Below, piece by piece: positions 1-49,451 of a stretch of 49,451 nucleotides of DNA (positions are counted from its first letter, which is position 1; the number at the start of each line of letters is the position of its first letter). The notes beneath the pieces are model-generated. The model was not told where the DNA came from and made no database searches. It saw only the letters and a list, made by a program, of their open reading frames with translations. The translations under genes were made by a program, and so were the position numbers. The stretch is from a virus. Lineage: Duplodnaviria > Caudoviricetes. The stretch covers positions 1 to 49,451 of the IMG/VR virus record IMGVR_UViG_3300049019_000012. One strand, 5' to 3'.

Positions 1-164
1 TGCTGGGCCGTCGCAATTGACCAGGTACAGTTCGCCTGTCGGGTTGATGTAGCCGCGCGGGTCGAACTCATCCACGATGCTGTCCAGCCCGAAGTGCTTA
101 CGAATTCGTTCAGCGTAGCGCGTCTTCCCGCAGCCTTGCGGCCCGTACACGATGGCGGATTTAT
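1..164. repeat. Terminal direct repeat, left copy (circular assembly overlap)
   Basis: 1-164 equals 49288-49451 except T37 vs G49324; the overlap falls inside a gene. Confidence 0.95.
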
Positions 165-481
165 TCATGATTTCCTTTCGGTTTGTCGTCAAAAACAATG
201 CGGCGCATGTCCGCCAGGTGGCGTTCGGTAGCTGCTAGGCTGCCAGCGCTGCCGCTGCCTTCAGTCGGGCGCAGGCCGCAGTTCCACAGTTCATCCATCA
301 GCTGCTGGGCTGCGCGCATGTCGATGTTCAGGAACGGTTCGGTATGCGATCCGATGTCAGCCTGTTCCATGGTCGCAGGCTTGGCGACGCTGAACGTGTC
401 GCCGTTCTCGACGGCGAAGTGCAGCGCGATGCCAGCACGCCATGGCTGCGGATGGGCGTAGAATTTGCCGCCTCGCATCAC
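161..481 (-). CDS. Hypothetical phage protein
   Basis: ORF overlaps the stop of the ParB-like gene and the start of the next gene (start 481 GTG or 478 ATG). Confidence 0.7.
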   Translation of the reverse strand: MMRGGKFYAHPQPWRAGIALHFAVENGDTFSVAKPATMEQADIGSHTEPFLNIDMRAAQQLMDELWNCGLRPTEGSGSAGSLAATERHLADMRRIVFDDKPKGNHE

Positions 482-1395
482 GCACCGCCCGCCAGTTCAA
501 CCTGCGCCGCCTGGTTCGCCTTCTCGCGCAGCTTCTGTTCGGCCTTCTCGCGCAGTTCGGTGATGCTGCCGTGCTGGTTCATCAGTTCCCACACGATGGT
601 CGCGGGCAGCAGTACAGTGTCACCTTCCTTCGGCTCGTTCAGCAGGAACATGCGCGTTTCGGCGGGCAGCTTTGCGTGCAGAGTGTCCAGCGTCTGCACA
701 ACCGGCAGAACAGCCGCAGCCGGTGGCGTCCACGGCTTCAGCGCCTTGGCGGTGACTTTCTTGCCGCCGTTGTCTTGCTTGGCCTTCACCAGCTTGTCGG
801 CTGCCGCGTGGCCATGCGCACGCACCTGGTTGATGGCTTCCGTTGCCGCCACGCTGCCGTCCTTCACCAGCTGCTGCACCTGGTGCGGCGCGCTCGCCAG
901 AATCAGCATCTGGTCCACGTGCTGGCGGGTCTTGCCGACACGGCGGGCGATGTCGTCAGGCGTCAGGCCGTAGGCAGTCAAACGGCGGTAGCCTTCCGCG
1001 ATTTCCAGCGGACGTAACTTGCGGCCTTCGTTGCTGGTCATGATGCGGGCGGTGCGGTCCACATCGTTGCCAACGAACGGTTCGATGCGGATGTACTGGA
1101 TAGGATCGCCCGCCGCGATCAGTTCCTGGTAAGCCGTGAAGCGGCGGTGGCCGTCCACCAGGTCAACGCCTTGACCGTCAGCCGACAGCACGACTTCCAG
1201 CGCTGGCACTTGGCCGCCGCGCTTGATGTGCGCCTTCAGTGCGTCGATGTCTTCGCGGTAGTCGTCTGCGTTCACGTCGCGCAGATTGAAGCCGTCCACG
1301 ATGCGGATTGCGGACGGCACTGCTGCCATGCCGCTGTCGCCGCGCTTGACAATTTTGGCGTCGATCAGTGCGCGCCAGCTAAGTTTGATGCTCAT
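478..1395 (-). CDS. ParB/Spo0J-like protein (ParB N-terminal domain plus HTH)
   Basis: LVDGHRR motif, SNEGRKL segment, HTH-like LTPDDIARRVGKTRQHVDQML; GGAG RBS before ATG 1395. Confidence 0.8.
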   Translation of the reverse strand: MSIKLSWRALIDAKIVKRGDSGMAAVPSAIRIVDGFNLRDVNADDYREDIDALKAHIKRGGQVPALEVVLSADGQGVDLVDGHRRFTAYQELIAAGDPIQYIRIEPFVGNDVDRTARIMTSNEGRKLRPLEIAEGYRRLTAYGLTPDDIARRVGKTRQHVDQMLILASAPHQVQQLVKDGSVAATEAINQVRAHGHAAADKLVKAKQDNGGKKVTAKALKPWTPPAAAVLPVVQTLDTLHAKLPAETRMFLLNEPKEGDTVLLPATIVWELMNQHGSITELREKAEQKLREKANQAAQVELAGGA

Positions 1396-1696
1396 TTGTT
1401 TGCTCCATGTGAAAGTCTTTAAAATCGGCATCGCCTTCCATGCGTTGCGTGCCGTCCTTGCGATACCAGCAGTACTTACTTCCGATCCTGTGCGGCCACT
1501 CGCGGCGCGTCATGTGAACGTAGCCACTGCAGCTGCACGAAGTTTTTCGGGTGTTGCGTGTGTTCATCCAGCTGTCAATGCGCCACGACTTTGCGCTGCA
1601 CGAATTACATGCGGGTACGCGCAGGTATTCATCGGGCCTCATTGGAAATACGCGCCGCGCTTCGCACTTGCGGCAGCGGACGTGATAGCGCGCCAT
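1379..1696 (-). CDS. Cys-rich putative zinc-binding protein
   Basis: CRKC, CNSC, CSC...H...C motifs; in operon. Confidence 0.7.
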   Translation of the reverse strand: MARYHVRCRKCEARRVFPMRPDEYLRVPACNSCSAKSWRIDSWMNTRNTRKTSCSCSGYVHMTRREWPHRIGSKYCWYRKDGTQRMEGDADFKDFHMEQTNEHQT

Positions 1697-1698
1697 GC

Positions 1699-1863
1699 TT
1701 ACAGGCGAATCACGCGCTGCGCGTCTCGACGCTGCACCTGGTTCACTGGATGATGAGCATACTTATCGCCCAGCACGCGTTTCGCGATTTCAACGCGGCG
1801 GGCATTGCGTGCAGCCATTTCGGCGGCGGTTTCTTCGGTCATCTGTTTGCGAGTGTGCAGCAT
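1699..1863 (-). CDS. Small hypothetical protein (MLHTRKQ...)
   Basis: AGGGG RBS before ATG 1863; 3' part of track ORF 1699..2028. Confidence 0.6.
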   Translation of the reverse strand: MLHTRKQMTEETAAEMAARNARRVEIAKRVLGDKYAHHPVNQVQRRDAQRVIRL

Positions 1864-1912
1864 GGTGATCCCCTGAAGTGGATGCGCCCCATGCTGGCGG
1901 CGCTGGTCGGTA

Positions 1913-2431
1913 TTAGGCGGCCTTCTTGGCCTTGGACTTGTTTGCAGCGCCCTTCGGCCAGCCAGCCTGCGCAAAATCGCTGACCACGTTCGCAACCACT
2001 GGCAGAGTGCGGCAAGCGGCGGCGTCATCAGCTGGCAGGTACTTTTCGAATTCCGGAAGCATATCTACCAGCGCTTTGCGGGTCGTGCACGCCAGAGCGC
2101 AAGCGCGCAGCTTGCTTTCCAGCGCATTGCGCTTTTCGTCCTGAGAATCGTTTGCGCTATCCATGCGTTTGTACTCTTCAGCCGCCTTAGCGGATGGCGA
2201 GTAACCGTCTTTAGCGCACGGCACGCTCACGCTGCCGTAGCGGTACGCATAGTTCGTGTTCAAGAAATGGCGCAGACTTGCGTCGGAGTAGATCGCACGA
2301 ACCTTCAGCGGCAGCTGCGCCACTGCGTCGTCCTGGATCAGCTTGCGCATTTGTTCCTGGTAGTCGATTTCTGGAACGTCTTGCATGGCAGCGCGAACGA
2401 AGGCGTTGCGGATGGTATTGGTCAGGCGCAT
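1913..2431 (-). CDS. Nmad5-like (nucleotide-modification-associated domain 5) protein
   Basis: N-terminus MRLTNTIRNAFVRAAMQDVP and C-terminal TTRKALVDMLPEFEKYLP resemble this phage family. Confidence 0.65.
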   Translation of the reverse strand: MRLTNTIRNAFVRAAMQDVPEIDYQEQMRKLIQDDAVAQLPLKVRAIYSDASLRHFLNTNYAYRYGSVSVPCAKDGYSPSAKAAEEYKRMDSANDSQDEKRNALESKLRACALACTTRKALVDMLPEFEKYLPADDAAACRTLPVVANVVSDFAQAGWPKGAANKSKAKKAA

Positions 2432-2495
2432 AATTCTCTTTCAGTATTTGGGTTGCCCAGTGGCCGACTGGGCAGCGGTTGTGCTGCTGGGATTT

Positions 2496-2777
2496 TTAGT
2501 AGTAGCGAACGCGGGCGCGGGAGTTGGCAAGGCGGCTCAGCGCTTCTCGGGTGTTGCGTGCGTTGATGCTCTCGCTGATGCGCAGTCCAACAGCGCCCTT
2601 CGCGGCTTTGCGCGCCAGCTTGCTGCCGGCTGGGCGGGCTTTACCAGGGATGCGGCTACGAGTACGGCCAGCAGCTGCCATGGTCACAGGAATCTGCGGC
2701 GTAATCATCTGGTTAAAACGTGCTGCGAAGCCCATGCCGGAAGCGGCAGCGATCAGTGCTTTAGTAATCGATTTCAT
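2496..2777 (-). CDS. Basic hypothetical protein
   Basis: AGGA RBS; first gene after a candidate promoter. Confidence 0.65.
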   Translation of the reverse strand: MKSITKALIAAASGMGFAARFNQMITPQIPVTMAAAGRTRSRIPGKARPAGSKLARKAAKGAVGLRISESINARNTREALSRLANSRARVRYY

Positions 2778-2823
2778 AAATTCCTAAGTAGAAAAATTGC
2801 TGCATAACTCATGCAGTACCGCA

Positions 2824-2853
2824 ATTCTAACCCGGCCAAAAATATTTGCGCAA
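2824..2853 (-). promoter_or_regulatory. Candidate sigma70 promoter
   Basis: TTGCGC-N18-TAGAAT on minus strand in AT-rich intergenic DNA. Confidence 0.4.
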
Positions 2854-2866
2854 GTAAATCAGCAAA

Positions 2867-4282
2867 TTATTTGCGACGACGCCCGCCCATGACTTTGCCA
2901 GCCCACACAATCGGGTTCTTGTAACCGCGCTTGCGGCCCAGGTCAGCGAGTGCGCCCAGGTCTTTGCATGCGGCTTGCTCTGCCAGTAGGCGTGCACGTG
3001 TTGCGCGCTTGTCGTCGTCGGTCGCTTCCTGCAGTTCGCCTTCGCCCACTTCCAGCGGCTTCGCTTCGGCCTTCAGCAGCTTGCCGCAGCCTGGGCAGCA
3101 TTCTGGCAGCGGCCTGCGTATCTGCATGAAACACTGTTCGCACGTCACTGGCGGCGGTGGCGCGTTGTCGTTCGCGGCTTTCTTGCCCATGGCGCGGCCC
3201 AGCCAGTGTTCGGACCAGTCGCGTTCATCATCGGGGAAGCCGTGCCGGTTGCTGTTGCCCGCGTGGTCCAGCAGCTTGGCAATGTCTCCTGGACGCAACG
3301 CACGCCCCCAGCGCTGCATCACCTGGGACAGCGACGCGGACGGCGCGGCGTCGATCACGCACTTAATCTGCACGTCGCGCTGCGCCACTGCCGCGATGTC
3401 GAAGCCTTCAGCGAACAGCCCTTTATTCCACAGCACCTTAATGCGCCGGTCAGCATACGCCTGGATGACGCGGCGGCGTTCGGACTTGTCGGTGTTGCCG
3501 TCCAGATGCGCGGATGGAATGCCCGCCTGGTTGAACTGGTCGGCCATGTACTGGCTGAACGCCAGCGACGGTGCGAAGCCTACGGACAGTTCGTCGTTCG
3601 CATGCTTGCGCCAGTGCGTGATGATGTCGCCCAGCAGCTTCGGCTTATCCACCTTGGCTTCGACTTCGCCCGCAATAAAATCGCCCATGCGCTTGCCGAC
3701 GCCGGTCACGTCCATGCCACCGTTCGGAACCCATATGCGGTAGTTCGATAGAAATCCGTTTTCCATCAGCCAGGCGGGCGTCGGACCAGGAACCATTTCA
3801 TCGAAATGGGCATCTAGTCCGCTGCCATCCAGCCGCCATGGCGTGGCAGACAGCCCGATAATCAGCGTGCCGTTGTCGTGCAGCCACTTGATGACCGCAG
3901 CCCATCCTGCAGCGCCGCTGTGGTGGCATTCATCCACGATTGCGATGCGTGGCGCTTTGAGTTTCTGCAGGCGGCCTTTCAGCGTGTCGATGCTGCAGAT
4001 TTGAACCGGCATCCGCGTGTCCATCGGCATGCCAGCTGCAATAAAACTGTGGTGAATTCGGAACTTATTAAATGTCTTGGACGTTCCATCCAGTAATTCG
4101 ACGCGATGGCAAATAAACCATGTGTCTGCGCCTTTGGCTGCAGCCTGGCCCGCCATGTAAGACGCCATCACCGTTTTGCCGCTGCCGGTCGGAGACTGTA
4201 GCAGCACACGGCGATTGCGTTTCAGTGCAGCGCGCGTTCGGCTTACCAGGTCTTCCTGGTCTTCGCGTAGTTGTATCTGCAT
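2867..4282 (-). CDS. SF2 DEAD/DEAH-like helicase with C-terminal zinc ribbon
   Basis: SPTGSGKT, DECHH, SAT, QRWGRALR, CEQC/CPGC; likely start MQIQLRE at 4282. Confidence 0.92.
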   Translation of the reverse strand: MQIQLREDQEDLVSRTRAALKRNRRVLLQSPTGSGKTVMASYMAGQAAAKGADTWFICHRVELLDGTSKTFNKFRIHHSFIAAGMPMDTRMPVQICSIDTLKGRLQKLKAPRIAIVDECHHSGAAGWAAVIKWLHDNGTLIIGLSATPWRLDGSGLDAHFDEMVPGPTPAWLMENGFLSNYRIWVPNGGMDVTGVGKRMGDFIAGEVEAKVDKPKLLGDIITHWRKHANDELSVGFAPSLAFSQYMADQFNQAGIPSAHLDGNTDKSERRRVIQAYADRRIKVLWNKGLFAEGFDIAAVAQRDVQIKCVIDAAPSASLSQVMQRWGRALRPGDIAKLLDHAGNSNRHGFPDDERDWSEHWLGRAMGKKAANDNAPPPPVTCEQCFMQIRRPLPECCPGCGKLLKAEAKPLEVGEGELQEATDDDKRATRARLLAEQAACKDLGALADLGRKRGYKNPIVWAGKVMGGRRRK

Positions 4283-4307
4283 AATTCTGGCTGTTAGGAA
4301 ATCACCA

Positions 4308-4338
4308 ATTATAACGCGCAACAAATGCGCGATGGCAA
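4308..4338 (-). promoter_or_regulatory. Candidate helicase promoter with palindromic spacer
   Basis: TTGCCA-N19-TATAAT; spacer contains CGCGCA-N5-TGCGCG (4315-4331). Confidence 0.45.
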
Positions 4339-4366
4339 TAACTACAGCACCAGGGGAGAATGTGAA

Positions 4367-4795
4367 ATGCCCCATGCGGGATACGAGATCGCAAAGCTGT
4401 TGCTGGCGATGACGAAGACAGCGGCGGCGGTCTTCCTGCACTCAGAAAACCACGCATCAGAAGCGGACGCGGTGATGCTGTGCGCAGCGGTGTACATCGG
4501 CCAGTGCGAGAAACGCCCGATGACGGCGGGCAAGCTATCGGCGTACATCGGCATGCCGCGTCCTACTGTGCTGCGCAAACTCGGCGAACTGGAACAACGC
4601 GGCCTGGTCAGCGCGAACAAGAAGAAGCAATGGTGCATCGCTGACAATTCGCCGAAAGTAGCAGCGCGAATTGCTGCGGCGATTGATGCGTTATTGCCAC
4701 TTATTCACAATGCTGAAGCGATACTGTCCAGAATGGACACTCGCAGGATTGCGTCGAAACGACGACAAGAATTAGACAGAAATCAATCGCGGTGA
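4367..4795 (+). CDS. Winged-HTH transcriptional regulator (possible repressor)
   Basis: PMTAGKLSAYIGMPRPTVLRKLGELEQRGLV wHTH pattern; GGGGAG RBS; divergent from helicase. Confidence 0.75.
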   Translation: MPHAGYEIAKLLLAMTKTAAAVFLHSENHASEADAVMLCAAVYIGQCEKRPMTAGKLSAYIGMPRPTVLRKLGELEQRGLVSANKKKQWCIADNSPKVAARIAAAIDALLPLIHNAEAILSRMDTRRIASKRRQELDRNQSR

Positions 4796-4923
4796 TTTGC
4801 AAGTAAGTAACAGTGCAACGAAGCACGCATCATTCACGCGCGATAATTTTGCATCGATAAACATAACCACACGCAACAGTTGTGGTATCATGCAATCTTT
4901 CCAGTCATCATTAAGGGGCAGAA

Positions 4924-6072
4924 GTGAATCCGGGAATCTACGACGACATTCCGAACGCCGACTATCACGGCGGCGAAGGCATCAGCAATTCAGGCTTGGC
5001 GATCATTCGACGCAGTCCGCTGCACTACCGTGCGCGCCAGCTGGCAGCAAACGACAACGAACCCACGACGGCGCAGGCCATCGGCACGGCGTTCCATGCG
5101 CTGCTGCTGGAACCGGAATTGTTTTACAAGGAATACTGCCTGGGCATTCGCCAGTCGGATTATCCGGATGCCATCGACAGCCGCGACCAGCTGGTGGCGA
5201 TGGTCACGAAGCTGAACGAAGGCCGCCTGCCGAAGCTGTCCACCACTGGCACGAAGGACGAACTGGTGGCGCGCATCGTGGAAGCGCTGCCGACTGAAAG
5301 CCGCACGCCGGAAGTGTTGGCAGGCTTCCAGGAAATGAAGGGCGCGGAACTGAAAGCCACCATCGAAGAACTGAACGCGCTGCGTACTGGCCTGCTGTCC
5401 ACCACGGGCACGATGGAACAGCTGGCCGTGCTGCTGAAGACCGAAGGCGTGGCCGTCACGCTCTGGAAGGATTTGAAAGCCGAATGGATGGCGAACAACG
5501 GCCACCGCAACGTGCTGACGCCTGAAGTGTGGGACCAGCTGATGAACATGCGCGACGCTGCTATGGCGCATCCTATCGCCCGCGCGCTGCTGACCGGCAA
5601 GCCTGGCAAGGCTGAACGCTCGGTGTATTGGATCGATGAAGCCACTGGCGAACTATGCCGCTGCCGTCCTGACTTCTGGCGCGAAGACGATATCGTGGTG
5701 GACCTGAAGACCACGGAAGACGCCAGCCCGGAAGGCTTCGGCAAATCGATTGCGAACTGGTCCTACGACACACAGGACGCGTTCTACCGCGACGGCTGCG
5801 CTGCTGTCGGCAAGCCGCTGCGTGCGTTCGTGTTCCTCGCCGTCGAAAAGTCCGCCCGCGTGGTCGAAGGTCAGCCGCTTGGCGTTGCTGTGTACCAGTT
5901 GGACGAAGCAGGCCGCGACCTGGGTCGTGCGAAGTATCGCGCAGACCTGGCCACCTATGCCCAGTGCAAGGCGACGAACAAGTGGCCCTGCTACAGCGAC
6001 AAGCTGGAAACGATCAGCCTGCCGCAGTGGCACATGAACCGCAATGCGCACCTTGTCGAAGGTGTTGCATGA
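4924..6072 (+). CDS. RecE/exonuclease VIII-like PD-(D/E)XK nuclease
   Basis: YH...ISNSGL, GTAFHALLLEPE, CRCRPD, VDLKTT, YDTQDAFY motifs. Confidence 0.88.
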   Translation: MNPGIYDDIPNADYHGGEGISNSGLAIIRRSPLHYRARQLAANDNEPTTAQAIGTAFHALLLEPELFYKEYCLGIRQSDYPDAIDSRDQLVAMVTKLNEGRLPKLSTTGTKDELVARIVEALPTESRTPEVLAGFQEMKGAELKATIEELNALRTGLLSTTGTMEQLAVLLKTEGVAVTLWKDLKAEWMANNGHRNVLTPEVWDQLMNMRDAAMAHPIARALLTGKPGKAERSVYWIDEATGELCRCRPDFWREDDIVVDLKTTEDASPEGFGKSIANWSYDTQDAFYRDGCAAVGKPLRAFVFLAVEKSARVVEGQPLGVAVYQLDEAGRDLGRAKYRADLATYAQCKATNKWPCYSDKLETISLPQWHMNRNAHLVEGVA

Positions 6073-6167
6073 AGGGCCGCGTTGACTGGTGCGGCGTCGG
6101 CTTCTTTGCGATCTGCCTGGCGTCTGCCGCCGTCACGGTGACGACGCTCTACAAACTCATTTTCTAA
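6069..6167 (+). CDS. Small single-TM protein (32 aa)
   Basis: ATGA overlap with exonuclease stop; hydrophobic GVGFFAICLASAAVTVTTLY. Confidence 0.5.
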   Translation: MKGRVDWCGVGFFAICLASAAVTVTTLYKLIF

Positions 6168-6187
6168 ACCACGGAAGCAAAACACAC

Positions 6188-7150
6188 ATGAGCATTTTTC
6201 AAATCGAAGAAGCGCAGCGGGAAGGCGCGCGCCTGGTTATCGGACTGGGCGGCGTGTCTGGCGGCGGCAAGACCTACACGGCCCTGCAACTGGCTTGGGG
6301 CATGACGAACTACGACGCCAAAAAAGTTGGGTTCATCTGCACCGAGAATAAACGGGGTCGCCTGTACAGCGACAGCCTGGTGGACGCGAACGGCGAAGTG
6401 CATCGCTTCCTGATTGGTGATCTGACTGCGCCATTCTCTCCGCAGCGCTACATCGAAGCAATCCAGGAATTCGAAAAGGCGGGCGTCGAAGTGCTGGTGA
6501 TCGACAGCGTTTCGCACGAATGGGAAGGCATCGGCGGCTGCGAAGACATCGCCAATGCAGGCAACGCGCGCAATCCGGCATGGAATAAGGCGAAGGCCGA
6601 ACATAAGCGCTTCATGAACGCTCTGCTGCAGTCACCTATGCACATCATCGCGTGCATGCGCGCCCGTGAAAAAACGAAGCAGGAAATGGTGGACGGCAAG
6701 CTGAAGTATGTGCCGCTTGGCGTCCAGCCGATCTGCGAAAAGAACTTCATGTTCGAACTGACTGCATCGCTGATGATGTGGAACGAAGGTAAGTCGCAAG
6801 ACGCGCTGAAATGCCCATCCGAACTGCGCGGCATGCTGGGCCGCCAGGAAGGCTACATCACTGCCGCTGATGGTGCCGCGTTGCGCGCCTGGGTCGATGG
6901 CGCAAAGCAGCTGGACCCTGAAGTGGAACGCGCACGCAGCAACCTGAACCTGGTGTGCGAACAGGGCATGGCCGCGCTGGTTGAAGCTTGGAAGAAGCTG
7001 CCGAAGGCGATCCGCACGGCGATCAATGCAGACGGCACTTGCCCTGATGTGTTCAAGAAATCCGCCCAGTCGTTCGACTCCCAGCGCACCAGCGACGACC
7101 AGGCAGCAGTGAACGACTTGAACGCAGAACTGGCAGGACAGGCCGCTTAA
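6188..7150 (+). CDS. AAA_24/Sak4-like recombination ATPase
   Basis: Walker A GVSGGGKT, Walker B LVIDSVSHEW; lies between exonuclease and SSB. Confidence 0.85.
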   Translation: MSIFQIEEAQREGARLVIGLGGVSGGGKTYTALQLAWGMTNYDAKKVGFICTENKRGRLYSDSLVDANGEVHRFLIGDLTAPFSPQRYIEAIQEFEKAGVEVLVIDSVSHEWEGIGGCEDIANAGNARNPAWNKAKAEHKRFMNALLQSPMHIIACMRAREKTKQEMVDGKLKYVPLGVQPICEKNFMFELTASLMMWNEGKSQDALKCPSELRGMLGRQEGYITAADGAALRAWVDGAKQLDPEVERARSNLNLVCEQGMAALVEAWKKLPKAIRTAINADGTCPDVFKKSAQSFDSQRTSDDQAAVNDLNAELAGQAA

Positions 7151-7151
7151 G

Positions 7152-7352
7152 ATGACCGCAGCAGCACAGAAATATTTGACCAGCAAGGAAGCCGCAGAAC
7201 TGTTGCGCACGAAGGTGGGCACGCTCGCGAACAAGCGTGTGAAGGGCGAAGGCCCGCCCTTCGTGAAGTTCGGTTCAAAAGTCCTGTACGAAGTGGAAGC
7301 ACTGACTGCATGGCTGAAGGCGGCTAACGACAACCAATCAAGCGACAAATGA
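7152..7352 (+). CDS. Excisionase-like HTH protein
   Basis: YLTSKEAAELL...TLANKR..GEGPPFVKFGSKVLY pattern of HTH_17/Xis proteins. Confidence 0.8.
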   Translation: MTAAAQKYLTSKEAAELLRTKVGTLANKRVKGEGPPFVKFGSKVLYEVEALTAWLKAANDNQSSDK

Positions 7353-7987
7353 AAAATCTCATTCAGAAAATTCAAGACTACTCTGCCAAGCGCTCCGCCG
7401 TGATTTCGTTCAGCCCTAACGGGCGCATCGACACCGACGACGTTATTGTGTCTGCTTCGCAGTTCATGGAACTTATCGGCGCAGCAGCAAACGACAACAG
7501 CGAAGGCTTCGCGGTAACGCTCGACGCCCTGGGCTATTCCAGCCTGGCGCACGTGCTGGGCCGCGCGTTCGACCAGGCGGCGAATGGCAAGGGCAAGGAA
7601 CGCCACGCCAATGAACTGCCGTTCGACCAGCAGCCGATGCAAACCATTGCGCAGGCCCACGGCGTAGGCTTCCTGACTGGCCAGGCGGCGAAGAAGTCCC
7701 AGGAAGCGCTGGGCCTGCCGCACGATGCGAAAATCCGCGAACTGCTGGGCGCAATCAACTACCTGGCGGGCGCGGTGATCTTCCTGGAATCGAAGCCACG
7801 GACGATTAGCGTGATGAAAACCAGCGCAGTGGGTCGCACTGGCGAATCCTCATCAAGCATCGGCGGCCCGTACTCCGACAGCAAGCGCCAGGCGATGAAA
7901 GACGGCGCATGCAAGGCGGACAGCCTGGGCGATGTTTGCGTGTCCTGCCGCCCAAACGGGCCATGTAAGGCGGTGGCGCGTGACTGA
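7349..7987 (+). CDS. Conserved-looking phage hypothetical protein
   Basis: ATGA overlap; AFDQAANGKGKERHA segment; no function recognised. Confidence 0.75.
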   Translation: MKNLIQKIQDYSAKRSAVISFSPNGRIDTDDVIVSASQFMELIGAAANDNSEGFAVTLDALGYSSLAHVLGRAFDQAANGKGKERHANELPFDQQPMQTIAQAHGVGFLTGQAAKKSQEALGLPHDAKIRELLGAINYLAGAVIFLESKPRTISVMKTSAVGRTGESSSSIGGPYSDSKRQAMKDGACKADSLGDVCVSCRPNGPCKAVARD

Positions 7988-8186
7988 CCTGTACGACCAG
8001 GCATCCGAAACTGAAGCGCTGGCGCTGTCTGCAGCGCTTCAGGCCCAGCAAGCGAAGGCAGCAGCAGCCGTGCAGCCGGTGGCAACAGGCGAATGCCTGA
8101 ACCCGCTGTGCGGCGAAGAACTGGAGCCGCCGAAGTTGTTCTGCGGTCCCGATTGCGCGCGTGAACACGCACGGCGCAGCAAGTAA
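7980..8186 (+). CDS. TraR/DksA-like C4 zinc-finger protein
   Basis: GTG start; N-terminal DxxDxA (MTDLYDQA); CLNPLC...FCGPDC. Confidence 0.7.
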   Translation: MTDLYDQASETEALALSAALQAQQAKAAAAVQPVATGECLNPLCGEELEPPKLFCGPDCAREHARRSK

Positions 8187-8215
8187 TTTCAACCACACGA
8201 AAGACACATCACACC

Positions 8216-8659
8216 ATGAAATCTATCGGTTTGGCCCGCCTGGGCCGCGACGCAGAACTGCGCTACACACCTGGCGGTGACGCCGTTTGCAATCTGTCGC
8301 TGTCGTATGTCTGCGGACAGAAGAAACAGGGCGATCAGTACGCGCCCAGCCAGTGGGTTGATGCCACGCTGTGGGGTAAGCAGGCCGAAGCGCTCGCGCC
8401 GTACCTGGTGAAAGGCAGCGTGCACTGCTTCTACCTGTCGGACATGCGCATTGAAACCTACCAGAAGAACGGCGGCGGCGAAGGCGTCAAGCTGGTGGCC
8501 CGCGTCGATAACGTCGAACTGGGACCGCGTGTCGGCGGCAACGACCAGGGCGACGCACCAGCGCCAGCACAGCGTCCTGCAGCTGGTGCGCCCGCTCAGC
8601 GTCCAGCGCCACGTCCTGCACCGAACTTCAGCGACATGGATGACGATATTCCCTTCTAG
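8216..8659 (+). CDS. ssb: Single-stranded DNA-binding protein
   Basis: RLGRDAELRYTP OB-fold start, Pro/Ala linker, C-terminal DDDIPF. Confidence 0.95.
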   Translation: MKSIGLARLGRDAELRYTPGGDAVCNLSLSYVCGQKKQGDQYAPSQWVDATLWGKQAEALAPYLVKGSVHCFYLSDMRIETYQKNGGGEGVKLVARVDNVELGPRVGGNDQGDAPAPAQRPAAGAPAQRPAPRPAPNFSDMDDDIPF

Positions 8660-8700
8660 CAACATTTGTTTCTTTGACGCACGTTGCTAACTCACAACAC

Positions 8701-8722
8701 AAACCCGCTTCGGCGGGTTTTT
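8701..8722 (+). terminator. Intrinsic terminator
   Basis: AAACCCGC-TTCG-GCGGGTTTTT after ssb. Confidence 0.8.
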
Positions 8723-8726
8723 ACGA

Positions 8727-8924
8727 ATGGGAAGACAAATGAAACAGTTTTACTGGGAAGTGAAGCGGCTGAATAAAAAGACGGCCAGGATGGTATTGCT
8801 CTGGCGCGGCGTGCATGCATGGGTTCGATTCCCTGCCAGGCATATCGATGACAGGCGCTACCTAGCGCTATGCCTGCGTGATGTACGTTACGCCGCGAAG
8901 CTTCAATTGCGCGCTGTCCGCTGA
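8727..8924 (+). CDS. Small basic hypothetical protein
   Basis: ORF between two terminators; start could be 8739. Confidence 0.45.
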   Translation: MGRQMKQFYWEVKRLNKKTARMVLLWRGVHAWVRFPARHIDDRRYLALCLRDVRYAAKLQLRAVR

Positions 8925-8928
8925 AACG

Positions 8929-8955
8929 CAAAACCCGCCAGTGGCGGGTTTTTTT
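8929..8955. terminator. Bidirectional intrinsic terminator
   Basis: AAAACCCGCCAGTGGCGGGTTTTTTT between convergent units. Confidence 0.8.
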
Positions 8956-8959
8956 GTCG

Positions 8960-9770
8960 TCGCTATCTCCCCGCGTTGCCGGGATTTGGCCGCCGCATTT
9001 CTGCATCGGCTCAGGCTCGTTTGCGCCCAGTCCTATCTGGAAAGTGGCGCGGTTGGCTGTGGTGCAGGAATCGAACCTGCTGAAGTCGCTGGGGCCTTGC
9101 TCGTTCTACCCGAATCGCCTTGCGCGTCCGCTTGGCGCTAACCACACGGCTGGCGACTTCCATGCTTGTCTGGCTACTGGACCGGCATTATCCGGTTCGC
9201 TGCGCACCAGGGCAGAAATCGCCATGCGTGTGGCGACTGGTTGAGCCAGTCAGGCTTGTGGTGGGCCGGGTCGCAACCGGCTAAGTTTCCAGCATGCTGG
9301 GCTAGTCCTTTCGGGATGCACACCACACGACTGCTGACTGGACTATCGGATACAATCGCCACTGGTTCGCATCAGTGAACTGCCCTCGGCACGATTGCTT
9401 GCGCTCCGCTGCGCTCATCCAATCAGCATGCGTGTGGTGCCTGTCTTTCCAGGCTGTCATGCCTGCCCACACCAGCTGGGCCACTGCCTTACGGCTTGCG
9501 CCGCGTCACGGATTCGAACCGCGTCCTTTACCAAATCTCGGCAAGCGAGCTGGAATCGAACCAGCATGCTCTGTCGGGCTTTCGCCCATGTTCTAGCCGG
9601 TTACGTAATCCGGCACTGGCTTTTACAGTCGTTCGCGCCCCTGCCTGTCTATTCCAGGCTGTCTTCACATGCCGCCGAAGCGGCCCGCAGTGCGACAGGC
9701 AGGGATAAGAGGCCGCTACATTTCCCCTGCATGCTCAAGGATCGTTTCCGAACGGTGGCGAGCAAGAAAC
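8960..9770 (-). ncRNA. Putative structured non-coding RNA array with tRNA-like modules
   Basis: No convincing ORF; T-arm-like hairpins at 9549-9565, 9507-9523, 9265-9281 and 9064-9080; repeated long stems; extended -10 TGgCATAAT near 9774-9782. Confidence 0.6.
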
Positions 9771-9782
9771 CAAATTATGCCA

Positions 9783-11030
9783 TCACGCAGCAATCTTGTG
9801 TTGTTGTTTCTTCACAACGTTGCGTTCAAACCACTTTTCCCACTTCTTCATGGCTTCGCGCATCTGCGGCAAATAGTCGGCGTGGTCGTAATGCTTGCCG
9901 CCAGTGTCGCCGCGTGCGTGTTGCTGGATCAAGTCGCGCGTGAACCTGTCCACGCCTGCGCCGTCGCCCATGCGTGATTTCCATGTGCGGCGCAAGTCGC
10001 GGGCCTGGAAGGGCGCGCAGCAGTCCAGCGATGCGATGTGATGCGACACGGCCAGGAAGCCCATGCGGTCGGCCTTCGATCCTGTGCGCGCCGGGAACAG
10101 CGGGCCGTCGCCGTGCCAACGCTTCAGGCGTTTGAAAATCTCGTTCGCCTGGGCGGGCAGGGGGATGAAGTGCGGTTTCTTCCGGCCCTTCGTCTTGTGT
10201 GCTGGAATGGTCCACAGCGCGCGCTTCGTATCGACTTCGCAGCCGTCCACCTTGATGGTTTCCTGCACACGCTGGCCGCACAGCATCACCAGGCGCGCGC
10301 AGTCGCCCGATCCTTCATCCGTCAGCGATTCCCACACGGCGGCCATTTCTTCGGGCGACAGGTTGCGGCTGCGTTCCTTGCTCGCGCGCTTGTCCTTCGG
10401 CACGGCCATCACAGGGTTCACCAGAATGCCCCAGTCGTATGTCACGTCCTGGGTGTAGTCGTTCGTGGACTTCATCGCCCAGCCGAACGCTGACGACATG
10501 TAGGTGCGCTGGATGTCTGCCGTGCGCAGCGCGCCACGCTTGGCTGCTGCCGTCAGCGGCACGCGAATGTCCGATGGCGTCACGTCGCCCGCCAGCTTGC
10601 TGCGGCCCAGCTGGTCGGCTGCGTTGAACTTGCCCGTCAGCAGAACGTTTTCGACGTGGCCAGCTGAACCAGCGTCGCGTGCCTTCAGGTGCGCAACGTA
10701 TTTCTTGAACAGGTTTTCGACAGTCGGCACTTCGCCGATGAATTCAATTGCGGCTTTCGGCTTCGATGACGACTTGACCAGCGGCCTGATGTCGTCGCCG
10801 AACTTCGTCCTGGCGTCGGCAAGGGTCATATCCGGGTATCGGCCCAGCTGCTTTTTGCCGCGCTCGCCTGCCTTCTTCCAGTGTGCAAACCAGATGGCAT
10901 TCACGCCCGCGCTGGTCCTGCGGATGCGCAGCCGCAGACTTCCTTCGCCCTTGTTGCGGTTGCCGTCGTTAAGCACAGTTTCGCCCTGGCAGTCGCGGAT
11001 TGCGGCATCAATTTGGGTTTTCGTCAGCAC
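9783..11030 (-). CDS. int: Tyrosine integrase with N-terminal arm-binding domain
   Basis: LGRYPDMTLADAR arm domain; catalytic R (GQRVQE), K (KTK), RDLRR, H (QQHAR), Y (KHY); next to att sites. Confidence 0.93.
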   Translation of the reverse strand: MLTKTQIDAAIRDCQGETVLNDGNRNKGEGSLRLRIRRTSAGVNAIWFAHWKKAGERGKKQLGRYPDMTLADARTKFGDDIRPLVKSSSKPKAAIEFIGEVPTVENLFKKYVAHLKARDAGSAGHVENVLLTGKFNAADQLGRSKLAGDVTPSDIRVPLTAAAKRGALRTADIQRTYMSSAFGWAMKSTNDYTQDVTYDWGILVNPVMAVPKDKRASKERSRNLSPEEMAAVWESLTDEGSGDCARLVMLCGQRVQETIKVDGCEVDTKRALWTIPAHKTKGRKKPHFIPLPAQANEIFKRLKRWHGDGPLFPARTGSKADRMGFLAVSHHIASLDCCAPFQARDLRRTWKSRMGDGAGVDRFTRDLIQQHARGDTGGKHYDHADYLPQMREAMKKWEKWFERNVVKKQQHKIAA

Positions 11031-11056
11031 GCCTTTGCCCCTCGTTTATTGGTTTC

Positions 11057-11336
11057 CAGGGTGCCCTACAGGGTGCCCCAGGCGGTCAAGTGACCGGCCT
11101 TTGAAGCATTTACAGTTTTGCCGCTGCGGGTCAAATTCGCGTTGTGGATCAACGGGATGCGATTGCTTCAGGTGATGCGCAATTATACCCGATTATAGGG
11201 CGCAAGCAGCCTTCCAAGCTGAGGACGGCGGTTCGATTCCGCTCACCCGCTCCAGTAAATGATTTGCAGTGACAATTAGTTATTGGAAGTCTTCAGCTTC
11301 GAAGCTGAATACGTCAGGGTGCCCTCTAGGGTGCAC
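11057..11336 (+). other. attP-1: arm repeats flanking the 3' half of tRNA-Gly(TCC)
   Basis: CAGGGTGCCC at 11057, 11069 and 11315, TAGGGTGCAC at 11327; core 11207-11254 CAGCCTTCCAAGCTGA...GTTCGATTCC...CACCCGCTCCA. Confidence 0.85.
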
Positions 11337-11412
11337 TACAACCGTAGTCACTGCGTCACAGGCACTTCTTGAATTTTTGCGATGCACTTTGTGGGAACGT
11401 TTTCCACAAATT

Positions 11413-11438
11413 AAAAAGCCGCCTCAGTGGGCGGCTTT
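11413..11438 (-). terminator. Intrinsic terminator after the methyltransferase
   Basis: AAAGCCGCC/GGCGGCTTT hairpin with T-run on minus strand. Confidence 0.7.
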
Positions 11439-11458
11439 CTGTTGACAATGGAAACGAA

Positions 11459-12298
11459 TCAAGCCGCGAATTCGGCGGAAGGCGTGTTGTCGTTCGCTGG
11501 CGTAGGAAGTGCGAGCGGTATGCGCCGCTTCGCAATCTCCATGTAGTCGTCGCTAATTTCGATCCCTACGAACTGGCGTCCATGTGCAACGGCCATCTTG
11601 CCGGTGGTGCCGCTGCCCATGAACGGGTCCAGCACAAGTTCGCCAGGATTTGACCAGCTTAGGATGTGGTCACGCGCCAGGGCTTCGGGAAAGATCGCTG
11701 GATGTTCATACGCCAACCTGTCTGACGCCGACGCGCCGCCGCTGACGATATATGTCCAAACGTTCTGCTTCTTCACTACTTCCTTGATCGGCACTTCCTT
11801 TTTGGTGAACTCGCCTTCTGTGTTGCGATTTACGGCGCGGAACCGAGTAGTGCGCTTGTCGTTCCACTTGTTGCGGCGCGGCACTTCGATGGCGTTCAGC
11901 CTAGGTGCTCCCTTGCTGAACACGAACATGAATTCAAACGCCTGGTAATAGCGCGTCGCGCCGCCGACTGGTGCGGGATTGTCTTTGTGATAAATCATGG
12001 TGTCGTGCAGGTTGAAGCCACACTGCATGAAGAACAGCGCCTGCTTGAACGATGTGCCTGTTTCGCTGCCGTTCACGGTTGCATCACCGACAACCCATAC
12101 GACAACGCCGCCGTGTTTCGTGACGCGGTACAGTTCGCGTGCGATGGTTTCAAAGTCGAAGTGGAAGCCGTTGTATGTGCGTAGGTTGTCGTATGGCGGG
12201 CTGGTCACGGTCAGGTCGATGCTGTCGCTTTCCAGAGTTTGAAGAACCTGCGCGCTGTCTCCCAGGTGAAGTTTGAAATTGTCGTTCGCGGGCGTCAT
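11459..12298 (-). CDS. Beta-class N4-cytosine/N6-adenine DNA methyltransferase (orphan)
   Basis: TSPPY before HPAIFP and VLDPFMGSGTT; likely start MTPANDN at 12298. Confidence 0.92.
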   Translation of the reverse strand: MTPANDNFKLHLGDSAQVLQTLESDSIDLTVTSPPYDNLRTYNGFHFDFETIARELYRVTKHGGVVVWVVGDATVNGSETGTSFKQALFFMQCGFNLHDTMIYHKDNPAPVGGATRYYQAFEFMFVFSKGAPRLNAIEVPRRNKWNDKRTTRFRAVNRNTEGEFTKKEVPIKEVVKKQNVWTYIVSGGASASDRLAYEHPAIFPEALARDHILSWSNPGELVLDPFMGSGTTGKMAVAHGRQFVGIEISDDYMEIAKRRIPLALPTPANDNTPSAEFAA

Positions 12299-12422
12299 TT
12301 CGTTTCCAAGTCGAGTTAAAGAAACTCGATTCTCGCACACAACGATTCGTTGTGGAATGTTATTTGTACATCTTTTGCGTTCACGCAACTTCACGCGGCA
12401 TCATGCATGCTGAAATTGATTC

Positions 12423-12687
12423 CAGGGTGCCCCTCAGGGTGCCCTACGAGGGAAAGTGACCCATCATTGATGCGTAAGGGTTTTTCTCGATTTTCGACGT
12501 TTTCTGCTGTTGAGCCAACGGGTTAGGATGGTCGCCCGTGAGTTGCAATGATGTAGCGTGACTACTTCAATTCAGCCTTCCAAGCTGAATACGAGGGTTC
12601 GATTCCCTTCACCCGCTCCAATAAAATCAATGACTTACAGCGCAAATTGCTTGATGCTTAAAACTCGGGGTGCCCCACAGGGTGCCC
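12423..12687 (+). other. attP-2: arm repeats flanking the 3' half of tRNA-Gly(TCC), with an IHF site
   Basis: CAGGGTGCCC at 12423, 12435 and 12678, CGGGGTGCCC at 12666; core 12573-12620; AATCAATGACTTA (12625-12637) matches IHF consensus WATCAANNNNTTR. Confidence 0.87.
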
Positions 12688-12731
12688 CGCCAGGAAAGTA
12701 ATCACGTCGCGTCGTCCGCAATAATAATGTG

Positions 12732-13763
12732 TCACTCCGCTTCATCCTCGACAGCAGCGCCGCCTTCGGTCGGCGTTTCCGCTTCCAGGTCGCACACGTA
12801 GCCGCCTGACTTGTCCAGCCGGTGCGCGACGCGCGTCACGATCCATTCGCCGTCAACGCCATCACGGAATCCGATCATGGTCAGCGGGCTTTCGGCTGCT
12901 GCGTCTGGTCGTCCAGGCATCGTCAGTGACAGCGTGGATTTCTTGCGGTCGCGCTTCGCCAGTTCGGCCTTCGCGGCGGCCAGCGCCATGTCCTGCGTCG
13001 GGAAATAGCGTTTCATCCTGGTGACGGGTTCGCCGCTGCCCACCTTCACTTCGTGGCGCTTGGCCTGCTTCACCTTGTGGTAATAGGCCACGACGGTGCC
13101 GGAACTCTCGCGCGCGGTTTCGGTGACACGGAAGCGCGAAACGTCGTCGTTCGACGTGATCGACAAGCTGGCCAGCGCCTGGCCGCCTACAGACTTCGAT
13201 TCGCCGCGCTTGGCCAGCACCAGCTTCCCGTTCGCAGGCTTCACGATGGCGTCGTAGTTCTTCCCGATGCGCACCAGCATGTTCAAGTCGCTTTCGTCGG
13301 ACTGGTCGATGTGCGGCAGCGTGATTGATTTCAGCGACGCGGCCACGGCTGGTTCCATGCCGTGTTCCTTCGCGATCTTCGAAACCATGTCGCCCAGCTT
13401 CGTGTTCGACGGCCAGCTGCGTGTCTTCTGGCTCTGCAGGTTCGCTTTGCCCTTCGGCGTCTTGTCGAAGATAGCGCCGCGTGCGCGGATCACCATTTGG
13501 CTTGGCCAGCCGCTGTATTCAATCTCGTCCACCACGAACATGCCCATGGGCTGCGCTTCGCCGTCGTAGCCAAGCGACACTTGCAGTTCCGCGCCCTTCG
13601 GCGGTCGCTGTATCGGCTCGCCGCTGTCGTCCAGCACGATTTCCAGCATGTCGGACGTGATGCCGGTTTCGTCCGTCAGGTTCATGGAAATGAAGCGCGA
13701 AGCAATGGCTTCCGTGATGTCGGAATCGTTCGCCACGACTTTGAACGTAGGCATCAATCCCAT
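12732..13763 (-). CDS. P2 gpD-like baseplate hub/late control protein
   Basis: SDMLEIVLDD, IDQSDESDLNMLVR motifs; synteny after gpX. Confidence 0.85.
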   Translation of the reverse strand: MGLMPTFKVVANDSDITEAIASRFISMNLTDETGITSDMLEIVLDDSGEPIQRPPKGAELQVSLGYDGEAQPMGMFVVDEIEYSGWPSQMVIRARGAIFDKTPKGKANLQSQKTRSWPSNTKLGDMVSKIAKEHGMEPAVAASLKSITLPHIDQSDESDLNMLVRIGKNYDAIVKPANGKLVLAKRGESKSVGGQALASLSITSNDDVSRFRVTETARESSGTVVAYYHKVKQAKRHEVKVGSGEPVTRMKRYFPTQDMALAAAKAELAKRDRKKSTLSLTMPGRPDAAAESPLTMIGFRDGVDGEWIVTRVAHRLDKSGGYVCDLEAETPTEGGAAVEDEAE

Positions 13764-13963
13764 AGCTTCAGCCCAGCCTTGACGGTTGGCGCTTCCAGCG
13801 TCGGCAGTTCGATGTTCAGGCCAGGCGGCAGACCAGGACCGTGTTCGGCCAGGCCAGGGTTTGCGGCCAACACCTGTTCGACCGTGCGATTGTCCTGCGA
13901 GCCGTAGAACTTCCAGGCGATGTAATCGACGGTTTCGCCCGCCCGCGTTGTGTAGGTAGCCAT
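13754..13963 (-). CDS. P2 gpX-like tail protein
   Basis: YTTRAGETVDYIAWKFYG...VLAANPGLA. Confidence 0.88.
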   Translation of the reverse strand: MATYTTRAGETVDYIAWKFYGSQDNRTVEQVLAANPGLAEHGPGLPPGLNIELPTLEAPTVKAGLKLWD

Positions 13964-14847
13964 CAGCCGATCTTCTTCAGTACGGATTGCGCGCTGGTGC
14001 GGACGCTCACGGCCAGCACGTTCACGCGGTTGATATCGATCATCGCATTGCGCACTGCGCTTGCCGCCGCCTGGTCAGCGATGTTCGCCAGCTTCAGCAC
14101 GCCAGACGCAGCGCCAGCTGCTCGCGACACTTCAGCACCGACGTGCACCAGGCTGTTCATGGCGCTTGGAATGCTCGCAATCGAATTCACGTTTCCGAGC
14201 ATGCGCGCCGCGTCGCTGCCAGCGTTCTGCAGGCGCTTGGCCGTGTTCAGGCCATTGCGTACAGCCGCATTGATGCTGGACGCCTGCGCGCCGATTGCGC
14301 CCGCCATGCCGGCGATTGTGGATACGGCACTGGTCAGGCTTGACACAAGGCTGGTTGTGCCTTTGGCGGCAGATGAAGCCGCCTGTGTCGCGCTCGACAG
14401 CGTGCTGGGAACTGGAATGGCGCTGGTAATCACGGCGATTGCGCCGCCGAAGTCCTGGCCGTCGTCCTGGTAGCGGCGCAGGCTTAATGTGAATTCCTGT
14501 TTCAGCGCGACGCCCTGCGGCCCGAAGATGGTCCCGCGTTCTTCGACTTCTTCGATTACCCACTGGCCCAGCATGTTGCCGCGCCCGTCGATCAACGTTT
14601 GCGGCTCCAGCTGTTCTGCCAGGCTGCGCAGGTCGTTCAGCTGCTCGGTGCCGCTGAAGAATTCTGGATAGACCACGCCAGGCAGCGAAATCGTGTCCGT
14701 GCCGTAGCCGGTAGCCTGCAGCGCATCGTCCTTGCCGAAGCGCTCATTGCTCGCCCATTTGTATGCAGTCCTGCGCTGGATTTCCTGGTAGGCGGCAGTG
14801 GTGATACCAAAGCCGAAGGAACCCAGGCGCATCATGATGTCGCTCAT
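13963..14847 (-). CDS. P2 gpU-like tail protein with long Ala/Ser-rich C-terminal extension
   Basis: MMRLGSFGF...ISLPGVVYP...GQWVI...EFTLSLRRY, then ~165 extra residues. Confidence 0.8.
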   Translation of the reverse strand: MSDIMMRLGSFGFGITTAAYQEIQRRTAYKWASNERFGKDDALQATGYGTDTISLPGVVYPEFFSGTEQLNDLRSLAEQLEPQTLIDGRGNMLGQWVIEEVEERGTIFGPQGVALKQEFTLSLRRYQDDGQDFGGAIAVITSAIPVPSTLSSATQAASSAAKGTTSLVSSLTSAVSTIAGMAGAIGAQASSINAAVRNGLNTAKRLQNAGSDAARMLGNVNSIASIPSAMNSLVHVGAEVSRAAGAASGVLKLANIADQAAASAVRNAMIDINRVNVLAVSVRTSAQSVLKKIG

Positions 14848-14850
14848 GGT

Positions 14851-16947
14851 TTAATGGTCCGTAAGTGATCCACGCTGCTGCACAGCGGCGTCGCGCTTCA
14901 TCATGTCGGCGATACGTCGCGCCAGCTGCTCTGTCGATTCGCCAGGCTGCTGCGTGATGTTGAATTCGTTGTTGTTCGTGACTGGTGCAGCACCAGCAGC
15001 GCCAGCGCCAGCGCCTCGCAGTGCAGGCAGCTGCCCGTTCGAACGCAGGTATTCCGTTTCCGCCGCAATGCGCTTTGCCTGCGCTTCGTTTGCCATGTTC
15101 GACAAGCCGATGAAGCCGCCCACGCCTTCGATGCCGCGCGCCGTGCCGGATTCGGCCTTTTGCCACCAGTTCATCTTCGACCAGTTTGTATCGTCCTGCT
15201 TCTGGTCGATGGCCTTGCCGCCCACGCCGAACTTGCCAGCGGCATAGTCGGCGGCGTTCGCCACGGCCAGCAGCCCAATGGCCACCTTAGCCATTCTGGC
15301 CAGCGCGCCGCCCGTCGTGGTCGCGGCGACGCCCTGCGCCGTTATGGCGGTCGTCTGCGCGGCGATGGCGGTAGTAGATGCGACAGCTGCAGCCGCCGTG
15401 CGCAGCTGGATTGCAGCGTACAGGCTCATGCCGCCAGCCGCTACGGTGATAACCGGCCCCAGCACAACCAGCGCAGCGCCCAGGCCAGTGATGCCGACAG
15501 CGGCAACCTTTACCAGCGTGCCGTGCTTCTCTGCGAACTCGTTGAAAGTCTTCAGCGCGTCCGCGCCTTTTTCAAGCGCGGCGGTGTACAGCGGCAGGAT
15601 TTCGTTGCCCATGCGCAGCTTGGCATCAGCCAGCTTAGCTTCGGCTTCCAGTTCTTTGCCGCTGGCGCTGTTCTTGCCTTCCTTGTCCAGCTGGTCGATG
15701 TTCTGCGCGCCCTTGTTGCGAGCCGATGCGCGGTGGATGTTTTCGCGCTGGCGATACATTTCAGCCAGGAACGAACCGCCTACGCTGTTCGACACAATCA
15801 TGCCGATGGTGTCGATTACCTGCTTTTCGTCGGTGATGCCCTTTTTGGCCAACTGCGGTAGCAAAACCTTTTCCATCCATTCGAACGGATTTGCGCGGAA
15901 CAGGTCGGACCCAAGCAGCGCGCCTGGCTCCATGCTCGATACCTGGCCCGCCTTGTCGTGCTTTACTTTGGTTTTGTCGCCGATCAGGCCGAAGCGCTCC
16001 AGGTTCAGCACGGAACGCTTTTTGGAAACGCCCTGGTACAGCGACTTGTACAGCGAATTCAGGCCGGTGCCTGCGCGGTCACCGCCCATTTCCTGCACCA
16101 GGTGCTCGAACGTGTAGAACAGCGCTTCGCTGTCCATGCTCTTGCCTGCCAGGCCGCCAGTGGCCAGCATGTGCCGCCACTCGGTCGCGCTGACGCGGCC
16201 ACCAGTGGCGCTGATGACTTGCTGGATTATGTTCGCCTGCTTGCTGAATTCCGCTTCGGATTTCAGGCCGCCGCGTGTCTCGATCACTTTCAGCATATCC
16301 ATGAACTGCTGGCTGTTCTGCTCGCCGCGCTCGTTGCCGAATACCGCCTTGTTCGCGAACTTCATTTTCGCCATCAGCGGCGCGACCATTTCGGCGTGGT
16401 GCAGGTCGGCAAACACGCTCAGGCCGTCGCGCATCAGTTCCAGGTTTTCCAGCTGGCTGGTGCCGAACGTCTTCATGTCCTTGGAAAACTTGTACGCCTG
16501 TTCGTTGGTCGCCGCGCCCATGCCCAGCGCGGCAACGCGCGCCTGTTCGGTTTGGTAGTGCTTCGCTTCCTTGACGCCTGGCACAGCGGATGCGATCAGC
16601 GCGCCACCCGCGACGGTTACGCCGACTCCCGCATTGCGCACCGTGCTTGCTCGCCCGTTGATGCGGGCGCTTTTGGCTTCCGCGTCAGCCAGTCGCTTCT
16701 GTGCGGCGCGCAGCTGGTCAACGGTCTTGATGGTGTCGGCGTACTTCTGGCGCAGGCCGTCCACGTTCTTGCCCATCTTGCCGAACGTGTTGATGCTGTC
16801 GCCCAGCAGGCGCTGGCGCTTGTCCAGGTCGCGAAGGGTATTGCCCAGGCCGCGCATCATCGACGTGGTGGAGCCGACAGCAGCACGCAGTGTGCTGCTG
16901 ACGGTCCCGCCGATGGTGATCGTAGTGTTTAAACGCTTATTTGCCAT
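14851..16947 (-). CDS. Tape measure protein
   Basis: Long Ala/Gly-rich helical protein with hydrophobic segment, after tail chaperones. Confidence 0.85.
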   Translation of the reverse strand: MANKRLNTTITIGGTVSSTLRAAVGSTTSMMRGLGNTLRDLDKRQRLLGDSINTFGKMGKNVDGLRQKYADTIKTVDQLRAAQKRLADAEAKSARINGRASTVRNAGVGVTVAGGALIASAVPGVKEAKHYQTEQARVAALGMGAATNEQAYKFSKDMKTFGTSQLENLELMRDGLSVFADLHHAEMVAPLMAKMKFANKAVFGNERGEQNSQQFMDMLKVIETRGGLKSEAEFSKQANIIQQVISATGGRVSATEWRHMLATGGLAGKSMDSEALFYTFEHLVQEMGGDRAGTGLNSLYKSLYQGVSKKRSVLNLERFGLIGDKTKVKHDKAGQVSSMEPGALLGSDLFRANPFEWMEKVLLPQLAKKGITDEKQVIDTIGMIVSNSVGGSFLAEMYRQRENIHRASARNKGAQNIDQLDKEGKNSASGKELEAEAKLADAKLRMGNEILPLYTAALEKGADALKTFNEFAEKHGTLVKVAAVGITGLGAALVVLGPVITVAAGGMSLYAAIQLRTAAAAVASTTAIAAQTTAITAQGVAATTTGGALARMAKVAIGLLAVANAADYAAGKFGVGGKAIDQKQDDTNWSKMNWWQKAESGTARGIEGVGGFIGLSNMANEAQAKRIAAETEYLRSNGQLPALRGAGAGAAGAAPVTNNNEFNITQQPGESTEQLARRIADMMKRDAAVQQRGSLTDH

Positions 16948-17083
16948 TCAATTTCGCGAGTCGATCAAGATAGTCCATAAACCGCGAAGTCGGCATGGCT
17001 AGAATTTCCGCTTCGGACCAGCTGGTGTACGATGCCAGCACCAGAATGCCATTAATGCAGCGGTCTTCGCTTAGTCGAAAAAA
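16937..17083 (-). CDS. gpE'-like -1 frameshift extension of tail chaperone
   Basis: Slippery T TTT TTC at 17083-17077; -1 frame reads FRLSEDRCINGILVLASYTSWSEAEILAMPTSRFMDYLDRLAKLNGK*. Confidence 0.8.
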   Translation of the reverse strand, partial: FFRLSEDRCINGILVLASYTSWSEAEILAMPTSRFMDYLDRLAKLNGK

Positions 17084-17343
17084 CCTTCGTAGGCCACCTG
17101 CAGCCGCGCGTAATCCTTCAGTGGCAGGCGGTCCAGGTCACTCGGTGCAAGCTCGCACAGGTTCTGGAAAATGTTGGCTTCGCGCTCGCCCATATCGGTG
17201 GTGTCCTTGAACGCAACGCGCTGGTCCTTCACGGTTGGTTCGCGCATGCGCAGTGCTTTCACCTTAGTGCCGCCCAGGTCGAAATCGCGGGACAGGGTAA
17301 TGTCTGCAAAGCCGTCGCCGTAAGTTACGTTTTTATTTTTCAT
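17071..17343 (-). CDS. Tail assembly chaperone (gpE-like)
   Basis: LRMREPTVKD...LPLKDYARLQ; between tube and tape measure. Confidence 0.85.
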   Translation of the reverse strand: MKNKNVTYGDGFADITLSRDFDLGGTKVKALRMREPTVKDQRVAFKDTTDMGEREANIFQNLCELAPSDLDRLPLKDYARLQVAYEGFFD

Positions 17344-17394
17344 GATGCCTCTGATGAATTAAATTGCTGGCCGCCGAAGCAGCCAGCCGGTCGA

Positions 17395-17901
17395 TCACAT
17401 GCCCAGGTTCGCGCGCTGTTCAGCCAGCACGTCCACGCCGTTCACGATGTGAATCATGTTAATAACGTCGATTTCCTGCACCACAGTGTCGCCGTGCTGC
17501 AGGCGGTAATAGTTCAGGTTCATGCTGACCTTGATATCAGGCTTCGAACCAGCTTCGACGGTGCCCTGGTCAATCTCGGTGATCTGGCCGCGCAACACGT
17601 GCGTGACTGGCGTGCTGGTGCCGTCGTAGCTCTCCAGGTTTTCGCGCAGCGTCAGCGGCACATACTGGCCTTCAGCCAGACCGAACAGCGACAGCACATC
17701 GCGGCTGAACTGGATCATGGAGAAATCCGCGTCCATGGCTTCCATGCCCATGCCAAGTTTGACGGGCATGTTCATGCCGCCGCCCCGGAATTCTTCGGTC
17801 TTCTTCGTCAGCTTCGGCGGGTTGACGTTGTTGACCTGGCCAGCGTAGCCGCTGCCGTCAACGAACAGATTGAAATTTTTGCGAACGTCGCGCGCAGTCA
17901 T
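17395..17901 (-). CDS. Tail tube protein (P2 FII-like)
   Basis: NFNLFVDG...PKLTKKTEEFRGGGM...EIDVINMIHIVNGVD. Confidence 0.92.
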   Translation of the reverse strand: MTARDVRKNFNLFVDGSGYAGQVNNVNPPKLTKKTEEFRGGGMNMPVKLGMGMEAMDADFSMIQFSRDVLSLFGLAEGQYVPLTLRENLESYDGTSTPVTHVLRGQITEIDQGTVEAGSKPDIKVSMNLNYYRLQHGDTVVQEIDVINMIHIVNGVDVLAEQRANLGM

Positions 17902-17902
17902 A

Positions 17903-19324
17903 TTAGAAAATCTCCTTGATGTAGTCGTTCACCAGGTGGCTGCGGAACGTGATGTGTTCTGCCGGGTAGACTGGCGTGAAGTCGAAATCGAAGTACACGT
18001 GGCCGTTCGCGATCTGGTCGGCGGTGTTCAGCTCCTCATCGGCCCAGCACTTGCCGCCCAAGATTGCGCCGATGGCCTTCAGGTGGCGCAGGTAGGCGTT
18101 CACGCTCTCCACGACTTCGGTCACGTAGTTTTTCGTGATGCCGCGATCCACAGCCCAGCGGTGTGCGCGCAGGATGCTGTCGTTGATGATGTCGGCGCTG
18201 CGCACGACGCACAGGAACTGCCATTTCGGATCATCGGACAGCGTGCGGTTGCCCCACAGGCGGTAGCCATCTTCGCGCACGATGGTGGCCACATTCGCTT
18301 CGTTCAGCAGGTTGGCGCGGCTGTTCGGGTCGTCCAGCGCGAAGTCGATTGCGCGGGCGGTGCCGACGATGCCGTTGAACAGCTGATTGGACGGACTCCA
18401 CCAGAAACCCAGTTCGTTGTCGATGCGGGCCTGGATGCCAGCAGCGCCAGCGCTTGCGTACTGGCTGACCAGTGCGCCGCCTTCGGACTTCACCACTTGC
18501 GGGTCGATCACATACACACGCTTGCTGCCGAAGTCGCCAGCGTAGGCGATGGCTGCGGCGTCGGTGGTGTTCGGGCCGTCGGCGAAGATCACGGCGCGCA
18601 GGCGTTCTGCGATGCCGATCATTTCCGCCACGACAGCGTTGCCAGCGGTGCCAATGGTCGCGGTGATGGTCGCTCCAGTGCCAGCGCCTGCGCCGGTCAG
18701 GGTGAAAGTCGGCGCTGCGGTGTAGCCGCTGCCGCTGTGCGTTACTTCGCGTTTGGTGATCGCGCCGCCGCTGATGGTGATGCGCGCTTGTGCGCCGCTG
18801 CCGCCAGTGCCGCCAGTCGCGTTGATGGTATAGACGCCATCGGTGTAGCCACTGCCAGCTGCGCCAGCCAGGGCGATCACGCCGCCAGTCACGCGCTGAT
18901 GCGTGAAGCCAGGCGCGATCAGGATGCGCGGCTGCTGGCCGGTGACGGCCTTCGCAGCCAGCAGCGCCTGCATGCCCAGATACTGGCCGGTGTTGCTGTC
19001 CACGCCGCCGATGATATTGGCCAGGGTTTCGGGGTCGGTCGCTTCTTTCTCGACGCGGATCACAACGACAACAGCGCCAGCCTGGTCAAAAATCGAATCC
19101 AGGGCGGAAGGCAGGGTGCCAAGGCCGTTGCCGGTTGTGTCCAGCTTGGCTGCCAGGGTGCGCGAGTTGGCCACCAGGACAGGGGTATCCAGCGGGAATG
19201 CGGTTGCGTCGGCGTCGGGCGCTGTGCCGACAATGCCGATGACGCTGGAACGAACCGTGCTAATCGGGCGCGAACCGCCGTCGATGTTCACGACTTCGAC
19301 GCCGTGCAGGAAAATTTCGCTCAT
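17903..19324 (-). CDS. Tail sheath protein (P2 FI-like)
   Basis: FLHGVEV, PRILIAPGF, GFWWSPSN, GYRLWGNRT, DFTPVYPAEHI. Confidence 0.95.
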   Translation of the reverse strand: MSEIFLHGVEVVNIDGGSRPISTVRSSVIGIVGTAPDADATAFPLDTPVLVANSRTLAAKLDTTGNGLGTLPSALDSIFDQAGAVVVVIRVEKEATDPETLANIIGGVDSNTGQYLGMQALLAAKAVTGQQPRILIAPGFTHQRVTGGVIALAGAAGSGYTDGVYTINATGGTGGSGAQARITISGGAITKREVTHSGSGYTAAPTFTLTGAGAGTGATITATIGTAGNAVVAEMIGIAERLRAVIFADGPNTTDAAAIAYAGDFGSKRVYVIDPQVVKSEGGALVSQYASAGAAGIQARIDNELGFWWSPSNQLFNGIVGTARAIDFALDDPNSRANLLNEANVATIVREDGYRLWGNRTLSDDPKWQFLCVVRSADIINDSILRAHRWAVDRGITKNYVTEVVESVNAYLRHLKAIGAILGGKCWADEELNTADQIANGHVYFDFDFTPVYPAEHITFRSHLVNDYIKEIF

Positions 19325-19366
19325 AAGTGGGGTTGTCCTGGTAAAAAATCGGATTTCTCAGCCCGC

Positions 19367-19409
19367 AGTTTGAAGGCGAAACGCCGCTTGTTCCTCTGGT
19401 GGGTTTTCC
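19367..19409 (-). promoter_or_regulatory. Putative late promoter for sheath operon
   Basis: GGAAAACCCACCAGAGGAA-N18-CAAACT. Confidence 0.75.
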
Positions 19410-19413
19410 AACA

Positions 19414-19443
19414 AAAAAAGCCGCCCAATACTGCGGCGGCAAA
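19414..19443 (-). terminator. Intrinsic terminator after tail-fibre genes
   Basis: GCCGC...GCGGC hairpin followed by T7 on minus strand. Confidence 0.6.
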
Positions 19444-19462
19444 GGCGAACGGAAAATGTCGG

Positions 19463-20038
19463 TCAGGTCTTGATGATTTTGTTCAGCACCACGGAAGGCT
19501 GAACGTTCGGGTGTGCGCTGCCGGAGCCCTGCGATGCGTTGGTGATCGATACGCCGGTCGATGCGCTATTGATGGCTGCGGCCTGCTGCAAATAGAAAAT
19601 CGAAGAGCCGCCAGTACCGCTGGAACCGCTTGAATACGTGGCGGCTGCATTATGGCCGTGTGTGTGGCCTGGATCGTTCAGCGTGTTGGCGTGCGTGTGT
19701 GCGGGCATCTGCGCCGTGGTCAGCGTGTGCGTCTCGCTGCCGCCAGCTGCGCCCAGCGTAGTGCCAGTGATGCCGCTGGCTGCGCTTGTCACGCGATTAG
19801 CAGCTGCGCCGCCCATGTTGTCTTTGCCGATGACGGCGCGACCACGGCAATCTGGTAGGCTGAAATGTGTACCGTCTACAGCGCCGTAAGTCGTTCCGAT
19901 GGCCGCAAACAGGTTCGGGTAGTCGGTTCGCAGTAGGGACTGGCCGTAGCACATAAGCCAGTCAGTCGGCGCGGTAGTGCCTGCAAAGTCCAGAACGGTG
20001 CCGGTCATACCGGCCCACAAGTCAAGTAATCGGCTCAT
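19463..20038 (-). CDS. Tail collar domain protein (short fibre)
   Basis: FAGTTAPTDWLMCYGQSL...YPNLFAAIGTTYG...FSLPDCRGR; HPNVQPS ending. Confidence 0.85.
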   Translation of the reverse strand: MSRLLDLWAGMTGTVLDFAGTTAPTDWLMCYGQSLLRTDYPNLFAAIGTTYGAVDGTHFSLPDCRGRAVIGKDNMGGAAANRVTSAASGITGTTLGAAGGSETHTLTTAQMPAHTHANTLNDPGHTHGHNAAATYSSGSSGTGGSSIFYLQQAAAINSASTGVSITNASQGSGSAHPNVQPSVVLNKIIKT

Positions 20039-20325
20039 ACACTCCCTTGTTTGAGGATGGCGGAAACGTCAGGGTTCGCCGCCAGAAATGCCTGCAGCTT
20101 AGCCACAGGGTCGTTGTCGTTTGCTGGCGCTGGCTTCGTCACCAACGCCCAGGCCGTGCCGTTCCAGTGCGGCACTTTGCCTGCAGGGATGCTCTGTGGT
20201 GGCTGCACAAGCGTGCAGCGCGCAGGGACAAGCCATACGCCAGGTTCCAGCGGGCTTTCGTCGGCTTCGGTTTGGCCTAGCAGCAGGCCGGAATTGTCGA
20301 ACTGATATGCGGTCTTTGAAGTCAT
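20035..20325 (-). CDS. Tail fibre assembly-like protein
   Basis: ADESPLEPGVWLVPARCT...PP...WNGTAW. Confidence 0.75.
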   Translation of the reverse strand: MTSKTAYQFDNSGLLLGQTEADESPLEPGVWLVPARCTLVQPPQSIPAGKVPHWNGTAWALVTKPAPANDNDPVAKLQAFLAANPDVSAILKQGSV

Positions 20326-20335
20326 TTCACTGCCC

Positions 20336-21721
20336 TTAGAATTTCACGCAGGCCAGCAGCGCAACGTTGCGCGAGCGGGTTTCCGATGCGAAGTTACCAA
20401 CGGTGCCAGCCGTCTGCGTGACCCATTGACCGCCAGTGCTCCCGTTGCCCACATCGGCGTCGCCGTTTGACTGGTTGTAGTTTGTGCTGTCCAAAGGACC
20501 CCAAACACTACCAGCTGAAATGCCTTGCGTGTTCATCAGGTGGTTATGGTTCTGCATGGCATGGCCCTGCGCCGTACCAATCGCGCGGCCAGCGTCAATT
20601 CCGCGACCGTCATCCCACCCGCGAATGAATTCACCGCGCAAATCTGGCAGGTTGAACGTGTTGAAGCCATCGCCAACCCCGAACGTCGTGCCGATGGCCG
20701 CGAACAGGTCGGCGTATGCAATTCGATTCACGGCAGCGCCGTTAGCCTTCAGCCAGCCAGCTGGTGCAGTGCTGCGCGCGAAGTGCGACACTTGGCCGGA
20801 TGGTGCCATCTGTCGCGTCTCTGCTTTGTTGAAAACGTCCAGGTTTGTGCGCGCTACTGCCTTATCGGGAACGTCGGACAGGTTCAGGTCGCGGGCCAGC
20901 GGAAACGGCACGCTGCCAAGTGGTTCGTTTTGCGTAATGCGGATGATCGCCCCAGCTGGGTACGACTTGCCCAGCACAACCTTAGTGTCGGGGAAGGTTA
21001 CGTCTTCCAGCCAGCCATCCACGCCAGCTTCGTGACCGATGCGGACGCCTTCGATATAGACAGCTGCCCCGCGCGTTGTGACTACGGCGAGAGTAACAAC
21101 AGTCTGCGAAGCGGCCAGCGTCTGCTTTTCTTCGATCACATCCACCACGACGTTTGTCGTGTCGGGGTCGCCCCACTCGGTGTCACCGTCCGCGTTCGAC
21201 GCCTTGCGCAAAATCTGGCCCGTGGTCCCTCCAGGAAGCAGCGCTGCTGGCGTGATGTTGTTGACGATCCAGGCTTGAGTGGCAACGGCCACGTTCGGAT
21301 CAATCTGCAACGTGATGACATCGGCGTTCGATACTTTGAACTGCAGTCGCACTACCATGTCCGAAAACGCACCTTCGGCGTCGGTCGGCTTGTAGGTGTC
21401 GGGGATGTTCGCCACAGCGAACAGTCCGCCGTCAGCATCGAAGATGCCGCATTCGCGCACGGTGAACCCGCCTTCAGCAGCTGGCACGACCAGTTCCGCC
21501 GTGAACATTAGCAGGTCGTCAGGGTCTTGATAGACGCGGTTCACCGTGTCGCGGTACAGCTCGCGCACAAGTGCGGTCTGGCCTTGATTGGGCGTGACTG
21601 GATTGCCATTGCCGTCGCCGACAGCCATGTGCGTCAGCACGATGGGGGTGCCAGTGGCTTCTGCCGACGCTACTTTCGCCAGGCCGTATGCTGTGTGGAT
21701 GGTTTTATAGATCATCTTCAA
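20336..21721 (-). CDS. Tail fibre (P2 gpH-like N-terminus plus collar domain)
   Basis: MAVGDGNG, GGFTVRECG, IDPNVAVAT; collar FNLPDLRGEFIRGWD; ETRSRNVALLACVK. Confidence 0.9.
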   Translation of the reverse strand: MKMIYKTIHTAYGLAKVASAEATGTPIVLTHMAVGDGNGNPVTPNQGQTALVRELYRDTVNRVYQDPDDLLMFTAELVVPAAEGGFTVRECGIFDADGGLFAVANIPDTYKPTDAEGAFSDMVVRLQFKVSNADVITLQIDPNVAVATQAWIVNNITPAALLPGGTTGQILRKASNADGDTEWGDPDTTNVVVDVIEEKQTLAASQTVVTLAVVTTRGAAVYIEGVRIGHEAGVDGWLEDVTFPDTKVVLGKSYPAGAIIRITQNEPLGSVPFPLARDLNLSDVPDKAVARTNLDVFNKAETRQMAPSGQVSHFARSTAPAGWLKANGAAVNRIAYADLFAAIGTTFGVGDGFNTFNLPDLRGEFIRGWDDGRGIDAGRAIGTAQGHAMQNHNHLMNTQGISAGSVWGPLDSTNYNQSNGDADVGNGSTGGQWVTQTAGTVGNFASETRSRNVALLACVKF

Positions 21722-21734
21722 GTCCGTTCGTTGG

Positions 21735-23840
21735 TCATTGCGGGCTGTACCAACCGTTGATCTGCAGGCTAGCGCCGTTGGCGCCAGGATATCCGCCGTC
21801 TGCGTATTTCACGCTGACAACTGATGAAGTCATCAGGCCAGTTAGCCCCTTGCCGGTTAGGGCTATTTCCGTGCCAACCGCTCCACCCATCAGCTTTGTG
21901 GTGTCATAGGGGAATGGGAGCGTGTAGCGAATATCACCCGCACCAGTGCCGTTGGTCGTAATCGGAATGTTGATGCTGTAATAGATCAGCCCGCCGTTGC
22001 GCATGTAGTTCGCAGTCACTGCGCCAACCGTTGTAAGTGTCCCGGTTCCGGCTGTTACAGTCGGAGTCCAGGCAAATGCTGCATCCGGCGCATTCCCCGA
22101 TACTCGGTATTCCGTGACGGTGGCGGTGTCGATAAACGGGCGATACTGGAAATTCAGGTCCATGACCCTGTTGTCATAGACGCGTACAGGATTGCCTGCT
22201 GCCACACCGTTTTTGATGTAAATGTTGTAGTCGGCGGTTGTGTAGCCGCACCCCGTGAACTGGTTATCAGTCACGAATAGCCCCGACGTTGGCGTAGCCG
22301 TCAACGCATACTGTATCGACCGGCGCGCAACGTTGTAGAACTTGTTTTTCGTGATGGACATATTGGCAAGATCAGTCGGGCCGGATGGGGTCGCATCAGC
22401 ACACCAAACGCCATGTCCAGCGATATTCCGCATCTCGTTGTTGTCGATATCGACTCTGCGATATGCGTACACGTAAATTGCGCAGGTGTACGTCAAAACC
22501 CAATAGGTCGCATTGGGCGGCGCTTGGTTTGTGTTCGCCACGATACACCGGTATGTACTGCCTCCAGAGCTAACGATCTGCCCAACCGCATACGCTGTCG
22601 CGCCGCTCCATGCTGGGCCAATCGATACCGTGTCGATGCGGTTATTTTTGATGGACGAATCCATCAGTGCGCCGACATAAATAGCCGCCGCGCCCGCCTG
22701 GTTAGCTGGGTTTTGTCCAGCAGAAATAATGCTATTGCCTTCAATAACAATATTGCTGGCCATTGCGGTGTTGCTGCCCCACAGGTAGCTGGAAAAACCA
22801 CAGCTAGACGAGAAATACGAATAATTGCCGGTCGCTATGACGTTATGGCAGCTGGAAAGATTGAATCCGTTACCAGTCACATTGCCGTAAGCAATATTGC
22901 CATGGAACGTCCCGAACTGTGGCGGCGAAAGTGAAGGGCCGCTATCCCAGACTGCCGCGAAAGCATCGTCGCCGCTCGCATAGACGCGGTTTTCAGTGCA
23001 TGTAAAACCATTTGCACCGTCCGAGAAATGGATACCGTCCGCCTTCGGGGAAATCACCACATTACCGTGCACGCGTGTGCGCGTGCTTGCCGAAACCCAT
23101 ACCCCTGCAGACGGAATGTCGTTCAATGTGCAGCGCTCGACGGTGGCATTTGTGGCACCTGACACACTTATGCCAAAACCATAACCAGTATTCCGCAATG
23201 CCGCAGGATCGCTGCGCATACGCACGCCAATTGCGCCGCAATCTACCCCGCCGATGATAAGGCAGTGGTTGTATGCGAATGGCGGAAGCGTGTAATAAAT
23301 CTCGCCAGGGCCTTCCAGCGTGACGCCAGTACCTGAAATTCCAAGCGAGTCAGAAACCTTGTACCGGCCCGCTGGCAGCTTGACCCGGCATCCCTTTATT
23401 GTGGCTGCGTAGTCCAGCGCGGCCCTGATTGCCAAAGTGTCGTCAGCGCCAGAAACAAACGCGTTTGAGCCGTTTAAAACGGTATCGCCAACGGCTCCAA
23501 AATCCTTGACGCTGACGGTTTCCCTTAGCTTGTCTTGTATGGCGCGCGCAATCGCACCTGCTGCATTTTGAATAAATGCAGTCGCGGTCTTGACGATGTA
23601 TGCGGCGATATTTGATAGCTTTGCGCGTGCCCAAACACCTGCTTTTTTGAACGCCCAGGTCTCAGTGCCGTCAAGCGCGGCCGGTTCGGATGCCGCCGCA
23701 TCAGGATTAAGCGCCTCCGTGCGGTTCGTAAGTGCCTGCGCCTGCAGGTTCATCGGGCCGCCTGGGCCGCCCAGCGCTGCCGTAGTGATCGGCAGTTCTA
23801 CGACGTTATCCCAGCCAGGTGTCGGGGTCAGGTTCGACAT
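21735..23840 (-). CDS. Tailspike-like right-handed beta-helix protein (putative depolymerase)
   Basis: VSVKDFGAVGD...DDTLAIRAA pectate-lyase-3-like start; ADGIH and GDDAFA parallel beta-helix repeats. Confidence 0.8.
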   Translation of the reverse strand: MSNLTPTPGWDNVVELPITTAALGGPGGPMNLQAQALTNRTEALNPDAAASEPAALDGTETWAFKKAGVWARAKLSNIAAYIVKTATAFIQNAAGAIARAIQDKLRETVSVKDFGAVGDTVLNGSNAFVSGADDTLAIRAALDYAATIKGCRVKLPAGRYKVSDSLGISGTGVTLEGPGEIYYTLPPFAYNHCLIIGGVDCGAIGVRMRSDPAALRNTGYGFGISVSGATNATVERCTLNDIPSAGVWVSASTRTRVHGNVVISPKADGIHFSDGANGFTCTENRVYASGDDAFAAVWDSGPSLSPPQFGTFHGNIAYGNVTGNGFNLSSCHNVIATGNYSYFSSSCGFSSYLWGSNTAMASNIVIEGNSIISAGQNPANQAGAAAIYVGALMDSSIKNNRIDTVSIGPAWSGATAYAVGQIVSSGGSTYRCIVANTNQAPPNATYWVLTYTCAIYVYAYRRVDIDNNEMRNIAGHGVWCADATPSGPTDLANMSITKNKFYNVARRSIQYALTATPTSGLFVTDNQFTGCGYTTADYNIYIKNGVAAGNPVRVYDNRVMDLNFQYRPFIDTATVTEYRVSGNAPDAAFAWTPTVTAGTGTLTTVGAVTANYMRNGGLIYYSINIPITTNGTGAGDIRYTLPFPYDTTKLMGGAVGTEIALTGKGLTGLMTSSVVSVKYADGGYPGANGASLQINGWYSPQ

Positions 23841-24464
23841 TTAGTTAAATACTCCATCAAGATTCTGCGAGCCATCCAGCTGCCAGCCGCCATCAAGCAG
23901 CAGTGGCGAACCGGCTTGCGGCTCATATTTCACGGTGATTTCGCTGCCGGTCAGTGATGCGCCAGCAGTGAATAGGCGCGCCTTCGTCGTTATCGTCGGG
24001 ATTACGGTTTCCAGGTGCGAGCGCAGATTTTTCGTGGACTCGACGACATCAAGAATTCGGGCCAGGTCGCCGTCACTGATGCCCACCTGGTCAACGTCCA
24101 GGTGCAGCAGGAACGTGTATTCAGGCCCAATCGGTGTTTGGTTGAACCACTCTTGAACCTGAACATCGAAGCCCAGCGCGGCCAGCGCGCGCTTCACTGC
24201 TCCGATAGTGCCCTTGTGTTGATGGACATAAACGGAATCGCGGATGGTCTGGCGCTTCTGTTCATCGGTCCAATCGGTTTGCCAGGCGTCAACGGAATAC
24301 TGATGCGCAAGCCACGGCAGCAGGGCAGCAGGGCATGCGCTCGGGTCTTTCGATTCCCGCACCAGCACAGGCACATCGGAAATGCGCGCAGTCGCGCCTT
24401 CCATGGCGCGTTCCTGCGCCGTCGCACTAGATGGCAGCAGGGTGTCACTCACCAATGCCACCAT
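23841..24464 (-). CDS. P2 gpI-like baseplate/tail protein
   Basis: LLPSSAT, CPAALLPWLA, HQHKGTIGAVKRAL; start may be GTG 24452. Confidence 0.9.
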   Translation of the reverse strand: MVALVSDTLLPSSATAQERAMEGATARISDVPVLVRESKDPSACPAALLPWLAHQYSVDAWQTDWTDEQKRQTIRDSVYVHQHKGTIGAVKRALAALGFDVQVQEWFNQTPIGPEYTFLLHLDVDQVGISDGDLARILDVVESTKNLRSHLETVIPTITTKARLFTAGASLTGSEITVKYEPQAGSPLLLDGGWQLDGSQNLDGVFN

Positions 24465-25341
24465 TCGTCAGCGTGATGGCCGTGCAGCGTGCGGCCTGGC
24501 CCCAGTCCGCCACGATGTCAGCGGTTGGCTGCGTCAGCGTCACGTTCTGCACGCCGTCCTGGTGCAACGCGTGGTAGATGCCAGACAGCGTGATGTCGCG
24601 GCCCAGTCGCATGCTGGTTTCGGTGTAAGACTCGATTGCGGCCTGCGATGCCGCCATGACAACAGCCGCGTCAGGCCCGCTGTATGTCTTGATGGTGGCA
24701 ACAACGGTGTACGGCAAGATGACGGCGGCCTGCACGGTCACGTTGTCGGTCAGTGGTCGCACGTCGTCGCCCAAAGCCGCAGTAACAGCGGCCAGCAGTT
24801 CAACCGATGCAACGCCATCATCCACGCGGGACAGGATGGCGACACTTACAGCGCCAGGCGTTGGACTGGTCGCTGCAGCATCCAGCACGTCGGCGTCAGC
24901 GCTCAGCGAGTGGAACAGGTAAGCACCTTCCGGCCCCGCCGTGCTGAAGCCTTCGAACGCCAACTGCACGCGACGGCGCAGCGCTTCGTCGCCTTCGTAG
25001 GTCGGCGGCACAGGCGGGATTGCGTCAGGATTGCCCGCATCCAGCAGCAGGCGCTGCACGTTGTAGTTCGCAGCAATGTTGTCCAGGTCTGCTCCAACAG
25101 CGTAGGCCAGCGTCGTTGCCTTGATGGCTTCGTTGACGCGCTGGCGCAGCAGGAATTCGCGGTATGCGGCAACTTCCAGCACCTTGTGCGCCGGGTCGGA
25201 TTCCACCATGGCGGTAAATGATGCGTCGCGCGCTACCAGGTCGGCAACCATCGCCGCCAGGATGGTTTCATAATCCAGCGGCTCAACAGCTGCAGGTAAG
25301 GGCAGCTGCGACAGGTCTACAGCGGTGAAAGAACTTGCCAT
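24445..25341 (-). CDS. Baseplate J-like protein
   Basis: DLSQLPLP, ESDP, STAGPEGAY, VRPLTDNVTV. Confidence 0.93.
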   Translation of the reverse strand: MASSFTAVDLSQLPLPAAVEPLDYETILAAMVADLVARDASFTAMVESDPAHKVLEVAAYREFLLRQRVNEAIKATTLAYAVGADLDNIAANYNVQRLLLDAGNPDAIPPVPPTYEGDEALRRRVQLAFEGFSTAGPEGAYLFHSLSADADVLDAAATSPTPGAVSVAILSRVDDGVASVELLAAVTAALGDDVRPLTDNVTVQAAVILPYTVVATIKTYSGPDAAVVMAASQAAIESYTETSMRLGRDITLSGIYHALHQDGVQNVTLTQPTADIVADWGQAARCTAITLTNGGIGE

Positions 25342-25685
25342 TAGCTTTTCTTGATAACGATGCCGTCCAGCGTCACCACGCTGCCTTCAGGCAGGTAGTC
25401 ACCCGTCACGTCCAGTTCGACGCTGCCAGGCGATGCGGTAACGACGTTGATTTTTTTCACTCGAAAGCGCGGCTCCCACTTGTTGATGGCCGTCACGCCC
25501 GCAGCGATGATTTTTGTAATGGTTTCGCGGTTAATGGGCGCATCGATCAGGCGCGGCAGTTCGCTGCCGTAGTCGCGACGCATCACGCGCGTGCCAAGTG
25601 GCGTGCGCAGGATGTCGGCGACGCTCTGGCGCATATGCTCCAGGCCGCCCAGCCGCTTGCCAGTAGATGCGTTCATTCCGTCCAT
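25341..25685 (-). CDS. Baseplate wedge gpW/gp25-like protein
   Basis: HMRQSVADILRTPLGTRVMRRDYGS...KWEPR. Confidence 0.93.
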   Translation of the reverse strand: MDGMNASTGKRLGGLEHMRQSVADILRTPLGTRVMRRDYGSELPRLIDAPINRETITKIIAAGVTAINKWEPRFRVKKINVVTASPGSVELDVTGDYLPEGSVVTLDGIVIKKS

Positions 25686-25691
25686 GCTGCC

Positions 25692-25734
25692 ATTGTCGGC
25701 GGCATGGTAAGTTTGTTCCTCTGGTGGGTTTTCC
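25692..25734 (-). promoter_or_regulatory. Putative late promoter for gpW operon
   Basis: GGAAAACCCACCAGAGGAA-N18-GACAAT, 6 nt before the gpW ATG. Confidence 0.75.
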
Positions 25735-25736
25735 GA

Positions 25737-26051
25737 CTACATACGGCAGGAAACAATTTCAATGACGATTGTGCGGCGGTCGTTGCGCGCGGGTACGCCC
25801 GTGTAGTCGAAATCAAGGTGGACAGGGTAGTTGTAACCAACCATGCCGCCGTCCAATATGATCGACACGGCGTCGCCGGTCTTCGATGTTTCGGTGACGG
25901 TCAGTCCGGTGGCGGTAACGGTGAAGTCGCCGACGTGCGCGCCGATCAGGGCGCAAACGTCAGTCAGGTCCAGCGTGTAATCCAGCGCCTTGCCCGCCAC
26001 CTTCTGGATGTGCGGCAGCCCGTTTTTGATGGTGTATCCGATATTGTCCAT
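25737..26051 (-). CDS. Small beta-rich virion accessory protein
   Basis: LDYTLD...GG..G..Y...RTI pattern; last gene of inserted cassette. Confidence 0.7.
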   Translation of the reverse strand: MDNIGYTIKNGLPHIQKVAGKALDYTLDLTDVCALIGAHVGDFTVTATGLTVTETSKTGDAVSIILDGGMVGYNYPVHLDFDYTGVPARNDRRTIVIEIVSCRM

Positions 26052-26057
26052 GATCGC

Positions 26058-26534
26058 CTACGCGTTGAATTTGAAAGTGCGCGACTCGGCAGGGAAGCGG
26101 AACGTTCGCAGCGCCGAAGCCACGAACGTTTGCGCGCTGACGCTCGCGCCTGGCGACATGTTCACCTGGCCCGCTGCAGCGGCCAGCAGCCGGTGCCGCT
26201 GCGCGATTGCGCCAGGGCTACTGCTGTTGATCTGGATCGATGTCGCCCCCACCAGGACGCTAGTCTGCTGGCCCAGCGCTGCGGTGCTCGACAGGTTGCC
26301 CTGGCTGGAATTCGCGCCGGTCAGCTGATGCCGCTGCACAGCAGCGCCAGCACTGGACGTACTGGCCTGTGATGCGCCCGCGCCGGTCAGTTTGTGCCGC
26401 TGGGTTATCGCCCCGCTGCTGCTGCTGTTCGCCTGCGTCGATAATTCAGCAGCCAATGCCGCAGACCCGGCAAACACCTGGGCACCAAAGACGCCCGCGC
26501 CAGCAAGGTACTGCGCGCCGTAGACGTTGCTCAT
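26058..26534 (-). CDS. Repeat-containing fibre-like accessory protein
   Basis: About four ~22-aa repeats SS.GA..QRH.L.GA...Q. Confidence 0.7.
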   Translation of the reverse strand: MSNVYGAQYLAGAGVFGAQVFAGSAALAAELSTQANSSSSGAITQRHKLTGAGASQASTSSAGAAVQRHQLTGANSSQGNLSSTAALGQQTSVLVGATSIQINSSSPGAIAQRHRLLAAAAGQVNMSPGASVSAQTFVASALRTFRFPAESRTFKFNA

Positions 26535-28922
26535 TTACGCCACCGTTACGGGCGCTGCAAATGCCTTCGGCGAAGGGCTTTGCGTAGTTGTGCCGTCCGT
26601 GTCACTGACGACAAGGAACCCGACGCCACCAGCTGACAGCGACGTGTTCACAAGCGGCAGCGATAGGACGCCGGAAGCATTCGTGGTCGCCCCCGTGCCC
26701 TTGTCTGACGGTGCCGCGAAACCATCCGGCGCCGACTGGTCGAAGAACGCCCATTTCAGCCCGGTCAGGTTGGCGCGCGGATTGCCGCTGCCGTCAACCA
26801 GGCTCAGCGTGGCGTGCTTGGCATAGAACGCGCCCACAATTGCGTCGTATGCCTTCGCCGATATCGCCGTGATTTCTTGCGATGTGGAGTAGTGCAGGGC
26901 GGAAAACAGCCCGTTCATATCTGCGACAGCGGCGACGTTCGCATTGCTTGCGCCGATTGCCGCGATGGCGGCATGGATCGCATTAAACCCGGTGTCACTT
27001 GCACCAGTGCCGCCCGTGCCAGCAGCATTTCCAGCGGCGTTGATGTTCATCAACACCCACTTTTTGCCAGGGAAGCGCGTCACGCACCAATCGTTGATGA
27101 TGGCGTTTATTGCCGATTCGTAGGTGCTGCGTGCCGTTCCGATGGCGCAATCGCCTTCACCCTGCCACCACAGCACAGCCTTGTGTCCGCCAATGTTGTT
27201 GGCGCGGTCCAGCATCGCGCCATACAGCGAAGTGGTGCTGGTAGATGCCGCCCAGGCAGACGCAGAAGTAGAACCCAGTGCGCACGGGACAAACGCGACA
27301 GGGACGCCAAATGCCATCAGCTGCGTGGCCAGTTTGCCGAAGTAGGAGTTTGTCGCGCTTCCCGAACCCTGCACTGCGTAGGTCGCAGACGCTGCTGAAT
27401 AATTCGACGCGTTCGTTGTCTTAGAAAATGGATCAGTCGATGTTTCGACGTTCGGGCGCCAGCGGCCAGTTTTATCCAGGATCGACGCCGCCCATGCGGG
27501 ATGCGCACCAGGCGCTACAGGCGGCACATAGGTGCCAGCGCCTGCGCCGACGTGGTTCGATTGGCCGGCAACCATGTACACATCGCCGACGCCGACTGCC
27601 ACCAGCGTATTGAACACGGTGGTTTTATTCGCGAACCGCACGGACAAGTCGCCCTGTGCTGGACCGGCCAGTGTAACCGTTGCGTCGAACGCGCCCGAAC
27701 CCATCGTGCCGCCCAGTGCCGCCCACGCCCCACCGTTCCAGCGATATTCAAGGGAAGTCGGCGAGCCGACATAGGTGCCGGAAATGCGCACGCTGGCATT
27801 GCCGCTTCCGTCGCGCTGGAAGATTCGGTAGTCGACAGCCGACTGCGCGAATGACGGCTGCGTAAAGGCTATGCTGTCGGCGTCAACCGTGATGTTTGCG
27901 ATGCTTGGCGAAACTTCCGCCGCGTTCTGGCTGGCTCGCGCTGTCAGCGTGTTTGCAGAGCCAGGCGTCAGGCTGAACGTTGCGGACCAGGTGCCGCTTC
28001 CGATAGTCGCCGACGTGCCCAGCACCCAGGCATTGCTGCCGAACTGCACTTCGATGCCCTGCGGCACGGTGCCGGTGTAGGTGCCGGAAATGACGGATGT
28101 CTGGCCAATCGAACTTCCGGCAGCTGGGCTGGTGATGGCGAGCGCATCAGAAACGGCACTGTTCGCCTGTGCGCGGTACATGTCGCGCCCCAGCGTGGCC
28201 AGTTCGGTCGTGGTGAAAGACTTGTTCCAGTGCCAGATGTTGTTCATAACTGCGCTACCAAACGCAGTAGAACCGTATTGCATCTTCGTGGCGGCGGCCC
28301 ACGTGGAATCAAATTGCGTCGTGGCTGCAGCGCCAGCGGCGTAGCGGGTAATCAGGTTGCCTTGCGCCGTGACATCCAAATCATAGACCGTCACCACGCC
28401 AGAAACGCGCTGGATCAGCGTAACGATTGTCTTATTAACGCCCCACATGGTCTGCGTGGAGCTAGTGCCACGCGGCGCTGAAGTCGATCCGGTTATGGTG
28501 GAATACCAGCCAACGCCGTTGTTCTCGTTGATGAAGAACGCCAGCGCGGTGCCAGCCGTACCAGAAATTCGCAGCACTTCGCGGACCAGGCTGGTGGAAG
28601 GCAGCGCTGCTTGCGTCGTCCAGCGGATCGCAATCAGGAAATCGCCGCTGCCGTCCTGCCAGCCATAGTTCGTTGTGCTGGTGTAGTCGTAGCTTGCGCC
28701 CAATGCGCCAACAACGCCAGGTTCGGCCAAACTGACTAGGTTTTGCGTTCCACTCTTGACCAGCGTCGGCGCTGTTGCGCCAACAAACAGCCACGGCACG
28801 CCGTCCTTGTGGCTCGCGTCGTCAGCCGTGAAGTCCCAGCCCAGGTTAAGGCCGGTCGAATAAGTCGTGTCGGCGCTATTTAGCGCAAGCGGCAGCGTGC
28901 GCTGTGAGTGGGAAACAGTCAT
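26535..28922 (-). CDS. Large virion-associated protein with SGNH/sialate-O-acetylesterase-like domain
   Basis: VGVGDVYMVAGQSN, ALGST, WWQGEGD, LHY; beta-rich N-terminal modules. Confidence 0.78.
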   Translation of the reverse strand: MTVSHSQRTLPLALNSADTTYSTGLNLGWDFTADDASHKDGVPWLFVGATAPTLVKSGTQNLVSLAEPGVVGALGASYDYTSTTNYGWQDGSGDFLIAIRWTTQAALPSTSLVREVLRISGTAGTALAFFINENNGVGWYSTITGSTSAPRGTSSTQTMWGVNKTIVTLIQRVSGVVTVYDLDVTAQGNLITRYAAGAAATTQFDSTWAAATKMQYGSTAFGSAVMNNIWHWNKSFTTTELATLGRDMYRAQANSAVSDALAITSPAAGSSIGQTSVISGTYTGTVPQGIEVQFGSNAWVLGTSATIGSGTWSATFSLTPGSANTLTARASQNAAEVSPSIANITVDADSIAFTQPSFAQSAVDYRIFQRDGSGNASVRISGTYVGSPTSLEYRWNGGAWAALGGTMGSGAFDATVTLAGPAQGDLSVRFANKTTVFNTLVAVGVGDVYMVAGQSNHVGAGAGTYVPPVAPGAHPAWAASILDKTGRWRPNVETSTDPFSKTTNASNYSAASATYAVQGSGSATNSYFGKLATQLMAFGVPVAFVPCALGSTSASAWAASTSTTSLYGAMLDRANNIGGHKAVLWWQGEGDCAIGTARSTYESAINAIINDWCVTRFPGKKWVLMNINAAGNAAGTGGTGASDTGFNAIHAAIAAIGASNANVAAVADMNGLFSALHYSTSQEITAISAKAYDAIVGAFYAKHATLSLVDGSGNPRANLTGLKWAFFDQSAPDGFAAPSDKGTGATTNASGVLSLPLVNTSLSAGGVGFLVVSDTDGTTTQSPSPKAFAAPVTVA

Positions 28923-28925
28923 GCT

Positions 28926-29309
28926 TTAGGTCGGCTGGTTGCTGGTGTAGGTCAGCTGCGGGAAGTCCACAGGGTTGCCGGACGTAATCGCCTGGTCGGT
29001 CGTTTCGTCCGTTACCCACAGCACCTTTGCCGCGCCATCGGTGAACGCAATGTGCAGGTTCGAACCTGCAGAAGCGCCTGCGGATGCATTCGCGGACTTG
29101 CCGCTGGCGCTGGTCAGCAGGCGATTGCTGCCCGACGACGATAGGGTGAAGTCGCCCGAAGCAATGGTGACTTCTGCCAGCTTGTTTCCGGTCACGGTCG
29201 CGTAGTTGTCGCCAGCCGTGTAGCCGGAAATCAGCAGCATCTTCGTTGCGGCGTTCTTGATGGCGTTCAGGCCGCCGTCCAGAACGTCGGCGTGTGCGAA
29301 TTTGGCCAT
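28926..29309 (-). CDS. Hypothetical virion accessory protein
   Basis: Start MAKFAHADVLDGGL at 29309; first gene after late promoter. Confidence 0.75.
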   Translation of the reverse strand: MAKFAHADVLDGGLNAIKNAATKMLLISGYTAGDNYATVTGNKLAEVTIASGDFTLSSSGSNRLLTSASGKSANASAGASAGSNLHIAFTDGAAKVLWVTDETTDQAITSGNPVDFPQLTYTSNQPT

Positions 29310-29340
29310 GTTGAAAAATCCCATTGAAATAGATTGCCAA

Positions 29341-29383
29341 ATGATAGGCCGCACGCGGCGACCTATCCTCTGGTGGGTTTTCC
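29341..29383 (-). promoter_or_regulatory. Putative late promoter for accessory cassette
   Basis: GGAAAACCCACCAGAGGAT-N18-TATCAT. Confidence 0.75.
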
Positions 29384-29997
29384 TACGCCTGCGCTGCAGT
29401 GGTTGGTGCGGTAGCGCCCTGTGCAGTGTGGTGGTGCGTCTTAAGGCCGATGCCGTCCGCAACAACGTTGGCTCCAGTTACGGTGACGTTGCCGCCGTCA
29501 ATCGCCGCGCCGCCGTGGCCAGTAATCAGGCCGTCAACTGTCAGCGCCTGCGTGCAGTGCGTCAGCGGCGTGTTCAGCGTCACGCTGGTTACTGCGTTGA
29601 TCGTGGCTTCCTTGCAGTTCACGATAACCTTTCCGTCGCCCGCTACGGTCACGGTCAGCGTGCCGGTGGCGCTGTTGTAATCCACCGCCGAACCATCAGG
29701 GAACACCACGTGTTCCTGGTCCTTGCTGGCGGCTGGCGCTGGGTGATCGTCCTGGAATATCGCAGGCCCGATGACGGCCTGGCTGGTGTCGCCATACGGC
29801 GCGAATACCAGCCGCTGTTCGCCAGGCCGTGGCGCTGACCATGTGCGCGTCGCGCCAGCGCGGCTTTCGCCCCACGGCAGCCAGTCGGTGGTCAGGCCGC
29901 CGACTTTCATTTTCACGCGGGCGTTCGCTTCGTCCAGTTCGGATACGACGCCGACGCGGATCATGTTCGCCAGCAGTCGTTCTATTTCCGCGCTCAC
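29383..29997 (-). CDS. Baseplate spike gpV-like protein
   Basis: ANMIRVGVV, TDWLPW, WSAPRPGEQ, FPDG...Y, C-terminal HxH tip; GTG 29997. Confidence 0.92.
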   Translation of the reverse strand: MSAEIERLLANMIRVGVVSELDEANARVKMKVGGLTTDWLPWGESRAGATRTWSAPRPGEQRLVFAPYGDTSQAVIGPAIFQDDHPAPAASKDQEHVVFPDGSAVDYNSATGTLTVTVAGDGKVIVNCKEATINAVTSVTLNTPLTHCTQALTVDGLITGHGGAAIDGGNVTVTGANVVADGIGLKTHHHTAQGATAPTTAAQA

Positions 29998-30533
29998 GGT
30001 GCCACCTGGGTATAGTCGTCTTCGTGGCCGGTGCCGATGTCGGGAGACTGGCCAGTCCATACGGTCGTTGGCGTCAGCCCTTCGTCGGTCCACACGCTTT
30101 CGCCCAGGTGGACGACTTGCCGCCACTCGACGCACCACACTTCGTACTTGTCCAGTTCAGGCTTGAAGTCGCTGCGGTATGCGTGGATCGCTTCAGGCGG
30201 TCCCATGCGCGTGACGATGCGGCGCAAGTCCTTGCGGATGAAGTGCGCCAGCGCGCCAGCCAGGACGCGGGCCGACAGCTTCGCCTGTGGCGTGCGGAAG
30301 CCCAGTATCAGGTCAGCTTCGAAGCGGCAACGGACGGCTGTCTGGTCGGTGCCAGGGTCAACGTCTGGCGCGTCTTCGAATTCCGGCATGTCCAGCAGGC
30401 AGGCCGGCGTCGGCACTTCGTCGCGGTCTTCGCGGTAGAACTCGACGGTTTGCAGGTCGGGAAACTGCGCCTTGATGGCGTCCACGATGCGAGTATGGAA
30501 TTCCTCGATTGAAATTGCGGTATCTGCGTTCAT
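29994..30533 (-). CDS. Tail completion/terminator-like protein
   Basis: Synteny; TPACLLD and VWCVEWRQVVHLG pattern. Confidence 0.65.
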   Translation of the reverse strand: MNADTAISIEEFHTRIVDAIKAQFPDLQTVEFYREDRDEVPTPACLLDMPEFEDAPDVDPGTDQTAVRCRFEADLILGFRTPQAKLSARVLAGALAHFIRKDLRRIVTRMGPPEAIHAYRSDFKPELDKYEVWCVEWRQVVHLGESVWTDEGLTPTTVWTGQSPDIGTGHEDDYTQVAP

Positions 30534-31084
30534 GCTTCGCCCAGCTTGTATTTCACGCGGGCCGTAAGATCGCGCTGAAAGTTCTTCCAGAAAATCTGTT
30601 CGGTCTGCACAAAAATTTGGTCTTCGATGACCACTTGCGCGCGGTCGCTGACGGCCATCTGCTGTTCGATGATGTGCAGGCGGCCCTTGCCTTCGCGCTT
30701 GAAAATGGTTTTTCGCTTCTTGAACGTGCTCTTGGCGACAAATCCGCCTTTGAATTCCTGGCCGCGAAAACTCGCGCCATCGCCGCCAAGCTTCGGCGTG
30801 CCCTTAAACCAGCTTACTGGCATGTCGTTGATGCCGAACCACAGCTGCATGCCGTCGCCGCCAGAAACGCGCAGCTTCAGCGACTTAAGGCGCTTGCGCA
30901 GCATGCTGATGGTGCGCAGGGCCAGTTCGTCTTTCAACTTGCGGGCCGCCATGGTGCGCAGTGCAGTTGCAGTGCGAGCCAGCGCGCGGTGCAACGCGAA
31001 CTTCACCTGCTTTTCGGTTGCGCCCAGGTCCATCACCAGCTGATCCATGCCGGTGGCGTCAATTTCGAAGTGCAACAGGCTCAT
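30530..31084 (-). CDS. Neck/minor tail Z-like protein
   Basis: Basic; ALHRALARTA and IFKREGKGRL pattern; synteny. Confidence 0.6.
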   Translation of the reverse strand: MSLLHFEIDATGMDQLVMDLGATEKQVKFALHRALARTATALRTMAARKLKDELALRTISMLRKRLKSLKLRVSGGDGMQLWFGINDMPVSWFKGTPKLGGDGASFRGQEFKGGFVAKSTFKKRKTIFKREGKGRLHIIEQQMAVSDRAQVVIEDQIFVQTEQIFWKNFQRDLTARVKYKLGEA

Positions 31085-31414
31085 TTAAGCCTTCGACAGT
31101 TCCAGCTGCGCCATGCCGTCGCCCAGCGGCTGCGGGCGCGTCATGATGTCGTAGGTGACGGTGCCGCCGTTCTTTGGCAGCGTCGCAACCAGGCTGTCGC
31201 CGCGCTTGATGCCGGTGCAGCGGTACAGCGGCAGCTGGAACGTCGGCACTGTCGTGTCTTCCACGAACTCGCCTTTACGCGCGCCCAGGTATGGGTCTTC
31301 CAGGTGCCCGGTTACGTTCCGGCTTCCGCCCGCCTGGAACTGGATGACTGCGGCCACGGCGAAATCGTCCGTGTCCATAAATTCTTCCAGATCATCCCAG
31401 GCGGGCGTGGTCAT
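31085..31414 (-). CDS. Head-tail joining protein
   Basis: FMDTDDFA, IKRGDSL, PQPLGDGMAQLEL; synteny. Confidence 0.65.
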   Translation of the reverse strand: MTTPAWDDLEEFMDTDDFAVAAVIQFQAGGSRNVTGHLEDPYLGARKGEFVEDTTVPTFQLPLYRCTGIKRGDSLVATLPKNGGTVTYDIMTRPQPLGDGMAQLELSKA

Positions 31415-31416
31415 GC

Positions 31417-31788
31417 TTAAGCGCCGGTCTTGCCGGTGATGGTCACGCCGTAGGTGATGGCAGGGGATGCGCCGCCCAGGGTGTTGACGACTTTCACGAA
31501 CTGCTTCAGGCCGTCCACGTTGCGCAGCTTCGACTGGAAGGATGCGCCGCCAGCGGTCGTTACCTGGTCGAAGGCAATGCCGCTGTCGGTGTAGGTGCCG
31601 CCGCTGGTGTCGCAGTGGGTCAGCTTCACGTCGGAAGTCTGCGCCGCGCCTTCAGGTGCGGACGAATTCAGGGTGAACAGCACTTCGCCAGTGTACTTGG
31701 ACAGGTCAATAGCGGCGCTGGTGTCGGTCGCGGTGATGCGCTTGGAGAATGCGACAACTGCCTGGGTCAAACGTGCAATGATTTGCAT
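31417..31788 (-). CDS. Hypothetical head-associated protein (possible decoration)
   Basis: Beta-rich 123 aa downstream of capsid; GAGG RBS. Confidence 0.65.
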   Translation of the reverse strand: MQIIARLTQAVVAFSKRITATDTSAAIDLSKYTGEVLFTLNSSAPEGAAQTSDVKLTHCDTSGGTYTDSGIAFDQVTTAGGASFQSKLRNVDGLKQFVKVVNTLGGASPAITYGVTITGKTGA

Positions 31789-31816
31789 GGTGGTGGTTCC
31801 TCAGTGGATTTTGAAA

Positions 31817-32065
31817 TTATTTCTTTTTGCGGGCAGGCTTGTCGCCCTCGCCAGCATCGCCTTCGGCTTCAGCTTCGGCTTCGTCAGCTTCGGCATCTGC
31901 AGCGCGGGCGGCGGCTTCATCTGCAGCGGTGGCCAGCACAGCCTTGCCGCGCAGCAGCAAGCCCTTAGCGTGGTCTTCCGGCACGTCCAGCAGGACTTTG
32001 CCAGCGGGCGCAATAGTGCCGTCCACGACAATGGCGGCGGTCAGTTTGATGTTTGCGGTTTTCAT
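31817..32065 (-). CDS. Hypothetical head-associated protein
   Basis: AAGGA RBS; acidic C-terminus. Confidence 0.7.
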   Translation of the reverse strand: MKTANIKLTAAIVVDGTIAPAGKVLLDVPEDHAKGLLLRGKAVLATAADEAAARAADAEADEAEAEAEGDAGEGDKPARKKK

Positions 32066-32089
32066 GTGATCGAAATTCCTTGTCGTTTC

Positions 32090-32117
32090 AAAAAAGGGCG
32101 GCGCTTGGCCGCCCTTT
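32090..32117 (-). terminator. Intrinsic terminator after capsid gene
   Basis: AAAGGGCGGC-CAAGC-GCCGCCCTTTTTT. Confidence 0.75.
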
Positions 32118-32140
32118 CCCGTTCAGGTCACTGCCCTGGC

Positions 32141-34147
32141 TTACGGATTGACCAGGTGGCTGCCGTAGCAGATGGATTCCAGGCGACGTAGCGCAAAGTC
32201 CACGTCTTGGAACACCACGATGCGGGTGCCGCCCGACTTCGACAGGCTGGCGGTGTCCACAATCATGTCCAGGCCGCCCCACATCGCGATCAGGAAGTCC
32301 GCGAAGTTGCCGAAGAACATATCGTCAGCGTTCAGCTGGTTGGTCACTTCGGTGCGGTAGCCGTTGACGGTGTTGCCCGGTTCCCAAATGGTGGTTTCGG
32401 TGCCGGTGCCGAACTTCGGCGTGGTCTTCATGTAGCCGCGCAGGCGGGAGTGCATCAGGTACGCCATCGAATTCACGTCGGCGTTGTCTGCGGCAATCTC
32501 GGTTTCCATGCCAACCAGGTTAGGCCAGGTCGGCGCTTGCTGTGCGGCGAAGTCCACGGCGTTCATGCCGTTGTAGTTCTTCAGGCCACGCGGCTGATAC
32601 TGGGTGCCGGTGCCGTAGATGGCGGCGATGTCGATTGCTTCGCTCACGGCGTCGCGCAGGTCGTTGCGCACCAGCATTTCCGCGTCAGGCGAAGACTGGT
32701 TCAGCAGCTTGCGGGTGATGTCGATGTACGCCGCCACGGTTTTCGGGGTCAGCGTGATCTGGCCGAATTCCATGCCGGTTTCTTGTGCGTCCTGGCCTTC
32801 ACCCAGCCAGTAAGCCTTCGCGCGGTCGGTCTTCTTCGGAATGTCCATGGTGCCAACCAGGCCGGACATCACGGTGGCCAGCTTCATCATCACGGAACGA
32901 TTGCGCAGCTGGTCGATCCACGAAGTGGAAGTGGTGTGCGGGACCAGGTGTGCGCCCGACTGGCCAGCGCCAGGGATGCCGCCTGCGTTGAACGCGCGGG
33001 TGCCCAGAACGTCGGCAGGGATCAAGATGCCTTGTGCGGTCTTGCCAGTGGCGCGCTGCGCTTGCTCGCTGCATTCGAATTCGAAGGCGGCGGCTTCACG
33101 GTCGGCGCGGGTGGCGTTCGGGTGCAGGGCGCGGGCGGCGCGCAGCATGCTGAAGCGGGCCACTTCGTCGTTCGACAGGCCGATTTCGGCGGTGCGGTTC
33201 TGCTCGCCCAGTGGCTTGCTGGTGCGCTCGTTGAAGCGTTCCAGCAGTGCGTTCTGCATGTCGGCTTCGGTCTTGCCGTCGCGGACCATCTGCGCTGCCA
33301 GGTCGCGGGCATCGAACTTGTCGCCCAGCGCCAGGATAGCGTTCGAACGTGCGCGTTCGGCGTCAGCGCCCAGGCTGCGGGAGTGGCTGTCAGCGCCAGC
33401 GGCTTCGATGATTTCGGACGCGCCGACATCTTTGCCGCTGTCGTCCTGCGCAACGCGGCACATATTGCCCTGGGCGTCGCGGAAGTAGCGATATTTCATA
33501 AGTTTTAGTTCCTCGGTAGTTGCCCGCGTTGCTGCGGATTCGTTGATGCTGCCCGCATCATCGGTTGTTTTCTTCGACTGTTCCTCTGGTGGGTTTTCCA
33601 GCGAGCGGCCAACGCCCACGCTTGGGTCAGCCGGGACGCTGACGAACGAAATTTCGAATGGCTCCCAGTCGATGACACGGAACACGTCCACGTCTTCGCG
33701 TTCTTCAATCAGCTTCAGGCCGTGGACCATGTAGCCAACAGACACTTTCGTAACGATGCCGTCCGCCAGGTCTTGCAGCAGCTGTTCGCCGGCTGGCGAC
33801 TTGCTGATGCGGACGACAGCACGGCCCACAGCATCGCCGTCGATGCTCGCGGATTCCACGACGCCGCGCATGTCGTCCCAGTTGTGATTCCACAGGGACG
33901 CCGCGCTATCCTGCAGGCGCTCCATGCGGACTTCGCCAGGTGCATGGCCAAGGATTTCGATGCCGAACCAACGGCGGTATTCCAATTCGCTGGAAAACGA
34001 CAGTTCGACGGTGCGCGCCTCAACGTTCACGCCGCCCACATTCGCTTCACGCTGCTGCGGTTTCTTCGCAATTTCGGCCAGTCGTTGCACGGCCTTGCTG
34101 GCGACGCCATCGGCAGCGTCGCGCGTCATCAGGGTTTTGATGGTCAT
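32141..34147 (-). CDS. Fused prohead protease-major capsid protein (HK97 fold)
   Basis: Protease LWNH, VSVGY, WEPFEISFVSVPAD; capsid ITRKLLNQS, GTGTQYQPRG, FGNF. Confidence 0.92.
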   Translation of the reverse strand: MTIKTLMTRDAADGVASKAVQRLAEIAKKPQQREANVGGVNVEARTVELSFSSELEYRRWFGIEILGHAPGEVRMERLQDSAASLWNHNWDDMRGVVESASIDGDAVGRAVVRISKSPAGEQLLQDLADGIVTKVSVGYMVHGLKLIEEREDVDVFRVIDWEPFEISFVSVPADPSVGVGRSLENPPEEQSKKTTDDAGSINESAATRATTEELKLMKYRYFRDAQGNMCRVAQDDSGKDVGASEIIEAAGADSHSRSLGADAERARSNAILALGDKFDARDLAAQMVRDGKTEADMQNALLERFNERTSKPLGEQNRTAEIGLSNDEVARFSMLRAARALHPNATRADREAAAFEFECSEQAQRATGKTAQGILIPADVLGTRAFNAGGIPGAGQSGAHLVPHTTSTSWIDQLRNRSVMMKLATVMSGLVGTMDIPKKTDRAKAYWLGEGQDAQETGMEFGQITLTPKTVAAYIDITRKLLNQSSPDAEMLVRNDLRDAVSEAIDIAAIYGTGTQYQPRGLKNYNGMNAVDFAAQQAPTWPNLVGMETEIAADNADVNSMAYLMHSRLRGYMKTTPKFGTGTETTIWEPGNTVNGYRTEVTNQLNADDMFFGNFADFLIAMWGGLDMIVDTASLSKSGGTRIVVFQDVDFALRRLESICYGSHLVNP
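33557..33599 (-). promoter_or_regulatory. Putative intragenic late promoter for capsid-only product
   Basis: GGAAAACCCACCAGAGGAA-N18-GATGAT, then GAGGA RBS and in-frame ATG 33499. Confidence 0.7.
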
Positions 34148-35766
34148 TCTGTGGCTTTCGGTTGCGGTTTGGCAGCGGGTGCCGGTGGCTTCGGCTGAAT
34201 TCCGAAGCTGTTCTTAATCAGGTCCATGGCTTCTTCCCGCGTGAAGCCTTCGGCCGCCAATGCGTCCACCTGGGCACGCATGTCGCGAGCCGATTCGATC
34301 CAGACGGTTTGCGGGTCTTCGCCCTGTTCGCGAATGATCGTGCTTGGCGACTTCAGGAAATTGTTTTTCGATTCAATCGCTGCGTCCACGTCGGCGCGCG
34401 GGTCGATCCACTGCCAGCGTCGCGGCTGCCAGGAAACGGCGCTGTACTGGTCGATCTTCGACGCCTGCAGCGCCTTGCCCTTGATGGCAATGCGGCCCGC
34501 CACTAGCGAATATTCCAGCCAGGCTTCGAAGACGGGCTGCACCAGGCTTTCAATCAGCCAGTCTTGCAGTTCCTTCCAGTGCTCGCGGCTGTCCAGCGTG
34601 CCCTGGCGGATGCTGGAGAAATTCACGCCTTCCAGGTCCGACGCCAGTTCGTTGTAGGGCACGCCCCAGCCGGATGCGATCCCGCGCAGTGTGTGCTTAG
34701 TGAACGGCAGGAATTCGCCCGACGACGCGGCAGGTGCGAACGTCTCGATGTGCGCGCCCTTCGGCAGAATTCCGAACGTGCCAGGGTCGGCATCGATTTC
34801 TGGCGGGTTGTCTTCGTCGTATTCTGGCCCGTCGCTGTCCTTATCCCAGGCAACCCATCCCATTTTCGAAGCGCTGATGCGCTGGCCGATCACGGCGGCT
34901 TCTTCGTATCCCTGCAGGTGGCGCAGGCGCAGCAGGCCGGTGGCCATCCACGGCAGGCCGCGCTTCTGGCCTTCGATTTCTTCCAGGAAGCCGTGAATGA
35001 TTTCGTCGGCAGGGATGCGAACGCAGCGCTTGCCGCTGTACACATACGCCTGTTCGGATTCGTCCGTGGTCGTGAAGTAATACGCCGTAGGCCGCCCGTA
35101 GCGGTTGAACTCGATGCCTGCGCGCACGAAATTGCTGCTTCCGTTTAAACGCTGCACGTCCAGGTCAACAGGGCAGCGCTGCGGGTCGATGGTCTGCAGT
35201 GCGAAGCCCCACGGACCAGCGTCGCTGCCGTAGATTTTGCGCACGAAGAATTCGCCATCCTTTGCAGCGTCGCGCACGACGCCCAGCGTTACTGCCCGCC
35301 AGCTTTTCTTCCCGGTGACGGTGCAGTTGCGGCGGTGCCCCCAGTCGTTCCACGAAGATTCAATGGCAGCGTTGGCATCGGGGTCCAGCTTGCCCCTGGC
35401 GCTTTTCACCTGAGCCTGCATCATAACGCCAGGGCCGACGATGTTCTGGCGGCACATGCGGATGAAGGCGCGGGCGTGGTCGTTGTTCGCCACCATCTGG
35501 CGCGAACGCGCTACCAGCGCCACCTGGTTTCTCTGCACGATATCGTCAGCGGTCAGCGGCATGCGGCCCCAGTCTTTCGTCAGGCGGTCGCTGTCGGCGG
35601 ATGCGAACATGCGCACGGCGCGCTGCATCATGCGCGAAGCCTGATGAAGCGTTGCACGGGTAGGACTGGTGTCCATAGCAAGCGAAGCAACACCGCCAGA
35701 AGAACGCAGCGGCACGCTTGGAACGCTGGTGCGGCTCGCCTGCTTCAAATAATCGTCGGGACTCAT
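34144..35766 (-). CDS. Portal protein, lambda family
   Basis: ARSR..VANN, GIEFNRYGRP, QKRGLPW, VNFSSIRQG, WQWIDP. Confidence 0.93.
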   Translation of the reverse strand: MSPDDYLKQASRTSVPSVPLRSSGGVASLAMDTSPTRATLHQASRMMQRAVRMFASADSDRLTKDWGRMPLTADDIVQRNQVALVARSRQMVANNDHARAFIRMCRQNIVGPGVMMQAQVKSARGKLDPDANAAIESSWNDWGHRRNCTVTGKKSWRAVTLGVVRDAAKDGEFFVRKIYGSDAGPWGFALQTIDPQRCPVDLDVQRLNGSSNFVRAGIEFNRYGRPTAYYFTTTDESEQAYVYSGKRCVRIPADEIIHGFLEEIEGQKRGLPWMATGLLRLRHLQGYEEAAVIGQRISASKMGWVAWDKDSDGPEYDEDNPPEIDADPGTFGILPKGAHIETFAPAASSGEFLPFTKHTLRGIASGWGVPYNELASDLEGVNFSSIRQGTLDSREHWKELQDWLIESLVQPVFEAWLEYSLVAGRIAIKGKALQASKIDQYSAVSWQPRRWQWIDPRADVDAAIESKNNFLKSPSTIIREQGEDPQTVWIESARDMRAQVDALAAEGFTREEAMDLIKNSFGIQPKPPAPAAKPQPKATE

Positions 35767-36311
35767 TTCAACCTTACGCGCACTTCGCGCCCAAAGACGT
35801 TACCGCCACGTGCTGCAGCGTCTTCAGCGCGCACGCGGGCCAGATAGGTGGATTCCAGCAGCAGCAAATCCTTGATAGGCGTGCGCCACAGTTCGCGCGG
35901 GCCGTTCGGCGTGCTGATGACGTAGCGCTGCTGGTCCTGCGTCGCGCGCTTTTCGATAACGGCGCGGATGTTTTCCAGGACGATGCGGTTGTGGCTGCGC
36001 ACGTCGCTGCCTGCAGGCATCTGCGCCAGGTCGGCCAGGACTTCGACGCTGCCCGCATCGACTTGGATCACGACGCCATCGGCGGACACGCGCGCGCTGT
36101 ACACGTACAGGCCAGGCACATAGGCGGCAGTGGTCGCTGCGGAAGCTTCCAGCAGGTGCTGCACGCCGTCTGCAACGCCTTCCAGGTCGATGGCCGCAGG
36201 TCCGCGCAGCGACACGGACAGCTGCCAGCCCGTTGCGGGGTAGCCTGCCAGTGTCACCAGCTTGGAAAGCGTCAGCCCAGCATTAATTTTTGCCGGAAGA
36301 ATGTCGTTCAC
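35763..36311 (-). CDS. Head-tail adaptor-like protein
   Basis: Between TerL and portal; C-terminal YVI...REL...L pattern of gpW-like adaptors. Confidence 0.65.
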   Translation of the reverse strand: MNDILPAKINAGLTLSKLVTLAGYPATGWQLSVSLRGPAAIDLEGVADGVQHLLEASAATTAAYVPGLYVYSARVSADGVVIQVDAGSVEVLADLAQMPAGSDVRSHNRIVLENIRAVIEKRATQDQQRYVISTPNGPRELWRTPIKDLLLLESTYLARVRAEDAAARGGNVFGREVRVRLK

Positions 36312-36320
36312 GTATGCCCA

Positions 36321-38384
36321 TCACCAGTTATTCACGAAATTGCGTCGCTTCGGGCCTTTAGCGGGCGCAGAATGACGCACTGGTGCAGTTTGAACGACGC
36401 GTGGCTTTGGTTCCTCTGGTGGGTTTTCCTGCTGTTTTTCTGCTGGTTTTTTCGCGATTTCGCGCACTTTTTTCAGCGTTTCAACGAGTTTTACGGCGTT
36501 TTCCGCTGTCTTTTTCGCCCATTCTTCATTGCTAATCGGCTTCATGCGCTCTGCGATCTTCTTCAGGTTCGGCAGAGTGATCTTCAGCGCGGCATAGGCA
36601 TAAACGCGGCAGTCCAGCGCTTCATTTCGCGCCTTGTCCGGCTTGTGCCACTCGCGCACAGGCTGGCCCTTCACGTAACGCGTCACCAATTTTTCGGCGG
36701 TGATCTGTTTGTACCAGTCGGGGTCACGGTCGGCGGGCACGTGGCAGTAGCCTGGGCCTGGCTTCGACTGCGCCAGGCGACGCATCACCATCAGCTTTGC
36801 TTCGTCCACGCCAACCACGAATAGGTCCACCTTACGGCGCTGCTTGCCAGACTGGCGGCGCTGTGGTGCTTGAACGATCGGCATGCCCCATCCGCCTTGC
36901 CCCTTGCCAGCGAACAGGCGGCGGCCAGTCTTGCCCTTGCAGTATTCGTAAGCCCGCTGCGTGTGGCCAGCTGTGCCGCCAGTGTCCAGCACGGCGGACT
37001 GAATGGACAGCATGTTTCCGGTTTCGTGCGTGAACTGTTCGGCCAGCAGGTCGTCCAGGTCGTCCCACACATCCTGCTGCATGGTATCGCCCCACAGCAC
37101 GCGGTAATCGACGGACCAGCTTTCCTCTGCGACGCCCCAGGCGACAATTTCGACTTCCAGGCGGTCGTTCTGCATGTCGATGCCCGCCGTCAGGTACACG
37201 CCGCCAGCTGGCACTTGAACGCGCCCCTGCATCCAGCCAAGCGCTTCCGCGCGCCCCTGCAGCGTGGTCGGGTCGGCTTTCTCGCCGGTTTCTTCAAACG
37301 TTTCCGCCAGGCTGACGTTCTGGAACGACTGCACATCGCCCACTGCGATTTTATCCAGGTACGACTGCACGATGTCACGCAGACGGCGGAACGTTGAAAG
37401 CATTTCAGGCGCGTGGAATGATGCGTGCCCCTTGAACAGCTTTGCGGCCTTCCATCCGTGCCCCAGCTTTTCGGCGTTGCGGATTGCAGCGATGCGCTGG
37501 CCGTCATCCCACAGGCAGCCGCAGTGCTCGCAGGAATACATAGCCGTTTCCGGCTGGTGTTCCTGGCCCACGTCCTGTTCCCATTCCTTGATTTCCCTCG
37601 AACGGCGGCCTTCCCAGCGGACGTTCGCCCACTTGAAATACTGCGGTTCGTCGCAGTCAGGGCAGCCGACGTAGTAGCGGCGCTGGTCGCCTTCTTCGAA
37701 TCCGGTTTCAATGCGCGATGCGCCCTTGACGGTCGGTGTGCTGCTGCGCGTGTTCAGCGCCTGGTCGCCGAACGTGGCGGCGCGCTGCGACAGCAGTTCG
37801 ACAGGATCGCCTTCAGGCGTCGCGTCCATGCCGTCCACTTCGTCGGCCTGCGTGATCGGCGCGGAACGCCCGCGCAGCGTCTTCGGCGAACCGGCCCAGC
37901 TGAACATCAGCCAGCCGCCGACATACGAAATGATGCGGCTGTTGTTGACGCCTTCACGCCCGCGCTGCTTCGCCATTTTGTCGGCAATGGCAGGGTTCGC
38001 GTCCAGCATCGGGCGCAGCTTCGTTTCCAGGAACGTCTGCACGTCGCCTTGCGTAGGCTGTACCAGGATTTGCGAGCGCGGTTCGTGCGCGATGAAATAC
38101 CCGGTGATGCACTGCTGCACGGTAGTTTTGCCCAGCTGCGCCCCGGTCATGTAGTCGATGCGGCGGATGCCAGGGATTTTGATCGCGTCCAGCATGCCGC
38201 GCTGATACGGCGCGTTGTCGAAGTCGATAGGGCCGGGGATCGCGTTGCCGACTGGGATGCGCACGTTTTCCATCGCCCATTCGGATGGCAGCATGTCCTT
38301 CGGCGGGATCAGGTTCACGGCGGCGCGGCGAATCGCGGCCAGCACGGCTTCCGCGTTGCGGAAGGCTTCGGCGATGATAGTCAT
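36321..38384 (-). CDS. Terminase large subunit, lambda gpA family
   Basis: GAQLGKT, ADEVD, SSTPT, GDQRRYYVGCPDC, AGIDMQ, RNEALDC. Confidence 0.95.
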   Translation of the reverse strand: MTIIAEAFRNAEAVLAAIRRAAVNLIPPKDMLPSEWAMENVRIPVGNAIPGPIDFDNAPYQRGMLDAIKIPGIRRIDYMTGAQLGKTTVQQCITGYFIAHEPRSQILVQPTQGDVQTFLETKLRPMLDANPAIADKMAKQRGREGVNNSRIISYVGGWLMFSWAGSPKTLRGRSAPITQADEVDGMDATPEGDPVELLSQRAATFGDQALNTRSSTPTVKGASRIETGFEEGDQRRYYVGCPDCDEPQYFKWANVRWEGRRSREIKEWEQDVGQEHQPETAMYSCEHCGCLWDDGQRIAAIRNAEKLGHGWKAAKLFKGHASFHAPEMLSTFRRLRDIVQSYLDKIAVGDVQSFQNVSLAETFEETGEKADPTTLQGRAEALGWMQGRVQVPAGGVYLTAGIDMQNDRLEVEIVAWGVAEESWSVDYRVLWGDTMQQDVWDDLDDLLAEQFTHETGNMLSIQSAVLDTGGTAGHTQRAYEYCKGKTGRRLFAGKGQGGWGMPIVQAPQRRQSGKQRRKVDLFVVGVDEAKLMVMRRLAQSKPGPGYCHVPADRDPDWYKQITAEKLVTRYVKGQPVREWHKPDKARNEALDCRVYAYAALKITLPNLKKIAERMKPISNEEWAKKTAENAVKLVETLKKVREIAKKPAEKQQENPPEEPKPRVVQTAPVRHSAPAKGPKRRNFVNNW
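36387..36429 (-). promoter_or_regulatory. Putative late promoter for head genes, inside terL 3' end
   Basis: GGAAAACCCACCAGAGGAA-N18-CAAACT. Confidence 0.72.
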
Positions 38385-38524
38385 AGGGTCGTGCAGCGCG
38401 TGCGCTGATGCGGGCAGGTGCGGCAGGCGCGAGTGCCGGTTATGGTCTTCGCGGTGTGGTCGATGTTGATAAGCCAGCCGCCATAGTCATGGGCGCCCAG
38501 CAGGCAAAGAAGCCAGGCGATCAT
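38381..38524 (-). CDS. 47-aa putative zinc-binding protein between terS and terL
   Basis: MIAWLLCLLGAHDY...CRTC...; ATGA overlaps at both ends; not in ORF track. Confidence 0.65.
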   Translation of the reverse strand: MIAWLLCLLGAHDYGGWLINIDHTAKTITGTRACRTCPHQRTRCTTL

Positions 38525-39027
38525 TCGTCGCCCTCGGCGTCTTCGTCTTCGTCTTCCAGTGTCAGGTCGGCTTCGGCGGCGGCCTGCAGAGCCAGCGTCA
38601 GTTCCTTGCGCAGCTTGTCCTTGAAAATTGTTTCATCGGTTTCGCCCAGCAGCTGGATCACGCAGCGCTGCGGCACGTTCATCACGTTGGCGCGGATTTG
38701 CGCGAACACTTTGGCCTGGGCGCGTTCGAAATCGCGGACGGGCGCGACTTCGCCTTTCTTCTTCGCCAGCTCCAGTTCGGCGGTCAGCATCTTGGCCTGG
38801 GCGGTGCGCTTTTCGATGGCGGCCAGGTCGTCCGGTGCGTCGGCGGTGGCGTCCTTTGCGGCGCGCTCGATGCGCCAGCGTATTACATCTGCCAGGTCGA
38901 AAACCCATTCAACGCCACGGCTGCCGCGCTGCCCCACTGGCATGCCGTCTTTTACCCAGCGGTCAATGGTTGGAAGGGAAACGCCTTGCGCTTCGGCAAG
39001 CCCGCTTCGGTTCAGTTTCAGGCCCAT
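38521..39027 (-). CDS. Terminase small subunit, Nu1-like
   Basis: LNRSGLAEAQGVSLPTIDRWVKDGMP...FDLADVIRW wHTH, then coiled coil. Confidence 0.92.
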   Translation of the reverse strand: MGLKLNRSGLAEAQGVSLPTIDRWVKDGMPVGQRGSRGVEWVFDLADVIRWRIERAAKDATADAPDDLAAIEKRTAQAKMLTAELELAKKKGEVAPVRDFERAQAKVFAQIRANVMNVPQRCVIQLLGETDETIFKDKLRKELTLALQAAAEADLTLEDEDEDAEGDE

Positions 39028-39087
39028 GCTTTATTGCTTTTAGTAATGATAAATTGCGTTTTTAGAACCCACGCAGATATGGAAAGG

Positions 39088-39133
39088 CGCGGGCCTTATG
39101 CCCCCGCATATACCCAGGGCCTCGGAAGTACCT
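39088..39133 (-). other. Lambda-like cos site (cosQ-like plus cosN-like)
   Basis: AGGTACT-N23-GGGCATAAGGCC-CGCG upstream of terS parallels lambda GGGTCCT...GGGCGGCGACCT-CGCG. Confidence 0.65.
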
Positions 39134-39172
39134 TTTGTTGTTGAAAAACAACAGTGTCGCATTCACGCAACA

Positions 39173-39403
39173 TCACGCCTTCACACACAGGTGCTGTTGT
39201 GCGCGCACCACATACTGCAGCACGTTGCGCACATACCCTGCGCTGTACTGAGGGAAGGCGCGCTGCACCAGGTGCATGGCCTTCCTGTCCACCTGGTGCA
39301 TGCGGCGCATTGCGATGATGTCGGCATCAGGAACGACAACTGGCCCGCTTGGCTTGCGATGATGTGTGTGCGTGCCGCGCTTGTGCGTGTTGGTGCGCAT
39401 CAC
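39173..39403 (-). CDS. Small basic hypothetical protein
   Basis: Coupled to upstream ORF; possible HTH-like segment. Confidence 0.6.
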   Translation of the reverse strand: MMRTNTHKRGTHTHHRKPSGPVVVPDADIIAMRRMHQVDRKAMHLVQRAFPQYSAGYVRNVLQYVVRAQQHLCVKA

Positions 39404-39594
39404 TCGACCTGCTCAGCCTCACGGACAGAGAAGCCCACATTGCCATACACGTGCACGGTCGCACTCTCGCCATGCTTCAGTCGCTGACCTTCGCCCATCC
39501 ATTCGGTGGTGCTGTCGTCGCTCCTGTACTGCCGCACGATGATGTCCTGCGGATAGTCTGGCTGGTCGTGCTTGATGGTCACTTTGATAGTCAT
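39400..39594 (-). CDS. Small hypothetical protein
   Basis: AAGGGG RBS right after Rz. Confidence 0.65.
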   Translation of the reverse strand: MTIKVTIKHDQPDYPQDIIVRQYRSDDSTTEWMGEGQRLKHGESATVHVYGNVGFSVREAEQVE

Positions 39595-39605
39595 GCTGAT
39601 GCCCC

Positions 39606-40154
39606 TTACTTGGTTGGTGAAATGGATTGTGCGCGATCAGCGCGAATGACTGCCTGGCAGCTGCGCAACTGGTCGGCTACGCGGTCGGCTTCGCTGGCGA
39701 TTGAAACAAGAAAAGTCGCATCCTCTCGCTGAAGTTCGAGGGACGCGGCTGCATCACGCTGGCTGGTGCCGGTGCCAGCTGGGGCGGTTGCGCCGCTGGT
39801 GCGCTGGCATGTGGTGAACTTGCTGCGCAGCCCGATAGCGCCAGCGCGCAGATCAGCAATAGTACGTTCGCGTGAAGTGATTTCATTTTCGATTGCCTGC
39901 TGGTGTTGTTGATCGATAGCCGCGATGTTTGCGGCGTGCTGTTGTTCCAATCCGCGATACCGCAGCTGTTCGGCGGCCAGCGCCTTGCTGTTGTCCGCAT
40001 CATGCTGCGCCATCACACGCTGGTAATGCTCGGTCGTCACATCGGCGCCGAACGAATAAGCCGCCCACAGCGCCGCCAGGACAGCAGCCACGGCCAGCAC
40101 ATAAGGCAAAAGACGAAGCCACACGGGCTTCGTCACGGTGTCGATGATGTTCAT
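39606..40154 (-). CDS. Rz-like inner-membrane spanin
   Basis: N-terminal TM, coiled coil, ADRVADQLRSCQ. Confidence 0.85.
   Translation of the reverse strand: MNIIDTVTKPVWLRLLPYVLAVAAVLAALWAAYSFGADVTTEHYQRVMAQHDADNSKALAAEQLRYRGLEQQHAANIAAIDQQHQQAIENEITSRERTIADLRAGAIGLRSKFTTCQRTSGATAPAGTGTSQRDAAASLELQREDATFLVSIASEADRVADQLRSCQAVIRADRAQSISPTK
39677..39886 (-). CDS. Rz1-like outer-membrane lipoprotein spanin, embedded in Rz
   Basis: MKSLHANVLLLICALALSGC lipobox; Pro-rich; alternate frame. Confidence 0.85.
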   Translation of the reverse strand: MKSLHANVLLLICALALSGCAASSPHASAPAAQPPQLAPAPASVMQPRPSNFSERMRLFLFQSPAKPTA

Positions 40155-40264
40155 TTCCAAAAAATCCCATAGTGAATATGCAGTTCGGCTGCGATCACAA
40201 CGGCCTCAGTCAGCAGAACGACGGCCAGCAGGGCCACCGCACAAGCCTTCACGACAGATTTCAT
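40151..40264 (-). CDS. 37-aa membrane peptide in lysis cassette
   Basis: MKSVVKACAVALLAVVLLTEAVVIAAELHIHYGIFWK; ATGA overlaps at both ends. Confidence 0.6.
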   Translation of the reverse strand: MKSVVKACAVALLAVVLLTEAVVIAAELHIHYGIFWK

Positions 40265-40779
40265 TGCGCCCCCATACATTTATCAAATCGCTGCTTCTGA
40301 CGTACCCACACGCCCCAGCAGCGCTTATTCGGCTGGCCATTCACCAGCGTGCTGCAGTCGTATCCAGCAGCGAACCGATACCGCAGCAGGCTTTTGCACG
40401 CCGCGATGTACTTCCCATCCATCAGATAACCGCGCATGCTCGATTGCCGCCAGTTGCCGATGCCATACTGCCCGGTGAAGTCCAGGTACGTGTCGTATTC
40501 CGCCTGGTACAACTCCACACCAGGCAGCGATGCCCTGAACTTCGCTTCATCCTTCGAAGCCAGGTTCTTCGCCAGCTGCACAGCGCGCTTCTGCGTGATC
40601 GTGTCGCCCATCTGCACAGGCGATCCATCTTCATATCGCGTCGAACCGTAGCCAATCGTCGGCACGTCGCCTTGCGTAGGAATTTCAGCCTTTGGCGCGA
40701 AACCTTCGCTTGCCTGCCAGGTTGCGAATGCTGCCGCGCTGATGGACAGCACAGCAACAGCAATCCGCTGCCTACTCAT
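40261..40779 (-). CDS. GH24 lysozyme, probable SAR endolysin
   Basis: Weakly hydrophobic N-terminal segment, then EG...DVPTIGYGST. Confidence 0.9.
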   Translation of the reverse strand: MSRQRIAVAVLSISAAAFATWQASEGFAPKAEIPTQGDVPTIGYGSTRYEDGSPVQMGDTITQKRAVQLAKNLASKDEAKFRASLPGVELYQAEYDTYLDFTGQYGIGNWRQSSMRGYLMDGKYIAACKSLLRYRFAAGYDCSTLVNGQPNKRCWGVWVRQKQRFDKCMGAQ

Positions 40780-41023
40780 GATGTGCGCCTTCGGCGTGCA
40801 ACAGCCTCATGCGCTCGTTGTGTTCTTCCTGCTGCCTGCGATCCTCGCGGGCCTTGAACCAGACATTCACCAGCAGGCCAATGATGGCCACCGTGATGCC
40901 GATAACCACGCCGCCTTGGCTTGACGCCATCCATCCCAGGATGCTGCCAGCAGAACCGGCATAAGTGACTTTCGAACCCATTGCCGCAACTGCGGCTTCG
41001 ATTGTTTGCTGTTGATCGTTCAT
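40772..41023 (-). CDS. Holin
   Basis: Small, hydrophobic segments, charged C-terminus, upstream of endolysin. Confidence 0.8.
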   Translation of the reverse strand: MNDQQQTIEAAVAAMGSKVTYAGSAGSILGWMASSQGGVVIGITVAIIGLLVNVWFKAREDRRQQEEHNERMRLLHAEGAHHE

Positions 41024-41476
41024 TTATGCGACGGCCCCGTTGATGACCTCCGCATTGTCGTTCGCCGCCACCTTGCGATCCTCTGGTGGGTTTTCCTTCA
41101 CCAGGTTGCGCACATGCCGTTCCGACACGCCGATAATCGCCGCCACGTTCACAGGCCGCATGCCAGCGCGCACCATAGACAGTATCGACTGGTCACGAAA
41201 CGCCCGATGAATGTTCGCGCACGTTGCCGGATACATAATTTCCCCGCCGAATGCTTCGCACATCTTCACGGCGTCGATGTAGCCCAGCGCCTTCACCAGC
41301 ATGTGGTCCAGTCCCAGCCGCTTCACAGTCGGCACGTACAGCACCAGCGTTGAATTCCTCGCGCCCGGATATCGCTTATCCCTGCTGTACGCTCGCGGCA
41401 GTTTGCCAATCAGCAATAACGCTTTGTCACGCCCAATAACGTCAGCTATTTCCTGAACACTGGCAGGCAATTCCAT
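41024..41476 (-). CDS. Mor/C-like late transcription activator
   Basis: LPASVQEIADVIG, FGGEIMYP, RDQSI...VAAIIGVSERHVRNLV; upstream of lysis genes. Confidence 0.75.
   Translation of the reverse strand: MELPASVQEIADVIGRDKALLLIGKLPRAYSRDKRYPGARNSTLVLYVPTVKRLGLDHMLVKALGYIDAVKMCEAFGGEIMYPATCANIHRAFRDQSILSMVRAGMRPVNVAAIIGVSERHVRNLVKENPPEDRKVAANDNAEVINGAVA
41054..41096 (-). promoter_or_regulatory. Putative late promoter for lysis/packaging operon, inside activator gene
   Basis: GGAAAACCCACCAGAGGAT-N18-GACAAT. Confidence 0.72.
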
Positions 41477-41559
41477 GTTGGCATCCGTGAAATGTGAATG
41501 CCGAATTGTAATATATTCGCGCGGAAATAAGTAGGTTTGGGAAATGTTTCTTGTGTGTT

Positions 41560-41760
41560 GTTGCTGACCAACACGATGACCAACAACCAACGTGACAGCG
41601 ATTTCCAATGATCCCCTAGGCTATTATGCAGGCGGATATATAGCCCCTCATTTTGTTTCTATTTCTTGTCATAGATAGTAGTTGGTTGTGAACATAGTAG
41701 AATCATAGACTTACAGAATGACCATAGAATTTAGGTGATGACCAACTTGGTTGTGGTGGG
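41560..41760. other. Candidate replication origin
   Basis: Non-coding, AT-rich; TGACCAAC at 41565, 41577 and 41739; inverted TTGGTTGT at 41682 and 41747. Confidence 0.45.
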
Positions 41761-41761
41761 C

Positions 41762-41786
41762 AAAAAGAAACCGCCCGAAGGCGGTT
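41762..41786 (-). terminator. Intrinsic terminator
   Basis: AACCGCC-TTCG-GGCGGTT then TCTTTT on minus strand. Confidence 0.7.
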
Positions 41787-41814
41787 CGTTGCTCTACATC
41801 ATCGGTCGCTTGAC

Positions 41815-42144
41815 CTATTCTTCACTGACTGGGGCGATATAGTATCGCTGCTGCGCTGTTCGCCGCTTCTGGAATCCAAGTTCAGTAAGAAACCGGCCCA
41901 TAGCCTGGCGTTGACCTCTGCCTGTGTATTTGATGCCGCAGATGCTGATGATTTCTTCAAGTGTCAGTTTCCGGCCTGACATGCGCGGTATTGAATCCCT
42001 GATGCTCAAATAAATTTCAGCGCTGCTTTCGTCCATGTAGTCAAATCGGCGCGCTTCGCTGGCGGATACCTCTTTGCGCCGTTTTGCTTCGAGTGCGTCC
42101 GCGATTCGTTCAAGCGCTGCTGCAATACGTTCATCAATATTCAT
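41815..42144 (-). CDS. Stand-alone protein resembling the primase C-terminal wHTH
   Basis: Monocistronic between terminators; see findings. Confidence 0.65.
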   Translation of the reverse strand: MNIDERIAAALERIADALEAKRRKEVSASEARRFDYMDESSAEIYLSIRDSIPRMSGRKLTLEEIISICGIKYTGRGQRQAMGRFLTELGFQKRRTAQQRYYIAPVSEE

Positions 42145-42215
42145 AGTTTTCAAAGATATGTTGTTGTGGTGCGCACATAATAGCATAGTCATTTCAGATT
42201 GTGCATGCGGGCATG

Positions 42216-42241
42216 AAAAACCCGCCACATCGGGCGGGTTC
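42216..42241 (-). terminator. Intrinsic terminator
   Basis: AACCCGCC...GGCGGGTTTTT. Confidence 0.7.
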
Positions 42242-42243
42242 TC

Positions 42244-42645
42244 TCACATCATCAACGCATCAAACGGCGTCGGCGTTCGGCCCTTCGCTTTGGCCAGCAG
42301 TTTCTTCAGATGCTTCCTGGTCCTGTTCTTCGCCAGCCGCACATCGCGCCTGCCATCCTCTGCGGTGCGCTTGCGATAGCGTTCGCAGACCTCTGCCGTG
42401 GTAAGTGGCTTCAACTTACACAAAGCATCACGCCCCTGGCCCGCGTGGAAGATTGGCTGCAGTCCACCTGGCCCGTCGCTGCGCTTCCAGCCGCCGACAT
42501 GCGCCCAGCCACACGCGCGCAATTCCTTGATCCAATGTTGCACGGTTCCTTTCGGTGCGCCGATGCGGTCGGCCATGTCCTTGAGCGTGCCAGGCATGGC
42601 AGCCAGGGCAATCTGCGTGCGGTCGTGGCGGTAGACTTTCGTCAT
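42244..42645 (-). CDS. HTH-containing basic protein
   Basis: TLKDMADRIGAPKGTVQHWIKEL; start MTKVYRH at 42645. Confidence 0.65.
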   Translation of the reverse strand: MTKVYRHDRTQIALAAMPGTLKDMADRIGAPKGTVQHWIKELRACGWAHVGGWKRSDGPGGLQPIFHAGQGRDALCKLKPLTTAEVCERYRKRTAEDGRRDVRLAKNRTRKHLKKLLAKAKGRTPTPFDALMM

Positions 42646-42749
42646 GACCTGGCATCCTTCACCTGCGCCCGCACCATCCTGCAATACAGCCGCACAGCCA
42701 GCGCCAGCACAACGCACACTGCGACGAATGCCACCACTGGGACCATCAT
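42642..42749 (-). CDS. 35-aa membrane peptide
   Basis: MMVPVVAFVAVCVVLALAVRLYC...; ATGA overlaps at both ends. Confidence 0.55.
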   Translation of the reverse strand: MMVPVVAFVAVCVVLALAVRLYCRMVRAQVKDARS

Positions 42750-43153
42750 GCTGCACCTACTGCGGCCAGTGCTGCGTCGATATCCTTGATGTCCGCAGTA
42801 ACCATGGAATCGCGGAAGCCGGTCCCGTCGTCGGAGTGGTGCTCCAGGCTTGCGCGGGCCGCCTTCAACGCCGCCACCAGCTGGTCCTGCACGCCCTGCT
42901 TATGCACGATGTCTTCAGCCAGCACCTTGCCAGCAGCCAGCAAGCCTTCCATGTCGCGTTGCAGCTGCTGCACCTGGTCCTGCAGTTCGTTATTGCTGGC
43001 CACCAGGTCGTCATGCGCATTGACCGCCGACATAATTGCATCGGAAGCGTCCCCGTCGTCCTTCTTGAAAATCATCGCGACGTATTCATTAGGCTGCCCC
43101 ACCGTTGCCAGCATCTTCATGCCCCCAGCGGCATACGCTATGCAGAGTTTCAT
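42746..43153 (-). CDS. Coiled-coil hypothetical protein
   Basis: AAAGGG RBS; AVNAHDDLV motif. Confidence 0.7.
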   Translation of the reverse strand: MKLCIAYAAGGMKMLATVGQPNEYVAMIFKKDDGDASDAIMSAVNAHDDLVASNNELQDQVQQLQRDMEGLLAAGKVLAEDIVHKQGVQDQLVAALKAARASLEHHSDDGTGFRDSMVTADIKDIDAALAAVGAA

Positions 43154-43246
43154 AAATCCCTTTCATTGCGCGCCAGCCCAATGCCGACGCCTTCAACGAC
43201 AAAGCCGCGTCGTGCGCGGCGTGGGGTGGTGCTGGGTGTGGGCGGG

Positions 43247-43522
43247 TTAGGTGGCAGCTGCGTGGGCAAGCAACGCCGCCATCAGGCGATAGCTGCCGGT
43301 CAGGTCCAAAAACTTCATAGCAGCGCCCTGGGCCTTATATGGCTGGTCGCGCTCCAATTGTTCGGCGGTCGTGCTGACGCATTCCCAGGAACGCGCGGAA
43401 TCCAGGCCCATGGCCTTGCAGGTGTCGTAGCCAGCTTGACGGGCTTCAAGCGGGATGGATTTGCCCATCGCATTAAACGGATTCAGCGCCGGTTCGGTCG
43501 CCTGGTTGATGTGTTCGGCCAT
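43247..43522 (-). CDS. Hypothetical protein
   Basis: AAGGA RBS before MAEHINQ. Confidence 0.7.
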   Translation of the reverse strand: MAEHINQATEPALNPFNAMGKSIPLEARQAGYDTCKAMGLDSARSWECVSTTAEQLERDQPYKAQGAAMKFLDLTGSYRLMAALLAHAAAT

Positions 43523-43563
43523 GATGTCCTTTCGTTGATGCGCCCCGAAGGGCGCGGGTTGGT

Positions 43564-43782
43564 TTAGATACTGGCAGACCAATATCCAGCGTTATATGCC
43601 TGCTTCAACGGAACTGCGAAGCCGTAACCGCATCCAGGGGCGATCAAGTCCGATACCGCGCGAACGCTGCTCATTCGTGGCTTCTGCTCCATGCCGTGCA
43701 TACGTCCAATACGGGTGGCGCGGGCCATCGCGTCGGGGAAGTCGCCAGGGTTGCGGTTCAGGTCAAATAGTTTTGCCATCAC
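43564..43782 (-). CDS. Hypothetical protein
   Basis: Coupled to upstream ORF. Confidence 0.6.
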   Translation of the reverse strand: MMAKLFDLNRNPGDFPDAMARATRIGRMHGMEQKPRMSSVRAVSDLIAPGCGYGFAVPLKQAYNAGYWSASI

Positions 43783-44024
43783 AGTGCTTTCTTCGCTTCT
43801 TTATAAGCGGCCATGAAGTCCGCTTTTTCGTCGCGGTCGATGATGAAGGCAACTTCGAAACCGTTTCCGACTTCATCCATGCAATCGGTGCTATTGAAGC
43901 TCTTGCGCAGTGCGGCGTCCACGGTTCCCAGTTCTGCTTCCGACTCAGCGTAGACGCACATTTCAATCATGCCGCGTTGAAACAGGTCTTTGCGCGCGCC
44001 CTTGGTCTGTTCGTAAGCTTTCAT
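43779..44024 (-). CDS. Hypothetical acidic protein
   Basis: AAGGA RBS; first gene after candidate promoter. Confidence 0.7.
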   Translation of the reverse strand: MKAYEQTKGARKDLFQRGMIEMCVYAESEAELGTVDAALRKSFNSTDCMDEVGNGFEVAFIIDRDEKADFMAAYKEAKKAL

Positions 44025-44073
44025 TTCCTTGCCCTTTCATTCTCGCCGCGCCAATCGCTGCGTCCATGTAAGT

Positions 44074-44110
44074 ATTAAACCACAGGTTGTATGCGCGTGT
44101 AAATATTTTT
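44074..44110 (-). promoter_or_regulatory. Candidate early promoter
   Basis: A-tract, then TTTACA-N18-TTTAAT with TG extension. Confidence 0.4.
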
Positions 44111-44173
44111 CGTGTTTTGTTGCCGAAATGCGATGCTTGCGCGGTACTTGATCGCGCAATCGTTGCTGCAAAA

Positions 44174-44198
44174 CAAAACCCGCCGAAGCGGGTTGTTT
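44174..44198 (-). terminator. Intrinsic terminator
   Basis: AACCCGC-TTCG-GCGGGTTTTGTTTT. Confidence 0.75.
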
Positions 44199-44201
44199 CG
44201 A

Positions 44202-44543
44202 TCACGCTGCAGCTTTACGTGCTGCGATGATTCCTGGCAGTTCTTCTTCGCGCCAGCGCTCTGCATCATCAGGTGCGCCCAGTTGGCCGGTGACGCGGCG
44301 GCGATAGCTCATCGCGCCGCACTGCCGCCAGGTGATTTCAACAGCGCCCAGCGCCACAGCCTTGGCACGGCAGCCCAGCGAAATGTCGTAGTGACTGTGC
44401 GGCGTGCCTGGTTTCTGGTGCCATTTGCGCGCAACGCCAATCTGCGCCGCCATCGCGTGCAGTTCTTCGTCGGTATCGGCGATCATGTGGCACATAATCA
44501 TCCGCCCGAACTTCGCTTTCATGTCGTAAACGTAGACGGTCAT
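44202..44543 (-). CDS. DUF4031-like protein
   Basis: MTVYV...MCHMIADTDEELHAMAAQIG...HYDI...AVALGAVEI. Confidence 0.8.
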   Translation of the reverse strand: MTVYVYDMKAKFGRMIMCHMIADTDEELHAMAAQIGVARKWHQKPGTPHSHYDISLGCRAKAVALGAVEITWRQCGAMSYRRRVTGQLGAPDDAERWREEELPGIIAARKAAA

Positions 44544-44830
44544 ACAGCCTCCGGTTCAGTCTGTTTAAACATATCCAGCACGGACTGTTCGCCAGGTGGC
44601 GGGTTCTTCGGGCGTAGGTCGCCAGGCAGCGCATAGAACGTTGTGCCAGGTGCGCAATATGCTGGTGGCGGCGTGTCTGTCGGCCATCCTTTTTCTGGAA
44701 GGCCGGTGTATAGTTCGTTGAATGTCCTTTCAGGTCCGGTGATGGTGCATTCCGTCCCGTTGTAGTGCGCCAAATCGCCAACCTGGTTCTGCCAGATGTA
44801 CACCCGTCCAACTTCGTAGCAATTCTTCAT
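44540..44830 (-). CDS. Hypothetical protein
   Basis: ATGA-coupled in operon. Confidence 0.7.
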   Translation of the reverse strand: MKNCYEVGRVYIWQNQVGDLAHYNGTECTITGPERTFNELYTGLPEKGWPTDTPPPAYCAPGTTFYALPGDLRPKNPPPGEQSVLDMFKQTEPEAV

Positions 44831-45000
44831 CGCTGCCCCTTCCTGCGGTCGCTGCCGGTGCGGCGTTCAAAGGCGACAGGCTGCGGCTGCAATCGCCGGT
44901 CTTCCGGTTTCTTAATCTTGGCCTGGTCCTTGGCAATCTGCGCATCAAGCTGTGCGCACAGCTGTTGCAAGCGTTCGCGCTGTTCTGGCGTGTCGTTCAT
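44827..45000 (-). CDS. 57-aa protein with DRR/ERR repeats
   Basis: MNDTPEQ...EDRR...ERRTGSDRR; ATGA overlaps at both ends; not in ORF track. Confidence 0.6.
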   Translation of the reverse strand: MNDTPEQRERLQQLCAQLDAQIAKDQAKIKKPEDRRLQPQPVAFERRTGSDRRKGQR

Positions 45001-45356
45001 GCTGCCCTTTCAGTGGTGGTTGAAATGATTTCCTGCATCCTGCGTTCGACGCCAGCGCGCAATCGCTCGCCCAGCGTTCCGTTCCTACCGATGCGTTCCA
45101 GTCGCTGTTCGCTCGCCAGCAAATCGGTGCCCTGCAGCGCCAGCAGTTCGCGTGCCGTCTGGTCGGTCCACATCCGCTGCACGGTATTGCGCAGCCGGTT
45201 CATTTCCTCATCGCCCCGCCGCTTGCCAACCAGGTTGATGAATGCCTGGCGTGCGCTGGTCGGCATGCGCAGCACGGTGCGTGCTTCACATTCGTGCCGC
45301 CATTCCTCGCTGCTGCCGTCAACTGTGCGCCCGTCGTGCGTGGTGAAAGTCTTCAT
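44997..45356 (-). CDS. Hypothetical protein
   Basis: SEEWRHECEAR motif; TGATG coupling to primase. Confidence 0.7.
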   Translation of the reverse strand: MKTFTTHDGRTVDGSSEEWRHECEARTVLRMPTSARQAFINLVGKRRGDEEMNRLRNTVQRMWTDQTARELLALQGTDLLASEQRLERIGRNGTLGERLRAGVERRMQEIISTTTERAA

Positions 45357-47692
45357 CAGAATGGCCTGTCAGGGTCGTTGATCGGATGTTGTGCTGGCGC
45401 TGGTCGTGCAGCGCGGTTCTTCGGCTGGCTCGGCAACATGAAGTAACGGCCCTTCGCCTTCGGCTTCGCATCCTTGCCGGTCAGCTTCTTTAGCACCTTG
45501 CTTGCGTGCGTGGCCTGGCCCTTGTTTGGCTTGTCGTATCCGATTGCCATCAGCACTTCGCTGGCCGTCATTTCGAAGCCGTGCAGCGCTGGCTTGTCCC
45601 AATCGAACGATGCCAGAATAATTTCCTCTACCGGGTCCACGGCTTCGTGTTCCTTGTTCAGCTTGCCCAGCGCGTCGTTTTCTTCTTCCGTCAGGTGCCA
45701 TTGCTCGCCACGTTTGAAATGCACCAGCAGTTCGGCCCATACCTGTTGCATGTTGATGTCGTGGCGGTAATCGATCCAGGTAACTGGAATGGTCCACCAG
45801 CGGCGATTGCCGGTATCGTCCACCAGGTATTTGTCATCGTTGACCGAAGCGCAGAACACCGTGCGGCGCTGGTATTCCGATTCCAGCCGGTCGTATGGCT
45901 TGCGCAGCTTGTCCATCGCCAGCGGAATGAACGACTTCAGGCGCGCAATGTCGGACTTACGGAACGTCGCATCAAGTTCGCCCAGTTCGACAATCCAATT
46001 GCTCAGCACTGCGGTCTTGCTGTCCTTGTCGGACGGGTCCAGCGTTGCGCCCACCAGCACCAGGCGCATGTCAGCCGGTGCCAGGCGGCGGAACCATGTC
46101 GTTTTGCCGATGCCTTGCGGGCCGGTGAACACCAGGCAGCCGTGGCCTTCGAACCCGACAGGCTGGAACACGGATGCCACAGCCGACAACAGCCAGCGAT
46201 ACATCAGCTTGTCCTTCAGTGCGTTGTCGCCTTCGGTTCGCACGGTGTCCAGCAGTTCCTGGATGCGTGGCACGCCATCCCATGGGCGGCCCTCGATCCA
46301 GTCGCAAACAGGGTTGTATGCGTTACGGTCGGCGATCAGCTTCAGGTAATCGGCCAGGTTCGATTGAGGCATGCGATTGCGCACAGCCATGCTGGTCAGT
46401 TCAGCCAGTGCGCAGTTCGCGGCGTTGTCGATGGTGTACATGCAGCCTGGCAACTTCACTTCCACGGCCTTGCGGATTTGGTTGTAGCGCGCCGTGATGC
46501 CGTATTGCGTCAGCATGAATTCCAGGTTCTCGCGCACGTTCAGCGGCTGCCCCTTGTCCGACAGCAGCGGATACCCAAACGGATTAATCGGCGCATCCAG
46601 CGGGTACAGCGGTTCGTTGTCGTTGGCTGCTTTCTTCGGCAGCGCCGCTTCAATCTGCGCACGCACGGCGTCCAGGCCATCCAGCAGGTGCAAGTCGTTG
46701 AAGTCGGTCGGCTTGCTCGACACATCCGAAAACTTCGGCACAGCCACCATTGCCGCCGCCACCTGGGCCGCCTGTGCTGCCTGGCGCATGCCGTCGTTCG
46801 GCTTGTTCGGGTCTTCGTGCCAGCAGTCGTTATCCGCCAGCATGATGATGATGGCGTTCGGGTACAGGTTCCGCATGGCCGCGCCGACATTGCGCAGATT
46901 GCCGCTGTCGAACGCCACGGCGGCAGGGTAGCCGGTGGCCATGTGCGCGCTGGCACAGGTTGAATAGCCTTCGCCCACCAGGATGATAGGCTGCAGGCCG
47001 CTGGGTTTGTCGCCGATGATGTGGAACGCGCCCCACTTCTGGCCGCCTGGCAGATAGTCGCGGTCACGGCCTTCCAGCATCGGGCTGGCGTTTTCAAATA
47101 TCGCCTGCAGGCTTGCCAGCGTGCCGTCGATCAAGTGCAGCGGGACCAGCAGGCTGTTCGGGATGCCGCGATACACGCCGACACGCAGACCGAAGGCCAG
47201 CACCTGTTTGCGCTCCAGGTAGGCGTGGTCCATGCCTTCGATTTCTTCGGCAGCGCTCCAGATGGCGGCGGCCTTGCGGCAGGCATCGGCACGGCGTCGT
47301 TCGGCTTCGTGTTTTGCCGCTGCTTCGCGTTCGTCGCGCTCGCGCTGGCGCCGGTCGATTTCTTCCTGGCTAATCGGCGTGCGTTCTTCGCTGGCGAACT
47401 TGAACCCGAATGCCTGCGCTTCGGCGATCAGCGAACCGATGGTAACGGTGCCTTTGACGTTGCCGCTGGGCTTGGCTGACTTCCAGGTGCTGCGCGCGTC
47501 GGCTTCGTTGTAGCCATCGCCGCTGCGGCTCCAGTCGTGCCACAAGTCCCAGCCATCCGGCCCCAGTTCGTGCTGGATCGCAAATGCCATGCGTACCCAC
47601 GCATCGCGGTCGCCCGCATTGATATAGGACAGTGCATCCCTGATTTCTTCGCGCGTCAGGTCGCTAAAGTCGTGGCGAGGTTGTGCGGTCAT
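45356..47692 (-). CDS. Primase-helicase (PriCT-2, TOPRIM, VapE/VirE P-loop)
   Basis: WVRMAFAI/WHDWS, VGEGYST, ADND, TDFNDL, GPQGIGKTT, DDTGNRRWW; start MTAQPR at 47692. Confidence 0.9.
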   Translation of the reverse strand: MTAQPRHDFSDLTREEIRDALSYINAGDRDAWVRMAFAIQHELGPDGWDLWHDWSRSGDGYNEADARSTWKSAKPSGNVKGTVTIGSLIAEAQAFGFKFASEERTPISQEEIDRRQRERDEREAAAKHEAERRRADACRKAAAIWSAAEEIEGMDHAYLERKQVLAFGLRVGVYRGIPNSLLVPLHLIDGTLASLQAIFENASPMLEGRDRDYLPGGQKWGAFHIIGDKPSGLQPIILVGEGYSTCASAHMATGYPAAVAFDSGNLRNVGAAMRNLYPNAIIIMLADNDCWHEDPNKPNDGMRQAAQAAQVAAAMVAVPKFSDVSSKPTDFNDLHLLDGLDAVRAQIEAALPKKAANDNEPLYPLDAPINPFGYPLLSDKGQPLNVRENLEFMLTQYGITARYNQIRKAVEVKLPGCMYTIDNAANCALAELTSMAVRNRMPQSNLADYLKLIADRNAYNPVCDWIEGRPWDGVPRIQELLDTVRTEGDNALKDKLMYRWLLSAVASVFQPVGFEGHGCLVFTGPQGIGKTTWFRRLAPADMRLVLVGATLDPSDKDSKTAVLSNWIVELGELDATFRKSDIARLKSFIPLAMDKLRKPYDRLESEYQRRTVFCASVNDDKYLVDDTGNRRWWTIPVTWIDYRHDINMQQVWAELLVHFKRGEQWHLTEEENDALGKLNKEHEAVDPVEEIILASFDWDKPALHGFEMTASEVLMAIGYDKPNKGQATHASKVLKKLTGKDAKPKAKGRYFMLPSQPKNRAARPAPAQHPINDPDRPF

Positions 47693-47694
47693 TC

Positions 47695-47898
47695 TCACGC
47701 CTTCTGGACTGGCAGTTTCAGTTTCAGCAGTTCCAGCGTTTCGGCGGGGATGACTCGATTCGTTTTCGGCCCTTGGCACAGCCAAATGCGCACGGTTATC
47801 GGCTGACGACCCAGCAACCGTGCAACGTCGCGCGGCTTCAGCTTGTGGTCGCGCATGATGTTGCGCAATTCTTCGTTCCTGTCGTCCATGAATATCAA
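47695..47898 (-). CDS. Small Cro/XRE-like HTH regulator
   Basis: LKPRDVARLLGRQPITVRIW; start may be 47889. Confidence 0.75.
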   Translation of the reverse strand: MIFMDDRNEELRNIMRDHKLKPRDVARLLGRQPITVRIWLCQGPKTNRVIPAETLELLKLKLPVQKA

Positions 47899-47984
47899 TT
47901 TAAAATGTTGTTTGGAAACTCAATTGTACATCAGTGCGTATGCAATCGCATACATCGATGTAAATTATTTCCGATCACTGCACA

Positions 47985-48305
47985 TCACTTCGACTTCGAA
48001 GTTATGTGCCATCCACGGCAGTCGTGGCACGCATAGGCGCGAATCGGTTTCACGCGCGTGTCAGGCTCGCGCTGCATCTGCCCCATGGCATCGGTGGCCT
48101 GGTCATGCGTGCTGTACCGATGCTTGACGCACACGCGCTTGCCATTTGGCAGGCTGTAGGAAAACACGCGGCTGCCGTTCGTCATCACAGCAGCGCCAGC
48201 TTCGGCTGCAAGTTGTTTCATCGCCCGCTTGCGCCAGTCGTTACTGCGGCCTGGCGACTGGTGCATGATGCGTTCGCGCCGCTTGGCGAATTCCTGCGGC
48301 GTCAT
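47985..48305 (-). CDS. Hypothetical protein with C-terminal Zn-binding motif
   Basis: C.K.RY...RAYACHDCRGWHITS. Confidence 0.7.
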   Translation of the reverse strand: MTPQEFAKRRERIMHQSPGRSNDWRKRAMKQLAAEAGAAVMTNGSRVFSYSLPNGKRVCVKHRYSTHDQATDAMGQMQREPDTRVKPIRAYACHDCRGWHITSKSK

Positions 48306-48694
48306 GATTTGCGCCCCAGTGCGATGTCCACGGCGTCCTGTGCGGATCGAGCCACGCCAGCACGTGCGCCCAGTCGGCGCATGGCTTCCATGAAGCGCTG
48401 TTGTATCGGCGCGACACGCCCGCGTTCTCCCTTGTATTCGATGAAGTGCGCCACGCCGATGGTCTGGCCCACCATTTCCTGCGTGATGACTTCGGACGAA
48501 ACGCCGAACGTGTCGGTGAACCCTGGCGGCAGGCCGGTGTCGAACGGGCGAGGGTTGCGGATCAGCATATTGCCGTCAGGCAGTTTGATGCACTCGCTGC
48601 CGGTCCACGCCTTGCCGACGTTGGCGCGGGAATTGAAGATGCCAGGCTGGGCCAGTGCGTTACGGCCAGCGTTTTGAATTGCATGTTCCGACAT
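48302..48694 (-). CDS. VRR-NUC nuclease (resolvase-like)
   Basis: SEHAIQ, RANVG, GLPPGFTD, FIEYKGERGR...QQRF, AGVARS. Confidence 0.88.
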   Translation of the reverse strand: MSEHAIQNAGRNALAQPGIFNSRANVGKAWTGSECIKLPDGNMLIRNPRPFDTGLPPGFTDTFGVSSEVITQEMVGQTIGVAHFIEYKGERGRVAPIQQRFMEAMRRLGARAGVARSAQDAVDIALGRKS

Positions 48695-48719
48695 ATCCGC
48701 CCCAGTAAAAGAAAAGCCC

Positions 48720-48762
48720 AGCTTGAACCTGCTGGGCTGTTCGTTCCTCTGGTGGGTTTGCC
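48720..48762 (-). promoter_or_regulatory. Late-type promoter overlapping an intrinsic terminator
   Basis: GGCAAACCCACCAGAGGAA-N18-CAAGCT; hairpin AGCCCAGC/GCTGGGCT then TTTCTTTT at 48707-48738. Confidence 0.6.
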
Positions 48763-48763
48763 G

Positions 48764-48979
48764 CTAGGCGGCTGCAGCAGCACGGCGGGCGCGCTTCCGT
48801 TCGTGCATCGCCGTCCTGTAGCCCTTCACCTTATCCTGGTTCTGCGCGCGCCAGGCTGCCATGTAGGCGCGGTGGCAGTCCCTGCATCTGCCATGCGCGC
48901 CACTGGCATTCAGGTGGCCGTGGTAAAACTCGGCGTGCGGCTTCTCAAGCCCGCAGGTGGTGCATGCCGCCGTCTTCAC
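48764..48979 (-). CDS. Small CxxC...CxxC zinc-binding protein
   Basis: GTG start; CTTCGLEKPHAEFY...CRDC. Confidence 0.7.
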   Translation of the reverse strand: MKTAACTTCGLEKPHAEFYHGHLNASGAHGRCRDCHRAYMAAWRAQNQDKVKGYRTAMHERKRARRAAAAA

Positions 48980-49451
48980 GCCGCCACCACAATCGGTTCT
49001 TCGGCCAGGCCGCGCCACACAAACCGGCTTTCATCGTCGTGCGTCGATTTGATGCCTGCGCAGTCGTTCTTTGCATCCTGCGGGTCGTCGTCGAAATAGA
49101 TGCACGACCAGTATTCGCCATTCCACCAGCGCTTATCTGAACGCTTTGCGCAGAAGCCACCGTTGTAGGATGAATTCCACTCGCCCACAGCAGGCGGCGG
49201 CCCGCTCTGCCAGTCCGTCAGCGGAATAGCATCATTGATCTGCTGGGCGACTTCCGCGAACGACATGCAGCGCACCACGCCAGAACCTGCTGGGCCGTCG
49301 CAATTGACCAGGTACAGTTCGCCGGTCGGGTTGATGTAGCCGCGCGGGTCGAACTCATCCACGATGCTGTCCAGCCCGAAGTGCTTACGAATTCGTTCAG
49401 CGTAGCGCGTCTTCCCGCAGCCTTGCGGCCCGTACACGATGGCGGATTTAT
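48976..49451 (-). CDS. P-loop-containing protein spanning the circular junction (true start ATG at 168)
   Basis: AGGA RBS then MNKSAIVYGPQGCGKT from position 168; continues through the terminal repeat; ~159 aa. Confidence 0.75.
   Translation of the reverse strand, partial: KSAIVYGPQGCGKTRYAERIRKHFGLDSIVDEFDPRGYINPTGELYLVNCDGPAGSGVVRCMSFAEVAQQINDAIPLTDWQSGPPPAVGEWNSSYNGGFCAKRSDKRWWNGEYWSCIYFDDDPQDAKNDCAGIKSTHDDESRFVWRGLAEEPIVVAA
49288..49451. repeat. Terminal direct repeat, right copy
   Basis: Matches 1-164 with one mismatch. Confidence 0.95.

Follow-up and report, generated by a model that had tools for sequence, protein, structure and literature searches.

ANDN, the head of alphaproteobacterial tmRNA tags, recurs in the proteins of a myophage family and may serve as a docking site for host SspB

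The SspB adaptor of alphaproteobacteria selects on the Asn that follows AND, and the structure of Caulobacter SspB has been solved. Phages are known to use host ClpXP for single proteins, and lambda O and MuA are described as phage DNA-handling proteins under host ClpXP control. In the tmRNA-encoded ssrA tag of E. coli, the published SspB site is AANDENY, with the head of the tag bound by SspB and its end by ClpX. Several proteases read this tag, and SspB is scarce in E. coli, at 176-356 dimers per cell. RseA(1-108) is a natural SspB client: the protein is encoded in the chromosome, and SspB brings it to ClpXP. Phage pf16 engages the SspB pathway through its own SspB homologue, as outlined in PMC5587285. 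A literature search, which covered few subscription papers, found no publication that treats ANDN in proteins of phages.

The window is the whole 49,451-nucleotide stretch analysed, from a virus of the Caudoviricetes (IMGVR_UViG_3300049019_000012). The preliminary description had listed ANDN nine times in eight of its proteins, and all coordinates and genes were verified:

3164..3178, minus strand: AANDN in a DEAD-box helicase (gene 2867-4279), in the linker from the helicase core to a C-terminal Cys cluster
5044..5058, plus strand: AANDN in an exonuclease VIII/RecE-like protein (4924-6072), residues 41-45, beside an indel-prone segment
7320..7334, plus strand: AANDN in an Xis-like HTH protein (7152-7352), near the C-terminus; ANDN is followed by 5 residues, without an AA end
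7484..7498, plus strand: AANDN in the protein 7349-7987, just N-terminal of its conserved domain
11462..11500, minus strand: PANDN in a C-terminal full-tag mimic of a DNA methyltransferase (MTase), PANDN plus 6 residues plus AA
12278..12292, minus strand: N-terminal PANDN of the same methyltransferase (MTPANDN)
20113..20127, minus strand: PANDN in a tail-fibre assembly protein (20035-20325), in the linker ahead of the C-terminal segment
41027..41068, minus strand: AANDN tag-like tail of a Mor-like late activator (41024-41476), plus 9 residues, ending AVA
46616..46630, minus strand: AANDN in a primase (45356-47692), in the linker joining the primase and helicase domains

Only 0.17 copies were expected from 67 hand-picked window genes (15,273 aa), giving a Poisson probability of 3.5e-13, or ~6e-8 once the 160,000 possible 4-mers are allowed for. 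The enrichment held against shuffled proteomes, as none of 2000 within-protein shuffles gave more than 3 copies. ANDN was the top 4-mer outlier of the window proteins, and the 11 permutations of its letters summed to 3 matches. The preceding residue was A in six copies and P in three; the following residue was variable, and the Tyr of the E. coli site was absent. The motif was nearly always single per protein and spread over enzymes, with no copy in the capsid, portal, sheath, tube, or fibres of the window.

Homologue alignments placed the copies in linkers or termini, as had been suggested, and showed that the motif arises repeatedly at non-homologous places. The helicase site has the same position in Mica and PPpW-3. 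At the exonuclease site, 120 homologues showed A in 108, N in 119, D in 117, and N in 98; the RecE chain 3H4R has other sequence there, and an exonuclease on a Microvirga chromosome (P0098) reads ANEN. A single-sequence fold of the exonuclease (mean pLDDT 37.7) was left unused. The Xis-like homologue P0122 has SNDN at the site, then a new ANDN after it. For the 7349-7987 protein, 49 of 120 homologues carried exactly one ANDN, which precedes the domain in 9 and follows it in 40, and two copies were never seen in one homologue among the 120. The MTase gained ANDN at both ends, and 29 other distinct MTase loci had none in any frame. The probable start of this gene is the ATG at 12298, which would place the first copy at the N-terminus. 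From ANDN to stop, the MTase tail measures 12 residues. The tail-fibre assembly site reads ANDN in Mica and ep3, and ANDD in phiRSP. The Mor-like activator carried ANDN in 24 of 53 distinct homologues (AA end in 3 of the 24), and the primase linker in 16 of 64, four of them with an unalignable upstream segment. ANDN was kept across domain swaps and in unalignable primase linkers.

Jilinvirus (Iiscvirinae), Micavirus, Coatlandelriovirus, and related myophages have the gene set of the window, with helicases 53-58% identical; their records, as shown, do not mention ANDN. Their lifestyle is called "enigmatic" in PMC11990801, with some integrases intact and lysogeny unseen. ANDN was abundant in this family, with 79 copies over 11 genomes. 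In called genes ANDN reached 59 against 1.2 expected, while ANDE (2) and ANDD (2) stayed at background. All 10 named relatives examined had 2-10 copies each, including six in HeidiAbel, an E. coli K-12 model phage, and the motif was retained where relatives had E. coli, Pseudomonas, Acinetobacter, Ralstonia, or others as isolation hosts. Compared with 12 other ANDN-rich loci, most of them partial, the window had only the helicase, exonuclease, small endonuclease, MTase, terminase, portal, and capsid in common. A search of genome contigs with the exonuclease gave no match; with the terminase it gave three contigs. Two were gamma prophage regions with only structural, lysis, and Mor-like genes in common with the window and no ANDN in 140 kb. 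The third was a contig from a MAG and encodes a primase with ANDN.

In the window, an AA/VA end accompanied only two of nine copies, at the C-termini of the MTase (AA at tag distance) and the Mor-like protein (AVA, a near match). Over nine family genomes, C-terminal copies had an [AV]A end in 5/18 cases against 26/466 other genes (p=0.004); the AA end alone (2/18) was not significant (p=0.24). Other ANDN-rich viral loci showed AA in 18/30 C-terminal copies against 49/471 other genes (p=5e-10). The enrichment of [AV]A at tag distance may point to ClpX engagement.

Alphaproteobacterial tmRNA tags began with ANDN in 26 of 26 cases read, and these four are the only invariant head residues, the fifth being variable. 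Gamma- and betaproteobacterial tags read ANDE or ANDD. The likeness to tag heads proposed in the preliminary description therefore stands for alphaproteobacteria, whose tag head it equals, whereas the E. coli parallel is weak, as the ANDE and ANDD of gamma/beta tags are background in the phages. The probable host was approached through two tRNA-Gly 3' halves that flank the MTase:

12573..12620, plus strand: attP-like core that served as host marker; 3' half of tRNA-Gly(TCC)
11207..11254, plus strand: second, divergent tRNA-Gly 3' half, adjoining the integrase

The attP-like core was found exactly in 13 and with at most one mismatch in 16 of 301 Pseudomonadota genomes; the second copy had no match at up to three mismatches in the 301. 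The 13 exact matches were all alphaproteobacteria with tags of ANDN plus 6 residues plus AA, the length of the MTase tail. All 16 matching genomes had an alphaproteobacterial, ANDN-headed tmRNA tag. sspB lay beside the tmRNA gene in 5/5 of them checked, and sspB was also present in 3/3 gamma/beta genomes with related prophage regions. The host of the phage is probably an alphaproteobacterium, as judged from att only. Methylobacterium-type att cores were also seen in two relatives whose isolation hosts were Klebsiella and Burkholderia, and four others were ambiguous; the att evidence for alphaproteobacterial hosts was clear in only 2 of the 7 relatives tested, and for PPpW-3, HeidiAbel, Mano, and phiRSP the att search pointed clearly to no host. 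Host chromosomes were not rich in (A/P)ANDN, with mostly 0-5 matches in each of the 301 genomes; one outlier (97 matches) was a 282-bp tandem repeat. What is new here is the host link, in that tmRNA tags of the att-matching host group start with ANDN.

The copies are likely docking sites for host SspB, through which DNA enzymes and regulators of the phage would be linked to ClpXP. Alphaproteobacterial SspB would grip ANDN and tether the phage proteins to the protease. Complete degrons would be formed by the copies that have an AA/VA end at tag distance, in the MTase and the Mor-like activator. In the helicase, primase, and exonuclease, the internal copies would be tethers, by which ClpXP could engage weak ends, as with SspB and RseA. 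Early replication and recombination proteins would then be turned over or stripped, possibly for low levels in the lysogen or for clearance at the packaging switch. The excess of the motif in the window and the family counts for SspB docking, as do the alphaproteobacterial att core (16/16 matches) and sspB in the genomes checked. Against it count the seven window copies without an AA/VA end and the family result for AA alone. Relatives on gamma/beta hosts keep ANDN although the tags there are ANDE/ANDD, and a review calls the SspB/degron pairs of Caulobacter and E. coli orthogonal. The few clear att cores among relatives, the matchless second att-like copy, a codon lean to AAC and GAC, and the Microvirga ANEN also count against it.

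On the sequence evidence, ANDN is a protein-level short linear motif, selected as amino acids. It appears short, position-independent, gained and lost, and lies in linkers and termini, with exposure read from alignments. It is extremely improbable that the sites are a nucleic-acid motif, in DNA or in RNA (for recombination, uptake, or protein binding, or a piece of tmRNA), that reads ANDN by chance. The pattern GCN AAY GAY AAY had exactly nine matches over both window strands, 9/9 in frame with a real gene and 0/9 out of frame or antisense, in agreement with the earlier view that the constraint looks protein-level. Degeneracy was confined to third codon positions, and the favoured Ala codon was GCG in the family of the window and GCC in the other ANDN-rich loci. 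The codon variation described earlier needs a qualification: synonymous change occurs, but the first Asn and the Asp are fixed in the window (AAC, GAC), which favours a nucleotide motif, and vary only in relatives. Over 11 family genomes all four positions vary synonymously, with a lean beyond background to AAC (67/76) and GAC (59/76). In-frame occurrence, synonymous variation, and motif turnover together uphold the constraint at the protein level. An uptake- or Chi-like repeat, with fixed bases in more than one frame and on either strand, was not found. The sites had no tmRNA likeness past the 12 nt and no upstream resume signal, and no tmRNA was found in the window. The copies belong to the reading frames of phage genes and are neither tmRNA-encoded nor added by trans-translation.

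A different reader of ANDN is rather unlikely. The reader could be a phage protein so far overlooked, or a host factor conserved in alpha, beta, and gamma hosts; ClpA, another protein that binds the ssrA tag, is an example of the latter. ANDN is unchanged in phages from gamma and beta hosts, enterobacterial members have a common SSB site that is missing from the window and Mica, and the tag has several readers among the proteases; all three points agree with such a factor. The exact four-residue identity with alphaproteobacterial tags and the sspB gene beside the tmRNA gene there speak for SspB, and no unknown gene was common to the window and the 12 other ANDN-rich loci, most of them partial. 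SspB might also bind ANDN without destruction, its dimer being a bivalent scaffold to bring helicase, primase, exonuclease, and Xis together, or a shield from other proteases. As a scaffold would have it, internal copies form the majority, with one per protein, in linkers between the domains of DNA enzymes, and in nine family genomes 45 of 63 distinct copies have more than 16 residues between them and the stop. We still consider this decidedly unlikely, given the [AV]A ends of C-terminal copies and the known role of SspB as a delivery adaptor. Titration of SspB, also suggested in the preliminary description, would slow host tag-dependent proteolysis or stress signalling. The scarcity of SspB in E. 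coli would suit a decoy, and the pf16 homologue is proposed as a competitor in PMC5587285. Titration fits poorly, however, because ANDN is single-copy and spread over enzymes and regulators, and not repeated in an abundant protein; this makes it highly improbable.

Under SspB docking, a wider reading can be put forward tentatively, and it may well be wrong. A temperate myophage family would have rewired replication, recombination, and late-regulation proteins as alphaproteobacterial SspB-ClpXP clients, a proteome-wide degron code. This code and the Hyphomicrobiales-type att cores would mark alphaproteobacteria as hidden lysogenic hosts of phages plating on Klebsiella, Burkholderia, and E. coli. 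If true, this would explain intact integrases yet no lysogeny on plating hosts. ANDN and the att cores bear on the question of lysogeny genes in phages whose plating hosts are not seen to be lysogenised, and ANDN is a possible host marker. Family-wide use of the adaptor-binding half of the ssrA tag in a range of unrelated proteins would add a new level of post-translational control in phages and provide a large set of natural SspB substrates.

Compared with the native alphaproteobacterial ssrA tag (SspB, ClpXP), likened here by sequence, the phage copies have the ANDN head in common, and the MTase tail also the AA end and 12-residue length. They are genome-encoded and not appended by trans-translation, mostly internal, without the ClpX end, and usually have no aromatic residue after ANDN. 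RseA can serve as a model for the internal tethers, but its listed sequence has no ANDN, and it is a single host regulator as opposed to a proteome-wide phage feature. Lambda O (N-terminal) and MuA (RRKKAI) have direct ClpX degrons in single proteins and not the adaptor-binding half of the tag. Phage pf16 encodes the adaptor, whereas the window phage, in which sspB was not found, encodes the ligand.

The window record (49,451 bases, rated 100% complete) is that of a temperate myophage whose helicase is 53–58% identical to the helicases of phiRSP, Persinger, KA2-1, ep3, Mica and kin. The preliminary description had claimed nine in-frame ANDN copies in eight proteins, and six-frame translation, with the genes identified by PHROG scans, recovered all nine:

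3164-3178, helicase
5044-5058, exonuclease
7320-7334, Xis-like protein
7484-7498, 7349 protein
11486-11500 and 12278-12292, MTase
20113-20127, tail-fibre assembly protein
41054-41068, Mor-like activator
46616-46630, primase

Fewer than one copy had been predicted, and the computed expectation was 0.17 in 67 hand-picked window genes (15,273 aa; Poisson 3.5e-13 for the nine observed). The enrichment was upheld against 2000 shuffles, in which the maximum was 3 copies, and the next-best 4-mer in the window genes was six orders weaker.

The motif was also abundant in the related phages, with six-frame counts of 9 for phiRSP and Mica, 8 for ep3 and Persinger, 6 for PPpW-3 and HeidiAbel, 5 for Alexa, 2 for FoX1, 7 for KA2-1, and 10 for Mano. 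Of the family's 79 copies, window included, 76 were distinct. Automatic gene calls in the family contained 59 ANDN where 1.2 were expected, compared with 2 each for ANDE and ANDD. The motif is real, selected, and family-wide. Outside the family, an ANDNEP-coding pattern matched about 200 IMG/VR stretches, as estimated from 38 of 64 parts, the permuted control matched 31, and several of these loci had 3–10 ANDN copies within ≤20 kb. In one alphaproteobacterial genome, a prophage-like region of a different type (L321-L323, G263:C38:10000-69999) contained 11 copies in 60 kb, four of them ending in AA, 11–14 residues from the stop. Bacterial genomes generally had mostly 0–5 (A/P)ANDN patterns each; ANDN is therefore a mobile-element trait. 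One genome, G102, gave 97 matches unrelated to the phage finding, mostly from a 282-bp tandem repeat (G102:C1:1892990-1908808 and 2633554-2660555) that is probably a giant repetitive protein gene.

Across homologues, ANDN is gained and lost in the manner of a linear motif, and the alignments point to exposed sites. In the 7349-protein family, 49 of 120 homologues had exactly one copy (0.17 expected), N-terminal of the conserved domain in 9 and C-terminal in 40. The primase carried ANDN in the inter-domain linker of 16/64 distinct homologues, and those of Mica, phiRSP, L009, and L011 (two further loci) kept it though the upstream segment was unalignable. The window MTase had ANDN at both ends, and 29 other distinct MTase loci (38–58% identity) had none in any frame. 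In one Xis homologue the site had degenerated to SNDN, with a fresh ANDN after it. The exonuclease A, N, D, and N columns were kept in 108, 119, 117, and 98 of 120 homologues, with an adjoining indel. The Mor-like tail showed ANDN in 24/53 distinct homologues, a few ORF picks being doubtful.

Among nine family genomes, an AA/VA end was found in 5/18 copies lying ≤16 residues from the stop, against 26/466 other genes (p=0.004). All five were at 12–13 residues; AA alone gave 2/18 (p=0.24). Among ANDN-rich viral loci outside the family, 18/30 such tails finished in AA versus 49/471 (p=5e-10), with background genes taken from a crude longest-ORF rule. The window MTase tail had the native tag length and end, the Mor-like tail nearly so, and the seven other window copies were tag heads only. 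The window also carries a ParB-like gene and an integrase. AA ends without ANDN, possible direct ClpX degrons, occurred in the integrase, the Nmad5-domain protein, and two right-end genes (coordinates, jointly with the ParB-like gene: 478-1431, 1913-2431, 9783-11030, 48764-49437). Elsewhere, a pectin-lyase-like tailspike lies at 21735-23840, and four additional genes break up the baseplate module (25737-29465), including a 795-aa protein with a SASA carbohydrate-esterase domain and a Gp77-like adaptor.

Two tRNA-Gly(TCC) 3′ halves were located beside the window integrase. The half at 12573-12620 was taken as the phage's own att site because its downstream bases are the same as at Mica's att-like site. 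Such halves are conserved, with 94–96% matches also in Firmicutes and mycoplasmas; in a sample of 301 genomes, Pseudomonadota only, this core was exact in 13 and present in 16 at ≤1 mismatch. The second, divergent copy had no match among the same 301 genomes. All 16 genomes had an alphaproteobacterial two-piece tmRNA, and the tags of the 13 exact-match genomes were 12 residues long (ANDN, six residues, AA). In 5/5 att-matching genomes checked, sspB immediately followed the tmRNA gene (sspB loci L275-L279; tmRNA loci L259, L261, L263, L264, L270) and was homologous to PDB 2QAS/2QAZ. In one genome, G287, a further locus (L280) also gave a partial SspB match. ANDN headed 26/26 alphaproteobacterial tags (21 from ARAGORN, 5 from a regular expression requiring AND and AA), with a variable fifth residue (Y, F, K, V, N, E). 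Three alphaproteobacterial tags (L272, L273, L274) contained ANDN twice and were ~22 residues long. Tags of three gamma/beta genomes, from the groups that had yielded the named relatives, started with ANDE, ANDD, and ANDE. A Bradyrhizobium chromosome contained the closest named exonuclease homologue (74%). On the att evidence, the host is therefore probably an alphaproteobacterium, most likely of the Hyphomicrobiales. For the host that the att core indicates, tag and adaptor agree with the preliminary description, which had pointed to SspB. In the region 11207-12620, the MTase is flanked by the two different tRNA-Gly(TCC) halves, with repeated GGGTGCCC boxes around it (about 11058-11080, 11317-11336, 12425-12446, 12668-12690). 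The arrangement resembles a small att-bounded cassette that has inserted at the phage attP and is possibly excisable.

The KA2-1 (Klebsiella phage) core, L088:25612-25668, shared 48 nt at 100% identity with Methylobacterium and Microvirga records and matched 14/301 genomes at ≤3 mismatches, all with alphaproteobacterial tmRNA. The Mica (Burkholderia phage) core, L002:22713-22770, shared 52 nt at 100% identity with a Methylobacterium record. Both cores are identical to tRNA 3′ halves of Methylobacterium/Microvirga. The Alexa core gave partial alpha matches only, and searches for PPpW-3, HeidiAbel, Mano, and phiRSP gave ambiguous host matches (for HeidiAbel, the best match was 90% and came from an alpha genome, the genomes compared being 23 alpha and 3 others). 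For part of the family, ANDN is therefore consistent with alphaproteobacteria as hosts or as hosts in the recent past, but coliphages of the family retain it too. The Jilinvirus lifestyle has been called enigmatic, with prophages of the group reported in E. coli and Aeromonas (PMC11990801, in excerpt).

As the preliminary description had held, the constraint was at the protein level: all four ANDN codons varied synonymously across the family, phage copies showed no likeness to tmRNA DNA beyond the 12 nt, and GCN AAY GAY AAY had 9 matches over both window strands, all in coding frame. AAC (67/76) and GAC (59/76) were somewhat over-used among copies that are not independent. A nucleic-acid motif is hardly credible. 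We consider it rather probable that ANDN is gripped by host SspB, with tails ending AA/VA as complete degrons and internal copies as tethers. ClpXP would then degrade or strip the helicase, primase, exonuclease, and Xis, a plausible candidate mechanism.

In E. coli, SspB recognises the tag by its AANDENY head and ClpX by LAA (bioRxiv 2023.11.08.566101, in excerpt), and ClpXP substrates include lambda O and MuA (PMC7804408, in excerpt). SspB is restricted to some proteobacteria and delivers RseA, and the pair from Caulobacter can work orthogonally to that from E. coli (PMC8138137, in excerpt). Another reader of ANDN is unlikely; a phage-encoded one is made less likely because no sspB was found in the window, which has only generic genes in common with other ANDN-rich loci. 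In Caulobacter, whose tag is AANDNFAEEFAVAA, a tagged protein is turned over more slowly once sspB is deleted (PMC9393093, in excerpt). SspB is described as scarce (PMC9382460, in excerpt). SspB serving as a scaffold or shield is quite unlikely. A decoy role for the copies is highly improbable.

Literature searches on the motif or SspB, mostly outside subscription journals, found no report of ANDN in phage proteins. The nearest phage item is pf16, which encodes an SspB homologue (PMC5587285, in excerpt). The ANDN copies stand outside the ssrA-tag class because they are not tmRNA-encoded, but they probably work like an ssrA tag.

Follow-up and report, generated by a model that had tools for sequence, protein, structure and literature searches.

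A 1366-bp methyltransferase unit appears to split the attP of a tailed phage into two hybrid attachment sites

Results

A split attachment site beside the integrase gene

The DNA analyzed here (the window) is a 49,451-nt stretch assigned to the Caudoviricetes (IMG/VR record IMGVR_UViG_3300049019_000012, positions 1 to 49,451). Two attP-type sites lie in tandem next to its tyrosine integrase gene with a DNA methyltransferase gene between them. Comparison with related phages indicates that these are not two native attP sites and that a single ancestral attP was divided at the anticodon arm by a 1366-bp unit. The sites are probably hybrids that arose by accretion and co-excision. In this reading, a piece of 1366 bp without an integrase gene, likely left over from a related prophage, was taken into a single attP, and the integrase likely made the crossover in the anticodon loop of tRNA-Gly.

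The window looks like a near-complete phage genome, based on a 164-nt overlap between its two ends. The genome size is about 49.3 kb, some 5 kb above its kin Burkholderia phage Mica and Ralstonia phage phiRSP. The genome and the genes outside the attachment region referred to below are as follows.

1 to 49,451, phage genome stretch; ends 1-164 and 49288-49451 overlap over 164 nt with 1 mismatch
478-1431, minus strand, ParB-like gene, present in relatives too
7152..7352, plus strand, candidate excisionase or HTH regulator (phrog_66, E 6.4e-7)
9783..11030, minus strand, tyrosine integrase, 415 aa, full length, with an arm-binding domain (PF13356 above cut-off; PF00589 and PF22022 weak)
12732..13763, minus strand, baseplate hub (gpD) gene (PF05954)

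The integrase is 83.5% identical to the Mica integrase and 76.5% identical to that of phiRSP. Residues R254, K279, R347, H371, and Y381 are invariant across 13 homologues and are presumably catalytic, as in this family generally. The gpD gene directly follows attP in most close relatives, and positions 12573-14974 are 89.6% identical to relatives L010/L021. The phage also encodes a PD-(D/E)XK nuclease, an AAA protein, and an SSB. The ParB-like gene may hint at a plasmid-like state instead of integration. Mica is temperate by prediction only (PMC7883832).

Downstream of the integrase, about 1.1 kb (8690-9780) has no clear gene. Hairpin motifs like the T-loop of a tRNA occur there at four places, near 9067, 9510, and 9552 on the integrase strand and near 8822 on the opposite strand. 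Neither ARAGORN nor Rfam calls a tRNA in this segment. The motifs occur at the equivalent place in 4 of 10 relatives checked, and Mica has an annotated pseudo-tRNA there.

Layout of the two attachment sites

11059..11206, plus strand, left arm 1, native to the backbone; arm repeat pair 11059-11078
11207..11254, plus strand, core 1, tRNA-Gly(TCC) from the anticodon arm to CCA; its 3' part is from the inserted unit
11255..11340, plus strand, right arm 1, foreign and worn; arm pair 11317-11336, core-to-arm distance 110, no IHF-like box
12425..12572, plus strand, left arm 2, foreign; arm pair 12425-12444
12573..12620, plus strand, core 2, the usual tRNA-Gly(TCC) 3' half of the backbone
12621..12687, plus strand, right arm 2, native; exact IHF-like box 12625-12637, arm pair 12668-12687, core-to-arm distance 95

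A sequence-only reading of the window had reported two 48-nt tRNA-Gly(TCC) 3' halves that share the anticodon arm and the acceptor strand and have pairable T-stems, and this description was confirmed. The cores are 87.5% identical, and their first 16 nt and the acceptor strand are identical. The anticodon hairpin CAGC-CTTCCAA-GCTG is present in both, the T-stem of each can pair on inspection, and each contains a 7-nt overlap between inverted repeats that matches a tRNA. The 5' tRNA half is absent at both cores; ARAGORN called 0 genes, and Rfam returned a partial tRNA match at core 2 only. The core 2 region is 98% identical to an alphaproteobacterial record and close to a Burkholderia tRNA-Gly. 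No sigma-70 promoter match was found within 10950-12800.

The arm repeats described in the same reading on both sides of each core were also recovered. The pair GGGTGC(C/A)C-N4-GGGTGC(C/A)C starts at 11059, 11317, 12425, and 12668, and these are the only 4 matches in the whole window with up to 1 mismatch, where 0.01 is expected. The exact 1366-nt offset holds, free of gaps, for the left arms and the cores, but not for the right arms, which are offset by 1351; right arms 1 and 2 differ by a 5-nt gap and a 19-nt insertion.

Right arm 1 contains a near-perfect palindromic insert at 11286-11313 (hairpin z -2.4) that resembles core 2 and has a 6-nt spacer. A third point of crossover was considered here, but the palindrome's right half matches a conserved right-arm motif in the alignment, and the spacer is 6 nt.

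Each site combines arms of different origin

The arms and cores were compared with 12 single-attP relatives that have the same tRNA-Gly core (10 contigs, phiRSP, and L081). Left arm 1 is 90.8% identical to L019 and 80.4% identical to L021, and right arm 2 is 91.4% identical to L021. Left arm 2 reaches at most 62% identity to any of the 12 (39-58% ungapped), and right arm 1 has 48-63% identity. The core 2 sequence is identical in 8/12 of these relatives and that of core 1 in 0/12; a pattern search of the IMG/VR viral contigs for the core 1 variant matched only two other assemblies of the same phage. In a breakpoint map against L021 and L019, identity to L021 extends to core 1 from the left and restarts at core 2 on the right. 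Thus, the closest relatives have an attP that corresponds to the outer arms and core 2 of the phage. Core 1 and the inner arms are foreign and in permuted order. Based on the arm identities and the L021 breakpoints, the ancestral attP was left arm 1, core 2, and right arm 2. The insert is core 1, right arm 1, the methyltransferase, and left arm 2, joined to the backbone in the 16 shared bases at the anticodon loop. In the insert the right arm precedes the left arm, which is the order of an integrated element. The suggestion that a 1366-bp methyltransferase unit had entered at attP is therefore borne out by the arm identities and the breakpoint map.

Relatives that target tRNA-Arg point to where the integrase family cuts. 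In 9/9 of those checked, only GC-CTTCTAA-GC is left between the arms, so crossover in the anticodon loop, as the earlier reading had supposed, is likely for this family. Anticodon-centered tRNA targeting is described as a common class (PMC4383910). In L003, L005, L068-L071, and other tRNA-Arg relatives, the attP has just an 11-nt anticodon-loop core between the arms and a tRNA-Arg gene lies outside the right arm, an att layout that resembles tRNA-dependent lysogeny.

Wear of the foreign arms

Conserved columns were defined as those that are the same in at least 11/12 relatives; for this comparison L020 was dropped as a duplicate of the L018 left arm and L148 was added. Left arm 1 retains 44/45 of the conserved columns and left arm 2 retains 33/45, a value below 11/12 of the leave-one-out values. 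Right arm 2 keeps 9/9 and 13/13 conserved columns, and right arm 1 keeps 3-5 of 9 and 10/13. Left arm 2 lacks the TTAT/TTAG motif 14 nt ahead of the core. An IHF-like box just right of the core is exact at site 2 and present in 12/13 relatives, and no such box was found at site 1 within 1 mismatch; the consensus used is that of E. coli IHF.

The distance from the first arm repeat to the core is equal in all 12 single-attP relatives. Site 2 has spacings of 148 (left arm to core) and 95 (core to right arm). The core-to-right-arm distance is 84, 95, 106, or 107 in the 12 relatives, which differ in steps of about one helical turn, and 110 at site 1. Selection on both sites had been read from the exact offset; the fixed arm-to-core spacing is inherited in the family, so the offset is not evidence of selection, and the foreign arms are worn. 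The end branches of the foreign arms in trees are 0.55 (right arm 1) and 0.43 (the other foreign arm), compared with medians of 0.13-0.14, and these long branches may reflect an unsampled donor lineage rather than decay. The two sites are attP-type sites of the adjacent tyrosine integrase, as had been proposed, but it is doubtful that they are complete, as each pairs one native arm with one foreign, worn arm. If the phage still integrates, site 2 is more likely than site 1 to be in use because the IHF-like box and normal spacing are kept there.

The inserted unit and its methyltransferase

11207..12572, plus strand, inserted unit, 1366 bp: core 1, right arm 1, terminator, methyltransferase, left arm 2
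11415..11439, strand not assigned, terminator-like hairpin behind the methyltransferase (z -4.9 on the minus strand)
11459..12298, minus strand, predicted orphan N4/N6 DNA methyltransferase, 279 aa (PF01555, E 5.6e-44; PADLOC oMTase, E 5.5e-86)

The GC content of the unit is 0.53 compared with 0.60 for the genome. The methyltransferase is its only gene, and the unit has neither an integrase nor transfer genes of its own. The SPPY motif (residues 34-37) precedes the SAM-binding motif DPFMGSGTT near the C terminus and no nuclease gene lies alongside, consistent with a predicted beta-class N4/N6 orphan enzyme. Its nearest relative is P0002 (86%). None of 38 other viral methyltransferase loci (38-58% identity) has arm pairs or this integrase. 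The hairpin at 11415..11439 is 88.6% identical over 35 nt to L002, phiRSP has a similar hairpin behind its right arm, and a simple terminator scan did not report it.

A peptide motif, ANDN, occurs nine times in the six frames of the window, often near gene ends (5047, 7323, and 7487 on the plus strand; 3175, 11497, 12289, 20124, 41065, and 46627 on the minus strand). It is found at both ends of the methyltransferase, as in other genes of the same phage.

The duplication is present in other contigs

Two other IMG/VR contigs are identical to the window over both sites (7000/7000 and 4098/4098 nt). Logan contigs were compared over both cores in four runs, which are possibly the source samples of the window. 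In 2/4, one contig covers 8500-12602 with no difference at depths of 57 and 103, and in the other 2/4 a single contig spans site 1 to core 2. These contigs run unbranched from the integrase via site 1 and the methyltransferase into core 2 and break inside core 2 (12593-12602). Run X6, which is not flagged as a possible source, matches without differences at 11106-11490 and 12078-12598, including the join between left arm 2 and core 2. X6 contig depth on part of the unit is 19.9 compared with 5.3, values that are unusable as copy number. Runs X16, X18, and X23 (low share) gave short fragments only. A joint lacking the methyltransferase was found in none of 8/8 runs, as judged from contigs, which lose rare forms, with four of the runs compared over both cores.

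These data show that the duplication is real. Misassembly, named earlier as what would refute the duplication, would have fused the attL and attR ends of a prophage. The break of the Logan contigs inside core 2, with no bridge from core 2 to right arm 2, fits such an error. The identical IMG/VR contigs and the agreement of X6 contradict it, phage genes rather than a 5' tRNA half and host flank adjoin both cores, and the overlap of the genome ends is located elsewhere. An artefact is thus largely refuted and extremely improbable.

Recurrence in the integrase family

A family survey of 162 loci contained 85 distinct integrases. For 79 of them the upstream DNA extends for 1700 nt or more, and in 66 of the 79 a tRNA 3' half could be detected. 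Two halves were flagged at 5/66 loci. The double cores of L194, L198, and L200 were false matches in coding DNA, which left 2/66 real cases (this phage and L129) and a single half at 64/66. L129 (G002), a complete phage of 38.8 kb, carries two tRNA-Lys halves at a spacing of 1264 nt, with three small genes between them (locus ~290-1810). Compared with the single-attP locus L136, whose integrase is 91% identical, the outer arms of L129 are 80% and 79% identical and the inner arms 60% and 54%. Judged by these identities, L129 is an independent repeat of the split-attP signature at tRNA-Lys with different cargo.

The donor of the unit

Left arm 2 is sister to the left arm of L148 (71% identity, support 100/99). 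L148 (NZ_CP095258.1), which is 26.5 kb long and deposited as a circular plasmid of Klebsiella pneumoniae, corresponds to the late-gene half and attP of a Mica-like phage; integrase and replication genes are not annotated in it, and a non-integrase gene adjoins its left arm. Right arm 1 does not cluster with the L148 right arm in the tree, so the unit may be of chimeric origin.

In the kin phages L090 and L098, ~4 kb of small-gene cargo lies between integrase and attP (locus ~800-5000). The cargo begins, immediately to the left of the left arm, with a methyltransferase gene or, once a small gene has been passed, with a queuine-tRNA-ribosyltransferase-like gene. These lead genes are candidates for DNA modification and end in ANDN like the methyltransferase of the phage. 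Arm-like repeat pairs lie beside the integrase and at two internal places. The L090 methyltransferase is only 26% identical to that of the phage, which makes the layout a parallel and not the source.

A search of 185,579 GTDB species genomes (one per species) with the left arm plus core pattern returned 1 match, due to chance; it lies within coding sequence that does not resemble the window. The same pattern in metagenome contigs gave 1 match, to a single-attP kin phage. Neither a chromosomal copy of the unit nor an integrated prophage of the clade was found in these genome and metagenome scans. The right-arm pattern matched 14 stretches in viral contigs with no prophage edge among them, and the sole new locus was a chance match. 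HeidiAbel att and integrase DNA gave 2 tRNA-Arg matches only against 5,426 E. coli genomes, and an att was not found at the Variovorax phage locus.

Discussion

The order of parts in the window suggests a history for the two sites. It would start in a host that carried, in order, tRNA-Gly, core 1, a right arm, the methyltransferase, a left arm, and a tRNA fragment, which would be a prophage cut down to its two att ends and one gene. The phage would integrate in tandem at the restored tRNA beside this remnant, and excision at the outermost site would carry the remnant off, which is small enough for packaging. The chromosomal stage is the part that we infer; the order of the parts is that found in the window. 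If two whole kin phages had integrated in tandem and a deletion had followed, the product would be identical, and the two routes are indistinguishable here. Either way, the two mismatched sites are likely not a purpose-built switch. In this history the unit is now retained stably, possibly because the predicted methyltransferase shields the phage DNA from host restriction.

Three other explanations have to be weighed against capture of a prophage remnant. The unit could be a live cassette that the integrase deletes as a 1366-bp circle, with site 1 serving as a bare attB-like core for the attP at site 2. Alternatively, the unit could stay behind in the host tRNA locus when the phage excises. 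In either case methylation would toggle in the phage population. Such an on/off switch had been proposed from the sequence and is possible in principle; none of the four arm pairs is disrupted, nor is the 16-bp segment that the cores share, the integrase is full length, and alternative excision from tandems is documented (PMC13651849, PMC9934374). It is nonetheless unlikely. The four runs compared over both cores, possibly the source of the window, show no unit-skipping joint in contigs, from which rare forms are lost; site 1 is spanned by single contigs without a branch; the unit is present in both other IMG/VR assemblies; and the inner arms lack conserved motifs. The earlier reading also offered a choice between tRNA-Gly alleles or hosts by one integrase with two maintained attP sites. 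The T-stems can pair and the acceptor strands are intact at both sites, but the bases that decide attB (the anticodon arm, 16 nt) are identical in the two cores, as is the acceptor strand. Host choice is therefore implausible, and the T-arms vary freely, with 6 core variants among the 12 single-attP relatives. The single tRNA half at 64/66 family loci and the worn arm at each site also argue against dual targeting, which we consider very unlikely.

The unit could also have been donated by a kin phage during co-infection. Recombination would then have occurred in the short shared core sequences independently of the integrase, with deletion of the rest of the donor and no lysogeny involved. One study describes temperate behavior as unobserved in Iiscvirinae and relatives and calls their lifestyle enigmatic (PMC11990801). 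The genome scan found no integrated copy of the clade, and the nuclease, AAA protein, and SSB of the phage could promote recombination. Against this route, both joins fall within the 16-bp segment at the anticodon loop, the crossover point of the family; L129 shows the same placement; and the same study states that related prophages do exist in bacterial genomes (PMC11990801). We give integrase-independent transfer a low probability and favor site-specific capture of a prophage remnant.

The mechanism of such capture is already known, and its setting in a free phage genome is unusual. ICEs and IMEs undergo site-specific accretion with CIMEs, integrase-less remnants that keep attL and attR, lie in tandem with the incoming element across a chimeric attP-like junction, and can be excised jointly (PMC5704250). 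The phage is similar in its remnant with both att ends, but its composite is a free, apparently complete tailed-phage genome rather than a conjugative element, the remnant is 1.4 kb, and the chromosomal form was not found in scans. The M. abscessus prophiT36-2 tandem prophages at one tRNA attB share the hybrid internal junction and the possibility of alternative excisions; neither of those partners is reduced, and the two together are described as too large for packaging (PMC9934374), whereas the partner in the phage is small enough to ride along. Phage-ICE tandems likewise place two elements at one attB with a hybrid junction and allow alternative excisions (PMC13651849).

The attP of anticodon-centered (site A) heterobivalent integrases has the features seen here, namely a 3' tRNA half, a 7-nt loop in inverted repeats, paired arm repeats, and an IHF-like box (PMC4383910); the phage differs in having two cores, each with one native and one foreign arm. 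Mica, phiRSP, and the Iiscvirinae-related myophages share an integrase 76-84% identical, the int-attP-gpD order, the arm repeat, and the tRNA-Gly core, but they have a single attP and lack the methyltransferase. An extra att site in a phage genome is also known from E. coli prophage-borne attB sites, which are host-derived and used by other phages (PMC8112680), unlike the extra site here, whose arm repeats are those of the integrase family to which the phage's own enzyme belongs. A report of a phage with two tandem attP sites, or with an attP split by a captured relic, was not found in the literature searched, whose coverage excludes most subscription journals.

It is conceivable, although we think it improbable, that attP serves this integrase family as a slot for repeated capture, in which small att-bounded cassettes, often with DNA-modification genes, are carried in the virion and dropped at a host tRNA or deleted, an integron-like reversible exchange of anti-restriction genes. 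If so, the phage and L129 would be fresh captures, and L090 and L098, in which the 4-kb cargo lies between a vestigial arm pair and attP, would be later stages.

The window would provide a clean sequence record of phage gene gain by precise att-site recombination (cis-mobilization), a route known chiefly from conjugative elements and from tandems in chromosomes. Because capture parts the native attP arms, it may be one way in which phages of this group lose efficient integration. Recombination could involve site 1, site 2, or the native site once it is re-formed, so the phage would offer a small, directly testable system.
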